Source: Phallusia mammillata (lineage: Eukaryota). From it: a DNA stretch of 64,000 nucleotides. Positions 1-64,000 of this stretch are shown piece after piece. The notes below the pieces were generated by a model that was not told where the DNA came from, made no database searches, and saw only the letters and a program-made list of their open reading frames with translations. Position 1 is the stretch's first letter; every line of letters starts with the position of its first letter. The stretch is from positions 10,478,001 through 10,542,000 of the forward strand of contig OZ281494.1 of the NCBI GenBank assembly GCA_965637545.1, written 5' to 3'. Made by a program: the position numbers and the translations under genes.

Positions 1-3000
1 ACGTGTCAACGATTTTATAAAAAGACTTTCATATATTTTGAAACATTTTGACGTCAGAGTTCTGGAAAGTTAATTTTAGTTTACTTTGTTATTTTACTTT
101 GCTAAAATTGGACGTAGATTGCCGACAAGTATGTTTGTAATGTTTTTATATTTATCGAGAAATTCATTTTTTTTACAAGAAGATCAATCCTGTACTATAT
201 TGGTTTCCAATTTTATGGCACAATACTGTGACATGACTTAACGTGTGGATAAGTTTGCATCTATCTCTAGTGATAATTCTATGTTCACAAATAGTTGCAA
301 GGATTTTCATAAGGTTGCATTAGGGTTTTTGCAACAACGTCTAATTGAAACAAAGCACTGAAGCTGTTGGGGATACTTTTGCTTCGCTGAAAATGCGTTA
401 TTGGTTTAGCATTCAGTTTAAAATTTACAAAGAAATATTGATGAATCAACTGAATAACCTTGGCAACATTTAGCATACTTTGTGTAGAGGCCTTAATATA
501 ATGTTTGTCTCTGCCAACCAACCACACGCGTCTATAGCAACGGATTTCAAATTTTAAACCGCGCGCTTCATTAACCCCCTGGGGGCATTGTTTGTGACGT
601 CACGCTCACGTGCGAAACCCGCCATTCGAATGTCGGACAAACCTTCTTGCAGGGTTTTATTAACATATTTCGGCTATTTATAAATTTCGCTGTTGCTTTT
701 GCGTTTGATAGTATTAATTTGGGCGTTTTGTTTGTGACGTCACAAAGGAAACGATGGAGACCGCTGTCTTGTGACGTGCTATTTTTGAATAAGAGTGCTT
801 TGGAGAGTTACAGAAATGCTGCAAGTTATGTTGCGAACCGTTTTGGTGTTAATATGTTTGCGTTGACCTGGGTCCCATGTATGAAGCCAATATTCTTGAT
901 TTTAAGCCTTGAAATGTGTTTGTGTTTTGCCACAACACAATTATCGTTCATTTAGATAACGATGTCAAAAGACATATGTCGACAGTTGAAAAACATTTTA
1001 AATTACAATAAATTGTTGAGCTTCGTTTTCAAAATCGTTTCCTTGATACCGGATATGACGTTAACATCCAGGATGCCTCGAAGCGTTATGACGTAGGCAA
1101 GGCTCTTCAAAACGATTACGCGAATATTAAAGCACATGTTTGAACACCTAATAAACAAAAGGTGTGGCCCAACGTACATTGGTAACACAATAAAAAAGAT
1201 TTTTTTGTTTCACATGAGCCTTGCTATTTTTGTTTTTGAAAATTCTTCAAAAGAAAAAAATCGATGCCAACAACTACCTAACGATAAAATCACAATTTCT
1301 TTGCATCGTATGCTTTTCCGCATTGATAATACAAAAGTATTCTAAAACCCCAAGCAAATTTTTGTGCATCGAATTCATCAATCCGTCACGAATCTCTTTT
1401 TGTGAACATTTGTTTCTAGCTAAATGTGTTTGTAAGCTGATGGTTTTGGTTTTAACAACAACAGAAAACATTTTTCGTTTCCAAACGGACAATTATGCCA
1501 CATATAACCCGTAAAAACATCACGGTACTGGTATTGTTTTAACTTCTAAATAGATGTTTTAACGCATAGGTTATTTGTTGACGTCCTCTTGAAATCTGTT
1601 GTAGATTCATAGACAACACGTGCGCACTAATTGCTCCATGTGACCGCCATTTTGTGTCGGAATCGTGGTCTGTGCAATGGCGGTGGAACAAATTGTCGTT
1701 CGCTTAGGGTTTTTTTTCGTAAAAAAGCTTTGTAAGAAACAACAACTGAACATCAGCAAGTATTTGGAAAAAAAAATTTTACGTTGTTTTGAAACGTTTT
1801 TTTTTGTGGCTATTTACTTATTGCAAGCTTGTTGATCTTCGTTGTCAAAATTTCTACTTTAATGCCGGATGCGACGATTGCATTCACGATGCCCCGAGGC
1901 GTTGATTTATTTCTTCCATGTCCGAACTTTTATGATATGGTCCACTAAAAAGATTGCTCTAATTTTAAAGCTTACTTTAAAATGTTAAAACAACTCTACA
2001 ATCGAAAGGTTGCGCCGAAAATACTGATGCCTTCCAGGAATATTTGACAATATAACAACCACTTTTATTTCGTTACAACACTTCATGTTGGTCAAACAAG
2101 AAATGAAATAAAACTAAATTTATTTCTACGGACAACAAAATGTTTTTTTTTTAAAAACCGCTGTTCTTTGCTGTAAAGCGTACGCTAGGTAGAGGAAATA
2201 TTTATATAGATAGCTGACATATTATTTACAATACGAGAACATTTGTTTCAAATACTGTTGACTGGCCATGTTTCATAAATTTGTCAAATAAATTGCGTTT
2301 GCAATGTGTGGATTTTCTTTTCGTATGAGTTGCACAACGGTTATTTTACGCTACAACGTCACTACCACAAATCTAATAAAAAGTAGATGTGGTAGTGTGA
2401 TTTAATTCAAAATACTTAAAATTTGGCAAATAGTTTAATTTTCTGAAGTAAAAGTGGTGGGTTTTGATGCATATAGTGTATCCAAAGTTTTCTCTTAAAA
2501 AAATCGCCAATAGGTCTGATATGTTTGTGTTCAAGTCAAATGCTGCAGCAGACTTTTCAAGGTTTCATTTAAATCACAAACAATCCCACAACCAAAATTG
2601 GCCGCCATTTTGTGCCCAAAAGAGAAAATGTACTCAAGTTGACAGTTTGCTGCAACGACACTAAGGAAATCTAATTGGTTAATGAAATGCATTTCATACC
2701 CAGCGAAGGAAATGACCTCAGTCTATGTACGTGAATAAAGTTTTAATTTTCCGATCATAATAAGGTTAGTTCCTTTATTCCAGAATAATTCCTTTTACAC
2801 GTTGTTCAAAAATTTCCAACCAACATTTTCCCATACGCTGTTACTTATACCTTTTGTAATATTGTAAGAAAATAAATAAGAAGTTAAATTGTTAACAGAG
2901 TGACGACAATTTAATTGAAATTTGAAACGTGACAGGTTTCGCTAATATTGTAACGTCTGTTTGGTGCAAGTACATTAGCACGTTTTTTTATCAAGTTTTG

Positions 3001-3288
3001 TATCATGCTATGTATTGGTATTCTTCACACAACTTTTTTTTCTGCTTGAGTGAAGACCCAAATCTGCAAACTGTGTGTCCTGATTTCGATAAAGTATAAA
3101 ACCTCCTTTTTCAAGGATGCAATGATTTTGTCCAAAAGTGTAATATAATTTGAATGCATAACACACAGCAACGATTCAGCAGATTTGGTTTATTTACAGA
3201 ATACGAAGCAAGGATGTGCAAATGGATATTAGAAAAGGACAATTCAACAATCATTGTCAATGTTGTCAGTCACGTATAAATTAAATTT

Positions 3289-6234
3289 CTAATCATCAGC
3301 TTCTTCGTTTTCGGAACCAGAACTAATTGGAGTTCCAAGAAGACCAAGAATTCCATGTTCTGGGTTGAAACCACCTCGCCTGGGTCCGAAAGGTCCTGGC
3401 CGTGGAACAAAACTACCGCGGTGAGGTCCGAATGGTTCCGGTTTTCCAACTGTAACACATCGTTAAGTTGTAACACATGGTATGTTTGCGTTGAATTAAC
3501 AACATTTTGTACAATTTGAATTTGAAGGTTGTTTCAAATTGAAGTGTATATTCGAAACAGCAAGTCAAGATTTTAAAGGCATTTTTATGAAACTCACCTT
3601 TTGGGGCGCATTCCATCAAGCACTTAATACATTTTTTCTTTTCCATTTGTTCGCTTTCGGTAAGCGGAGGACACTGAAGACAATCGATTCTCGCTTGACG
3701 AATGCACTCTGCCTTATCGGTGCTGTTTCCTGCATCTGTATCACCTAAAAATTAATTGAAATTGTCACAATCTTCTGACACCACAGTTGATTGGGTTAAT
3801 ATAAAGTGTGCTCACCACATTCCTCTTTGACACATTTTCTGCATCCGATAGTAGCGTTGATCATCCTCATTCTGGCTTCCTTTGGTGTGGGACAACTAGC
3901 ACAGTTTTCTTCGCTTCGCGCACATGTGATCACCTTCAATATTTTATGCAGGAATTCTTTAGGCTTGGAAAATCGATCATGTGGGCGTCCTCGACCACCA
4001 AATGGCGATCGTCCGCGTCCACCAGAGAATGGTCCAATTCCTCCTGACATTGGTCGGGGGCCACCAGTTATTTGTGAAAGGAATCCAGCAACTGGTCCGT
4101 TTGATCTTGGTAAAAACTGTGTCATGCCAGACATTGGACCACGGCTACCTGATAATGGTCCGATCCCTCGTGACATTGGTCGTCGACCACCTGAGATTGG
4201 TCCGATACCCCCTGACATTGGTCCATTGCTACCAGAGAATGGACCAATTCCTCCTGACATTGGTCCGCGTCCAACAGAAAATGGTCCGATACCCCGTGAC
4301 ATTAGTCCGCGCCTACTAGAAAATGGTCCGATACCCCCTGACATTGGTCCGCGCCCACCAGAAAATGGTCCGATACCTCCTGATATCGACCTGCGTCCAC
4401 CAGAGAAAGGTCCCACTCCGCCTGTCATTGGTCTGTTTTGTCTCGGCCTTTCAAAGCCTTGACCCATTCCTTGTGATATCAGTGGCACTATGGACTGGAG
4501 CAAACCGGGAAGACCTTCTTGGCCCAAGATTGATTCAAGACCGAAACCAAAGCTTTCCTCGTTAGATTCTTCTTCACTTTCATCGTCGTCATTATCTGTA
4601 ATCGTCGAATATTTCAGTGAACAAAATCAACAAAGATTTCGTTTCTAATAATCACAACTTACGTTTTTTCGAACATTGTTTTAGACACGCAAAACATTTT
4701 TTCTTATTCATCTGATCAGCATCACTCAGTGGAGGACACTCCACGCATTCTTGTCTTGCTTCGGCAATGCAGCTTGCGTCTTCTGTTTTGTTTGTTGGCA
4801 TTTCGCCTATAAAAGTTAACCATCAAATAAAATAAAATAGTAAACAAATACAAAGTAACAAAATCTATACTTTGTGTCATTAACTTACCGCATTCCTCAG
4901 TGACACAATCCTTGCACTCTTTCTTTACGTTTTGCATCTTCTCTTTCATCTCCTTCATGTTTGGACAGTATTGCAACATCAAACATGTTTTGTGGCAAGT
5001 ACTTGACGGCTTTCGTCGTCTACGTGGTTTGTTAGCTGAAAGAGAACCTAAATATTGCAAACGTTTAGTTTGTGTTCAGTTTTTTGGGGTATATAGCACA
5101 TTTGCGTCAACTTACCTCCAAACATGTTGTAACCTGGACCCATGGGCCCACCAACGTCTCCTTGCCCTATATTCAAACCCATTCCGTTATTTCTTGTTCC
5201 AATGCCTGCCAAAAATCAAACAAGATTAAATAATTCATGAGTTTATAAGGAAGTGTTTTTGTCATTTTGTGTGGTTGGAAACGTTCTTACCTCCGAATGG
5301 TGTGGGTCGGACTCCATTGCTAATCACTCCCTCTGGACCTCTGCGATCTAAATAAGCAGTAAATTTGCATTTTATTATAGTTACTAACTTATAAGAAAAG
5401 AAAGTACTTTTTTGTAATAAAATGTAAAGTTGTTGTAATCAAACGCTACGATTCTTTATCAGATTATTTTAGCACAGATTTTAATTGTTACCATGTTTGC
5501 GACATTGCATGAGACACGACGAGCAATTGATCACACGTTCCCTGTCTTTTGTGGGAATCGGAGGACACGAAGTACAATTTTCAAATGCTTCCCGGACACA
5601 TTTCATCACAGCACGTCTGTCCAATGGATCGAGTTGACCTACAAAACATATTCTTTATTTTTCTCAACGCACAATGAACATGTTGCATTAAACGTTTCGA
5701 ATCGTTTTGCCCAAGTTCTTGAGGAAATGTAGTTTCAAAATGTTAAAGCTTTGAATTCCACTCACCGCAACTGGCACGGATGCAGTCGCGACATTCCTTT
5801 CTGTCTTCTTTGGTCTCGTTCTTGATTTCTTCTCGACTTGGGCACTTGGTTGGACCGACGCAAGCTTTTATGCATGCCAGTTTGCCACGGGACTCTCCAC
5901 CTGTGTCTTCTGTGTTTGCTCCTGGATAATTGTTGGGTCTTCTTCCGCTCAGAAGAGCTTCCGACCCTGGAAAGTTTGGTGGCCCCCGTCGCGGAAACCC
6001 TGAACATAAAAGTTTGATTTGGACTGATTTGTGCAAAGCGTTTAAAATTACAACATCACAGAATTTTAGCAAGTGTGATTCAACGTGAACCCTTTTTTAC
6101 ATTTTAATTAAACGTAGCGGCAAAAATTTTGTGTGTGCGAATTTTATCAAAATAGTTCGAAAATGTTGCTGAAACATTCAGTGTTTACCTTGTGCCACAA
6201 CGAAAAACACGGCCAAAATCACGTAGGACTTCAT
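3289..6234 (-). CDS. Secreted six-module Cys-rich / Gly-Pro-repeat protein, copy A1 (10 coding exons, ~654 aa)
   Basis: Manual splicing: 6234-6189 (MKSYVILAVFFVVAQ, signal-peptide-like), 5999-5766, 5638-5492, 5347-5291, 5205-5116, 5047-4889, 4806-4663, 4595-3816, 3744-3598, 3449-3289 (TAG). All introns are GT-AG and phase 1; internal exons are multiples of 3; no stops. Six 6-Cys modules, e.g. CIKACVGPTKCP..CRDCIRASC and CVREAFENCTSCPP..CSSCLMQC. Exon 6 has an alternative in-frame acceptor 12 nt downstream. Confidence 0.9.
4017..4436 (-). repeat. Coding 42-bp minisatellite, 10 units (consensus GPMSGGIGPFSGGR)
   Basis: Units counted from the translation; two internal units are degenerate. Confidence 0.92.
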
Positions 6235-6345
6235 TTTGCTTCTTTGTCGTATCTTAAAAAAAATGTTTGTAATAAATAACTTTGTTTTAGTAATATCAAT
6301 TTCTTTGCAGCTCTGGTCAAAGCGTAAATACATTTTTATGTTTAC

Positions 6346-6545
6346 CTGTAACATATTGTATATTAAGTAACCATCATAACTAACCTTTAAGATTTGTTTC
6401 CAGTAGTTGTCTTAATCTTCCCAATGGGTAACTTGTCCTAACCATCGCAGCCTTATATACCCGTGTGTCCTTATTTTTAACGATGCCTGAGGTGTAACGC
6501 ATTAGAAGATACGTAGCATCCTGTCAGCCCCTGGGCTTCATATTG
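6346..6545 (-). promoter_or_regulatory. Putative core promoter and non-coding first exon of A1
   Basis: Donor cag|gtaaac at 6346; TATATAA at 6459-6453; conserved gcccctgggc motif near 6528-6537. The same layout occurs upstream of A2 and A3. Confidence 0.55.
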
Positions 6546-7772
6546 AAGGAAAACTGCTTACGTTTTTTGAGAAATAGCCTGTTGCGTGTTAAGAATTTCA
6601 TAAAAGACCTTGATATATTTTGAACTATTTTGACGTCAGAGTCTTGGCAACTTAAATTTACTACAACTTAATTGTAGTTTTTTTGCACCAGGTTAAAATT
6701 AGACCTAGATCGCATACAAGAGCATTTGTGATGTTCTGATATTTTTCGACAACAAAACTGAATAAACGAGTATTACCTTGCCAGCAGTTTTGTTATAAAT
6801 AATCGACGTTTCGACGTCCGATATACGAAACGACTTCATCAGGATAATGGCATATCTATAGAAAGACAGTTTTTGTTTTTTGTTTTTTAAAGAATCTTGA
6901 ATTAAGACACAATGTTGTAACATATCTTTACGTGTGAATAAGTTTGTACATTTCTGTAGTGATAACTACTTGAATGTTTATAGAGCTGCATTATGTTGTT
7001 TGTAGTCACTTCTAATTTAATCAAAGCATTAAAGCTGATGAAATTGCATTCACTCAACTGCACGTGATTTATCAATCTAACATTTAACTTACAATAAGCA
7101 ATTGGATGTTTGTGAATCACTTTAACATACGTGTCAGAACAAAACATGTTGTATGTGGAAACCGTGTAATGTTTGCTTGGTGCAAACCACCTATTACGCG
7201 TCCATCGCAACGGATTTCAAACTTTGAACGCCGCGCTTCCATCAGCGCCTGGGGCATTGCTTGTGACATCACGGACACGTGCGAAAACCGCAACTCAAAT
7301 GTCGGACAAACCTTCTTGCAGGGTTTTATTAACACATTTCGGCTATTTATAACTTCGCGGTGAGCTTTTGATTTTGCGTTTGGTCGTAATAATTTGAGCG
7401 TGTTGTTTGTGACGTCACATAGGAAATGGTGGAGACTACTTTCTTGGGACATGTTTAATTTTGTCGTTTGAGTGTAGCGACTGATCACTTGCTAGATCTA
7501 ATCCTTAATTGAAGTCCGTTTTGTGCACAATTAAATCCGTAGTGACTTTGTATTAGAACGAAAGTTAAGTTGAGTTACAGTGATGATGATATTAAAGTGA
7601 TGTAGCATCGTTCGAAACAACATGTATATATACGTACAATTGTCAACGACAAACAGTCAACAAAAGGTGACAACATATGGTATACAGCTGTGTGGAATTA
7701 AATGCTTGAGGTGTTGATTGATTTACTTGACAAATACGTTTGTACAGATCATAATCCCACATGAGCTATTGC

Positions 7773-8153
7773 CAGGGTTGCCATACCGGTCTTATTTCTA
7801 AGATTTGTCCTTATTTTCAAAGGCTACGTCTTAAAAAAAGTCCATTGTCCTTTTTTCTAAGAAATGTCCTTATTTTTGACTTAAGTCCTTCTTTTGTCTT
7901 ATTTTCCACAATTACTGGTCAAATACCTGCTACAAGTAAAAGTAAACCTAGACCTGAGCTGTTGCAAGATGCACGAAGTCTTTTTTACAAACAAGGAGTG
8001 GGTGGAACAGATCGTTTCTGCCAAAATATTGCATATGATATGTCACGGCTCGTATAAATGCAAAGATTTGTTCAAAAACGTTTGTTTTATTTCGCATAAA
8101 AAATTAATTTTTCGGTTGTCCTTATTTTTGGTTTCAAGTCGATGGCAACCCTG
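7773..8153. mobile_element. Non-autonomous hAT-type MITE
   Basis: TIR CAGGGTTGCCA / TGGCAACCCTG; 8-bp TSD gctattgc / gctatggc. Second copy at 23363-23742; absent from unit 2. Confidence 0.85.
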
Positions 8154-8579
8154 GCTATGGCGGAAATTCAAAAACAGTATTTTGAGTGTTGTGGCCGGAC
8201 GTTTCGGAATACGTTACAGGTACAAGTTTAGAAAAGCACACATGCTTGTGAATCACAGTTATCACGTGTGCAACAACAAACAACTATAACGGAACAAAAG
8301 CATGAAATATTTCGTATGTGACGACAAAGTTCCGGATAAATTATAACCTCCGGTAGCTGATTAAATAAAGACACCACACCCTAGGTGAGGCAAACTTGTT
8401 TTCGAATACCTCGCTATCACGTGGCTGTGACGTAGATGGTAAAAGTGTTTGTATTTTGCCACAACACAATTATCGTTCATTCCGATATCGTCATCGATAC
8501 ATACGTCTCGTCTCACTGTGAATGGTCTTTCAACTGGAATAGTTTTTCTCTTCTGTATATCGGACACCCTGCTCTGCAG

Positions 8580-8663
8580 TCGTTGTCAGAGGGCAATGTG
8601 ATGTATGTGACGTCCAATCAAACCTTTGGACAAAGATCGCCCCAGACGGTGTTTCAAACTGTG
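8580..8663 (+). pseudogene. Isolated MS4A exon-6 fragment in tandem unit 1
   Basis: Near-identical to 24170-24253, preceded by a ctctgcag acceptor. Confidence 0.8.
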
Positions 8664-8718
8664 AATCGTAGCAAATTTATCAGTTTTGCTTGTCTTAACC
8701 TCTCGTTAGTAACCCGAG

Positions 8719-9059
8719 CAGAGATGTAAGCGGGCCCGAAATTTGAGCCGAACCCGAAAGTATAAGTCTAAACCCGAATCGTTTGGAGAAGCCCGTTTAG
8801 ACCCGAAAGTTTGATTGACAAACCTATAATAAAGAAGAAATACATAATGGACAATAGTAGAAAATGCCTTTAAACAAGACGATTTAGGGATGTTGGGCAT
8901 TAGGTTATTCCCAGCAACTAGCTACTTAGCTCGGTGAATTACGTTAGAAAAATTTGCGCATACAGAGCGTGAAGTCAGGCCCGAATTTAACCCGTTTGTA
9001 ACAAAACCTAAGCCCGAACCCGAACCCGACCCAAAAAACCGGCCCGACTTACAACTGTA
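8719..9059. mobile_element. hAT-type MITE with cccgaa sub-terminal repeats
   Basis: Imperfect TIR cagagatgtaagcgggcc / ggcccgacttacaactgta; TSD aacccgag / aacccaag. Copies at 16826-17188 and 24308-24628; a related fragment near 55010-55130. Confidence 0.8.
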
Positions 9060-11322
9060 AACCCAAGAGTCAGTGAAAACGCGTTTTCAATTCCCAATGA
9101 TCATCCCCCCATTTTTAACTCTTTGCCCTATTTGCATAGTGTATTAAACACGTAACAAACAAAAGGTGTGGCCAACGTACCAATGCCATTCAGAAACACA
9201 ATAAAGAATAATTTATTTCAAGTCCAAATTCACATAAATTTTGCTATTTTTGTTTTTAAACTGTGCTCGAAAAAAGTTTTTGATGTCATGAACTGGCGTA
9301 ACAATGAAATCACAATTTCTTTACATTGTATGCTGGTCCGTATTGAGAATAATATGAGAATAGTATTCTAAAACCAAAAGATTTTTTTTATGCAGCGAAG
9401 TCATGAATGCGCAACGAATCTCTAACGTTTTGTGCACATTTATTTCTGCCTAAACGTGTTTGTAAAATGATGTTTTTGGTTTTAACAACAACAAAAATAC
9501 GTTTTCGTTTCCAAAAGGACAATTATGCCACATATAGGTTAACCCGTAAAAACATCACGGTACTGGTATTGTTTTAACTTCTAAATAGACGTTTTAACGC
9601 TTAGGTTATTTGTTGATGTCCTCTTGAAATCTGTTGTAGATTCATAGACAACACGTGCGAATTGCCATATTTGAACGCCATTTTGTGTCAAAGTCGTGGT
9701 CTGTGCAATGGCGCTGGAACAAATTGTCGTTCGCTAAAGTTTATTTTTCGTAAAAAGTCTTTGTAAGAAACAACAAATGAACATCAGCAAGTATTTGGAT
9801 TTTTTTTATCTTGTTTTAAATTGTATTTTTTTGTGGCTATTTACTTATTGCAAGCTTATTGATCTTAGTTGTCAAAATTTCTACTTTAAATGCCGAATGT
9901 GACGATTACATTCACGATGCCCCGAGGCGTTGGTGTATTTCTTCCATGTCCGAACTTTTATGTTATGGTCCACTAAACAGATTGCTCTAATTTTAAAGCT
10001 TACTTTAAAATGTTAAAACAACTCTACAATCGAAAGGTTGCGTCGAAAATACTGATGCCTTCCAGGAATATTTGACAATATAACAACGACTTTTATTTCG
10101 TTACAACACTTCATGTTGGTCAAACAAGAAATGAAATGAAACTAAATTTATTTCTACGGACAACAAAATGTTTTTTTTTTAAAAACCGCACCTTCTTTGC
10201 TGAAAAGCGTACGCTAGCGGAAATATTTATATAGATAGCTGACATATTATTTACAATACGAGAACATTTGTTTCAAACATACTGTTGACTGGCCATGTTT
10301 CATAAATTGGTCACATAAATTGCGTTTGCAATGTGTGGATTTTCTTTTCGTATGAGTTGCACAACGGTTATTTTACGCTACAACGTCACTACCACAAATC
10401 TAATAAAAAGTAGATGTGGTAGTGTGATTTAATTCAAAATACTTAAAATTTGGCAAATAGTTTAATTTTCTGAAGTAAAAGTGGTGCACCACTTTTTGGT
10501 ACATATAGTGTATCCATATAGTGTACCTCTTAAAAAATCGCCTATAGGTCTGATATGTGTGTGTTCAAGTCAAATGCTGCAGCAGACTTTTCAAGGTTTC
10601 ATTTAAATCACAAACAATCCCACAACCAAAATTGGCCGCCATTTTGTGCCCAAAAGAGAAAATGTACTCAAATTGACAGTTTGCTGCAACGACACTAAGG
10701 AAATCTAATTGGTTAATGAAATGCATTTCATACCCAGCGAAGGAAATGACTTCAGTCTATGTACGTGAATAAAGTTTTAATTTTCCGATCATAATAAGGT
10801 TAGTTCCTTTGTTCCAGAATAATTCCTTTTACACGTTGTTCAAAAATTTCCAACCAACATTTTCCCATACGCTGTTACTTATACCTTTTGTAATATTGTA
10901 AGAAAATAAATAAGAAGTTAAATTGTTAACAGAGTGACGACAATTTAATTGAAATTTGAAACGTGACAGGTTTCGCTAATGTTGTAACGTCTGTTTGGTG
11001 CAAGTACATTAGCACGTTTTTTTATCAAGTTTTGTATCATGCTATGTATTGGTATTCTTCACACAACTTTTTTTTCTGCTTGAGTGAAGACCCAAATCTG
11101 CAAACTGTGTGTCCTGATTTCGATAAAGTATAAAACCTCCTTTTTCAAGGATGCAATGATTTTGTCCAAAAGTGTAATATAATTTGAATGCATAACACAC
11201 AGCAACGATTCAGCAGATTTGGTTTATTTACAGAATACGAAGCAAGGATGTGCAAATGGATATTAGAAAAGGACAATTCAACAATCATTGTCAATGTTGT
11301 CAGCCACGTATAAATTAAATTT

Positions 11323-14202
11323 CTAATCATCAGCTTCTTCGTTTTCGGAACCAGAACTAATTGGAGTTCCAAGAAGACCAAGAATTCCATGTTCTGGGTT
11401 GAAACCACCTCGCCTGGGTCCGAAAGGTCCTGGCCGTGGAACAAAACTACCGCGGCGAGGTCCGAATGGTTCCGGTTTTCCAACTGTAACACATGGTTGA
11501 GTTGCAACATATGGTATGTTTGCGTTGAATTAACAACATTTTGTACAATTTGAATTTGAAGGTTGTTTCAAATTGAAGTGTATATTCGAAACAGCAAGTC
11601 AAGATTTTAAAGGCATTTTTATGATACTCACCTTTTGGGGCGCATTCCATCAAGCACTTAATACATTTTTTCTTTTCCATTTGTTCGCTTTCGGTAAGCG
11701 GAGGACACTGAAGACAATCGATTCTCGCTTGACGAATGCACTCTGCATTATCGGTGCTGTTTCCTGCATCTGTATCACCTAAAAATTAATTGAAATTGTC
11801 ACAATCTTCTGACACCACAGTTGATTGGGTTAATATAAAGTGTGCTCACCACATTCCTCTTTGACACATTTTCTGCATCCGATAGTAGCGTTGATCATCC
11901 TCATTCTGGCTTCCTTTGGTGTGGGACAACTAGCACAGTTTTCTTCGCTTCGCGCACATGTGATCACCTTCAATATTTTATGCAGGAATTCTTTTGGCTT
12001 GGAAAATCGATCATGTGGGCGTCCTCGACCACTAAATGGCGATCGTCCGCGTCCACCAGAGAATGGTCCAATTCCTCCTGACATTGGTCGGGGGCCACCA
12101 GTTATTTGTGAAAGGAATCCAGCAACTGGTCCGTTTGATCTTGGTAAAAACTGTGTCATGCCAGACATTGGACCACGGCTACCTGATAATGGTCCGATCC
12201 CTCGTGACATTGGTCGTCGACCACCTAAGATTGGTCCGATACCCCCTGACATTGGTCCGCGTCCAACAGAAAATGGTCCGATACCCCTTGACATTAGTCC
12301 GCGCCTACTAGAAAATGGTGCGATACCCCCTGACATTGGTCCGCGCCCACCAGAGAATGGTCCGATACCTCCTGATATCGACCCGCGTCCACCAGAGAAA
12401 GGTCCCACTCCGCCTGTCATTGGTCTGTTTTGTCTCGGCCTTTCAAAGCCTTGACCCATTCCTTGTGATATCAGTGGCACTATGGACTGGAGCAAACCGG
12501 GAAGACCTTCTTGGCCAAAGATTGATTCAAGACCGAAACCAAAGCTTTCCTCGTTAGATTCTTCTTCACTTTCATCGTCGTCATTATCTGTAATCGTCGA
12601 ATATTTCAGTGAACAAAATCGACAAAGATTTCGTTTCTAATAATCACAACTTACGCTTTTTCGAACATTGTTTTAGACACTCAAAACATTTTTTCTTATT
12701 CATCTGATCAGCATCACTCAGTGGAGGACACTCCACGCATTCTTGTCTTGCTTCGGCAATGCAGCTTGCGTCTTCTGTTTTGTTTGTTGACATTTCGCCT
12801 ATAAAAGTTAACCACCAAATAAAATAAAATAGTAAACAAATACAAAGTAACAAAATCTATACTTTGTGTCATTAACTTACCGCATTCCTCAGTGACACAA
12901 TCCTTGCACTCTTTCTTTACGTTTTGCATCTTCTCTTTCATCTCCTTCATGTTTGGACAGTATTGCAACATCAAACATGTTTTATGGCAAGTACTTGACG
13001 GCTTTCGTCGCCTACGTGGTTTGTTAGCTGAAAGAGAACCTAAATATTGCAAACGTTTAGTTTGTGTTCAGTTTTTTGGGGGATATTGCACATTTGCGTC
13101 AACTTACCTCCAAACGTGTTGTAACCTGGACCCATGGGCCCACCAGCGCTTCCTTGCCCTATATTCAAACCCATTCCGTTATTTCTTGTTCCAATGCCTG
13201 TCAAAAATCAAACAAGATTAAATAGTTCATGAGTTTATAAGGATGTGTTTTTTTCATTTTGTGTGTTTGGAAACGTTCTTACCTCCGAATGGTGTGGGTC
13301 GGACTCCATTGCTAATCACTCCCCCTGGACCTCTGCGATCTAAATAAGCAGTAAATTTGCATTTTATTATAGTTACTATAAGAAAAGAAAGTAAATTTTT
13401 GTAACAAAAAAGGAAAAGTTGTTGTAATTAAACGCTACGATTCTTTATCAGATTATTTTAGCACAGATTTTAATTGTTACCATGTTTGCGACATTGCATG
13501 AGACACGACGAGCAATTGATCACACGTTCCCTGTCTTTTGTGGGAATCGGAGGACACGAAGTACAATTTTCAAATGCTTCCCGGACACATTTCATCACAG
13601 CACGTCTGTCCAATGGATCGAGTTGATCTACAAAACATATTCTTTATTTTTCTCAACGCACAATGAACATTCTGCATTAAACGTTTCGAATCGTTTTGCC
13701 CAAGTTCTTGAGGAAATGTAGTTTCAGAATGTTAAAGCTTTGAATTCCACTCACCGCAACTGGCACGGATGCAGTCGCGACATTCCTTTCTGTCTTCTTT
13801 GGTCTCGTTCTTGATTTCTTGTCGACTTGGGCACTTGGTTGGACCGACGCAAGCTTTTATGCATGCCAGTTTACCACGGGACTCTCCACCTGTGTCTTCT
13901 GTGTTTGCTCCTGAATAATTGTTGGGTCTTCTTCCGCTCAGAAGAGCTTCCAACCCTGGATAGTTTTGTGGTCCTCTTTGAGGAAACCCTGAAAGGTGAA
14001 TTAAGTTTAAAACAATTATTTCAAACATAACATCACTGCGTTTTGGTAAGTCATGTATAGCAGCAAAAACACTTTACTGACAACAGAACTTTTGACGAAG
14101 AAGATATTGTTACCAAATCGTTTATTAAATGTTCAACGAAAACAAACATTGTTTACCTTGTGCTACAACGCAAAACACGGCCAAAATCACGTAGGACTTC
14201 AT
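11323..14202 (-). CDS. Secreted six-module Cys-rich / Gly-Pro-repeat protein, copy A2 (~640 aa)
   Basis: Same exon structure as A1: signal exon 14202-14157 (MKSYVILAVFCVVAQ), exon 2 13988-13755, stop 11325-11323. Has one 42-nt repeat fewer than A1. I saw no lesion, but did not check every codon. Confidence 0.87.
12051..12428 (-). repeat. Coding 42-bp minisatellite, 9 units
   Basis: Units counted from the A2 translation. Confidence 0.92.
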
Positions 14203-16686
14203 TTTGCCTTTATGTCGTATCTGCAAAAAAATTAATAACTTAGTTTTAGTTGTATCAATTTGTTTGCAACTCTGTTAAAAAAGTAAATACATTTTTATGT
14301 TTACCTGTAACGTATTGTATATTAATTGAACACGACAAATATTCACCAACCTTAAAAGACTAGTTTCCAATAGTTGCCTTAATCTTCCCAATGGGTAACT
14401 TGTTTTTATCATCGCAGCATTATATACCCATGTGCCCCTATTTTTAACGTTGCCTGAGGTGTAACAAATCAGGAGTTACGTAGCATCCTGTTAGCCCCAG
14501 GGCTTAGTATTGGAGGGAAACTGCAGACGATTTTGCGAAACAGCCTGCTACGTGTCAAAGATTTTATAAAAGACATTCATATATTTTTGAACCATTTTGA
14601 CGTCAGAATCTTGGCAACTTAAATTTAGTTTAATTAGTTTTTCACTGGGTTAAAATTGGACATAGATTGCGGAAGAACAGTTGTGATGTTCTGATATTTG
14701 CCGATAATAAAACGGAATAAACGAATATTACCTTTCCAGCAGTTTTATTCTAAATAATCGACGTTACAAAGTCCGACATATGAAACGACTTCATCAGGAT
14801 AAAGGCATATCTACAGAAAGACATACAGAACTGAATGTTTGTTTTTCAAGAAGAATCCGGCTCTGATTACTTGGCAAATTAACACACAATATTGTGACAT
14901 AACTTTACATGTGAATAAGTTTTTACATATCTGTTCTGATAATTCTATGTCTACAAATACTTAAAGAGTTTTATTTGGTTGTTTGTAGTAACTTCTGGTC
15001 AAATCAAATCATAAAAGCTGATGAAACTACAGCTGCAAGTGATTGATCGACCTAACATTCAATTTGAAATAAGCTAACAAATGTTTGCGATCACTTAAAC
15101 AAACGTGTCAGAACAAACATGTTGGTGTGGAAGCCTTGTAATGTTTGCTTGGTGCAAACCACCCATCACGCGTCCATCGCAACGGATTTCAAACTTTGAA
15201 CGCCCCGCTTCGATCAGCGCCTGGGGCATTGCTTGTGACATCACGGACACGTGCGAAAAGCGCAACTCGAATGTCGGACAAACCTTCTTGCAGGGTTTTA
15301 TTAGCATATTTTGGCTATTTATAACTTTGCGGCGAGCTTTTGATTGTGTGTATCGTAGTAATAACTTGAGCGTGTTGTTTGTGACGCCACAAAGGAAATA
15401 AGACTACTTTCTTTGGACATACTATGTTTGAAAAAGTCCTTGTTTCAAAAATGTTGCAATGATGTTGCAAACCGCTGCTTGGCAATGATATGTTTGTGTT
15501 GTTTACTTGCATTGTTGTTTTCAAAAAATGAAACAAGCCAATATCCTTAATGTTGTTTCCTAAAATGTTTTTGTATTCTGCTATCACACATTTATCGTCC
15601 ATTTAGACAACAATGTCCATACATACATCTTTGGTATTGTGAATTAAGTTTCAGTGGAAAAGTTATTCTGTGATGTTTATCGGACAGAGCACTTTTCAAA
15701 ACGAAACGCACTGCGTGTACGGAAATTGATTTTAAATGACAGTAATTGTCTAGCTCATTAAAAAAATATTTTACTTGCCAGATAAGAGTAACATCCGGGA
15801 AAGCGAAATATTTTGGAAACAAACTTTAATAATTTCCTGTAATTTAAAATCAACTTCCATGCGTTCCGTTGATGAAAGTGCTCTGTACGACATACAGAAC
15901 AAACAAAACAGTTTACATCTGCCAGTTAAAAAATATTCTCAGTAATTTAACGTATGTAAGCTTATATTGACATCATTATTTAAATAAACTACAATATGTC
16001 AACAACTAACAACGAATGCACTATAGGCAGAAGATGCTATAGTCAGGTTGTTGCAAATTCACCTAATTTTTGCATTTGGTTCCAATCCGATGCCCGTATT
16101 GAATGAGGACAGCGATGCCCGTATTGCACCTCATTCAAATAGCACGGTATTTTTTTGATGTGTACAGCATAAATAGAAACACTGATTGTTATTTAAATAA
16201 AACGCATGCTATAATGTTCTAAGTCTTAGTGAACTGTGTGAAAAAGTTGCCTAGTTTTTTTAACGTTTAACTTATTGTGGAAATTTCAAAACCTCAAAGC
16301 TATTTTGAATGTTTCGGCCGGACGTTTTCGCACACGTTACAGTCTGCGAGGTAGAAGTATAGAAAAGCACACATGCTTATGAATCACAGTCATCACGTGC
16401 AAAACAACTAAAAACGGAACAAAAGCATGAAATTTTTCGTATGTGACGACAAAGTTCCGGATAAATTATAGCCCCCGGTAGCTGATTATATAAAGACACC
16501 ACACCCTAGGTGAGGCCAACATGTTTTCGAATACCTCGCTATCACGTGACTGTGACGTAGCGGTGTAGATGGTGAAAAGTGTTTGTATTTTGCCACAACA
16601 CAATTATCGTTCATTCCGATATCTGTGAATGGTCTTTCAATTGGAATAGTTTTTCTCTTCTGTATATCGGACACCCTGCTCTGCAG

Positions 16687-16770
16687 TCGTTGTCAGAGGG
16701 CAATGTGATGTATGTGACGTCCAATCAAACCTTTGGACAAAGATCGCCCCAGACGGTGTTTCAAACTGTG
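16687..16770 (+). pseudogene. Isolated MS4A exon-6 fragment in tandem unit 2
   Basis: Near-identical to 8580-8663 and 24170-24253. Confidence 0.8.
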
Positions 16771-16825
16771 AATCGTAGCAAATTTATCAGTTTTGCTTGT
16801 CTTAACCCCTCGTTAGTAACCCGAG

Positions 16826-17188
16826 CAGAGATGTAAGCGGGCCCGAAATTTGAGCCGAACCCGAAATTATAAGTCTAACCCCGAATCGTTTGGAGAAGCC
16901 CGTTTAGACCCGAAAGTTTGATTGACAGACCTATAATAAAAAAGAAATACATAATGGACAATAGTATAAAATGCCTTTAAACAAGACGATTTAGGGATGT
17001 TAGGCATTAGGTTATTCCCAGCAACTAGCAACTTAGCTCGGTAAATTACATTAAAAAGCTCGGTAAATTACATTAAAAAAATTTGCGCATACAGAACGTG
17101 AAGTCAGGCCCGAATTTAACCCGTTTGTAACAAAACCTAAGCCCGAACCCGAACCCGACCCGAAAAACCGGGCCGACTTACAACTGTA
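16826..17188. mobile_element. hAT-type MITE (copy of 8719-9059)
   Basis: Same TIR and TSD; internal ~22-bp tandem duplication near 17036-17078. Confidence 0.8.
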
Positions 17189-19120
17189 AACCCAAGAGTC
17201 AGTGAAAACGCGTTTTCAATTCCCAATGATCATCTCCCCATTTTTAACTCTTTGCCCTATTTGCATAGTGTATTAAACACGTAACAAACAAAAGGTGTGG
17301 CCAACGTACCAATGCCATTCAGAAACACAATAAAGAATAATTTATTTTAAGTCCAAATTCACATAAATTTTGCTATTTTTGTTTTTAAACTGTGCTCGAA
17401 AAAAGTTTTTGATGTCATCACCTGGCGTAACAATGAAATCACAATTTCTTTACATTGTATGCTGGTCCGTATTAAGAATAATGTGAGAATAGTATTCTAA
17501 AACCAAAAGATTTTTTTTATGCAGCGAAGTCATGAATGCGCAACGAATCTCTAACGTTTTGTGCACATTTATTTCTGCCTAAACGTGTTTGTAAAATGAT
17601 GTTTTTGGTTTTAACAACAACAAAAATACGTTTTCGTTTCCAAAAGGACAATTATGCCACATATGGGCTAACCCGTAAAAACATCACGGTACTGGTATTG
17701 TTTTAACTTCTAAATAGATGTTTTAACGCTTAGGTTATTTGTTGATGTCCTCTTGAAATCTGTTGTAGATTCATAGACAACACGTGCGAATTGCCATATT
17801 TGAACGCCATTTTGTGTCAAAGTCGTGGTCTGTGCAATGGCGGTGGAACAAATTGTCGTTCGCTAAAGTTTATTTTTCGTAAAAAGGCTTTGTAAGAAAC
17901 AACAAATGAACATCAGCAAGTATTTGGAAATTTTTTTTTATTATCTTGTTTTAAAATGTATTTTTTGTGGCTATTTACTTATTGCAAGCTTGTTGATCTT
18001 CGTTGTCAAAATTTCTACTTCAATGCCGGATGTGACGATTACATTCACGATGCCCCGAGGCGTTGATTTATTTCTTCCATGTCCGAACTTTTATGATATG
18101 GTCCAATATACAGATTGCTCTAATTTTAAAGCTTGCCTTCCAGGAATATTTGACAATATAACAACGACTTTTATTTCGTTACAACACTTCATGTTGGTCA
18201 AAGAAGAAATGAAATGAAACTAAATTTATTTCTACGGACAACAAAATGTTTTTAAAAAAAAAAAAAAAAAAAAACTAAAAGTGGTGCACCACTTTTTGGT
18301 ACATATAGTGTATCCAAAGTTTTCTCTTAAAAAAATCGCCTATAGGTCTGATATGTTTGTGTTCAAGTCAAATGCTGCAGCAGACTTTTCAAGGTTTCAT
18401 TTAAATCACAAACAATCCCACAACCAAAATTGGCCGCCATTTTGTGCCCAAAAGAGAAAATGTACTCAAGTTGACAGTTTGCTGCAACGACACTAAGGAA
18501 ATCTAATTGGTTAATGAAATGCATTTCATACCCAGCGAAGGAAATGACTTCAGTCTATGTACGTGAATAAAGTTTTAATTTTCCGATCATAATAAGGTTA
18601 GTTCCTTTGTTCCAGAATAATTCCTTTTACACGTTGTTCAAAAATTTTCAACCAACATTTTCCCATACGCTGTTACTTATACCTTTTGTAATATTGTAAG
18701 AAAATAAATAAGAAGTTAAATTGTTAACAGAGTGACGACAATTTAATTGAAATTTGAAACGTGACAGGTTTCGCTAATATTGTAACGTCTGTTTGGTGCA
18801 AGTACATTAGCACGTTTTTTTATCAAGTTTTGTATCATGCTATGTATTGGTATTCTTCACACAACTTTTTTTTCTGCTTGAGTGAAGACCCAAATCTGCA
18901 AACTGTGTGTCCTGATTTCGATAAAGTATAAAACCTCCTTTTTCAAGGATGCAATGATTTTGTCCAAAAGTGTAATATAATTTGAATGCATAACACACAG
19001 CAACGATTCAGCAGATTTGGTTTATTTACAGAATACGAAGCAAGGATGTGCAAATGGATATTAGAAAAGGACAATTCAACAATCATTGTCAATGTTGTCA
19101 GTCACGTATAAATTAAATTT

Positions 19121-22106
19121 CTAATCATCAGCTTCTTCGTTTTCGGAACCAGAACTAATTGGAGTTCCAAGAAGACCAAGAATTCCATGTTCTGGGTTGA
19201 AACCACCTCGCCTGGGTCCGAAAGGTCCTGGCCGTGGAACAAAACTACCGCGGTGAGGTCCGAATGGTTCCGGTTTTCCAACTGTAACACATCGTTAAGT
19301 TGTAACACATGGTATGTTTGCGTTGAATTAACAACATTTTGTACAATTTGAATTTGAAGGTTGTTTCAAATTGAAGTGTATATTCGAAACAGCAAGTCAA
19401 GATTTTAAAGGCATTTTTATGAAACTCACCTTTTGGGGCGCATTCCATCAAGCACTTAATACATTTTTTCTTTTCCATTTGTTCGCTTTCGGTAAGCGGA
19501 GGACACTGAAGACAATCGATTCTCGCTTGACGAATGCACTCTGCCTTATCGGTGCTGTTTCCTGCATCTGTATCACCTAAAAATTAATTGAAATTGTCAC
19601 AATCATCTGACACCACAGTTGATTGGGTTAATATAAAATGTGCTCACCACATTCCTCTTTGACACATTTTCTGCATCCGATAGTAGCGTTGATCATCCTC
19701 ATTCTGGCTTCCTTTGGTGTGGGACAACTAGCACAGTTTTCTTCGCTTCGCGCACATGTGATCACCTTCAATATTTTATGCAGGAATTCTTTTGGCTTGG
19801 AAAATCGATCATGTGGACGTCCTCGACCACCAAATGGCGATCGTCCGCGTCCACCAGAGAATGGTCCAATTCCTCCTAACATTGGTCGGGGCCCACCAGT
19901 TATTTGTGAAAGGAATCCAGCAACTGGTCCGTTTGATCTTGGTAAAAACTGTGTCATGCCAGACATTGGACCACGGCTACCTGATAATGGTCCGATCCCT
20001 CGTGACATTGGTCGTCGACCACCTGAGATTGGTCCGATACCCCCTGACATTGGTCCGCGTCCAACAGAAAATGGTCCGATACCCACTGACATTAGTCCGC
20101 GCCTACTAGAAAATGGTCCGATACCCCCTGACATTGGTCCGCGTCCAACAGAAAATGGTCCGATACCCCCTGACATTAGTCCGCGCCTACTAGAAAATGG
20201 TCCGATACCCCCTGACATTGGTCCGCGCCCACCAGAAAATGGTCCGATACCTCCTGATATCGACCCGCGTCCACCAGAGAAAGGTCCCACTCCGCCTGTC
20301 ATTGGTCTGTTTTGTCTCGGCCTTTCAAAGCCTTGACCCATTCCTTGTGATATCAGTGGCACTATGGACTGGAGCAAACCGGGAAGACCTTCTTGGCCCA
20401 AGATTGATTCAAGACCGAAACCAAAGCTTTCCTCGTTAGATTCTTCTTCACTTTCATCGTCGTCATTATCTGTAATCGTCGAATATTTCAGTGAACAAAA
20501 TCAACAAAGATTTCGTTTCTAATAATCACAACTTACGTTTTTTCGAACATTGTTTTAGACACTCAAAACATTTTTTCTTATTCATCTGATCAGCATCACT
20601 CAGTGGAGGACACTCCACGCATTCTTGTCTTGCTTCGGCAATGCAGCTTGCGTCTTCTGTTTTGTTTGTTGACATTTCGCCTATAAAAGTTAACCACCAA
20701 ATAAAATAAAATAGTAAACAAATACAAAGTAACAAAATCTATACTTTGTGTCATTAACTTACCGCATTCCTCAGTGACACAATCCTTGCACTCTTTCTTT
20801 ACGTTTTGCATCTTCTCTTTCATCTCCTTCATGTTTGGACAGTATTGCAACATCAAACATGTTTTATGGCAAGTACTTGACGGCTTTCGTCGTCTACGTG
20901 GTTTGTTAGCTGAAAGAGAACCTAAATATTGCAAACGTTTAGTTTGTGTTCAGTTTTTTGGGGGATATAGCACATTTGCGTCAACTTACCTCCAAACGTG
21001 TTGTAACCTGGACCCATGGGCCCACCAACGCTTCCTTGCCCTATATTCAAACCCATTCCGTTATTTCTTGTTCCAATGCCTGTCAAAAATCAAACAAGAT
21101 TAAATAGTTCATGAGTTTATAAGGATGTGTTTTTGTCCTTTTGTGTGTTTGGAAACGTTCTTACCTCCGAATGGTGTGGGTCGGACTCCATTGCTAATCA
21201 CTCTCCCTGGACCTCTGCGATCTAAATAAGCAGTAAATTTGCATTTTATTATAGTTACTATAAGAAAAGAAAGTAAATTTTTGTAATAAAATGTAAAGTT
21301 GTTGTAATCAAACGCTACGATTCTTTATCAGATTATTTTAGCACAGATTTTAATTGTTACCATGTTTGCGACATTGCATGAGACACGACGAGCAATTGAT
21401 CACACGTTCCCTGTCTTTTGTGGGAATCGGAGGACACGAAGTACAATTTTCAAATGCTTCCCGGACACATTTCATCACAGCACGTCTGTCCAATGGATCG
21501 AGTTGACCTACAAAACATATTCTTTATTTTTCTCAACGCACAATGAACATGTTGCATTAAACGTTTCGAATCGTTTTGCCCAAGTTCTTGAGGAAATGTA
21601 GTTTCAGAATGTTAAAGCTTTGAAGATTTCCACTCACCGCAACTGGCACGGATGCAGTCGCGACATTCCTTTCTGTCTTCTTTGGTCTCGTTCTTGATTT
21701 CTTCTCGACTTGGGCACTTGGTTGGACCGACGCAAGCTTTTATGCATGCCAGTTTACCACGGGACTCTCCACCTGCGTCTTCTGTGTTTGCTCCTGGATA
21801 ATTGTTGGGTCTTCTTCCGCTCAGAAGAGCTTCCAACCCTGGAAAGTTTGGTGGCCCCCGTCGCGGAAACCCTGAACATAAAAGTTTGATTTGGACTGAT
21901 TTGTGCAAAGCGTTTAAAATTACAACATCACAGAATTTTAGCAACTGTGATTCAACGTGAACCCTTTTTTACAGTTTAATTAAACGTAGCGGCAAAAATT
22001 TTTTGTGTGCGAATTATATCAAAATAGTTCGAAAATGTTGCTGAAACATTCAGTGTTTACCTTGTGCCACAACGAAAAACACGGCCAAAATCACGTAGGA
22101 CTTCAT
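19121..22106 (-). CDS. Secreted six-module Cys-rich / Gly-Pro-repeat protein, copy A3 (~668 aa)
   Basis: Same exon structure as A1: signal exon 22106-22061, stop 19123-19121. Has one 42-nt repeat more than A1. Confidence 0.87.
19849..20310 (-). repeat. Coding 42-bp minisatellite, 11 units
   Basis: Units counted from the A3 translation. Confidence 0.92.
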
Positions 22107-23362
22107 TTTGCTTCTTTGTCGTATCTTAAAAAAAAATGTTTGTAATAAATAACTTTGTTTTAGTAATATCAATTTCTTTGCAGCTCTGGTCAAAGCGTAA
22201 ATACATTTTTATGTTTACCTGTAACATATTGTATATTAAGTAACCATCATAACTAACCTTTAAGACTTGTTTCCAGTAGTTGTCTTAATCTTCCCAATGG
22301 GCAACTTGTCCTAACCATCGCAGCCTTATATACCCGTGGGCCCTTATTTTTAACGATGCCTGAGGTGTAACGGATTAGAAGATACGTAGCATCCTGTCTG
22401 CCCCTGGGCTTCATATTGAAGGAAAACTGCTTTCGTTTTTTGAGAAATAGCCTGTTGCGTGTCAAGAATTTCATAAAAGACCTTGATATATTTTGAACTA
22501 TTTTGACGTCAGAGTCTTGGCAACTTAAATTTACTACAACTTAATTGTAGTTTTTTCGCTCCAGGTTAAAATTAGACCTAGATCGCATACAAGAGCATTT
22601 TTGATGTTCTGATATTTTTCGACAACAAAACTGAATAAACGAGTATTACTTTGCCAGCAGTTTTATTATAAATAATCGACGTTTCGACGTCCGATATACG
22701 AAACGACTTCATCAGGATAATGGCATATCTATATAATAAGATTGATTGTTTGTTTTTTAAAAAGAATTCTGATTTGATTACTTGGAAATTTGAGACACAA
22801 TATTGTAACAATCTTTAAGTGTGAATAAGTTTGTACATATATGTAGTGATAACTACTTGAATGTTTATAGAGCTGCATTATGTTGTTTGTAGTCACTTCT
22901 AATTTAATCAAAGCATTAAAGCTGATGAAATTGCATTCACTCAACTGCACGTGATTTATCAATCTAACATTTAACTTACAATAAGCAATTGGATGTTTGT
23001 GAATCACTTTAACATACGTGTCAGAACAAAACATGTTGTATGTGGAAACCGTGTAATGTTTGCTTGGTGCAAACCACCTATTACGCGTCCATCGCAACGG
23101 ATTCAAACTTTGAACGCCGCGCTTCGATCAGCGCCTGAGGTATTGTTTGTGACATCACGGGCACGTGCGAATACCGCAATTCGAATGCCGGACAAACCTT
23201 CTTGTAGGGTTTTATTAACACATTTCGGCTATTTATAACTTTGCGGTGAGCTTTTGATTTTGCGTTTGGTCGTAATAATTTGAGCGCGTTGTTTGTGACG
23301 TCACATAGGAAATGGTGTAGACTACTTTCTTGGGACATGTTTATTTTTGTCGTTTGAGCTGC

Positions 23363-23742
23363 CAGGGTTGCCATACCGTCCTTATTTCTAAGATTTGTCC
23401 TTATTTTCAAAGGCTATGTCTTAGAAAAGTTCATTGTCCTTTTTTCTAAGAAATGTCCTTATTTTTGACTTGAGTCCTTCTTTTGTCTTATTTTCAACAA
23501 TTACTGGTCAAATCCCTGCTACAAGTAAAAGTAAGCCTAAACCTGAGCTGTTGCGAGATGCACGAAGTATTTTTTACAAACAAGGAGTGGCTTGAACAGA
23601 TCGTTTCTGCCAAAATATTGCATATGATATGTCACGGCTCGTATAAATGCAAAGATTTGTTCAAAAACGTTTGTTTTATTTCGCATTAAAAATTAATTTT
23701 TCGGTTGTCCTTATTTTTGGTTTCAAGTCGATGGCAACCCTG
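23363..23742. mobile_element. hAT-type MITE, duplicated copy of 7773-8153
   Basis: Same TIRs and body. About 280 bp of left flank is deleted relative to unit 1. Confidence 0.85.
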
Positions 23743-24307
23743 GCTATAGGGGAAATTCAAAAACAGTATTTTGAGTGTTGTGGCCGGACGTTTCGGAATA
23801 CGTTACAGGTACAAGTTTAGAAAAGCACACATGCTTCTGAATCACAGTTATCACGTGCGCAACAACAAACAACTAAAAACGGAACAAAAGCATGAAATTT
23901 TTCGTATGTGACGACAAAGTTCCGGATAAATTATAACCTCCGGTAGCTGATTAAATAAAGACACCACACCCTAGGTGAGGCAAACTTGTTTTCGAATACC
24001 TCGCTATCACGTGACTGTGACGTAGATGGTAAAAGTGTTTGTATTTTGCCACAACACAATTATCGTTCATTCCGATATCGTCATCGATAGATACGTCTCG
24101 TCTCACTGTGAATGGTCTTTCAACTGGAATAGTTTTTCTCTTCTGTATATCGGACACCCTGCTCTGCAGTCGTTGTCAGAGGGCAATGTGATGTATGTGA
24201 CGTCCAATCAAACCTTTGGACAAAGATCGCCCCAGACGGTGTTTCAAACTGTGAATCGTATCAAATTTATCAGTTTTGCTTGTCTTAACCCCTCGTAGTA
24301 ACCCGAG

Positions 24308-24628
24308 CAGAGATGTAAGCGGGACGGAAATTTGAGCCGAACCCGAAAGTATAAGCCTAAACCCGAATCGTTTTGGAGAAGCCCGTTTAGACCCGAAAGT
24401 TTGCTTGACAGACCTATAATAAAGAAGAAACACATAATGGACAATAGTAGAAAATGCCTTTAAACAAGCAGTTTAGGGATGTTGAGCATTAGGTTATATC
24501 CAGTAACTAGCTGCTTAGCTCGGTAATTTACATTAAAAAAAGTCAGGCCCGAATTTAGCCGGTTTGTAACAAAACCTAAGCCCGAACCCGAACCCGACCC
24601 GAAAAGACCGGCCCGACTTATAACTCTG
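24308..24628. mobile_element. hAT-type MITE (copy of 8719-9059) in the intron of the MS4A relic
   Basis: TIR cagagatgtaagcggg / ggcccgacttataactctg; TSD acccgag / aactcaag. Confidence 0.8.
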
Positions 24629-24899
24629 AACTCAAGAGTCAGTGAAAACACGTTTTCAATTCCCAATGATCATCTCCCTATTTTTAACTCTTTGCCCTAT
24701 TTCCATAGAAATTTCCCACATGTCCACTTTTGTCAATGGCCCTCAACTTCGCCATATGCCCTCAACACCTCTATCTAGCAAACGGTTAATTTCAATCTGC
24801 CTCATGGCAGCAGCCCCACCTGGCGGGTTTACACTGCTCAAGAGCAATCACGCGAGGCGATAAACAGCTACCCGACTCGTGCTGTAGCAAAGCGCCAGG

Positions 24900-25006
24900 G
24901 CAGGAACTTGGCCGAATGGTCTGGCGCGCCTGACCCATATACAGACATAAAAAAACTGATCGGGATTCGTCCCCGGGAGTGTCCTGGGTTCGAACCCCGT
25001 GAAAAA
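24900..25006 (+). mobile_element. tRNA-derived SINE-like retroposon
   Basis: A-box-like TGGCCGAATGG, B-box GGTTCGAACCCC, A8 tail, and an 11-bp TSD aaagcgccagg (24889-24899 / 25007-25017). Removing it restores the MS4A last-exon frame. Confidence 0.85.
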
Positions 25007-27079
25007 AAAGCGCCAGGAGGCATTTAACTCCATCTACACGCCCCACTTAACGGATGACAGTCAACCCCCGTTATATGAGTAAAAAAGGGCGAGTCAGCAA
25101 TTTTCATCGATTTAGCGAACATCATCACTGCGCAATGAGATGTACAAAAAAATGTTAGAATCAGCTTCATTTAAAAGAAACACACATGAACAAATTTTGT
25201 AAAAGATGATAGCAATAAGTGTACAAACTACTTCAACACACGACGCTGTTGTTTATATTGTAACAAAATTCAGTAACATACAAGTTTGTTTTCAAATCCA
25301 CAATAAGTTGTTTGTACAAAATATACAAAACCTTGTTGTCACTAATTATAATCTCATTTTTGCGCTATTTAGGTCTTTTAGGTGTCGTCGTAAGTGGACT
25401 TTTGGAACCACCATGACGTGTAATCATAAGTTTTAATTAACGCGCAGTTATCTACCAACGTCAACTTGGCGTAAATGGTCATACGTATTATCAATATTAG
25501 TTCTACTACTAGTTATTTACTTGTACCGACTGTATCATAGGCAGAAAATTGGTTAGAATGTTTAGCGAACAACTGTCCCTTATTTCCAATAACTGAGGCT
25601 TTGAGGAGTGATTTTTTAAAGTATTCGCTTTTGAAGGGTTACCTTGACTGACCTAATCTTGGTACACACCTAAACCGACGACAACATGATATAATTGATT
25701 TACAATGTACTCCAGGATGTAATAACTACAATTTACTATTGGTTATTGTGACGCTTAAGGACTATTTGATTTAATCGACTTCCGTGTGCGTCGAGTCAAC
25801 AATTTTGGAGATAATAACTAATTTTGGCCTCCTATCTTCATTATGGTATAGTTAACGTACAGCAGACTCTAAAAACTTTTTTGATGTCAATAAAAAATAT
25901 TATGTCTTCGCATTTGCCATGTTAATACGTAAAAATGATAGCAACCTTATCCAATTTAAATGTAATCAGTTCGGTTTGACGAGCAAAGGTTATTCTTTTA
26001 TGATGCCAATGTTAGATTACACACTGCAAAAGGGCAATGTAGTTTTCCGCACATTCCCGCAACCAAGCTAAGTACTACGTGACATAAATCATGAGCAAAT
26101 GTTGTAAATTTGGAACTTCTATGTGTGTTTTACACTCATTTAAGTCTGCGAAAATCTTTTTTGGCGACAAACATATAACGGACATCACGTTTTAATGCAA
26201 TATATTGAGCAAAAGGTTATTTCGAAGAAAGGCTGTAATCAGATTTCGGTTGAGTGGTTTTTGGTCAAATATGGTTTTACAGAATTTGCTTTAGATACTA
26301 AATCGGTTAAATATGTATAGCCCTGGGTATAAATAACAAGAAAAACGAGTCACTGTGGTCAGGTCGTGCTTTATTTGTACCCCTGGGGTGTCGATAAACG
26401 TGTGTATCGCTTAACTGAACAATTTTGCCAACAAATTATGCTTGCAGTTTGTCCAAGTGAGAGGAAATTTATAACATACATAACTAACATTTTGTCGGCA
26501 TTTAACCTTGATTTATTGCTGTTTTATATTTACTTGTGTCTGTCGATTTCCGTATTGCACCTTATTTAATTAGCGTGTTTTTTGTATTGTGTGCAACATA
26601 AAAGCTGTTTAAATCAAAAACGTATACCAGACCGGTTTAAGTAAACTTTGTGAAAAAGTTGTCAATTTTATTTTTACCGCTTAATGGAAATGGGAAAGCC
26701 TCACAGGTATTTTAAACGTTGTGGCCGAACACTTTCGCACACGTTACAGTATGTGAGGTACAAGTTTAGAAAAAAAAAACATGCTTATGAATCATACTCA
26801 TCACGTGCGCAACAACAAATAACTAAAACGGGAACAAAAGTATCGAATTATTGTCCTATGTGACGACAAAGTTTGGAATAAGTTATAGCCCCCGGTAGCT
26901 GATTAAAAAAGACACCACACCCTATGTGAGACAAACTTATTTTTGAATTCTTCGTTATCGAGTGCATGTGACGCAGCAACGAGGAAGGTAAACTTATGGA
27001 ATAAAAATAAAAGACAAGGACAAAACAATTTCTGACATTTCCATGAAGTAAACACAGGTATCAACGTGCAAATACACTG

Positions 27080-27235
27080 CGTAGCTTCAGGGCCTAAGAT
27101 TACAGTCAGATTATACTAACTTTAACCTTTCCAATTCTCATGCCTTGGGGCTGAATGTGTCGAATATAAAACGAACCTGAGTTTCGACTTTATTTCAGCT
27201 TTATTTTTGAAAGTCAACTTAGAGAATTCAAAGGT
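27080..27235 (+). promoter_or_regulatory. Putative core promoter and non-coding first exon of B
   Basis: agcttcagggcctaagattacagtca (~27084-27109) is nearly identical to the inverted copy upstream of C (~37858-37888); TATAAAA at 27165; donor aaag|gtaagt near 27233. Confidence 0.55.
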
Positions 27236-27339
27236 AAGTGTGTTATATGCACTAAAATATAACATTCAGTGATAACTGTTTCTTATGTGCGTTAAAAGTC
27301 GTCATTTTGTACTTTGCAGAGTAACAGCGACATACGATC

Positions 27340-30300
27340 ATGAAAACATTACTGTTTCTTGCGGTGTGTTTAGTTGTTGTCCAAGGTTGGTACCGAAGTT
27401 TTTATTAATGCCTTAATTTTGTTAAAACGTTGCCCAACTGATGTAGCACATGTGTATTGTGTTCAAACGGCGCAGTCGACGTATTGCATTTAAGATTATT
27501 TTACGCCTGCAGTAAATTTTACCTTTATGTTTGATGAAACAGGCTTTTCTTGAGTTACTGTAAAATAAGATTTCTATGAATTACAACTATAATCAATATA
27601 CACGATTTTTCATTCATAAAAATACGATTTTTTTTAGTCGGTATCGGGTCTCCTAGGTCACCTAAACCAAGTGGGGTAAACACTGACCGTCGAGACAATT
27701 CAAAACAGCGTTGCATGGCGAAATGCACCTCATCGAACAAGTGCCCTGTTCGCGAACCTGACAGCGATGCTGTGCAGGACCAACGGCAAGACTGCAAGGA
27801 CTGCCTTACAAATGCCTGTGGTACGTCTTAGCTAACCGTACGAAGTTAATGTGACATTGTTAATTGTATTTAAACTGCAAATTAAATTAGACCAGATGAT
27901 AGAATCGTCACTTGTACAAATGGACTGCATCGCTTTTGGGCATTTAAGTATATTTTGTAAAAGCATAGAGCCAATAAATGATAAGCTGCAGACAGTGCAC
28001 ACTGTTTCGACCTATAAGGTCTCATCAGTGCAGCAGCGGTAACGAGAGATCGGCCGCATTGGCTAGTGTAGCCATTCAACGGCACTACAGTTTGTTGGGA
28101 GCACAGGGTACAACCCCATGCATCACCTAGTCTGAGCGATGCCACAACTGGACTTGGGAACCACAGTACTGTGACACTGAGCCGACTTCACTGTGGTTCC
28201 CAAGCAGTTGCTTGGCCATTGTGAGCCAGTTTCATCTGTGCTGTATGTCCAGTTGTGGCATCGCTCAGACTAGGTGATGCATGGGGTTGTACCCTGTGCT
28301 CCCAACAAACTGGAGTGCCGTTGAATGGCTACACTAGCCAATGCGGCCGATCTCTCGTCACCACTGCACTGATGAGACCTTATAGGTCGAAACAGTGTGC
28401 ACTGTCTGCAGCTTAAGTATATTTTTGTTTATAGGTTACTTTGACCGGTCTAATAAAAGCACAGTTCAAGATTGTGTAGAAAATGCAAGACCAAGTTGTG
28501 CGGCCTGTCCCACCCCTTCGCCAGTTGAACGAGCGGTCAAAGCTAAATGCAACAGATGCGTCAAAAAATGCAGGTCAAAAAGCCGTAAGTTTTGTTTTTT
28601 ATTGGTAATATTATTATTATTTTGTTAATTCAACAGTTAAAGCTGCACTTTGAAAAAGTTGTGATTACCATTTTACTAAAATGATTGGTTTTGTACAATA
28701 GGGGCTAAAACTGCAAAACATTTTTTAGGCTTCATTGCAATCATGTTCATCTTAAACAATTAAAAAAATCTAATCTTTAGTGATTTTTTTAGCTCGTTCG
28801 CCAAAGCCTGGACGCCGTGACCGAGGTAAGTGATGCATTTCATTTTTTTTACTTTTTTAATCTGTAAATGTTTGTGATGTTTTTAGATGCTTGAAATATT
28901 TAAAACCAAACGTAACGTTTTAACACACAGATCTATGTTTTGCAACACATATCTGATAAAAGAGTTATTTGTTCATGACTTTTCTCCTTTAAGGTCCAAA
29001 TTATTGCGTCTTTACTTAATTTGTAGATTTTGAATAAACTTTAGCTTGTCGGATTTTATATATTTTTTCGCATAAGTAACAAGGGGCTAACCAATAAAAC
29101 TTATATTACTGACGCTAGAAATTCAACCGTTTTACAGATTCAGGAACTGCAAGCAAATCACCGAAGCCAAAACGCCAATGCTATAAATCGTGCATCAAAA
29201 CTGCGAACTGCACAAGCTTAAATGTTGTCAAGGAGCAGATGAAGGCGGCTAGAAATGCCTGCAGAGAATGCGTGAAGGAGATTTGTGGTAAGAACAACTT
29301 CTTTACTTAAGTTTGTAGTTCATGAAAAGTTAAGATAGTACATTTTATGGTTTAATTTAAGTTTTATAATCTAATGTTTCAATGAAGCCCCAAAGTGTTG
29401 CCCATCGTGTTTTATTTTTTTCTGCTTCATTTCGCATTAAACGAATAGACAAAATGAAAACTCAACAACATTAATTCGTGATAAAAATGTGTGACACATT
29501 TAATTTTGTTTTTTGTCAAAAATTACAAGATCCCGCTTAACGCTAATTTTTTATGTCATAATTTTAATGCAGGCCCGTACGACAAGACCAACCGCAGCGA
29601 AATTGCTGAGTGCATAAAAGATGCCAGAGAAGAATGTGACGAGTGCCCTCCAGTGCCTGTTCAAGATCAAGTTGAAAAAAAGAAATGCAAAGTCTGTCTT
29701 CGAAAATGCTCACCAAAGCCCGGTAAACTATTGCTGATGCAACACCAACGTCGTAAAACATTTCTAATATTTTTAAACTTAAGATGCCCATATTGGCCAA
29801 ATGACTATAGTACATGAACTTATTGATAATGACCTACAAACTTTTAATCAGATTTGCCAACGTAACTGGTACATATAGCTTAAAAGGCTCAACGCACCAT
29901 ACTATTGGCATTGGATTTCTTTGACCTGACAGAACAGAAACTATATCGGTATAACTATATGTCTACCAAAAATCGGTATCGATCTTAAATATCGTATCGG
30001 TCGATTCCAACTGTAAACACGTGTCACGTCAAAATAGCTTTAATTTAGTAGACCAAAATTTATTATTCACGAAACGTTACACACTCATATCACGAACTCA
30101 CTTTTGTCTTGCAAAAAACACCAGATTGTTCACTTTTATGTAACATATAGTCAAATTCCTGTTTTAGCTGGTCGTGCAGCACGCAGATTGGGAAACATAC
30201 GCGGCTCTAATCGTGGAGAAGGGTCAGCAGGTCGCCGGGAAAGCTCGTTGGAGTTTCTTTTAAGAATGGCCAAATGTATTCGGAATCGTCCTGTTTGCAA

Positions 30301-31488
30301 ATCCTGTCCCAAACCACAGGTCATGAGAAAGAAGTTGCAAAACGCAACAAAGGCTTGCAGAGCATGTGTTAAGGAGGAGTGTGGTAAGTAAGACAAAAAT
30401 GATTTTCATTAAACATGGTTTTCGTTGTTTGCTGTGGTTCATATGATGTGTGGCAAATTTTATGTTTATAACTGTACTAAATTACCAAAGATTAAGCATA
30501 GCACACTGGACAAGTAGATGTATTTGCAACAGCATAATTTAATACAAAAACAACATTTACTGTTAACTATTAAAATACAAATTGTTGGTAGAATTCAGTG
30601 ATATTCAACCGGTGTTTCGCATAAAATTTATTAGTTTGACTACATTTTAGTTTGGTGTTCTGCAAGATCTTTTTAATGCATCTAGTGTTCTTTAAAATAC
30701 TGGTATAATTAATGATTGTTTACAATTACATTTCTTTTCAGGTGACATTGATCGTAGTAACAAGACCGAAGTGGCGGAGTGTGTCCAAGAAGCGAGAGGT
30801 GACTGTACTTATTGTCCTCCCATCAGTGAAGAGGATCAAAGAAACAAAAAGAACTGTAGCAAGTGTCTAAAGGGTTGTGCATTTTCCAAGGGTTAGTTTT
30901 TTGTAAATGAGCTTAGTTCAATTGCCCATTAGCACCCATTGCAATAAGGTATTTTTAGTCACGTAATAACTTATTTAAAAGTTACTACAAGTATAACTTA
31001 TAACCACGGCCAAATAACTTATTTACATCTGCCTTAAACGTACATTGCGTGTTTTCCTTGAAAAAAAAGTGTTTGAAATTTTCTGTTTAACGACGTATAA
31101 CAATTGCAAGCCGGCCTGAACTCGGTCCGTAGGCACGAACTGTTTTGATACAAATCCTATACTAGGCACGACAGTTGTTGAAATAACGACAAGAATATGT
31201 TTTTTTTTTCAAACAAAGCCTGAACCTAACCCGACTTACATTTTTGTAACAAATGTACTGAAACTATCTTAATGATACTTTCTATTTTCTTCAACATTTT
31301 ATCGCTTAGGGATTGATTGATTAAACAAACAAAACTTATTTGCAACAGGGGTAAGCTTTTTCCTGGGCGGGATACTTTCGAGATTATATGGACATCCAGG
31401 CCAATCAAGACCCTCCTTTTCACTCCCTTGGCCGCCAACGCCAGGTCGAAACAACAGAGGCACACCAAGGGGTGGACTATACATTTAG
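27340..31488 (+). CDS. Secreted six-module Cys-rich protein, divergent compact paralogue B (9 coding exons, ~405 aa)
   Basis: Exons 27340-27385 (MKTLLFLAVCLVVVQ), 27638-27820, 28435-28584, 28793-28825, 29138-29287, 29573-29722, 30168-30383, 30742-30891, 31349-31488 (..PRGGLYI*). All phase 1, GT-AG, frame open. Same A-B-A-B-A'-B module order as A1-A3 but without the long Gly/Pro repeat. The last exon is supported by an in-frame homologous exon in paralogue C. Confidence 0.88.
27984..28413. mobile_element. Long-hairpin MITE with ~185-bp terminal inverted repeats, TA-flanked
   Basis: agctgcagacagtgcacactgtttcgacc... is mirrored almost perfectly by ...ggtcgaaacagtgtgcactgtctgcagct. TA on both sides suggests a Tc1/mariner-like TSD. 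A second inner inverted repeat (ttgggaaccacagt / actgtggttcccaa) is present. Confidence 0.88.
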
Positions 31489-32249
31489 AATTGACACGAA
31501 TGAAACCAAAACACCTTTTCTTGTAAAACATGACCAAATAAAAAAAATGTTTGTTATAAACATCAAACTAGTAATCATTGCTGTAGTGTTATGATTTGTT
31601 TCTCTTCAACATATATTTTTAAGTTACACGTTGTGGTTGATTTGATTGCACAAACGATGGGCGCAACTGTTGTTGTTTAATGATCTTTTAAGTGTAGACT
31701 GGAATAAACCAATGCATCATATGACGAGTAGCCAGTGAGACAGGTAGAGAGTTAAAAACAAGTCAAGAGTTTTTTGTTATTTTTATAACAAAACCTCACC
31801 CAACCATTGCCACAATCATCAAATTTTCAAACCATTTTCCATCCAAATTGGTGCTAATATTTTTTGCATTAGCTACAGGTATTCACCAAAATTCAATTTA
31901 ACTTTTGATGTAATTTACTAATTTTAGGTGATGTGAAAAACGTGCTCCGATAATTTTTACAATAAAAAAGCATAGCAACGAAGAACCGGGCGTTCTTCGT
32001 CACTTTTCAAACCCAGCTACCCACTCTAAACTAATACGTTTTTGAATAGTGTTATCCTATTAAAATAAAGTGTTAATATCAGGTGGAAGTAAGAAGTGTC
32101 CCAGATCATCCACACTCGAAATTTCACTAATTTAATCAATATTATAAAATGAAAAGTCTAAAAACTGATTTCTATTCACATCGATACTTTCTGTTGAACT
32201 TGACAGGTCACAAAGCGAAAAAAAATTATTGGGTTATTTAGTTCGGCGC

Positions 32250-33660
32250 AAAAAGGCTACAGCCAGGTTTTTTTCAAAAACGGGGTCAAAATTAGTGGTT
32301 TCCGATTCCGTTTTAAACCGGTTTGGAGGTTCGGTGGGAGGCAGAAACAGGTTTTTCCGTTTTTGGAAGTTTTGGAAAAAAACAGGATTTTTGGAAGTCA
32401 AAAAAATGAAGAAAAATCCGGTTTTGCATGGCTTTCATTCCAGTTTCAAACTGGTTTTAGCTGGTTTCAGTCTCCTACAAAACTTTCAAACCGGTTTAAA
32501 CCGGAATCGGAAACAACTAATTTTGACCTGATTTTCGAAAAAAAAAAAAAGGCAATAGCCCTTCCGTTTTTTCGTTTTTTGGGAGTCAAAAAATGAAGAA
32601 AAATTCGGTTTTGAGTGGCTTTTCGCCGGAATATTTAGTTTCAAACCGGTTTCAGCCGGTTTCTGCCTTCTACCAAACCTCCAAACCAGTTCAAAACGGA
32701 ATCGGAAACAACTATTTTTAACGCGATTTTCGAAAAACCCTAAGGCTGTAGCCTTTCCGTTTTTTTTCCATTTTTGGGAGTTTTGGGGGAAAAAACAGGA
32801 TTTTTGGAAGTCAAAAAAATGAAGAAAAATCCGGTTTTGCATGGCTTTCATTCCAGTTTCAAACTGGTTTTAGCTGGTTTCAGTCTCCTACCGAACCTCC
32901 AAACCAGTTCAAAACGGAATCGGAAACAACTAATTTTGACCCGATTTTCAAAAAAAAACAAAGGCAATAGCCGTTCCGCTTTTTCGAATTTTGGGAGTCA
33001 CAAAATTGAAGAAAATCCGGCTTTGGGTGGTTTTAGCCGGAATATTCCAGTTTCAAACAGGTTTTAGCCGGTTTCTGCCGCCTGCAGAACCTCCAAACCG
33101 GTTTAAAGCGCAATCGGAAACAACTAATTTTGACGCGATGTTCGAAAAATCCTAAGGCTGTAGCCATTCCGTTTTTTCGAACTTTGGGAGTCAAAAAATG
33201 AAGAAAAATCCGGTTTTGGGTGGGTTTTCGCCGAAATATTCCAGTTTCAAACTGGTTTTAGCCGGTTTCTGCCTAGTCCTACCGAACCTCCGGTTTCTGC
33301 CTCCTACCGAACCTCCAAACCGGTTTAAACCGGAATTGGAAACAACTAATTTTGACCCGATTTGTTTAAACGAAAACAACTAATTTTGACGCAATTTGTT
33401 TAAACCGGAATCGGAAACAACTAATTTTCACCTGATTTTAGAAAAAATCCTAAGGCTGCCTCCTACCGAACCTCCAAACCGGTTGAAACTTGAATCTGAG
33501 CGACATAAATTTTTCCCCATCTTTCAAAAAAAAAAACCTAAGGCTTTAGCCTTTCCTTTTTCGGAATTCGGGCGTCAATAAATTGGAGAAAATTCCGGTT
33601 TCGGGTGGGTTTTGCTGAAATAATCCGGTTTCAAACTGGTTTTCTACACTACCTAACCCT
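32250..33660. repeat. Satellite-like element of ~190-bp units (about 7), first unit inverted
   Basis: The motif gaagaaaaatccggtt recurs near 32408, 32596, 32821, 33009, 33200; ccgaacctccaaaccggtttaaaccggaatcggaaacaactaattttgac recurs. 32250-32350 is the reverse complement of the later units. Confidence 0.85.
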
Positions 33661-33853
33661 GTGCTTGTCCGTCATATGATGCATTTCTTAATTTCTGACG
33701 ACAATTTGAAGATTATTAAATAGCAAGTAGTGTCCATCGTTGGTGCAAGCACAAACCAACCAGGACGTGCAATTGTTGAAATATATGTTGAGTACAAAAC
33801 AATTCATAATACTACAGATGTTATTCTACAAAAGGTGATTCCTTGTGTACATT

Positions 33854-36800
33854 CTAAATGTACAGTCCCCCATATGGTTGCCTTCTTGGTTCGATCCTGT
33901 TGTTCAGACCTGGAATTGGTCGACAAGGGTGGCCCAGTACTATAATAAGGGGTGGTATTCTTTGTGTTGGTTGTAAGAATATAAAATGAAGGATCCCGCT
34001 CCGAAAGAAAGACATTCCTGTTGAAAATTATTTTGTTTGTTTAATCGATTTTCAAACAATTAATGACAGACAATAAGAGCGGTCATAATTGTTTTTAGAC
34101 ATTTGTTTTATGGCGTTAAACAGGAGAAATGCAAATACATTCTTTTTATCAAATCTGAAAACACACAATTACCTTGAGTTTGCAGTATGGATTTTCGTGT
34201 CATTTATGAATGAATCTTAGACTTAAATGTGCGCTGTGTTTTGTTACATTGCATTCTAATTGGTAATTCACTATTCGTACTTTTCTATGTATATTTATAA
34301 CAAAACTAGCCTTTGGAAAATGCACACCCCTTCAGACACTTTCTGCAGCTCTTTTTGTTTCTCTGTTCCTCTTCACTGATCGGAGGACAATAAATACAGT
34401 CTCCTCTCGCTTCTTGGATACATTCCCCCATTTCGGTCCTGTTACTAATATTAATATCACCTGAAAACAAATTTAATCTTAAATAACGCATAATACCAAC
34501 ATGTTGTGCATAATTGTGCTGTAGCAAATGTTTTTATTCCCAGTGCGCTACGTTTGAAGTTTTTGATTAGAATACTTGCAACTTTAAAAAGCTGAACAAA
34601 ACGTCATACGGACGACATAAAGGTTAGGTCAAACGTAAAAATAGGTTGTTGACAATTACTTGTTTTTCTGACTTACCACAATTCATCTTAACACATGCTT
34701 TGCAAGCCTTTGTTGCGTTCTGCAACTTCTTTCTCATAGCCTGTGGTTTAGGACAAGATGCGCAAATTGGACGATTCCGAACACATTTGATCATTCTAAA
34801 AAAAAGTCACCAGCTAATCCTCCTCCCCGATTAGAGCCGCATCTGTTTCCGGATCCACGTCCTCTACTACCAGCTAAAACAGGAAGGAATTTGTTTTGAT
34901 TATACCCAAAAGAGAACAATGTGGTGTTTTTGGCAACACAAAAGTTTGTTATTAATTCAAATCAGTGGCGGTATTCAATTTTTTTGTCAGCCGGTTCTAT
35001 CACAAAAGTGAAAATTTTCAGCCGGTTCTGTTACAAAAAGTCTATTGACAACTGGTTCGCTGATCTCAGAAAATTTCGTGAGACGGTTTTGCAGAACCGA
35101 ACCGGCCGAATCCCACCACTGATTCGAGTATGCAAAGTTTCTTTTATTATTATTTTTAGACTAACAAATTAGAGCGTTCTGACAGAACACGTGTCTATAA
35201 TTGGAATCGACCGATGGGTTTTTTTAAGGCCGATATTCAAGGCCGCGAACAATATTTTTTCTGTACTGTCGGCTTAAAAAAACACAATACCTATAATATA
35301 TTGCGTTTGGGGTTTCAAGCCATGTATACCAGTTTATTTGGCAGATTAAAAACTTGTGTGTGCTGCTAATATCAATAAGTACATGCATTGTTCACATGGT
35401 CGCTTGAATAATGGATATCTAAATTTAAAAAAGCACATTTGAAGTGTTGTAGTACGCTGGTTTAGCATCAGATCAGATAACCTGAATTCGGTAAGCACTT
35501 TCGAAGACAGACTTTGCACTTCTTTTTTTCAACTTGATCTTGTACAGGCACTGGAGGGCACTCGTCACAATCTTCTCTCGCATCTTTTATGCATTCAGCA
35601 ATTTCCCTGCGATTGGTCTTTCCGTACAGACCTACAATATATAATGACTATATCTGGAATTAGGTGTTACTAGGATCTGACTCTATTTGAATTGAATGTA
35701 AAAACCGAAACAAAGTGCGGTATTTTTTCAAGCATATAATTTGTGTTTTTTTGATTAGCCTCAATAAAGACAAACTTTTATGTGGCAAAAATGCGATATG
35801 TAGCACAAAAGCCGTAACGTGTAGCAAAAGAAAGTTTTTTTTTAAAAGAAAAAATATGGTTCCATTGAAATATCAAACTATAAAAGTAAGTTTAGAAACT
35901 ATCGGATTAAACTACAAAATGCACCATCTTGTCTTCGCCATTTTAGCCATATTCCTTCCATTTATCAAACACACCCCTTCCAGTGCTGGAAATTCAACAA
36001 ACGAATAACTCCCAGAACTTCGAAATTGTGATTTCCGGAGCCCAATCATAGAGCAAACCTAATTGCACATGTTGTTCTTACCACAAGTCTTCACCACGCA
36101 TTCTTTACATGCATTTCGAGTCGATTCCATTTGTTCCTTGACAACACTTAATCCTGTGCAGTTTCCAATTGCAACGCACGATTTATAGCATTGGCGCTTT
36201 GCCTTCGTTGATTGACTTTCAGTTCCTAAATCTATGAAACTATGGTTATATTTCCAGCGTTAGCAACAGAAACACATTAAGTGGTTAACTGCTAGTTTCT
36301 TGTACAAAGTTATTTAAGTATATTAAGCCAGACAAGTCCAACCTTTTTTAAGTCAAATAAACAAAATGAAACACTTTTGTAAACTGATACTCAAATAAGG
36401 TGACAAAAATGCATGCAGTTTTTCTTTTTGATTAAAGTGATGATTACAAAAAAGTAATAGCAAAACTTACGGCTGTTCGACGTGCATATATTCACGCAAT
36501 TGCTGCATCTAAAGTTGGCCACTCGTTCACGTGGCGAAGGAGTAGAACAGGACTTACAAGTTGACTTCGCTTGTTCCAAACAAAATTGAGATGAATTGAG
36601 ATTCTACCGAGCTGGTTAAAGTTAACTAAAAGCAAACAAAAAATCCATGAATATTAAAAACGATTTTGAACATTTGTGTATGTGAAAATTCTGCCTTGTC
36701 ATTTACTTTCTTATTTGACAGGTTAATTCAGTAGTTTCCAACCGAGGCGGAAATCCTCGTTAGGGACAACTTTTAAAACTTGAGGGTAATAATTTTCTCG

Positions 36801-37599
36801 ATTTTTTCATATGGTTGGTAAATAGATACTTAAGCTCTGGGAATACGTCCTGTGTAGTTGATAAAAGGCCCAGTTTTAATCAACTTTTGTATAGTTTAGC
36901 ATTTACTATGTAGTGTATTAGGGAGGAATGAAAATGTTTTGAGTTGAGGAATTCATCGATCAAGGTTGAAGACCACTGCGTTAAACAATTAACAATGTGA
37001 TGGTAATTTCGTAGACTGTTAGCGGCACCTAAAGACATACCACAGAAATTTCTAATGCAGTTCTTGCAGTTTTGGTTTTGCATCGAATCGCTCTCGTTCT
37101 CACGAACCTGGCATTTCTTCCATGAGATGCATTTTGCCATGCAGCGCTGCTTGGAATTGTCTTCACCAGAACGGTGAGTGCTTGCACCACTTGGTTTAGG
37201 TGAACTGGGGAACCAGTTACTTGCTTAAGAAAAAAGTGCATGCTTTTATGAATGACAAATCGTTTATTTCGGATAGATTTTAGTTAAAGTAATTGCATTA
37301 TAGCTGAAATTCATAGAAATCGAACTTTATGGGTTTTATGAGGGCCTACTCTTACTCAGACAAGATTCGGCTATAGGCGTCATAAAACATTTTTTTACGC
37401 GCCTACATTGTATGCAACGAGTGCACTGATGGTACACGATTCAAATGCTTATTTTACACAAAAGTGGTTAGCCTCTTATATCATAAACCAGTTGTACGAC
37501 ATATTTAAGTGTGTACAAAATGAAGGAGTTTTACAAAAAATCCTTGTACCAACCTTGAGCAACAACTAAGCACACCGCCAGAAACAACAATGTTCGCAT
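33854..37599 (-). pseudogene. Disrupted paralogue C of gene B (inverted copy)
   Basis: Exons 37599-37554 (MRTLLFLAVCLVVAQ), 37223-37041, 36625-36471, 36231-36082, 35631-35482, 34873-34677, 34460-34311, 34017-33854 (..YGGLYI*). Lesions: exon 3 is 155 nt versus 150 in B, and the alternative acceptor at 36611 gives an in-frame TAG; exon 7 is 197 nt (1-nt loss in a T8 run near 34798-34805); the exon 8 donor is GC instead of GT. Confidence 0.78.
34963..35121. mobile_element. Short hAT-type MITE in an intron of gene C
   Basis: TIR cagtggcggtattc / gaatcccaccactg; degenerate TSD attcaaat / attcgagt. Absent from the matching intron of B. Confidence 0.7.
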
Positions 37600-38629
37600 A
37601 ATTGCGGACAGCCACTACTCTGCAAAATACAAAATAACGACCTTAAAGGCACATAAGAACCAATCACCACTGACACGTTATGTATTAGTACATAGAATCA
37701 ACTTACCTTTTATTGCCCCGTAATTCATTTGTTGAATTTCATAAAAACATGAAGCTGAAATAAAGTCAAATCTAAGAGCTTGTTTTCCGATCGACACTTT
37801 ATAACTTAAATAGGCCTCCAGGCATGCGAATTGCAAATGTTGATGCTGGAATATTGTGACTGTAATCTTAGGCCCTGAGGCTTCGTTGCGTATTTGCAAA
37901 TTGATACCTGCGCTTACCTTATGGAAATGTCAAAAACTTTGTGGCCTTTTTCTTCAGTTTGGCTCCATAAGTTTACCCTTGTTACCTCTACGCCAGGATT
38001 ACGTGAGAACGAGGAATTTGAAAACAAGTTTGCCTCAACAAAAGTATAACAGACACAAGAACAACTAAATAGTTATCAACCACGGTCAAATACAACGTTT
38101 TGCAAAAAAAATATTTTCTGTACAAACAGCAGATTGTGGTTTCGGAAGCAAAGTTGTACATTCTTTAAATTATTGAGCAGCGGCGCAATGTCCGAGTCAT
38201 GTTAGAAACGTGTAAAGAGGTAGAGCAACGCGAAATAGGCGTTTATAAAGAGACAATGGCGATTAAAAGTAAAAAAAGCGAATAGAACGCTTCGATGCGC
38301 ATAAGCGAACACGGTAGTGAGGTCGCTACAACCTAACAGCAAAATCGACTATTTCGATATGCCAGTGTGTAAAAGGTAAACCACCAGGCAAAACTGCTAA
38401 TAAAATAAAACAAACAAACAATACAAAAGCAAAACCGTGATGTGTTGAAATCGTATGTACACTTATTGCCATTATCTTGTACACAAATTGTGTCTGTGTG
38501 GTTCATTTTAAGTAAATTTGATTTCTAGCCCAAGCTTTTATCAACGTAGTTGCACAGAGGTGTTGTTCAATATTTTAATGTAAATTGTTGACCAACACTT
38601 ATTTGATTGAAAAAATGTGTTTGCTCTTT

Positions 38630-41335
38630 TTACTCATATGACGGGGGTTGGTCAACATCCGTTAGGTGGGTGGTGTCTGCCGTGTTAAACGCCTCCTGGT
38701 ACTTCGCCTGTGCATGTACAGCACCAGTCGGGTAGTTGTTTAACGCCACCACGTGGCTGTTTGTTGTTGCTTTAGACGCCGCTTGGTCGGGCTGTTGTTG
38801 TGGGGCAGCTTGTAAGTATATCGTTTGCGGGATGTCTGAGTTGGTAACACCTGCGAAAATTAAATTCATATTCAGCATCCAGTACGCAATTCGTGTTTAT
38901 CACGCGTACATACATGACTTTACAAGTTTTAGTCAGGCAGGATACACAAAGGAATTAAAAACATGGTCGCTCGGACCCATTGTGTTACACGTACTACCAG
39001 GGGTATAATTAAGGCACAACCGCAGTAACATATGTAATTTTTTATGTTTTTTGTAAGCTAACCTTGCACAACATAAGGCACAGTTTGTCCAAAGGCTTGG
39101 TTGGTCGTCACATACATCACATTGCCCCCTGACAGCTGCTGCAAATAAAATGATTATGGATAAAGCGTGCTTTGCAAAACGTAGTTTTTGCAGATGTACA
39201 CAACTACTGATGCAATTTTGTTCAGGCTTAGTAGATACATAGGAGACCTTTATTGAAATAGGAAGCCGTGAATAATAAAAAAAAGGTTGTATGCAATAAA
39301 TATATTCAAACAACCAGCAACATTTAGACACAACTTTATTAATGAAGTTCCCTACTTGATTTTGGTCGCAGCAGCTCCCGCAACAGTTTGAAGACCCCAT
39401 ATTAATGGGAGAAGCACAACAACACAGAGCAGCACTAGCAATGCACAGCACCAAACTGACAAAACTGAGCACTGCAACAGTAACCTCGATTCCCACTCCA
39501 AAGCTGTAACCCTGCAAATGTATTTAGGGCATTAATAAAAACATACCCGGTCCAAGCGCTACAGCACCCTGGCAAAGAGGGGTGATTGTGATTTGATGCA
39601 GTGTTAAGCTCAATTCATTTGGCACGCAGTCATTGAAACGTGTCTTATAAGTGGAGTCGCACATTAAGTTCAAGGTAGGTCAAATAGTTTGTACGTTGGC
39701 ATTCTGTCTATAAGCAACAATGTTGTAATGAGCGAAAGCAATCTTAATAACTTGACACAAGTACCAAACGTGGGCGATAAAAAAACATTTGTTATTTGCT
39801 TAAAATCTAAATAGATCATTCAATGAAAACTCCTGTGAAGACCGCAGGCGGGTTCTGCCAATTTTTTACACTGCGTTGCAAAAAAAACTTTGAAAAACAC
39901 TAGGTACAAAGATAGAAAACCATCTTACTTCATATGTAAATGCCATTGCTAGTGCTATAGCAAACATGGCAACAGAGAAGCTGGCTGCAACAATCGAAAA
40001 GGCCAAATGACAATTGACCTGAAAAAAGAGTATTGTTTTATGTTGCTTGTGTTGTTTGTAAAAAAATAAGTGGTTTCAGCAACAAATATTTTGAAACAGC
40101 AATTATTTAAAACAGCAATAACCTGTACCAATACGTAAAATGTTGCATGGTCACAATTACAATGACATCATACAAAGTTTGTTTACATACCAAGCACGAA
40201 GTAACAGTTTTCTTCCCGCAAGCAATGCCCAAAGATCCACCAATAATAACCTGCAGATAGTATTTGGTAATACCAATGTTCGTTTTTTAGTAAATATAGT
40301 GGAAGCGGATCAGGTAGATAATAGTTTGTTGATCTAATTTCCTTAAAGTGTTAAATAAATTACCCAAACTCCTCCCCAAAGACCTTCACCGACGTTGAAA
40401 CAGTATCTTAAGTATGCACTGTAAGCGGGAACAGAATAGCAGCGATGATCTTCCCGGTTGTTGATGTATGCCACCGCGACAGTTCCTAACAAAGAGCAGA
40501 TCAGGCCAAGGACAGTTTCCGTCGCCTACACAATAAAGGAAGAATTCAGTCGCTGCAAAATATCTACTTATGACAAAACTTTAATTAAAATTTCCAGTAT
40601 TTCCCAGCTTGGATCGTGGAAGTACATTATTTTTACATATTTTTTGAGAAAAATTTAACTCTTTTAGGCTTCAATAGTTTTAAGCTCCTATGTTTTTAAA
40701 CGCAAAGACATAAATTTCACCACTTTGGGTACTTTACAATGATTTAACAGTACGTCAACGGAGCCACTAAAAAGTTATGTCATGTAAAAAATGGGTGTGC
40801 TAAGTTTATGTTGTGATATCAGCCAGGTAAATACTGTTACATATGTCTACATGTCGACAATACGCCACAGATTGTACTTTTAGGTTTGCCGCAGCTGTCA
40901 TGCCCTTGCACTCATTGTCTTGTTGTGTAACACAGTATTGCGTAACTTTAGTTACATTTAGTTACAATACCAACTTTTTTCAAAAATAACTCTTCCACTC
41001 TTGCAGCTTAGTTTTATAAGCTGCAAGAGTGGTTTGAATTACCAGACGAGTGGGAAATCAACCACAACCCTAATACACCGTTTTATATTGCATATTGGGC
41101 CTTAAATATTTTCCAATCCTGTGTATTGAAGTAAGATTTACTCCCGCATTGTAACTAAACAGATAAAACACGTAATACCACATTGTTACAGAAAATTGGC
41201 ATCAAATATTACCCCGAGTGCTCGTAAGTTATTCTTGTTTTTGCTCATTCTGGCTTCGTCGTTAGCACCGCTGCTTGGTATTCCAACTACAACGCCTTGG
41301 CTGTCACTCTGCTGATGTACATGTTGGGTTTGCAT
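38630..41335 (-). CDS. MS4A/CD20-like four-transmembrane protein M1 (7 exons, ~295 aa)
   Basis: Exons 41335-41213, 40525-40364, 40250-40191, 40018-39929, 39511-39356, 39138-39063, 38850-38630. Motifs: ..LRALG|ATETVLGLIC (TM1), GEGLWGGVW|VIIGGSLGIACGKKTVTSCL (MS4A-type TM2), two more hydrophobic segments, ALCCC after TM4, C-terminal PPSYE. Confidence 0.88.
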
Positions 41336-43548
41336 TTCGTTGTATCACAAATGAAACTGAGCAATTTTCAATTTTCTACAAACTAGGTAGAATGTTCGGG
41401 TAATGTAAGCAAGTATTTAATTCGAATGCAAAAATGGATTTGTTTGAGGTTTTACAAATGTTTTGTTCTGCAAGCATACTCCATTTCATAATAAAACAAT
41501 CTAAATACCTCTAAAATGAGAATTATTTCAACTGGAGACATACAACTAACAATAACCGCATAAAAAGATCTATCCTGTTGCTTACGTAAAACCGAAATAT
41601 CGAAACTAGATTGCGTATTTCTAGTTTCTTTCCTAAAAACAATTTTTAAAGAAAAGTATATGTTTACCATATTACGCAATCTAGTTTAACTTAATTTTGA
41701 TATTTGTTGCCTAAGCCTAACCCAAGCCATTTAATAATGTTGTTGTTTTAAACCCTTTTCATTCAATGCAGTATTTACATCTACAGTAAAAATCCACAGG
41801 ACCACAGTGCACTAAACGCCAACATCGTTAGCCCATGTTCTCGGTTCTAATGTATTACGTAGCCTGTTTCAAACAATGGTTATATTCGAGTGACAACGAC
41901 ATTATTAAATATCTAGAAATAAACCTCAGTTTAACATCACAGGTCAATTTTACTTCAAAATCACAATAAAACGTTGTCGATTTACACCACTATTACCCAA
42001 CTTTTTTTCCTGTACCGCCTCTTTTAGGTCTACATAACTTATAAACGCCCCCCCTTATAACTGACAAAAATCGAAACGATTTCATTTCACGTACAATATC
42101 AATGCGATAATTATGACTCTTATGAGCCTAATCTTTAACAAGCTAGGTTTTTGCACTTGAGATATAAACAAGCTAATGTGCAATTCAACATGATACCACA
42201 CACTTCAGACAGAGCTCATTGCTTTCAACTTGGTACCATTGATGGGCCAAAACTGCAATTGTTCTGTCCAGACGATCACGCTCGATCGGTGCATCGTGAC
42301 GGTCACGCACCGTTTCCCTTTACAGTTTTTTTTACTTATTTCAATGCCCCCGTTTCAGCCCCCAAGGTCGTATTTAAGCTGCAGAGGTCCCTCCTGCATA
42401 AATATATAAGCCAACGCTAGGTAAAACATCAACGGTTTTTAATTAACAAACCTAATTGAAAACAAATTTGGGTACGCGTGCTCCACTATAAGTTTTTAAA
42501 AAGGAGTCACTTATATTCGTAAGGATCCTGCTTCCGTACATCAGCAGTGAACAAATCAAACGTTTAATCTGATGTCAGCAAACCTGTTTGTGATTGGCCT
42601 GTTGCATTATTGTGCAATTAAGCAAGTAATCAATTCGTGGTACGCTTTCATAGTGATGTTCAACGCTCGGATTTGTTAATGCAACCGTGCGACCGAGCAT
42701 AAAAAATTGATTGTTCTTGGTTCGGTCAAGCACGACCCTAATTGGAGACGGGCATGCGAGCGTTTTTGCACAAAACTGTGCAGGTCAAAATGTGTGCACA
42801 TTTTTCGAAAATGTGCACGTGCCAAAATGTGCAGTCGCTCAAATGAAGTATTGATATTTAACGTCAAGCTATGCAAAATTTTAAAGCACGTACATAAACA
42901 TTTATGACTGTGTGCTCAACAAAACTAACGATTGCACGTCATGACTGATTTACAAAAAAACAGAAGACGTACAAGTTAGATAAATATTATAATGCGTGAC
43001 CACTAGTCTTGTTGTAGAATTTGCAGCAGCTCTCTGTAGGTTGGAAAGCTGTCTGTGTATACATTTCACATGATGATTTTTGTTCAGTTTTTTTTTTAAT
43101 TTTGTATTTTCTGTACAAACAGTAGATTGTGGTTTCGGAAACAAAGATGCACATTCTTTAAAGTTTAAATTCTTTGCAGCGGTACAACCTTAACCATTCA
43201 GTCGTTGTTGTTTTTTAAAAGAAAACTAAAATAGTTTTTATCACCTAACAGTGTTAACGGTAAACTTAACTGTTTCGATGTGCCAGTGCGGATAAAAAAG
43301 TAAACCACAAGGCAAAACTGCAAATGAAATATATATACAAACAAACAATACAACAGCAAACCGACATGTGTTGAAATAGTATGTACACTTATTGCTAGTA
43401 TCTTGTACACAATTTGTGTCTGTGTGGTTCATTTAGGGAAATTTCTTGCGTAATCTTTTTATCAACGTAGCGGGCAATCGTATTGTTCTATATACCAAGG
43501 TAAATTGTGGACTAACACTTATTTGGTTTGTAAAACGCCTTTCCCTTC

Positions 43549-46522
43549 TTACTCGTATAATGGAGGTTGGTCGTCATCCGTTAACTGGGTGGTGTCTGCG
43601 GTGTTAAACGCCTCCTGGTGCTTCGCTTGTGCAGCACCAGTCGTGTAGCTTTGTGGCGCCACTGTGTGACTGCTTGTTGTGGGTTGCAATGACGTTTGGT
43701 GGGGCTGTTGCTGTGGGGCAGCTTGTAAGTAAACCGTTTGGGGGATAGCGGTATCGGGAACGCCTGGATAAATGAAGTTCATATTCAGTGTCCAGTAAAG
43801 TACTAGTGTTTATCACGTGTACATCCAGAACTTTACGTTTCAGTAAGGCATGGATGATATAAACACTGCAGATTTAACTGTTCTGTTCTATTTTCATTGA
43901 CAAACACGTGTACGCATAAAGAATTTTCATTCCCACAAAGCAAAATGTTAAACAACCACCAGAAGAGAATTGGGAATTTACAACATGGTCGCTCGGACCC
44001 ATTGTGTTATAAGTACTACCAGGGGTGTAATTAAGGCACAACCGCAGAAAGATGTAAATTGCCATGTTTTTTTAGTAATCTAACCTTGCACAACATAGGG
44101 CACAGTTTGAACCATCGTCTGTTGCGGTCTTTGTCCAAAGGCTTGGTTGGTCGCCACATACATCACATTGCCCCCTGACAGCTGCTGCAAATGAAATGAT
44201 TATGGATAAAACGTCCGTTGCAAAAGCTACTTTTGGTAGATGTACACGCCTGTTGATACAATTTTGTTCGGATTTAGTGGATACACAGGCGACCTTTATT
44301 AAAATAGGAAGCCGTGAATAAAGAAAAATATATGTCCACTGGTTTAATTAAATAATCAGGGGCACATTTGAATGGACAACTTTCTTTAATATTACTTTAT
44401 GACTGTCAAACATTTTTTTCAATGAAATTCCCCACTTGATTTTGGTCGCAGCAGCTCCCGCAACAGTTTGAAGACCCCATATTAATCGGAGAAGCACAAC
44501 AACACAGAGCAGCACTAGCAATGCACAGCACCAAACTGACGAAACTGAGCACTACAATAGTAACCTCGATTCCCACTCCAAAGCTGTAACTCTGCGAAAA
44601 ATTTGATGGACTTTTGATAAAAAGCATGCATGGTCTTAAACGCTATAGCAAACCAATAAACATATGGTAATTGTAATTTCGTACAGTCTTAAGTTAAAGT
44701 CATATAGCATGCAGCCGTGGAGAACAAGTCATTGCATTAGAGTCGCACACTAAGCCGAGTCAAGTCATTTCTTGTGAGTTCGCTTCTCCTCAATTAGCAA
44801 CAATGTTGGAATGAGCGACAGCAACACCAAACGCGCGCTATTCGACACAAATTGTACACTACGTACAAAGATACAAAACTACCTTACCTCATATATAAAT
44901 GCCATTGGTATCGCTGTTGCGAACATGATAGCAGAGAAGATGGCTGCAACGATCGAAAAAGCCAAATGACAATTAACCTGGAAAAAATGTTATGTTTCAT
45001 GTTGTTTGTACAAAAAGGAAAAATGGATTATGTACATTTAAATTGGAACAAGTGGTTCCAGAAACAAGTACTTTACAACCGCAATTATTACTAGCAATAA
45101 CGAAAAAGGTTGGATGGTCAGAAATACAATGCCAGTTACTACAAAGTTTGTTTACATACCAAGCACGAAGAAACAGTTTTCTTTCCACAAGCAATTCCCA
45201 AAGATCCACCAACAATGACCTGCAAATCGTATTTGTTAATACCAATGTTCGTTTTTTTAGCAAATATCGTGGAAGCGGATCAGGTAGATAATAGTTTGTT
45301 GATCTAATTTTCTTAAATATTACTCTAACTTCAACTAGTTTTAAATTTATTACCCAAACTCCTCCCCAAAGACCTTCACCGACGTTGTAACGGTATCTAA
45401 GGTATGTACTGTAATATGGACAAGGATAGTAGTTGGAACTGTATGAACTACTTCCATAGTAGCATGGATCGTATGTATGATCTTCTTGGTTGTTGATGTA
45501 TGCGACCGCGACAGTTCCAAGCAATGAGCAGATCAGGCCAAGGACAGTTTCCGTTGTCTACAGAACAATGGAATAATTTAGTTGCTTTAAAATTTGTACT
45601 TCGAACAAAGCTTTACTGAAATACAATATTACCCAGCTTGGAGCAGGGGGTATTATTTTTATTGAGAAAAATTAGGATCTTGCTAAAAACTTTAAATTCA
45701 ACTTTTCTGATTAAAAGTTATTTCTTGTTTAAACCCTGTTAAGTTTTAAGCTCATGCAGATAAAACGAAGTTTTAAAACGCAAAAACATACATTTCACCA
45801 CATGGCTACATTAAGATTTTAGATGACTAACAGGGCGTGGTCAAAAACGGTTAGCACCTAATCAGTTCATACGTGAACAGACCCACTAAAAAGTTTTGTC
45901 ATGTAAAAAATGGCGGTGTTGTGGAAACAGGGTGGAAAGAAATTTGACTACTGTGAAACAATTAGTTAACATTTTATTTATAGAATAAAATCAGTCAGGT
46001 CAATTCGTACGCTCATACTGTTAACTATGTCTACATGTCGACAAATCGTAATAGGTTGTATTTTTAGATTTGCCATCGCTGTGACAAAAGCCCTTGCATT
46101 CATTGTCCTGTTGTGTGACACACTATCGCGTAATACTGAAGCCAGTCATACCTCAGTATGAATTTTCACGTTGCAATACCAACTATTGCTAAATAGTGGT
46201 TTTAAAAGCTGCAAGAGTGGTTTAAACTGGATGAGTGGGAAATCACAACCAAATACACCGTTTTCCTATTAAATATATGGCCTTAAATTCCAATCGTGTA
46301 TATTGATTAAATAAGAATTAATCCTACATCGTAATTAAACAAATAAAACACGCAACACCAATTTTTGTCATACAAAATTGGAATTAATCAACTATTTACC
46401 CCGAGCGCTCGTAAGTTCTTCTTGTTTCGGCGCATTCTGGCTTCGCCGTTAGCATTGCTGCTTGGCATTCCAACTAAAACGCCTTGGCTGTCAATCTGCT
46501 GATGGACCTGCTGAGTGTGCAT
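43549..46522 (-). CDS. MS4A/CD20-like four-transmembrane protein M2 (7 exons, ~315 aa)
   Basis: Exons 46522-46400, 45557-45354, 45219-45160, 44977-44888, 44591-44436, 44184-44085, 43763-43549. Frame open, same phases as M1, ends PPLYE. Confidence 0.88.
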
Positions 46523-48408
46523 TTCGTTGTGACACAAATGAAACTGGACAAGTTTCAATTTCCTACAAACTGCGTAGAATGTCGGGGTAATGTACAAAAG
46601 TTTTTAATTCGAATGAAACAATGGATTTGTTTGTCACGGAGTTTTAACAAATACCATGTTGATGCAAACATGATTTTTTTGTTTCATTATAAAACAATTT
46701 CAACAATTAAGAATTATTTCAACTGGAGACGTACGACTAACAATAACCGCACAAAAAGCAAAAAATACATTTTCTTGATAAAACCAACCAAAATATACAT
46801 ATCTCTATCGGTAAAAATGACATTTAAGTCGAGAATATGGCCGAAAAACTTCGGGTTGGCCTAATAAACGATCCAGTCTAAACTAAAACTTAAAATTTGT
46901 TGCCTTTTCTTAACACAAACCGTTGTTGGCAGTCAATAGTACTGTTGCGTTTCAAACTTTTTTTTAAAATGTAGTAATATCTACAGTAAAAACCCACAGG
47001 AACACAGTACAGTAAACTCCAACATATTAGCCCATGTTCTCGGGTCTAAAGTACGCAGCCCTTTTCAAGCAACGGAAATAAGCATGTGACAACGGCATTA
47101 TCAAATATAGAAATAAACTTCAGTTTAACATCGCAGGTAAAATTTCAATTTACAACAAGTAATAAAAATAACATTCCACACAAATCCGCAAATCCCGTTA
47201 TAACACTAAGCTTCAGCCAAAGCATTATACCATAAATAAATTGCAGCAACAATGGGACTGTAGCGCGATTCGAGTTCCTTGTAAATTTACCTACACACGT
47301 AGCATTATTGGCCGGAAATGACGCTGGTTGTATGACGTTGGTGTATGTATAATTCGGCCTATCTATCGTATTTCAGTGTTATATATGTAAGACTGTGATG
47401 TAAATTATCAGAAATGTTAACACACAGTTGTAACAGTCGAAATTACAAATTTTAGGGACTAAAACCGGTTGGCAAACGTCAAAACCCACAAAATACGACG
47501 TTTGTTAGGACCATGGAAGTCTCTCTATATAACCGAATTGCACTCTATTGCAATAGACGACGTTTATAACTTGCACTCGTAGGGTTAGTTTCACAAAAAG
47601 GTATGTTTGTATGAACTGGACCATGTCAAAACACCATGGGCACCCACAGAGCTTTGTCGTACTGCACGTCGACAATGTAAGCAGTTGGATTTCTGCATTG
47701 TTTTTGTTGTGCGTAGATAAACCAACGTCGCTAAAACTAACTCAGTTTTCTATTTTTAAATTTTTGCTGGCACTAACACAAATGAATATTTACTTATCAT
47801 TCAAGAGAAAAAAACTGTGCTTGTCGTTGCTAATACTGTAGCCGGTGTGAATCAACATGGCAGGAACAGAAAATAACTAAGAGCAATATGTACGACGAAG
47901 TACAGGTTTATTACCCACGCCCCAAATTGAACCATTAAACCTGTCAAAAGTCGGAAAGGATCCATATTTCAACAATAACTTAATATTTTTGTATTTTCTG
48001 TACAAACAGTTCATTGCTTGGTTTGAAAAACAAACTTGTACGTTCCTTTTATGCTATACAGTGGTAAAATCTTAGTAGCAAAATTGTTAAAAGAATTGAA
48101 TAGAAAGGAATTTACTTTGTGTGGTGGCTAACAGTGCTAACAATTTTATCGTGCAAAATTGGGTTACAAGCAAGCAGCCAGTCGAAACTGCTAACAAATG
48201 TATACACAAACAAACAGTATTAAACAAAAGGGCCATGTGTAGAAGTAGTATGTACACTTATTGTTATCATCCTGTATACAATTTGTTAAACGTTCCATTC
48301 AGGTAAGTTCGATATGTAAGCTATTTTCCAACAACTGAATTGCCCATTGGTGTTGTTCGCGATAAATGTATATTGTTTTATTTTGTTCAAAAAATGCCTT
48401 GCACTTTG

Positions 48409-51400
48409 TTACTCATATAATGGAGGTTGGTCGTCATGTTTTATGTGGTTGGTGTCAAACGCCTCCTGGCGCTTGCCTTGTACAGCACCAGTCGGGTAGC
48501 TGTGTGGCGCCACCGTGTGACTGGTTGTTGATGGTGGCAAGGCCGCCTGGTGAGGCTGCTGCTGTGGCGCAGCATGTACGTAAACACTTTGCGGGCGAGA
48601 GGAGCTGTAGGCACCTGCAAAAATTCAATTCCTTTTCGGTGTCGAGTGCAATACTTGTTTTCGTCACGTGTATATATAAACATATACAGACAAGCAGTAC
48701 AAATTTTTCTTTCTATTCCATTAACAAACACGTGAATATATGAGGAATTCCTACGCAAACGAGTGAAAGAGTAGAAAACAAGCAAAATGAGAATTAGGTA
48801 TAAAAACGTGTTCACTCGGACCCTTGAGTTACTGTTAAGGCACAACCGCAGAAAGATACATAAATTTGATAACATTCTGTTGGTATCTAACCTTGCACAA
48901 CATAAGGTACAGTTTCAACAACTGTCTGTGGCGATCTTTGTCCAAACGTTTGGTTGGTCCTCACATACATCACATTGCCCTCTGACAAAGGCTGCAAAGT
49001 AAAATGGTTTTGATTAAAATGAACATTTATCGTTTGCGTGACCCAATTGTTTGTAAACATATACGATACGTTACTAAAAGTCTCAAGGTTTTTCCTCAGG
49101 GTTCAGGGTTTAAACCAGGGGCGGGCAACTTCTCCAGTCGGCGGGCCTGATATGGAAAAATGAAGTACCTGGCGGGCCGGATTCCTGAATCGATACATTA
49201 ATCGCATATTTATCCAGTGATTTAAAACGGATTTTTGACCACCTAAACCAAATACATTCAAGAACATCACAAATACAATACAGTCCAAACAATCTAACTG
49301 ATATAACATAAAACTATTCACCACAGTAAATTTAATTCTATACACCACAGACTAAGACACTGCTGAAACACTAACTAGGCTACACGTTTGGAAACAAAGG
49401 AAACCGTGAAAGCAGGCCACACACATGGTTGGCAGTTATGTCGTAACAATGGACGTATGGTGCAATGGTAACAACGGCGGGAAAGTGTTTTTGTTATTGG
49501 GGAGCATGACTGTCCGTTACAACCATAATTTGACGCAGTAAGCAAGTAGCGGGGGATTGCGGCAGACTGTGGCCGCGGACCACATTATCATGTAAGACCT
49601 GAAACTGTCTGCGGGCCGCTCAAAATCCCGTCGCGGGCCGGATCCGGCCCGCGGGCCGTATGTTGCCCGCCCCTGGTTTAAACGAACAATCAGTAGCACG
49701 TTAGACTGGACAGTTATTTTTTTTAATATTTAACGTCTGTCAAAACACTTTTAACCAATAAGCTCCACTACCTGATTTTGGTCGCAGCAGCTTCCACAAC
49801 AGTTTGACGATCCCATATTAATCGGAGAAGCACAACAACACAGAGCAGCACTAGCAATGCACAGAACCAAACTGACGAAACTGAGCATTGCAATAGTAAC
49901 CTCGATTCCCACTCCAAAGCTGTAAGTCTGCATATATTTGTTTACGTTTTTATTAAAATCCTGTGTGATCTAACACGGGATAGCACCCTGGCAAAGATGG
50001 ATAATTGTGATTTTATGCAGTCTTAAGCTAAAACATGTAGCATGCAGTCATGGTTATGAGTCTTATCTGATCAACACTTCTCGATCTTACTTGATATACA
50101 AATGCCATTGGTATCGCTGTTGCAAACATGGCAGCAGAGAAGATGGCTGCAACGATCGAAAAGCCCAAATGACATTTGACCTGGAAGAAAATAATCGTTG
50201 CATGTTGCTCTATAAGTCTATAGTATAGAGCAGGGGTGGGCAAACTACGGCCCGCGGGCCGCATGCGGCCCGGCAAAGGAGTTCATGCGGCCCGCCAAGT
50301 GTTAGTAAATTTTAAAGAGAAAGTTACCGAGCAACGCTGAATAGTATTATAAGCACAGGCGTAGAGTTTTTAAAAATAATAAAAAGTACCGAGGGTGCGA
50401 CTTGCCGATACCTATACCATGTGCTGTATCTGTACCCGTACCAGCATATGAACTAAACATAGATACTTTTTATGTGCCTTTGCCTGTTGTTTCTGCCACG
50501 TTATTATGCAAATCGTCACTTGACACAATTTCTTCGTTCGATAAAAGTAAAAGCTATTCACGTTTTCAAATACAGCCCACTTTGCACTGTTGACGCCAAA
50601 ACTTTGGTCACGTTGGATCAAGTTTAGGTCGTTGCAGTACATTGCAAACGGACATTAAACACGGGTTTAGAATCATTAACACAGACCCGCACAACACCTA
50701 AGGATGGATACTACAAGCAGCTCGCCTTGTTTAATGTTGGCGCAAGGAATTTATTAACAAAAAAACGTGCTTAAAAGGCTTGTTTATTTTGAAACAATTA
50801 CAATTGTAGCGTTTTAACCAATTTTTGCCTAGTCAAGTGACAACAAACGTATTTGCACATAGCTGAAAATATTTTTGGGCTAGATCAGGCGTGCACAACA
50901 TGCGGCCGCGGAGACGAGTTTGTGTGGCCCGTTTTAAAATACATGCATTGGGCCGAGACGTAACTAAAACTATTTTGCCAAATATTTTGATTTTTAAACT
51001 GCTAAAAACAGATTTCGTGAGACTGGAAAAAAGATTACCAGCTTAGTAACTATATGCGTCAGGCTTTTTATCCGCTTATTGTGTGCAAACAATGAGAAAA
51101 AACAGGCCCCGCAATCGTCACAATACAGATTATGACGTCATAAACAGTTAGCTTCGTTTAGCTAAACTTGTGCACCAAGTTAAATGGTATATATATATAT
51201 GATATAAACCAAATTCTTTACACCAGTTATTTTAAAACAAAAACAAGCAAACAATGGCGGCCGTTGGTTAAATACTATGCGGCCCGATAACATTAAGAAC
51301 TTTCGAATGCGGCCCGTGCATTGAAAAGTTTGCCCACCCCTGGTATAGAGTCTATACAAAAAGGTGTGGATTCATCACAAATTAAGTGGTATAAGTTGTT

Positions 51401-53165
51401 GCCAAATACAATCACTGTGTATACCAATCGGTAATATGTTGGATAGTCAGAAATACAGTATTTGTCATTAGAAAGTTTGTTTACATACCAAGCACGAAGT
51501 AACGGTTTTCTTTCCACAAGCAATTCCCAAAGATCCACCAATAATAACCTGAAAATCGTATTTGGTAATACCAATGTATGTTAGTAAATATAGTGAAAAC
51601 GGATTAGGCACATATTAGTTCGTTGATCGTAAAATTTTACAAACTTCAAATTCAACGGCTTAAAGTCCTAAATGAATTACCCAAACTCCTCCCCAAAGAC
51701 CTTCACCGACGTTAAAATGGTAACTCAAGTATGTAGTGTAATAGGGACAAGGAAAGTAGTTGGATTTATATGGAAGTATACTTCCATAGTCGTAGTGATT
51801 GTATGAATGACTTCCATAGTCGTAGGGTTGGTATGAACTACTTCCGTAGTGGCAGGGATCGTGTGTAATATCTTCCAGGTTGTTGATATGAGCGACTGCG
51901 GCAGTCCCAAGCACAGAGCAGATCAGGCCAAGAACAGTTTCAGTTGCCTGCAGAAAAAGGAATAATTTAGTCGCTGGAATACAAGTACTTTGAACAAAGC
52001 ATTACTTAAACATAGTGTGTGCTGCTTTAAGCGTACATCCCACGACGAAGGGGGAGGGCAGTATATTATATTTTATGAGAGAAATCTAAGTCTTGCTAAA
52101 AACTTTTAATACAACTGTTTTTTGATTCTTGTTAAAACGTATTAAAGTTGAGGCTTCTGTAGTTGGAAGAAAGTTTACTTTTTTTAAATGCACCACTTGG
52201 TGACCTAAAGACTTTGGGTGATTAAATAGGGCGTGGTCAAAAACTAACCACCTAACCACCCACATAGTCAATTCACAAGTAAATGGACCCACTGAGAAGC
52301 TATGTAATTTAAAAAAAGAGTGTGTTGTCGAAACAGAGTGCAAAGAATTTTGGCTACTGATGGTCTGTGGCACAATAGGTTAATATTAAGTTTATGTAAT
52401 GATATTAGCCAGGTCAGCAACTACTGCTATAACAGTGACATGTAGACATATGTATACATGTCGACTATGCGTCATAGGTTGTATTTTTAGCTTTGGCAAC
52501 TCTGTCACACTCATTGTCCGACTGAGTGATACAGAAGTTCGAATCTGACAGAACTTAATGTCTCATTTTCTATGTTCTAAACTGATACAGGTGTTCATGA
52601 CACTCCAAAACAACTTTTACGTGGCAAAATTTGAGTAAAACACCCAATTTTGAAGACAACGTGGCTTGTCTTTTCTAGATTCAAAATATTTAATTTATTA
52701 TGTTTCAGATTGAAAGTTTGGATATTAATTCCATACACTCAAAAAATTCGGTTTCGGTCTTATTTTTCAAAACCAGAAAAACGACAAAACGACAATTTTG
52801 GTCAAAATGTATATGCCAGCTGAAACTTTGGTACATCACTAGTTTGAATGAGAAGCTTGTTGAATGTGCTACTGTGATTTGGAGGTGTAGGAAAGGTGAG
52901 AACTGTCGCTAAAACTGTCGCTTTTTCTATTCTGTATGCTGGTCAAAGAAGATTTAAACCTGAATCGTAATAAAACAAATAAAACACTCAATAACAATAT
53001 CTTTCAATAGCTACACAAAATTGGCATCGAGCAACTATTTACCCCGAGTGCTCGTAAGATCTTCTTGTTTCGGCGCATTCTGACATCGCCGTTAGCATCG
53101 CTGCTTGGCATTTCAACTACAACGCCTTGGCTATCACTCTGCTGATGGACTTGCTGAGTTTGCAT
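48409..53165 (-). CDS. MS4A/CD20-like four-transmembrane protein M3 (7 exons, ~333 aa)
   Basis: Exons 53165-53043, 51947-51681, 51548-51489, 50180-50091, 49927-49772, 48991-48892, 48614-48409. Frame open, ends PPLYE. Two hAT MITEs lie in introns. Confidence 0.88.
49116..49675. mobile_element. Non-autonomous hAT element (M3 intron 5)
   Basis: TIR CAGGGGCGGGCAAC / GTTGCCCGCCCCTG; perfect 8-bp TSD gtttaaac; gcgggcc sub-terminal repeats. Confidence 0.92.
50231..51342. mobile_element. Non-autonomous hAT element (M3 intron 3)
   Basis: TIR CAGGGGTGGGCAAAC / GTTTGCCCACCCCTG; perfect TSD gtatagag. No transposase ORF seen. Confidence 0.92.
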
Positions 53166-56100
53166 CTCGTCGTAATACAATGCAACTGAGCAAATTTCAG
53201 TTTTCTACAAACTGCGTAGAAAGTTCGGGCAATGTGGAAAAGTTTTTAATTAAATAATGAATTTGTGTCACAAAGAGTTTTAAAATTTTGAATGAAAGAG
53301 TAAAAATGTTTAGACTTGAAATGATTAAAATTTATTTTTATTACATAAAGACCTTTGCCGGTAAAAAATATGTAAGTCAAGAATATCGCAAGAAAAGTTT
53401 TGGTTTTGCCTAATATTTGCCAGTCTAAACTTAAACTTAACACTTAAATACAATTGTTACCCAATCCTTACGCAAGTTGTTATTGGTATTCAATTGTGCT
53501 GTTGCATAAAAATCCATTGAATGTTTAAATGAAATTTATTAATTATATCTACAGTAAAATCCTACAAGACCACCAACACATTTTTTTTCAAATTTCGTTG
53601 CGTCCAAACGAAAAATTTTCATACGAAACGAAATGACGTTTTTAAAAACAAAAGTCAAGCAAAATGAAAAAAACTTCTTGCATTTACATAAGCTAACCGT
53701 GTCTCTAATGAACACACTTTATTTCAACCAAAGATAATATTCCTTTTTTGATAACGAACAACGCACAATTAAACAAATAAAACAGAACTAAACCTCAGTT
53801 AAAACAGTAAACATTACCGGTCGAATTTTACTTTAAAACGGTAATAAAACATGTTTAACTTACACCGAGTCGTAAAAGTAACGATCTACCTAAGCTCGCA
53901 AAATTGATTATAACATGAAGCTTCAACCAAAACACTAAACCACAAATGGAATTCAAATTTCAGTAAATGTACCTACACCATTGGCATCATAGGCCGGAAC
54001 TGACGTATATTGGTTGTACAGCTTTGATTGTCGATATATTTCAGCGTATCTCTCACATATGAGTGTTGTATGTAAAACATGTTGCAAAGTATCCAAAATT
54101 TGAACACACAGTTGTAGCAGGCAAAATAACACATTTAACGACTAAAACAGGTAGCCAAACGCAAATAGCACAATTTACAAATTTCGTAAAAACTGATGCA
54201 CCGAATCAACCGAAACCGAAGTTGGCGAATATATTCGGTCGAATCAACCGAATAATTTATGACGTCACGCGAAACCGTACGCTACCAGACAAAACAGAAT
54301 ACTTTTACTATGTAAGTTTTAAGGTTTCTTCGGCCATGCTTGCCAACCTACCAATGAATTACTGATTTTTTGTCTGGAGTGGGAAAAACGATAATGTTTC
54401 AAAAATCACGATGGAAGGCGCAATTTTGGTTATGGCGTAGCTTGAAAGATTGTATGGTACCTTATTAGGCAAAAAAGAAACGTTTCACGCTTTGAATTTG
54501 TGTTTTTAAACCAAGCAAAAACGTGGAATTCTCCCCCTAGAATCGAATTGTTGCGAAAAGCTTGGAACGATAGCAAATAGATGAGTGACCATCTTTTTTT
54601 AAAGAAAATAAAACTTTTAATTAGTTGACATACCTCAGACCCCATGCAAGAACGGTCCACAAATACCCTAAGCAATCCTCGTTGCAGCTAATTTCAATGC
54701 TTTGGTGCTGCAAGGTTACCTGAAAAAAGGAGAACATTAGACGAAAACATCTGCATGTCTTAAAGAGAACTGACAAGCGGAGTGAATATTTGTGCTTTTC
54801 TTGTGTAACGGTACGAGCTCATAAAATTATGTTTACAATAACATGACTATAAACGTACCATAGACATTGCCGTTGCTCATTTTTTTCGACTTAATGGTAG
54901 TCGCAAGTGGAAGATGGTTGTACAAATAAATCTAACCTCAGTTGTAAGGGGATCGAAAATTGGGACACATACACTTCTCAAACTCGATTTTTTTTAAACA
55001 AACGACAATTTAGGTCCGAAAGATGGTAAATTACGGCAGGAATAAGGCCGAGTTTGAAGTCAGGCCCGAATCAAGTCCGCTCTATTCAATCCCGAACCAA
55101 AACAGATCGGCCGAAAAAATTGAGTCTAACAGCATTTTAACCGGTAAGCCGGGGCTGTGTTACGAATAAGTTTCGTAAATAAACGCATTGCCTCGGTTGA
55201 TCACATGACAATAGGATTTTTGTGGGCGCCTGTTTCAGATGCCACACTTTAGAAAATGTTTACTTTAATTTATCCTGCAAGTCCTACAGCACAAAACCGT
55301 CTCGATTAGCATTTGTAAGGGTTTCGGAAGCATGTGGGTGGATGGTTTCGGGTGCCTTTTACCTTTAAAGTATGCCTGGGTCGTGCAGGAATCTTTAATG
55401 GGTTTCGTTCGCTTAAGCCATCACGTGTTAATAAACCAGCATTCCATTCCGTTGAAGCTTTGACAGGCAACAAAACTGAGTTTATTGTTTTGTTCTGTTT
55501 TCCTTGTACACAACCTTTCAAAAAAAGAAACGTATTTAAAACTGATATTTTTTCGGTTCTTTAGGATGTCCAGGGCTAGGTGCAATGAAACCAACAACGA
55601 GAACAAATTCGTATTTTAGTATTTTTAAATGCGCACTACTTCAGCAAATTATTTTTTTCTGTTTCTTTTCTACACTATCTTTCACAAAAGAAGCAGATTT
55701 GCACGACAAACAGTTTTGACACAGAATAGTATTTAAACTACGCTAACATTTTATTTGCAAAAGTTAACTCTAATTACCACCGTTTTTTGTCGCGCAAATA
55801 ACATAAAGCAATTGGCGACGCTTAGGAGGGTTAATTTCCCAAACGTGTGATTTCGTGTGCATTGGACCATGTCAAAACACCAGGGCCAGCCATAGAGCTT
55901 TGTCGCATGGCACGTCCACAGCGCGAGCAATCGAATTCCTGCTTCGTACTGTTTGAAACCTAACTAAAATATTGCATTTCAAAAAACAACACTTACATCG
56001 TAAAATTCTGTCTAAATCACATTATGTGCTGTACAATCTAACTTGCATTTTGCAAAGTATTTTCTTACGCAATACAGGTCAGTTAAGATAATGCGGTTGC

Positions 56101-56691
56101 AATGCAGAAAATACCTATTGTTTGGTAAAAAAACACAGTTAAACTAGATGAGGACAAAACGCACAATATAGCATGATAGAACTGGGCATGTAATCTTCGG
56201 TTTTGTTATCCAACTTTATCTACAACGAAGAAATAATAACTGTCGCTTGTTACTGCCCAGAGACAGTTAAACTAAGGTAATTTGAAACCAAACGAAAAAA
56301 ACAATTTAAATGGTTTATTTCTACAAAATACGTCTAAAACAAACGTTTGTTCTTTAAAGTTGTACAAAAAGGCAAACATTTGATAATAATCTTTGGGATA
56401 ACAAATTCTTCGCTCATTTGACGGAATGCGAAACTAATAGGTTTCGTGCCCTGCAGTTTCGCTCTCAACTATGTGCCGGACTTGATTCAGGTGATGAAGT
56501 CGCAGTTTTAGTGACCTGGCATTTTAAGTTTTTCTATTCATTTATTCGGGAATTGGTACTTTACGGGTGTCCAAGCCTTTAACAATTCAATGCGAAACGT
56601 CTTGGTTTGTTTAATCAAGCAAAACAAGAAGGTAGTTACAAAAAATACAAACAACTAGGCGCAATATGCATGGGAAAGTGAAGGCTTAGAC

Positions 56692-57409
56692 CAGGGGTTC
56701 TTAACCTTTTTCTTTCATTACCCACTTCCGCTACTTAATAAACCTATATTCCCCACATACTTTTAAAACTGACTGAAAAATCAAAATGAATCCTAGTGAC
56801 CTGTGTGACATATCCCAAAGCACAAATAGAGAATCTTTCTAGAAATCTAGATAACTCCTAGAAATGTAGAATCTACCAGATAACTGCTAAAAGTTATTTA
56901 CCATAACGTTGCTAGCTTATATCGAGTACAAGTAACCTAATCCTCACCTAAATCTAACTTCAATTTAACCATAATTAACTAAAATCAGCTTTCAGAAATC
57001 AGAAACTAAACTCCTCGCACCTCGTGGCCAATCGTTGAGCGGTGACAGGTGTCTGTGACGTAACAATGCAACGAGGATTGCGCCATCAGTAGAAATCGAG
57101 GCAAATCGTTACAAATTGTAAAACAGTGCACTAGGACTCGGTGTTTGTTAAAAAAAATTACTTTTGTGACTAACTAATCAGATTTACTTCCTTGGATATT
57201 CGAGTAAAACTTAAAACAATTTCCCACTTCCAGACCAGAAAGAATTTCCCACTGCATGGATATTCAGTAATTTCCCACTGGTGGGAAATTTCCCAGCGGT
57301 TAAGAACCAGTGGAGTACACATGGAACAACAAACCCAACTTCAAATTACCCACTTGAAATCCTCAAATTCCCCACTAGTGGGTAATTACCCACCGGTTAA
57401 GAACCACTG
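56692..57409. mobile_element. Non-autonomous hAT element
   Basis: TIR CAGGGGTTCTTAACC / GGTTAAGAACCACTG; perfect TSD gcttagac; an extra internal TIR-like copy near 57299. Confidence 0.92.
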
Positions 57410-58160
57410 GCTTAGACAAACAAACAACTCAACACACGTAAATTCAAGTGCAAGTAACTTTGTTGCGATAGTGTTCCTAATGCCCTAAATCAGTGATACT
57501 ATACTAACATCACCTCGGTGTTCTCAATTTCAACAAGATACTTCATTTGAATTTAGCAATCTGAATTTTCGCGACTGGTTATATATTTATTATCGTGCTT
57601 GGTAGTTATTGTCGCTTTAAATCCAGTATTAAAGTTAAAAACGTTGCCGGTCCCTGCCCTGAGGGTTTTAAATTACTCCTTGTGGACAAAGTTGAAAACC
57701 TCTGAAAATGACATCATCTTCCCATTATGTCATTACCTGCAAGTCGGAAACCAGGAAAAACATAAGGTTACCTAATTTGGAAATAAGTTTTACAAATTCC
57801 AAATGGTTTCTGTTTTCGCACTCTGTTTTGTACGATTTTCGGTACGTGACTTGCAACAGCGTGGGTGTGTGAAACTTCGGAAACGGGTTTCGGTGATGTT
57901 GGGCATAAAATGGTGGAGCACCAAACGAAATTCGGCAGAACGGACTCAGGGGTAAAAATGTTCAAAGATGTTAAGGGTGGTGTCGAAGTGCAAATAATTT
58001 TTTTGAATAAAATAACAGGATAGATCAAGGGTAAATTGCAATGAGCGAGCTATAAATCACACGTAAAACTAGTGAACGTTTATTTCCAAAACCCTAAACT
58101 TTTTACGTTATTTTGCCAGAATTTGATTTCTGGATTGTTTTAATTGTCGAAAAGCTAAAG

Positions 58161-61100
58161 ATGCTGATCCGAGACTTCTTAATGTTTGTGACAATTTTTG
58201 TGGGATTGTCGTCGGGTCAAAGTAAGTATGTGTGTAAATACGGCTCTAATAAGTTGATTATTTTCGAAATTAAGTCAAAAGAATGCTACGACAGATTGCC
58301 TTTATTTATTTTCAACAAATTTTGCTGTTAGCGAACTGGTAATGCTAGCGGTGGAAAAACGTTTTGCAGGGTTCGAACCCAACATGCTCCGGGGTACGAA
58401 TCCCTAACAGGTTTTTATCATGTAATGAATCAAGTGTTATACAGTGTTTCCCGTAGTGTAGGTGGCAACCTAATATATAGGACGCCTACAAATTCTTTCG
58501 GATCGGCTGCAACAAAAACATCTAGTTTATAATCTTGTTCCGTATTTTTCGTTCCTTGCTTTTTTATGACCGACTTTTTCCAAACTGGCTATGAAGAATA
58601 CTAAGGTTTTGAAAAGCTTTCCCGATTTACAAGTAAAAAATCAACTAAAATATCCATGGAATTTAGAAATATTTTAGTCGCGTCAAAAAAGGTTTGGGAA
58701 CCACTGCTGTAGACTATTCTATCGACTGTGTCCTAATGAACTACTAAAAGTTAATTGTTGATTTTTAATAAATCTGTTACACGACAAACGTAAACAGATT
58801 TACGTTGGTTTCATGGCCAAGATTAGCATTCGCAGAGTGCAAAACAAAATCTACGTTAAAGACTTACAGTGTGTAAGTCTTACACCATCTTTGTCTTGTC
58901 TCTCAGTTAACCAACTGTTTTACCAAAAACATTGTTACCAGCAAAATTTTTGCAGGCTGCCAATCTTCTACTTTTCGCTTTCCCAACGCGCAGCAAATCA
59001 GTGATTACGTGGTGTACAATGGAAATGTGCCCGAACTAAACGAAATCACGGTTTGCGGAGCAGTGGAAGCAACCCTGCTTGGAACTGAGGGTTATATGGC
59101 GATATTAAGCTATGCCGTGCAAGGAGACAGCAACGAACTACTTTTGATAATAACAGCCGACAACTTTCGTGTTTGGATCAGGGGTGATGCTTACAACTTC
59201 GGCGCACCGTTTAACCTTAAAGCGAGAAAGGTAAGTATACACGCTTTAAAAATAATCTAAATATTTTCTAATCAAGGTTTATTGAAGTTTTGCCTTTAAT
59301 TTGATTAAAACGGGCAGGATTCAGACCTTACTTTACACAAGATGTTTCAATATCGGGTGTGGGCAAGATTAGGACTTAACAAAACACGCTATAAATGCAA
59401 AAAAATATTTATGTTGCTCTAAACACAATTATACTAGGCCGCTTTATTTTGGTAAAAATATACTTAGCTTGTTTCAGTTTTTGCGTTTTGTGTAACATGT
59501 TTCAGAGTGCAAGTCCCAATAAATCAACATATAGGTGAAGAGCTTCGTGATTTCGGTTATGTTTAAAAAGAAAGCAAATAAGGGAACAGCGGAGAAACAC
59601 AGGCAAAACTATTAACTTCTCACAAAACTTCCTGCAGTTTCATTTCTGTGTAACGATATCAACTGTGACGCAACAAGCTGGAGTTTATCTTGATGGACAA
59701 TTGACACTTCATAACTCGTACACCGCTGGTCCACTGAGACCAGACGGAATTCTGCTGGTGGGTCAAGATCGAGACAACAACGACATTAATGGATTTCCGC
59801 AATTTGACTCCTCTCAGGCATTAAGGTATACATTTTTGGTAGTTGATCACTGAATGCTTTAGCACTGTTTTGATTTTGAACTTGGAAATGGATTTTTAAG
59901 TTAAACCAATTCAATCAGTTTCCGCACTTTTTAAACGCAAATTTAATGCGAGTTAAAGGTCTTGTTGTTTCAATTAAAAAAAATGAAACAGTTTATTTTT
60001 TATTTTAACGAAAAAATTGAAATAAAAGGCTTAATTTTCCCCTCTATCCGATGTCTGCAACTATATTGAAAATGGCATAATTTCCAAAAATGTAATACAT
60101 ATTGTGGTGAGAAAGCCCATCAATATCTTTTGCTTTTCAGTGGCACTATTTCAAACCTTTATATCTGGTCACGCGTCCTCGATGCCTCGGAAATTCAGGA
60201 CATGGCGCAAAAATGTTCCTGCCCGAGCGATCACGTGATCAATTTCCAAGCCGCCAGTGTTCACATACATGGTGACGTCGCAGAATCTGGCGACACATGT
60301 TCCATATTTTTCAGTAAGTTGGATTGAGTTTTGTTTCTTTTAAAACATTACAACGGAATTTAAAAATACAGGCGTTCAAATAAGCTAAAGTTATACCTTA
60401 AAATATTTTTGTCGTTCCTATGAAACGTTGTTTAACACGTTTTGGAATAATAAGTCATCCCAATTTATAACTTGTTTCCATAAAATGCAGCCGATTGCCA
60501 ACCTACTACATTTCACTTTCCCTCTGCCGACCAAGTTACCGACTACGTTCGGTACATGGGCGATTTCCCTGGAATGGACGCAGTGACTGCTTGTGCTTTT
60601 CTCAATTCAAATGATACCCTGGGCCACTTCGTATTCAGTTACGCAGCTGGCGGCGAAGACAATGAATTGAGTTTAGCATTCAAATCAACAACTGGTACGG
60701 TTCGGATTTGGCATCAAGGAACTTCAACCGATTTCACTGCCGTACCAAATGTGCAGGTGTGTAAGTTCTGTATTTGGATTAATTCTTGCAGAGTTTGAGA
60801 AAGAGAACAATACTTTTTAATAACGTCCCCTTTTTCAATTATTGAGATTCTACTCATTATAAAAACGTATTATGTCAATAACGATGCAACAGATGTCGTT
60901 AAATGTTTTTAAACTTTGTTGTTACAAAATTAAACTACCAGAAAACGAGAGAGCAGAGCCTAGAAATAAATTATATTTGTCGAACTAATTTTGTTTAATT
61001 TTTTTAACAGGCTCATTTATGTTTTACACTGTCTATTCTTGCTTCTGAAATTGTGCTTTATGTGGACGGGTTTCGCTTTGAGTCACAAGTTATCACCGAC

Positions 61101-64000
61101 AACGAGCCGTTGAAGTCAGGAGGACATTTTGTTCTCGGCCAAGATCACGATGCGGCGTCTGAAACAGACCAGGAGTTCAGAGCAAACCAGGCATACGTGT
61201 TAGTGTTTTCATTATTATTAGTCAACTTGTTAGTATCTTCATTATTGTAACACGCCTTATTGATTAAGTACATACCTGAAATTGTAAGCAGTTGAACGCT
61301 TTATAAAATCTGACAGAAAAAATACCGTAGTCAGTCACAAGGCACCAACTGCAGTTACCGCATGTGCACCAACATTTTCACGTCTGATATTACCACATAG
61401 AATCACTGGGGGCGCCATAGAGCGTACGGGACGTAAAATTACATTCTTGTTGGATTTAGCAAAAAAAAAACATGTCGGACACACTTTCCTATTGACTATA
61501 ATAGGTGCACTAACCGCGACTGCTCACACATCCTCAAAAATACTTGACCGGCCATAATAGTAAAAATACATTTGTAGATTGTAAGACTTGCAGTAGGTTG
61601 CTCTAAACCAGTGGTTCTTAACCTTTTTATAACGGCCGAACCCCTACGACATTTTTCAGCCTTTGGTCGAACCCCAAAGTTACATCCTAGGTTTTTAACC
61701 CATTTTGTTTGGTGGGTCATAATTAGAACGTTGTGGCAACAGTTACTGTTTGTCTTTTTGTTAAATTCTGACACAATACTATAAGCAATGATTGCTTTAA
61801 TTCCGGCAATTTTTAGTTTTTACCAAAATGAAGCATTGTATTTTTGGCATCTGTACACAGACATGAAAAAGATGAAGTAATAAGTTTTTTCTGCCAACAA
61901 AATTTCGATGTGTTTCTGCTTACGAACAACGCGAACATTGCTCTTTGTTACATCAAAAATAAAACCTTAGTGAAGGGGTGCACAATCATTTTGCTCGGAC
62001 GGCCGAATCGCAGATTCTTATTTCACCAAAGACCGTCATTTACCTGCTTATTTTTGTTTTAAAATACTTGGTTTATATCATGTATTTACCATCTAATAGC
62101 GCCCAAAAAGCCCAGATTAATTTCTAGCTCGGTGCACAGATTGAGTGGCACAGCGAGGAGATCAGTCTTCAGTGTTTATGATGTCATAATCTATATTGTG
62201 ATGCTTGTGGTACCTGTTTTGTTCGCATTGTTGGCACACAATAGGCGTACAAAAATTCTGACACATATGGTAATTAAGCTGGCAATACTCGTTTCAGTAC
62301 CACAAAAACTGTTTAGAGCAATTTCAAACACCCCTGCCTAAGTTTAACCTTCCAGTGCTTTGTAATTTGGCAAATACAAATTGCCGTTTTTAGCGACTAT
62401 AGGCCCTAAAGTTTGACAAAAACGAGTATTTGCATTGTACTAAAAAAGACCTTCGTCGAACCCCTGATTCGGCGTTGCCGAACCCCTGGGGTTCAATCGA
62501 ACCCCGGTTAAGAACCACTGCTCTAAACGAACGAACCAAATCTTATGTTCGTTTACGGCTCAATGTGCAGATTGACGGTTAAACAAATGAGTTGATACTT
62601 ACGTAATAATAACATGTGGTTTTCAGTGGAGACATCGCCAACGTCATCATATGGTCACGTGTGTTAAGCGCTAGTGAAATTTTCCAAGTTGCTACCGGAT
62701 GTCCTTGCCCGAAAGACGCTTCTATTCTGCTTACAGAAGAAAACACCCAGCGTTTTGGTAGCGCTGGCTCTACTCAAAACAGTCCTGGTGTTTGTCCAAA
62801 TGGGTAAGTGTTATAAATGGGATAAGTAACGCGCAATGGCTATTGTAAACCATTTTTTTATATTTTAGGAAGAAGCAACGTGAATACGCAGGTAAGTTAA
62901 AGTTAATCTTTTACGATTACATAGAATAAATTTAACATGCATATAAGCAATCTTATTCTTTATTAACTTACAACTAATTCCAAAAGGTTAACTTGTAGCT
63001 TTAAAAGCCTAATATTTAAGCTTTAAAAGATAACACGCGAATCAGGACATAGTTTTTGATCAGAATATAGTTTTCTTATCTGTGACTGTGACAATAAGAT
63101 ACTGTATATTATAACATTTAGGAAATGAGATTTGGTGTTTTATACTACAGCTAGATCGCTTATAAAATAGCATCCCTGCGAAAATTAAAAGGAAGGTACG
63201 AAATTTTCCAAAGCTTGAAAATATGTTGCTTGTTATTTGACATCGGGGACATCTTTTTGAACCTTACGAAACCCGTATGTAAATCATCTGACAGTTAAAC
63301 AGTCTACAATGGCAAACTGTTTTCAGAATGCAGTGTCAGTTCCTTTGAGTTTCCTGTCGACAACCAAATCACAGATTACGTGCAACTAACCGAAACTTTT
63401 CCTGACTTCCACGAGTTCACATACTGCGCATGGAACAGTCCTACCAGCTTTAAAACAACCAGATCCAGATACCACTTCAGTTATTCAAGCTTTAATAGGT
63501 CAAATGAACTTCTATTGAGCGAGACAGCGGACGACATTCGAGTGCTCATCAAAAACACGGCGTATGTGTTTAGCACCGGCAAGTCCATGAATGCTACGGT
63601 AAGACTACATGATATTTTGTGTTATACAGTGGTTGACTTCATGCCAATGTGTGTATATTATGCTTTGGATTATTATAGCCATTTGCAAACGACACAGAAA
63701 CGAACTTAGTTGACTCATAACAAGCCTATTAAGAAAGTCATTGTTTTTGCAACTATTATTTTAATTTTCATTGGATATCACTTTACAAGACAATTTATTT
63801 ATTTCTGTGACAGAGACATATTTGCGTCATCTTTTCGACATTTGACAATCAAATACAAGTGTTTGTCGATGGCGAATTGTCAGGAAGCAAAAACTACACG
63901 GGCTCTGAAATTCTTGGTGGTGGACGACTAGTATTGGGCAACGACCAAGATGGGGTTTCGACTGAATCAGATTTGGAACTGGAAAGACTAAACGCTTGGA
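58161..64000 (+). CDS. Secreted protein with at least 3 tandem pentraxin domains (3' end beyond the window)
   Basis: Exons 58161-58221 (MLIRDFLMFVTIFVGLSSGQ), 58956-59230, 59638-59825, 60141-60313, 60491-60756, 61011-61198, 62627-62803, 62869-62891, 63327-63598, 63814->64000. Phases are consistent. Each domain shows F-x-FP..DYV, TxC, SY..NE, HxCx, (V/L)G(Q/N)DxD; domains 1 and 2 also show the IWSRVL segment. Confidence 0.9.
61609..62520. mobile_element. Non-autonomous hAT element in a pentraxin-gene intron
   Basis: TIR CAGTGGTTCTTAACC / GGTTAAGAACCACTG; perfect TSD ctctaaac. Confidence 0.92.

Follow-up and report, generated by a model that had tools for sequence, protein, structure and literature searches.

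The segment at positions 3289-37599 of the window (the whole 64,000-nt stretch of DNA that was analysed) raises the question of what kind of protein is built from six cysteine-rich modules, and whether it is related to the vanabins, as an earlier note on this DNA had proposed. The segment contained five paralogues of one gene family. Genes 1-3 (A-type) were arranged on the minus strand as tandem units of ~8 kb each, with 94-98% identity between units (genes and flanks), while genes 4 and 5 formed an inverted pair; gene 4 was of a B-type with short linkers. All five shared a 46-nt first coding exon for the signal peptide and the module order A-B-A-B-A-B, with six Cys per module; the exon models confirmed this part of the earlier note. 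The number of coding exons (9-10 per gene) was higher than first read, the additional ones being Gly-rich mini-exons of 57 and 90 nt in genes 1-3, an exon of 33 nt in gene 4, and a terminal tail exon. Five module sets were present, but only four of the genes were intact, and the cluster probably consists of these and one decayed copy (gene 5).

Gene 1 (3289..6234, minus strand) encoded 654 aa in 10 coding exons, and its 9 introns were seen as transcript joints. The signal exon (6234-6189) was followed by those for a linker plus A1 (5999-5766) and B1 (5638-5492), two Gly-rich mini-exons (5347-5291 and 5205-5116), A2 (5047-4889), B2 (4806-4663), exon 8 with an acidic patch, a Gly/Pro repeat and A3 (4595-3816), B3 (3744-3598), and the tail with the stop codon (3449-3289). 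The internal exons all had lengths in multiples of 3, with phase 1 and GT..AG borders. The exons of gene 1 were mapped onto gene 2 (11323..14202; 640 aa) and gene 3 (19121..22106; 668 aa), both on the minus strand, giving open frames with GT..AG introns in phase 1. Exons 1-10 of gene 2 were located at 14202-14157, 13988-13755, 13627-13481, 13339-13283, 13197-13108, 13039-12881, 12798-12655, 12587-11850, 11778-11632, and 11483-11323, and those of gene 3 at 22106-22061, 21871-21638, 21507-21361, 21221-21165, 21079-20990, 20921-20763, 20680-20537, 20469-19648, 19576-19430, and 19281-19121. Gene 2 also had a non-coding leader exon on the same strand (14351..14400), with the 3' end at ~14351, a donor GT at 14350 and an approximate start, ~30 nt upstream of which a TATATAA box was found. 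The 26-nt loose end, at 6259, of a contig from run X8 matched 14358-14383 in this leader exon with 1 mismatch, and a diverged counterpart of the exon was found near 6385-6400; we infer that gene 1 also has a non-coding leader exon.

The predicted model of gene 4 (27340..31488, plus strand; 405 aa), read from the sequence, was open, with GT..AG introns in phase 1. It comprised the signal exon (27340-27385), A1 (27638-27820), B1 (28435-28584), the mini-exon (28793-28825), A2 (29138-29287), B2 (29573-29722), A3 (30168-30383), B3 (30742-30891), and the tail (31349-31488). In the spliced models of genes 1-4, each module ended an exon and all introns were in phase 1, as had been claimed. Gene 5 (33851..37599, minus strand) was an inverted copy of gene 4 with the signal exon at 37599-37554 and the modules A1, B1, A2, B2, A3, and B3 at 37161-37039, 36600-36481, 36208-36080, 35611-35492, 34803-34675, and 34440-34321, respectively. 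Relative to gene 4, 5 nt were inserted in the B1 exon near 36614, leading to an in-frame TAG; the A3 exon had a net loss of 19 nt (18 and 1 near 34808-34802), leading to a TGA; and the B3 donor near 34311 was changed from GT to GC. No counterpart of the 33-nt exon of gene 4 was found in gene 5. From these comparisons, gene 5 is probably a pseudogene.

A six-frame search of the window with regular expressions detected 10 A modules (C-x3-C-x5-C-x14/16-C-x2-C-x4-C; x14 in A1 of gene 5, and x16 in the others), 5 A3 variants (C-x6-C-x2-C-x16-C-x2-C-x4-C), and 15 B modules (C-x7-C-x2-C-x13-C-x2-C-x3-C). These 30 matches, as opposed to 0 in 200 shuffles, agreed exactly with the Cys spacing previously described for all modules. 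The B module started 12-13 residues after the A module in the window proteins. The six modules per gene are real, but the domain-level unit is the always adjacent A-B pair rather than the single module: 12 Cys (6+6) in ~82-89 aa, with three units per protein. In profile comparison A and B showed weak similarity (hhalign probability 62%), and a common origin is plausible. The N-terminus was hydrophobic over 15 aa, and the mature protein contained 36 Cys, an even count, all inside modules; presumably, three disulfides are formed per module and 18 per protein. N-x-S/T sequons, noted earlier before B modules, preceded 5 of the 6 B modules in genes 1 and 4 (NKT and NST; NKS, NRS, and NKT), the exception being B1 of gene 1.

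The A-B units were near neutral in charge, whereas the linkers were basic with 15-52% Gly+Pro, and are probably disordered. The last linker of the A-type proteins consisted of an acidic patch followed by a heptad/14-mer Gly-Pro-Met/Phe-Arg repeat of variable copy number. In exon 8 of gene 1, Tandem Repeats Finder assigned this coding repeat to 4130..4433 (minus strand; 7.2 copies), with a period of 42 nt (14 aa; GPMSGGIGPFSGGR-like) and a sub-period of 21 nt (7 aa). Equivalent arrays were located at 12188-12425 in gene 2 (5.7 copies) and 19962-20307 in gene 3 (8.2 copies), and the lengths of this exon (780, 738, and 822 nt in genes 1, 2, and 3, respectively) differ because of the repeat copy number.

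The spliced-transcript check suggested in the earlier note was performed on gene 1. Transcript-like contigs from three studies (runs X8, X9, and X11) contained the exact GT..AG joints of all nine introns (9/9), and the joint of intron 9 was also present in the marine metatranscriptome X20. Contig word depth was in the thousands for X8 and ranged over about 500-4,400 for X9; the gene family is heavily transcribed. On the other hand, four other runs labelled as the same species (X21-X24; guessed to be RNA) contained almost none of the words of the family transcript, and this combination of high depth in X8/X9 and near absence from these four points to bulk expression specific to a tissue or stage. 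These results supported a real, spliced, secreted, and modular family built from phase-1 exons, in which secretion is predicted from the signal-like N-terminus.

A profile search of 1.84 billion proteins returned only 20 matches. All those with a source name came from two ascidians, Ciona intestinalis and Clavelina lepadiformis, and were labelled "uncharacterized" (for example, the B profile scored 203 bits with E 2e-56 on Clavelina P0001); no already described family was found among the source-named matches. The relatives were LOC100185480 (XP_002132139.1; longer model UPI000180F0EC, 1061 aa), LOC104265882, and LOC104266425 in Ciona, and LOC143461565 (1450 aa), LOC143462160, LOC143462730, and LOC143461586 in Clavelina. 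They carry no annotation beyond 'uncharacterized protein' and no described function, and the family was not found in the literature on the Ciona loci, tunicate-specific Cys-rich secreted proteins, ascidian adhesives, or VBP-129. By these profile-search matches, the family is ascidian-restricted and previously uncharacterised. An exact look-up of Ciona P0017 gave no contig.

We defined the family by an A module of C-x3-C-x5-C-x15/17-C-x2-C-x4-C and a B module of C-x7-C-x2-C-x11/13-C-x2-C-x3-C, 7-16 residues after A, in strict alternation. This arrangement was found in 15 of the 15 window pairs (A3 with the N-half variant) and in 1-13 pairs of the Ciona and Clavelina proteins; the window genes also had the signal peptide and module-ending phase-1 exons. 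As in the window proteins, the A-to-B spacing of the homologues was constant, their N-terminus was hydrophobic and signal-like, and their linkers were basic and rich in Gly/Pro, those from B to A varying from 12 to 227 aa. One Ciona member was a single secreted unit of 119 aa. In Clavelina, the exon ends of P0003, P0004, and P0011 coincided with the module ends (directly behind the ...C-G in A, and behind B), and three family genes clustered in tandem had one module per exon, similar to the window genes; the intron phase there may be the same, judging from split codons only. Ciona LOC100185480 and gene 1 shared, before the last unit, an acidic patch, a hydrophobic Gly-rich stretch, and basic GG-x-x-P-M/F heptads (Gly/Pro/Met/Arg) in this order, with ~30-40% identity. 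In spite of these similarities, the relatives were only ~25-44% identical to the window proteins and differed in the number of units (1-13 versus 3), and the A3 variant (N-half C-x6-C-x2-C), present in both gene types of the window, was found in 0 of the relatives.

AlphaFold predicted a helix-loop-helix for the B2 module of gene 4 (pLDDT 80.5). A Ciona A-B pair was modelled with five helices at moderate confidence (pLDDT 72.5, pTM 0.47); this was the closest Ciona pair (44% identical to A2-B2 of gene 4), the window sequences being folded as single modules only. Each module is thus modelled as a helix-loop-helix with three Cys per arm, in line with the three-disulfide helical hairpin proposed earlier, of which the disulfides are only presumed. 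Pfam scans of the gene 1 exons and five homologues (E<=1-10) revealed no relevant family, and no Lustrin, saposin, or other Pfam Cys-rich domain reached its gathering score. A match of DUF1263 on window exons (E 0.092) was rejected as chance. Among PDB sequences (E<=10), nothing beyond zinc-finger or HU-domain matches at E>0.5, which we take as chance, was detected with the A, B, and A-B profiles. Fold searches by VIA-align (both wide and second-look), by Foldseek in the PDB, and in Atlas returned only generic helical bundles or hairpins, and an ESM Atlas feature search with a window B exon and the Ciona pair gave no usable match. A homologue search with the A3 part of exon 8 yielded no candidate either, its length window and 5-mer word rule being such that the true relatives are passed over. 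The earlier statement that no known domain could be assigned was therefore borne out by Pfam, PDB sequence profiles, and fold searches alike, and the A-B pair appears to be a new helical domain of 12 cysteines, for which Pfam, PDB, and Atlas offer no counterpart.

Disulfide-held helical domains are known in plant alpha-hairpinins (C-x3-C...C-x3-C), CHCH proteins (twin C-x9-C), and six-Cys saposin-like proteins. The predicted modules resemble such stapled hairpins in the helix-loop-helix and the two arms presumably joined by disulfides; however, they have three Cys per arm with spacings of 3/5 or 7/2 and 2/4 or 2/3, not twin C-x3-C or C-x9-C, and no Pfam or fold search matched these domains. 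Furthermore, CHCH domains are mitochondrial, not secreted. With regard to overall architecture, lustrin A of molluscan nacre and the cnidarian cnidoin/minicollagen alternate Cys-rich domains with extensible Pro/Gly-rich segments. Lustrin A-type proteins share with this family secretion (predicted here), Cys-rich domains combined with Pro/Gly-rich segments, acidic or basic patches, and high expression (theirs in secretory tissue), but there is no sequence relationship, and they differ in Cys pattern and in fold, which is predicted to be helical here. Pfam presumably includes a lustrin cysteine-rich domain model, and the Pfam scans gave no match.

We tentatively assign the proteins as secreted extracellular matrix or structural proteins, a reading whose chances we put a little below even. 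A cleavable signal peptide would direct secretion of the three-unit protein; its rigid disulfide-stapled beads may be knots for binding or cross-linking, and the linkers of elastomer-like character, with a repeat copy number that varies among genes 1-3, may confer extensibility or charge-driven self-assembly on a material that a given tissue or stage would produce in large amounts. Secretion, the matrix role, disulfide bonding, and linker disorder are what we infer, and homology and fold searches revealed no match to any known matrix protein. Alternatively, metal binding or a redox function could reside in the C-x2-C...C-x2-C motifs. Defence effectors or polyprotein precursors would also fit the high expression and the beads-on-a-string layout.

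An intact multivalent defence or recognition protein, binding microbes or glycans (sulfated polysaccharides, chitin/cellulose) in mucus or plasma, would account for the rapid divergence of the family (ascidian genera are ~40% identical to each other, and apart from the Cys few residues are fixed), for the signs of recent tandem duplication, of gene loss, and of varying repeat number, and for the conserved basic cluster in B. We nevertheless regard it as unlikely, since Pfam and fold searches gave no lectin or pattern-recognition similarity, and the elastomer-like repeat and acidic patch have no obvious recognition role. Cleavage in the basic linkers to ~90-aa 12-Cys miniproteins (antimicrobial, toxin-like, or signalling), as for plant alpha-hairpinins, which come from multi-module precursors, is distinctly unlikely. 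Although the varying unit number among homologues (1-13, down to the single-unit Ciona protein), the very high transcript abundance, and dibasic residues in 30 of 41 linkers, often <=12 residues before the next A module, fit such processing, dibasic pairs are expected by chance at 12-39% K+R, and canonical R-x-K/R-R sites were present in only 2 of the 41. Moreover, the length of the linkers (up to 227 aa) and the repeat/acidic architecture conserved between species suggest that the linkers themselves are functional.

Vanabins are ascidian-only, helical, fully disulfide-bonded, and Lys/Arg-rich proteins, some with acidic tails, and have one core domain with 18 conserved Cys (16 in VanabinX) and nine disulfides; the classical members act in the cytoplasm of vanadocytes (PMC9486056). 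A multi-domain secreted relative, whose units would be binding sites for V(IV), Fe, Cu, or Zn or else thiol-disulfide reductases, had some appeal: the host is an ascidian, to judge from Ciona and Clavelina as the sources of the best homologues, and the modules, like vanabins (1-4, P, X), are all-helical (by prediction) and K/R-rich with short C-x(2-5)-C intervals (C-x2-C and C-x4-C). The only weak PDB sequence match of the B profile was a C-x2-C...C-x2-C zinc finger (E 0.68). However, the unit contained 12 Cys, not 18 or 16, repeated three times behind a signal peptide instead of forming a small single core domain in the cytoplasm; the A, B, and A-B profiles did not detect Vanabin2 (PDB 1VFI) among PDB chains (E<=10); and neither the Foldseek nor the VIA-align lists of the two models included Vanabin2. 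Pfam, which presumably contains a Vanabin-2 model, gave no match (E<=1-10), and K/R positions varied across species, except for basic residues clustered ahead of the fourth Cys in B. The vanabin comparison was thus not supported, and vanabin-like metal handling is a poor prospect. Even more doubtful, in our estimation, is that the A-B pair is ancestral to vanabins, or a parallel invention for metal handling, and that the proteins form a metal- or charge-cross-linked elastomeric sea-squirt material. Chance ORFs or mis-assembled repeats, an idea favoured only by the lack of annotation for this species in the protein libraries, have a negligible probability, being already refuted by the exact joints of nine gene 1 introns in three studies, conserved homologues in two other ascidian genera, and the empty shuffles.

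Among living animals, tunicates are the group most closely related to vertebrates, and to our knowledge many of their abundant secreted products are undescribed. The present analysis removes a tempting but unsupported vanabin annotation from one of these families. A bead-and-spring extracellular material, if this is what the proteins form, would give research on protein elastomers a new model; should they bind metal, the metal-handling toolkit of ascidians would be wider than vanabins. Since clear orthologues exist in the experimentally tractable Ciona, the function is directly testable there.

The window contained no N and had a G+C content of ~36-43%. Six-frame translation detected Cys-rich open segments on the minus strand at 3.4-6.1, 11.4-14.1, 19.2-22.0, and 34.3-37.2 kb, and on the plus strand at 27.6-30.9 kb. 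When gene 1 (minus strand) was read base by base, ten coding exons, from 6234-6189 to 3449-3289, gave a 654-aa open frame with GT..AG at every intron. Since the first coding exon was 46 nt and the internal exons were all multiples of three, all introns were in phase 1, in agreement with the signal exon and intron phase described in the earlier note. Genes 2 and 3 matched gene 1 exon for exon and were open (640 and 668 aa, respectively), the three forming tandem units of roughly 8 kb with 94-98% mutual identity (n = 3). Gene 4, on the plus strand, was predicted from the sequence to encode 405 aa in nine coding exons, and gene 5 was its inverted copy. The six modules of gene 5 were all still open segments; however, several differences from gene 4 are expected to inactivate it: 5 additional nt where the B1 exon begins (in-frame TAG), a net loss of 19 nt in the A3 exon (TGA), a GC instead of GT donor at B3, the lack of an equivalent to the 33-nt exon, and a scrambled tail exon. 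Gene 5 is a probable pseudogene; assembly errors in a T-run would account for one of the defects at most. Thus, of the proposed five paralogues with six modules each, the modules were present in all five, while the status of gene 5 as a gene is doubtful.

The arms of the inverted pair (gene 4, 27016-31726; gene 5, 37948-33670) flanked a tandem array of ~195-bp units at 32387-33405, which filled the center together with shorter repeats of 25 and 34 bp. Within gene 4, intron 2 contained a 434-bp near-perfect palindrome at 27982-28415 (arms of 52 nt with 100% and 121 nt with 98% complementarity); it was missing from gene 5 and resembles a foldback or MITE-like insertion. Elsewhere in the window, the minus strand at 38300-52000 carried a multi-exon gene for a membrane protein in three tandem copies; one of its exons encoded a conserved transmembrane segment with a Cys-cluster tail after it (CCCASPINMGSSNCCGSCC...), and another a Tyr/His/Ser-rich loop. 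The pieces tested had no match in Pfam. Two open segments at 60070-60795 (plus strand) matched the C- and N-terminal parts of Pfam Pentaxin just under the gathering score (21 bits, E ~3e-4), and are probably exons of a pentraxin-like gene.

The Cys spacings previously claimed were found in all five copies: C-x3-C-x5-C-x16-C-x2-C-x4-C in module A (except x14 in A1 of gene 5), C-x6-C-x2-C-x16-C-x2-C-x4-C in the variant third A, and C-x7-C-x2-C-x13-C-x2-C-x3-C in module B. These patterns matched the window 10, 5, and 15 times, respectively, and never in 200 shuffles. Mature proteins had 36 Cys, none of which was outside the modules; the additional Cys of genes 2 and 4 was located in the signal peptide. 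Of the six units in genes 1 and 4, five carried an N-x-S/T sequon in the A-to-B spacer, in line with the sequons noted just before B modules. Profiles of A and B showed a weak mutual likeness (hhalign probability of 62%), compatible with an old internal duplication. Strict alternation of A and B and their near-constant spacing in every homologue indicated that the true unit is the A-B pair, of ~89 aa with 12 invariant Cys.

Contigs of four sequencing runs were aligned to 3100-6400, the region of gene 1. All nine introns appeared as contig joints (CT..AC on the plus strand, i.e., GT..AG on the minus strand) at exactly the modeled coordinates, in runs from three studies, and the joint of intron 9 was additionally found in a marine metatranscriptome; the splice model of gene 1 was thereby confirmed. 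Contig word depth over gene 1 reached several thousand in run X8 and ~500-4,400 in run X9, while four other runs of the same species (guessed to be RNA) contained almost no words of this region. These results suggest bulk expression restricted by tissue or stage, with contig-derived depth serving as a rough guide only. A loose contig end at 6259 matched 14358-14383, upstream of gene 2, and thereby revealed a non-coding leader exon of this gene, which was preceded by a TATA box. Low-depth contigs (45 in X8 and 21 in X9, against thousands for the spliced form) crossed intron 9 at 3423-3627 and differed by five bases; a retained intron, pre-mRNA, and a paralogue or allele are candidates. Alternative joints with one or two extra letters (GC, T) at 4595-4665 and 5637-5766, in X8 and run X11, corresponded to positions at which genes 2 and 3 differ in sequence; the runs therefore contain transcripts of more than one A-type (tandem) paralogue or of other alleles.

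A HMMER profile of module B yielded 20 matches in all among 1.84 billion representative proteins. Those with a named source were all ascidian and annotated as 'uncharacterized protein': homologues of 307-1450 aa from Clavelina lepadiformis, and LOC100185480 (381-aa model; longer model, 1061 aa), LOC104265882, and LOC104266425 (119 aa) from Ciona intestinalis; the rest were short ORFs from ENA assemblies. Homologues contained 1-13 A-B pairs, strictly alternating in every one, with linkers of nearly constant length from A to B and of 12-227 aa from B to A. Identity between pairs of the window and the best Ciona or Clavelina pairs was 34-44%, which places the host among the ascidians but outside these two species. 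As in the window, Clavelina had three family genes in tandem, with exons ending directly after each module. LOC100185480 and gene 1 shared the order of B, acidic patch, hydrophobic Gly-rich stretch, heptads (basic, GG-x-x-P-M/F), and last A-B pair. The repeat unit of 42 nt (sub-period of 21 nt) occurred 7.2 times in gene 1, 5.7 times in gene 2, and 8.2 times in gene 3. A B-module ORF at 10001-10342 of a 380-kb ENA contig (ERZ25067576) lay in a eukaryote-like context with a reverse-transcriptase fragment nearby; the contig probably represents a further tunicate genome with this 12-Cys family. No match was obtained when every exon was scanned with Pfam or when the A3 region was used in a word-based search of proteins, and no paper on the family was found in a limited search, most subscription literature being outside its reach. 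The view of an unrecognised family was thus upheld.

In an AlphaFold2 model of the Ciona pair most similar to those of the window (22-row alignment), five helices formed two helix-loop-helix modules (pLDDT of 72.5, pTM of 0.47). The model of the gene 4 B2 exon (40-row alignment; pLDDT of 80.5) had helices at 7-20 and 29-45 with C-x2-C-P in the loop between them. Both predictions support the helical hairpins proposed earlier. Foldseek against PDB returned nothing below E 2.6 for the pair and zero matches for the B module; ESM Atlas gave TM below 0.5 for the pair in the structure search and no match in feature searches, and VIA-align retrieved generic helical proteins, none meaningful.

Vanabins, to which the modules had been likened, have a single bow-shaped core with nine disulfides formed by 18 conserved Cys (16 in VanabinX), bind V(IV) and reduce V(V), and are known so far from vanadium-rich ascidians only (PMC9486056). 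In contrast, the A-B unit has 12 Cys, and the proteins studied here are multi-domain and carry a signal peptide. When PDB sequences were searched at E≤10 with the A, B, and A-B profiles, Vanabin2 (1VFI) was not retrieved; 1VFI was never among the fold matches, and no Pfam model, vanabin included, matched window exons or five homologues. On these grounds, we did not assign the family to the vanabins. A distant or functional relationship still has a low probability, because both occur in ascidians and are all-helical, disulfide-rich, and basic.

The hydrophobic 15-aa N-terminus suggests secretion, and the even Cys count together with the secretory route points to full disulfide bonding. The linkers are presumably disordered, judging from Gly+Pro of 15-52%, pI of 10-12, and tandem repeats. 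The architecture would then be rigid knots on basic, Gly/Pro-rich spacers, in which an acidic patch adjoins an Arg-rich elastomer-like repeat of varying copy number. Based on these features and on the very high, restricted expression, we tentatively favor a secreted structural or matrix protein. The same chain acting intact as a multivalent defence or glycan-binding protein appears unlikely. Still less likely is a polyprotein precursor releasing 12-Cys miniproteins, a canonical furin site being found in only 2 of 41 linkers, and a vanabin-like metal or redox function is the most doubtful. In our view, the A-B proteins of ascidians belong to a familiar class, secreted Cys-rich modular proteins with phase-1 exons, and form a new domain family in it.

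Follow-up and report, generated by a model that had tools for sequence, protein, structure and literature searches.

Palindromes that arise in gene clusters by inverted segmental duplication consist of reverse-complement arms that flank a spacer and diverge evenly, and those with edge pseudogenes keep a truncated gene copy, its intron still in place, at the outer boundary. Reciprocal (divergent) gene loss leaves each arm with one intact and one disabled member. All of these traits recur in the reference sequence of a locus in the ascidian (tunicate) Phallusia mammillata, contained in a stretch of 64,000 nucleotides (contig OZ281494.1, positions 10,478,001 to 10,542,000; hereafter the window). 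Compared with palindromes, the arms here are old (about 70–88% identical), their spacer is now filled by a 195-bp satellite that is found genome-wide (>380 matches on contigs C1, C2 and C6), and arm-to-arm gene conversion has left no sign, exon dS being close to intron divergence and the variants seen in sequencing run X3 mostly not being B-like.

The inverted duplication of the left and right arms is real. Comparison of the window with its own reverse complement yielded a collinear antidiagonal of at least 10 matches with E-values down to 1e-75 (Table 1), in which the coordinate sums of arm-to-arm matches stay at 63.3–65.4 kb throughout. This bears out the tail-to-tail arrangement proposed in the original prediction, which was also correct in the matching exon sizes of 46/183/150/150/150 on both arms and in the gene ends at 31488 (B) and 33854 (C). 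Further exons follow in both genes, of 216, 150 and 140 nt in B; exon 6 of C measures 197 nt and exon 8 164 nt. B and C are mutual closest paralogues, with exon peptides 60–91% identical to each other and 30–57% identical to those of the A genes. A young foldback element has inserted in B intron 2. In runs X2 and X3, DNA contigs tile the right arm.

Table 1 Features of the two arms and their surroundings (positions in the window).
Feature	Position	Strand	Remarks
Left arm	24165-31726	+	relic exons 6-7 of four-TM gene, relic 3' flank, upstream block, gene B
Right arm	33670-39143	-	M1 exons 6-7, M1 3' flank, upstream block, gene C; antidiagonal match
Spacer between arms	31727-33669		32252-33643 is an array of the 195-bp satellite (TRF)
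Arm match	24165-24224 / 39143-39084	+/-	88% identity
Arm match	25013-25261 / 38699-38418	+/-	66% identity
Arm match	26927-27422 / 38037-37515	+/-	72% identity
Arm match	27579-27867 / 37294-36985	+/-	
Arm match	28466-28594 / 36589-36461	+/-	
Arm match	29106-29315 / 36266-36054	+/-	
Arm match	29555-30092 / 35648-35120	+/-	
Arm match	30100-30397 / 34945-34663	+/-	
Arm match	30716-30908 / 34486-34293	+/-	86% identity
Arm match	31581-31726 / 33817-33670	+/-	
Relic exon 6	24170-24250	+	acceptor AG retained, donor gone; 24 nt missing from M1 present
Relic exon 6, secondary copy in A-gene tandem unit 1	8574-8651	+	tblastn; identical across 101 nt compared
Relic exon 6, secondary copy in A-gene tandem unit 2	16681-16758	+	tblastn
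Relic exon 7, 5' piece	24778-24896	+	acceptor gone, small indels
113-nt high-copy interspersed repeat in relic exon 7	24897-25009	+	contains tRNA-like GGTTCGAAC box
Relic exon 7, 3' piece	25010-25082	+	ends in conserved stop codon (25080-25082)
Relic 3' flank	25083-25261	+	homologous to M1 3' flank 38629-38418, K2P 0.35
Upstream block, extra local copy	23766-24038	+	80% identity with 26707-26976; ends 126 nt short of relic exon 6, on its 5' side
Upstream block and gene B 5' flank	26707-27339	+	26927-27339 pairs with 38037-37600
Upstream block, right-arm copy	37858-38037	-	reverse-complement match
Gene B, intact, 8 exons	27340-31488	+	394 codons, 1185 coding nt; all junctions AG/GT, phase 1
Gene B exons	27340-27385, 27638-27820, 28435-28584, 29138-29287, 29573-29722, 30168-30383, 30742-30891, 31349-31488	+	
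Gene C, 8 exons	33854-37599	-	two frameshifts, splice sites retained
Gene C exons 1-4	37599-37554, 37223-37041, 36625-36471, 36231-36082	-	exon 3 155 nt, polymorphic frameshift
Gene C exons 5-8	35631-35482, 34873-34677, 34460-34311, 34017-33854	-	exon 6 197 nt, frameshift in T run; exon 7 GC donor
M1, intact four-TM gene, 7 coding exons	38630-41335	-	C-terminal PPSY motif
M1 exons 1-7	41335-41213, 40525-40364, 40250-40191, 40018-39929, 39511-39356, 39138-39063, 38850-38630	-	

Divergence between the arms is even across four non-coding segments covering the four-TM as well as the Cys-gene part, with K2P distances of 0.35 in the four-TM 3' flank and of 0.33, 0.37 and 0.35 in the 5' flank, intron 5 and 3' flank of B/C. 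The gene pair and the four-TM part are of equal neutral age, as the original prediction entailed. Because neutral divergence is even along the antidiagonal, this was a single old event, in which one tail-to-tail duplication copied the four-TM 3' end, the intergenic region and the Cys-module gene together. That the four-TM fragment and gene B instead came to the left side in two unrelated events, their collinearity being an accident, might be read from the 1.7 kb of the left arm (25261–26927) that is absent from the right, and from the extra copy of the upstream block, a local sequence with four copies, every one at this locus, rather than a genome-wide repeat. However, order, orientation and spacing agree across both parts, and their neutral divergence is equal (0.35 against 0.33–0.37); this reading is already disfavoured and we regard it as highly improbable.

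The left fragment is a dead, unprocessed partial copy of the four-TM gene. It retains the intron between exons 6 and 7 together with the 3' flank, as unprocessed pseudogene fragments do, and has lost the exon 6 donor and the exon 7 acceptor, acquired indels and received a repeat insertion. It had been described as an MS4A gene broken by a SINE; the fragment is indeed dead, but it comprises exons 6 and 7 only, and we rejected a SINE as the cause of its death, the element concerned being a young 113-nt high-copy repeat. Copies of this repeat elsewhere are 96–100% identical (>2000 first-look candidates), and ARAGORN finds no tRNA in it.

On the left, the exon 6 acceptor marks where four-TM homology starts, and tblastn detected no remnant of exons 1–5 anywhere on the left-arm side. 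Their absence is telling because exons 6 and 7, of equal age, are still detectable. Most likely the fragment was truncated at birth by an outer breakpoint in intron 5, such that exons 1–5 were never present; this is favoured because it takes one event where a full copy with subsequent deletion takes two. The region left of 24165 has been reworked, with the extra upstream block at 23766–24038 and an A-unit boundary at 24708. As to the fragment's place among the M genes, quartet sites favour a grouping of M1 with M2 and of M3 with the relic by 15:6:1, and the relic retains 24 nt whose deletion in M1 is derived. On these grounds M1 was rejected as the relic's specific partner. M1 pairs with M2 and the relic falls outside, and the duplication is therefore older than the M1/M2 split; gene conversion among M1–M3 could give the relic an exaggerated apparent age.

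The condition of gene C is less simple than that of the relic. Over the five unbroken exon pairs of B and C (E1, E2, E4, E5 and E7), dS is 0.50 and dN 0.14 (dN/dS 0.28), every cysteine is retained, and with A3 as outgroup B has 8 amino-acid changes and C has 11 (chi-square 0.47, equal rates). This ratio and these equal rates show that purifying selection acted on both genes through most of the period after the duplication. C had been called broken and B intact. The latter is correct, but C carries two frameshifts only, and the first of them, a 5-nt insertion in exon 3, is polymorphic in the manner of a polymorphic pseudogene: it is present in the window and X2, while DNA run X3 is without the 5 nt at 36594–36601 and has an open exon of 150 nt with all six cysteines. 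The second lies in an exon 6 T run whose length is 7 in X3 and 8 in X1, X2 and the window; this lesion is out of frame in every source. In the reference, six of the eight exons of C remain open and retain their splice sites; in X3 seven do.

Contigs of runs X1 and X5 contain GT..AG joints exactly at the E5/E6 and E6/E7 borders of C with zero mismatches to it, and the loose end of the spliced contig is the start of E8, giving E5-E6-E7-E8 overall. Both runs belong to one study, the contigs are from Logan, and their RNA status is the tool's guess; the spliced joints, missing from the DNA runs, argue for RNA. C is correctly spliced in these RNA-like contigs, with the out-of-frame exon 6 included and not skipped. 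The decay of C is recent and incomplete, and its damage is light rather than gross.

Carried further, the same observations might make C a working gene at the species level with null alleles segregating, in which case the reference haplotype would be doubly disabled and neither arm would have lost its Cys gene. The exon 3 lesion missing from X3, an exon 6 lesion that sits in a homopolymer of individually varying length, the dN/dS of 0.28 with equal rates on B and C, the correctly spliced contigs, and the number of open exons with retained splice sites (6/8, or 7/8 in X3) would all fit such a state. Yet no in-frame exon 6 occurs in any of the three DNA sources or in the RNA-like contig, which keeps the exon, X3 differs in C exons 4 and 5 by four nonsynonymous and two synonymous changes, a pattern that looks relaxed, and the sample consists of two haplotypes only. 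We consider a segregating working gene rather unlikely, and recent decay of C is retained below.

The original prediction combined the two arms into reciprocal loss from a complete two-gene cassette that was duplicated tail-to-tail, the left arm losing the four-TM gene through deletion of exons 1–5 and decay, and the right arm losing C. Reciprocal loss is partly supported. One duplication underlies both parts of the arms, which are equal in age, and each reference arm has one disabled member, C bearing its two frameshifts; the relic retains intron, stop codon and 3' flank, as expected of a gene that was once whole, and the clearly rearranged sequence to its left makes a deletion plausible. In contrast to described cases, a complete left member may never have existed, with homology opening at the exon 6 acceptor, exon 1–5 remnants absent where exons 6–7 of equal age are detectable, and one event more required than for a breakpoint in intron 5. 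Disablement of the right member is of recent date and incomplete, some of it is polymorphic, and spliced forms of C are still seen. Instead of complementary fixed disablement we find a dead relic on one arm but, on the other, a gene that is spliced, has a dN/dS of 0.28 and carries a polymorphic lesion in exon 3. Loss of two once-complete members is in our view unlikely.

We think it likely that one old inverted duplication was followed by retention of both B and C, that C has been decaying lately, and that the left fragment was probably truncated at birth. The old tail-to-tail event copied about 7.5 kb: the gene for the secreted Cys di-module protein, the intergenic stretch 5' of it, and exons 6–7 with the 3' flank of the four-TM (MS4A/CD20-like) gene immediately upstream. 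With its outer breakpoint in four-TM intron 5, it would have given rise to a left fragment without exons 1–5. Thereafter purifying selection maintained both B and C through most of the elapsed time, and decay of C began only lately, with the 5-nt insertion in exon 3 and the T-run frameshift in exon 6. At later stages, the tree suggests, the right-hand four-TM gene would have been tandemly duplicated into M1 and M2. The neighbouring A gene was amplified as 8 kb tandem units (90–96% identical), carrying along relic exon 6, which is seen in the units and is missing from the two older A genes that lie to the left of the window. Young repeats also inserted later, namely the 113-nt element observed in relic exon 7 and the foldback element observed in B intron 2.

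The exon peptides of A, B and C alternate b-type (C-x3-C-x5/6-C...C-x2-C-x4-C) with a-type modules (C-x7-C-x2-C-P...C-x2-C-x3-C) behind a signal peptide. A profile search with these modules retrieved proteins of Clavelina and Ciona with E-values of 8e-62 to 1e-10, and 12 cysteines are invariant in 16 aligned di-modules. The family is almost confined to ascidians, lacks a Pfam model as well as any fold match in the PDB, and has all its copies in this genome at one locus. Its closest counterparts are uncharacterised proteins of Clavelina lepadiformis (CAK8679626-31, CAK8680006, XP_076815443) and Ciona intestinalis (XP_002132139), which share the b+a di-module (~89 aa, 12 invariant Cys) and the linker 'CGP[FY]-[ND]-x-x-N-R-S'. 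As here, these ascidian Cys-rich repeat genes form tandem clusters, and the Ciona protein has a Gly-rich repeat ahead of the last di-module, as do the A genes. Identity to the Clavelina and Ciona proteins is low, however, and they have 'CPTL' in place of the 'CPP' motif seen here. Within the 31 kb examined, the Clavelina cluster has no M-like gene next to it. One possible but doubtful picture is that of a fast-evolving cluster of lineage-restricted, secreted, helical disulfide-stapled di-modules, one per phase-1 exon, beside a CD20-like four-pass array, with C as a transcribed segregating null; this would fit the birth-and-death of immune or surface-recognition clusters.

Like MS4A/CD20 proteins (PF04103), the M genes have four hydrophobic segments, in their case encoded by exons 2–5 with phase-0 junctions; Kyte-Doolittle 19-residue maxima in exons 2, 3, 4 and 5 are 1.85, 1.06, 2.34 and 2.58. 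Their TM1 exon resembles MS4A2 TM1 (ATQILVGLICLCFGT) and the GYPFWG motif. In M1–M3, unlike MS4A/CD20, TM4 is followed by a Cys-rich segment, and the C terminus carries a PPSY motif. Exon-by-exon scans of M1–M3 gave no match to the Pfam CD20 model PF04103, the TM1 exon of a paralogue on contig C2 scored 16.2 bits against it (cut-off 27.9), the TM1 exon profile met FcεRI beta (8k7t_B, PDB) at a non-significant E of 8.9, and exons 3, 4 and 5, as profiles or sequences, had nothing relevant among structure matches. The label MS4A, given to these genes earlier, is tentative: the matches are weak and at motif level only, and no exon reaches the PF04103 threshold. On sequence grounds the M genes are at best remote relatives of vertebrate MS4A. 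True MS4A genes are lacking in invertebrates according to Zuccolo et al. 2010 (PMC2826416), and a Ciona gene is called Ms4a15/2 by the community (alias Pem-7; bioRxiv 10.1101/2021.07.12.452040).

The inverted duplication described here is ordinary gene-cluster evolution, and general views are unchanged by it. It offers a well-resolved case of cluster remodelling, in which an inverted duplication yielded a second gene copy with a dead neighbour fragment as by-product, followed by tandem amplifications and the slow, unfinished loss of one copy. Two side results may serve more than this main finding: the definition of an ascidian-centred Cys di-module family, and the remoteness of the M genes from vertebrate MS4A, which bears on whether invertebrates have MS4A genes.

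The original prediction held that a two-gene cassette, comprising an MS4A gene (here a four-TM gene) and a gene of cysteine-rich (Cys) modules, had been duplicated tail-to-tail. An inverted-repeat search and blastn self-comparison of the window confirmed this geometry, with a collinear antidiagonal extending from 24165/39143 to 31726/33670. It comprises ten or more reverse-complement matches of 66–88% identity with E-values down to 1e-75 (blastn). The left arm, carrying a four-TM relic and Cys-module gene B, measures about 7.5 kb, and the right arm, with the 3′ end of four-TM gene M1 and Cys-module gene C, about 5.5 kb. The left arm is longer because of insertions, among them a 25261–26927 stretch without counterpart on the right and, within intron 2 of B, a foldback element. 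That element, a near-perfect inverted repeat (27982–28153/28247–28415, 98–100%) absent from C, is of the foldback or MITE-like type, young and high in copy number, with copies 96–97% identical on all large contigs (>2000 first-look candidates). The 1.9-kb spacer between the arms consists mostly of a 195-bp satellite array (32252–33643), the first unit of which (32252–32351) is inverted relative to the remainder. This satellite is common genome-wide, and long arrays occur on contigs C2 (3.90 and 4.83–4.87 Mb), C6 (6.18–6.20 Mb), and C1 (29.4 Mb). An Rfam search of the window returned no match.

Features of the duplicated locus, in window positions; exons of gene C are described as in the reference
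Feature	Position	Strand	Description
A-gene tandem units (three)	1–24708	−	about 8 kb each, 90–96% identical; one A Cys-module gene each
A3 first exon	22106	−	
Relic	24170–25082	+	exons 6 and 7 of four-TM gene
Gene B	27340–31488	+	
Gene C	37599–33854	−	
C exons 1, 2, 4, 5, 7, 8			open, splice sites kept; GC donor on exon 7
C exon 3			155 nt, 5-nt insertion relative to B
C exon 6			197 nt, out of frame inside run of eight T
M1, M2, M3	right of C	−	units of about 5 kb

Non-coding divergence is equal in the two parts of the cassette, with K2P distances of 0.35 for the four-TM 3′ flank and 0.33, 0.37, and 0.35 for the 5′ flank, intron 5, and 3′ flank of B and C, which argues for one event rather than two and does not reveal the very different ages that would have spoken against it. 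Synonymous divergence between B and C is 0.50. Their exons are 60–91% identical to each other and 30–57% identical to those of the A genes, marking B and C as mutual nearest relatives. Gene conversion between the arms was discarded as a cause of the higher exon identity, since pS (0.29–0.49) approximates intron divergence and variants in a second haplotype of C are mostly not B-like. Together, the comparisons support a single old tail-to-tail duplication.

The relic and M1 do not group together. Informative sites divide 15:6:1 in favor of (M1,M2)|(M3,relic), and a 24-nt stretch of exon 6 lost in M1 is present in the relic, M2, and M3. Among the four 3′ flanks, that of the relic is the most divergent, at 0.41–0.48 versus 0.26–0.40 among M1–M3. 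Because the relic lies outside the M1/M2 pair, the duplication predates the M1/M2 split and has roughly the age of the M3 split, although gene conversion between M genes could inflate this apparent age.

How the left four-TM copy came to be a fragment bears on the proposal that each arm lost a different member. A tblastn search with all M1 exons found no exons 1–5 on the left or in the 20 kb beyond, and homology to the right arm starts at the exon 6 acceptor. The relic retains this acceptor and has lost the exon 6 donor and exon 7 acceptor, while exon 7 carries small indels and a 113-nt insertion. Calling the fragment SINE-broken is apt as a description, in that the insertion is a high-copy repeat (ARAGORN detected no tRNA gene in it), but not as a cause, since other copies are 96–100% identical and the insertion is young. 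A duplication breakpoint within intron 5 would yield a relic truncated from the start in one event. Copying of the whole gene to the left followed by deletion of exons 1–5 would produce the same fragment but needs two events, and with a single genome compared we lean slightly toward the intron 5 breakpoint.

Identical copies of relic exon 6 at 8574 and 16681 exist because the adjacent A unit was amplified, carrying the exon along. Additional plus-strand copies of the block upstream of B, about 80% identical to 26707–26976, sit just 5′ of each exon 6 copy (8177–8435, 16293–16561, and 23766–24038). The last, 126 nt ahead of the relic, shows that the junction here has been reworked. With only four copies, all local, the block was rejected as a transposon.

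Gene B is intact, with eight exons of 46/183/150/150/150/216/150/140 nt, AG/GT phase 1 junctions throughout, and 1185 coding nt (394 codons). The exon sizes predicted for these genes agree as far as they went, the list having ended at the fifth of eight exons. Across the five unbroken exon pairs measured against C (exons 1, 2, 4, 5, and 7), dN/dS is 0.28 and every cysteine is kept; with A3 as the outgroup, B has accumulated 8 amino-acid changes and C 11. For most of its existence, then, gene C evolved under constraint.

Public sequencing runs compared with 34200–39200 further inform the state of C. Two runs guessed to be RNA (X1 and X5) yielded contigs joining exons 5 and 6 (34873|35482) and exons 6 and 7 (34458|34675, GT..AG, minus strand). 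These extend past the end of exon 7 at 34310 into sequence equal to the start of exon 8, with zero mismatches to C, and neither joint was found in the DNA runs. The only contig spanning the exon 6 start (X1) retains this exon whole rather than skipping it, and since it is out of frame, the message carries a premature stop. One DNA run (X2) matches the window exactly, and another (X3) represents a second haplotype that differs by about 20 SNPs. The lesion in exon 3 is polymorphic: X3 lacks 5 nt at 36594–36601, leaving an exon of 150 nt that is open with six of six cysteines. No source has exon 6 in frame, and the lesion sits in a T run of variable length (seven in X3, eight in the reference). 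In exons 4 and 5, X3 shows four nonsynonymous and two synonymous differences, mostly unlike B, a pattern that fits relaxed constraint at present without conversion from B. We regard C not as an old loss but as a young pseudogene, polymorphic in part, or as a gene carrying null alleles. Reciprocal loss thus stands insofar as the relic is dead and C frameshifted; it falters in that the left four-TM copy was possibly never whole, and the damage to C, for which spliced contigs were seen, is recent and partly polymorphic.

M1 is intact, with seven coding exons, four hydrophobic segments, and a PPSY motif at its C-terminus. The name MS4A for M1–M3 is not established by our sequence searches, all run exon by exon. 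Pfam returned no CD20 match for M1–M3, a scan for CD20 across the whole assembly found nothing at these genes, and PDB sequence searches with M exons 3, 4, and 5 gave chance matches only. Just two matches point toward the family: FcεRI beta for the TM1 exon (E 8.9) and a weak 16-bit Pfam CD20 match in the TM1 exon of a paralogue on contig C2. True MS4A genes are reported to be absent from invertebrates (Zuccolo et al. 2010, PMC2826416), and the Ciona community name for Pem-7 is Ms4a15/2 (bioRxiv 10.1101/2021.07.12.452040). The M TM4 exon has 15 or more additional matches, arrayed at C2 29.02–30.34 Mb, where paralogues (region including C2:29096001–29106000) share the M1 exon structure. In alignment, the TM1–TM2 loop lengthens stepwise from M1 to M2 to M3 (40364–40525, 45336–45557, 51663–51947) by Tyr/Ser/His-rich insertions. 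PPxY-type motifs are common binders of WW-domain ubiquitin ligases; the M1 C-terminus (38630–38650) reads QPPSYE, M2 and M3 (43549, 48409) read QPPLYE, and the dead relic also reads QPPLYE ahead of its stop.

The Cys-module genes are built from a repeated b+a di-module that spans about 89 residues and includes 12 invariant cysteines. Searching with an a-type module profile retrieved uncharacterized ascidian proteins, from Clavelina lepadiformis and Ciona intestinalis, at E 8e-62 to 1e-10; apart from these it yielded little, namely one weak echinoderm match and exon-sized ENA assembly fragments. On these matches, the window is tunicate and not fish DNA. In the 240 Mb searched, all strong profile matches fall at this one locus; a single marginal one (E 5.6e-4) maps to another part of the contig. 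Two further A-type genes, on the minus strand left of the window (C1:10465573–10477013; window −12427 to −738), are older than those of the tandem units and have no relic exon 6 copies. The cluster therefore contains at least seven genes. Pfam assigned no family to single Cys-module exons or to the Clavelina and Ciona homologues, and weak matches to GPR15L, zf-H3C2, and a DUF were taken as chance. The ESM Atlas gave no usable match for B exon 6, a word search with B exon 5 returned no short relatives of the kind that contigs of a related species would give, and no literature was found on the Ciona homologue accessions. An AlphaFold2 model of the di-module predicts helical hairpins with five helices (pLDDT 73), for which Foldseek retrieved nothing from the PDB at E ≤ 1. 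Exon 6 of the A genes carries a Gly-rich GPMSGGIGPFSGGR repeat (19628–20401, with equivalents in A1 and A2). Its counterpart in the Ciona intestinalis homologue is a set of GGGxRPMGGG repeats before the last di-module, whereas the corresponding site in B and C holds a short Gly/Arg stretch without repeats; a Gly-rich linker there may be ancestral to the family.

In Clavelina lepadiformis, five Cys-family genes lie in tandem, followed by DPCD, and no M-like gene was found beside them in the 31 kb read; within that span, the pairing of a Cys gene with an M gene is not visibly conserved. As an event, the duplication is ordinary and of a type already known. Of more use than the duplication itself are two by-products, the Cys di-module family and the doubt over whether M1–M3 are kin to MS4A.
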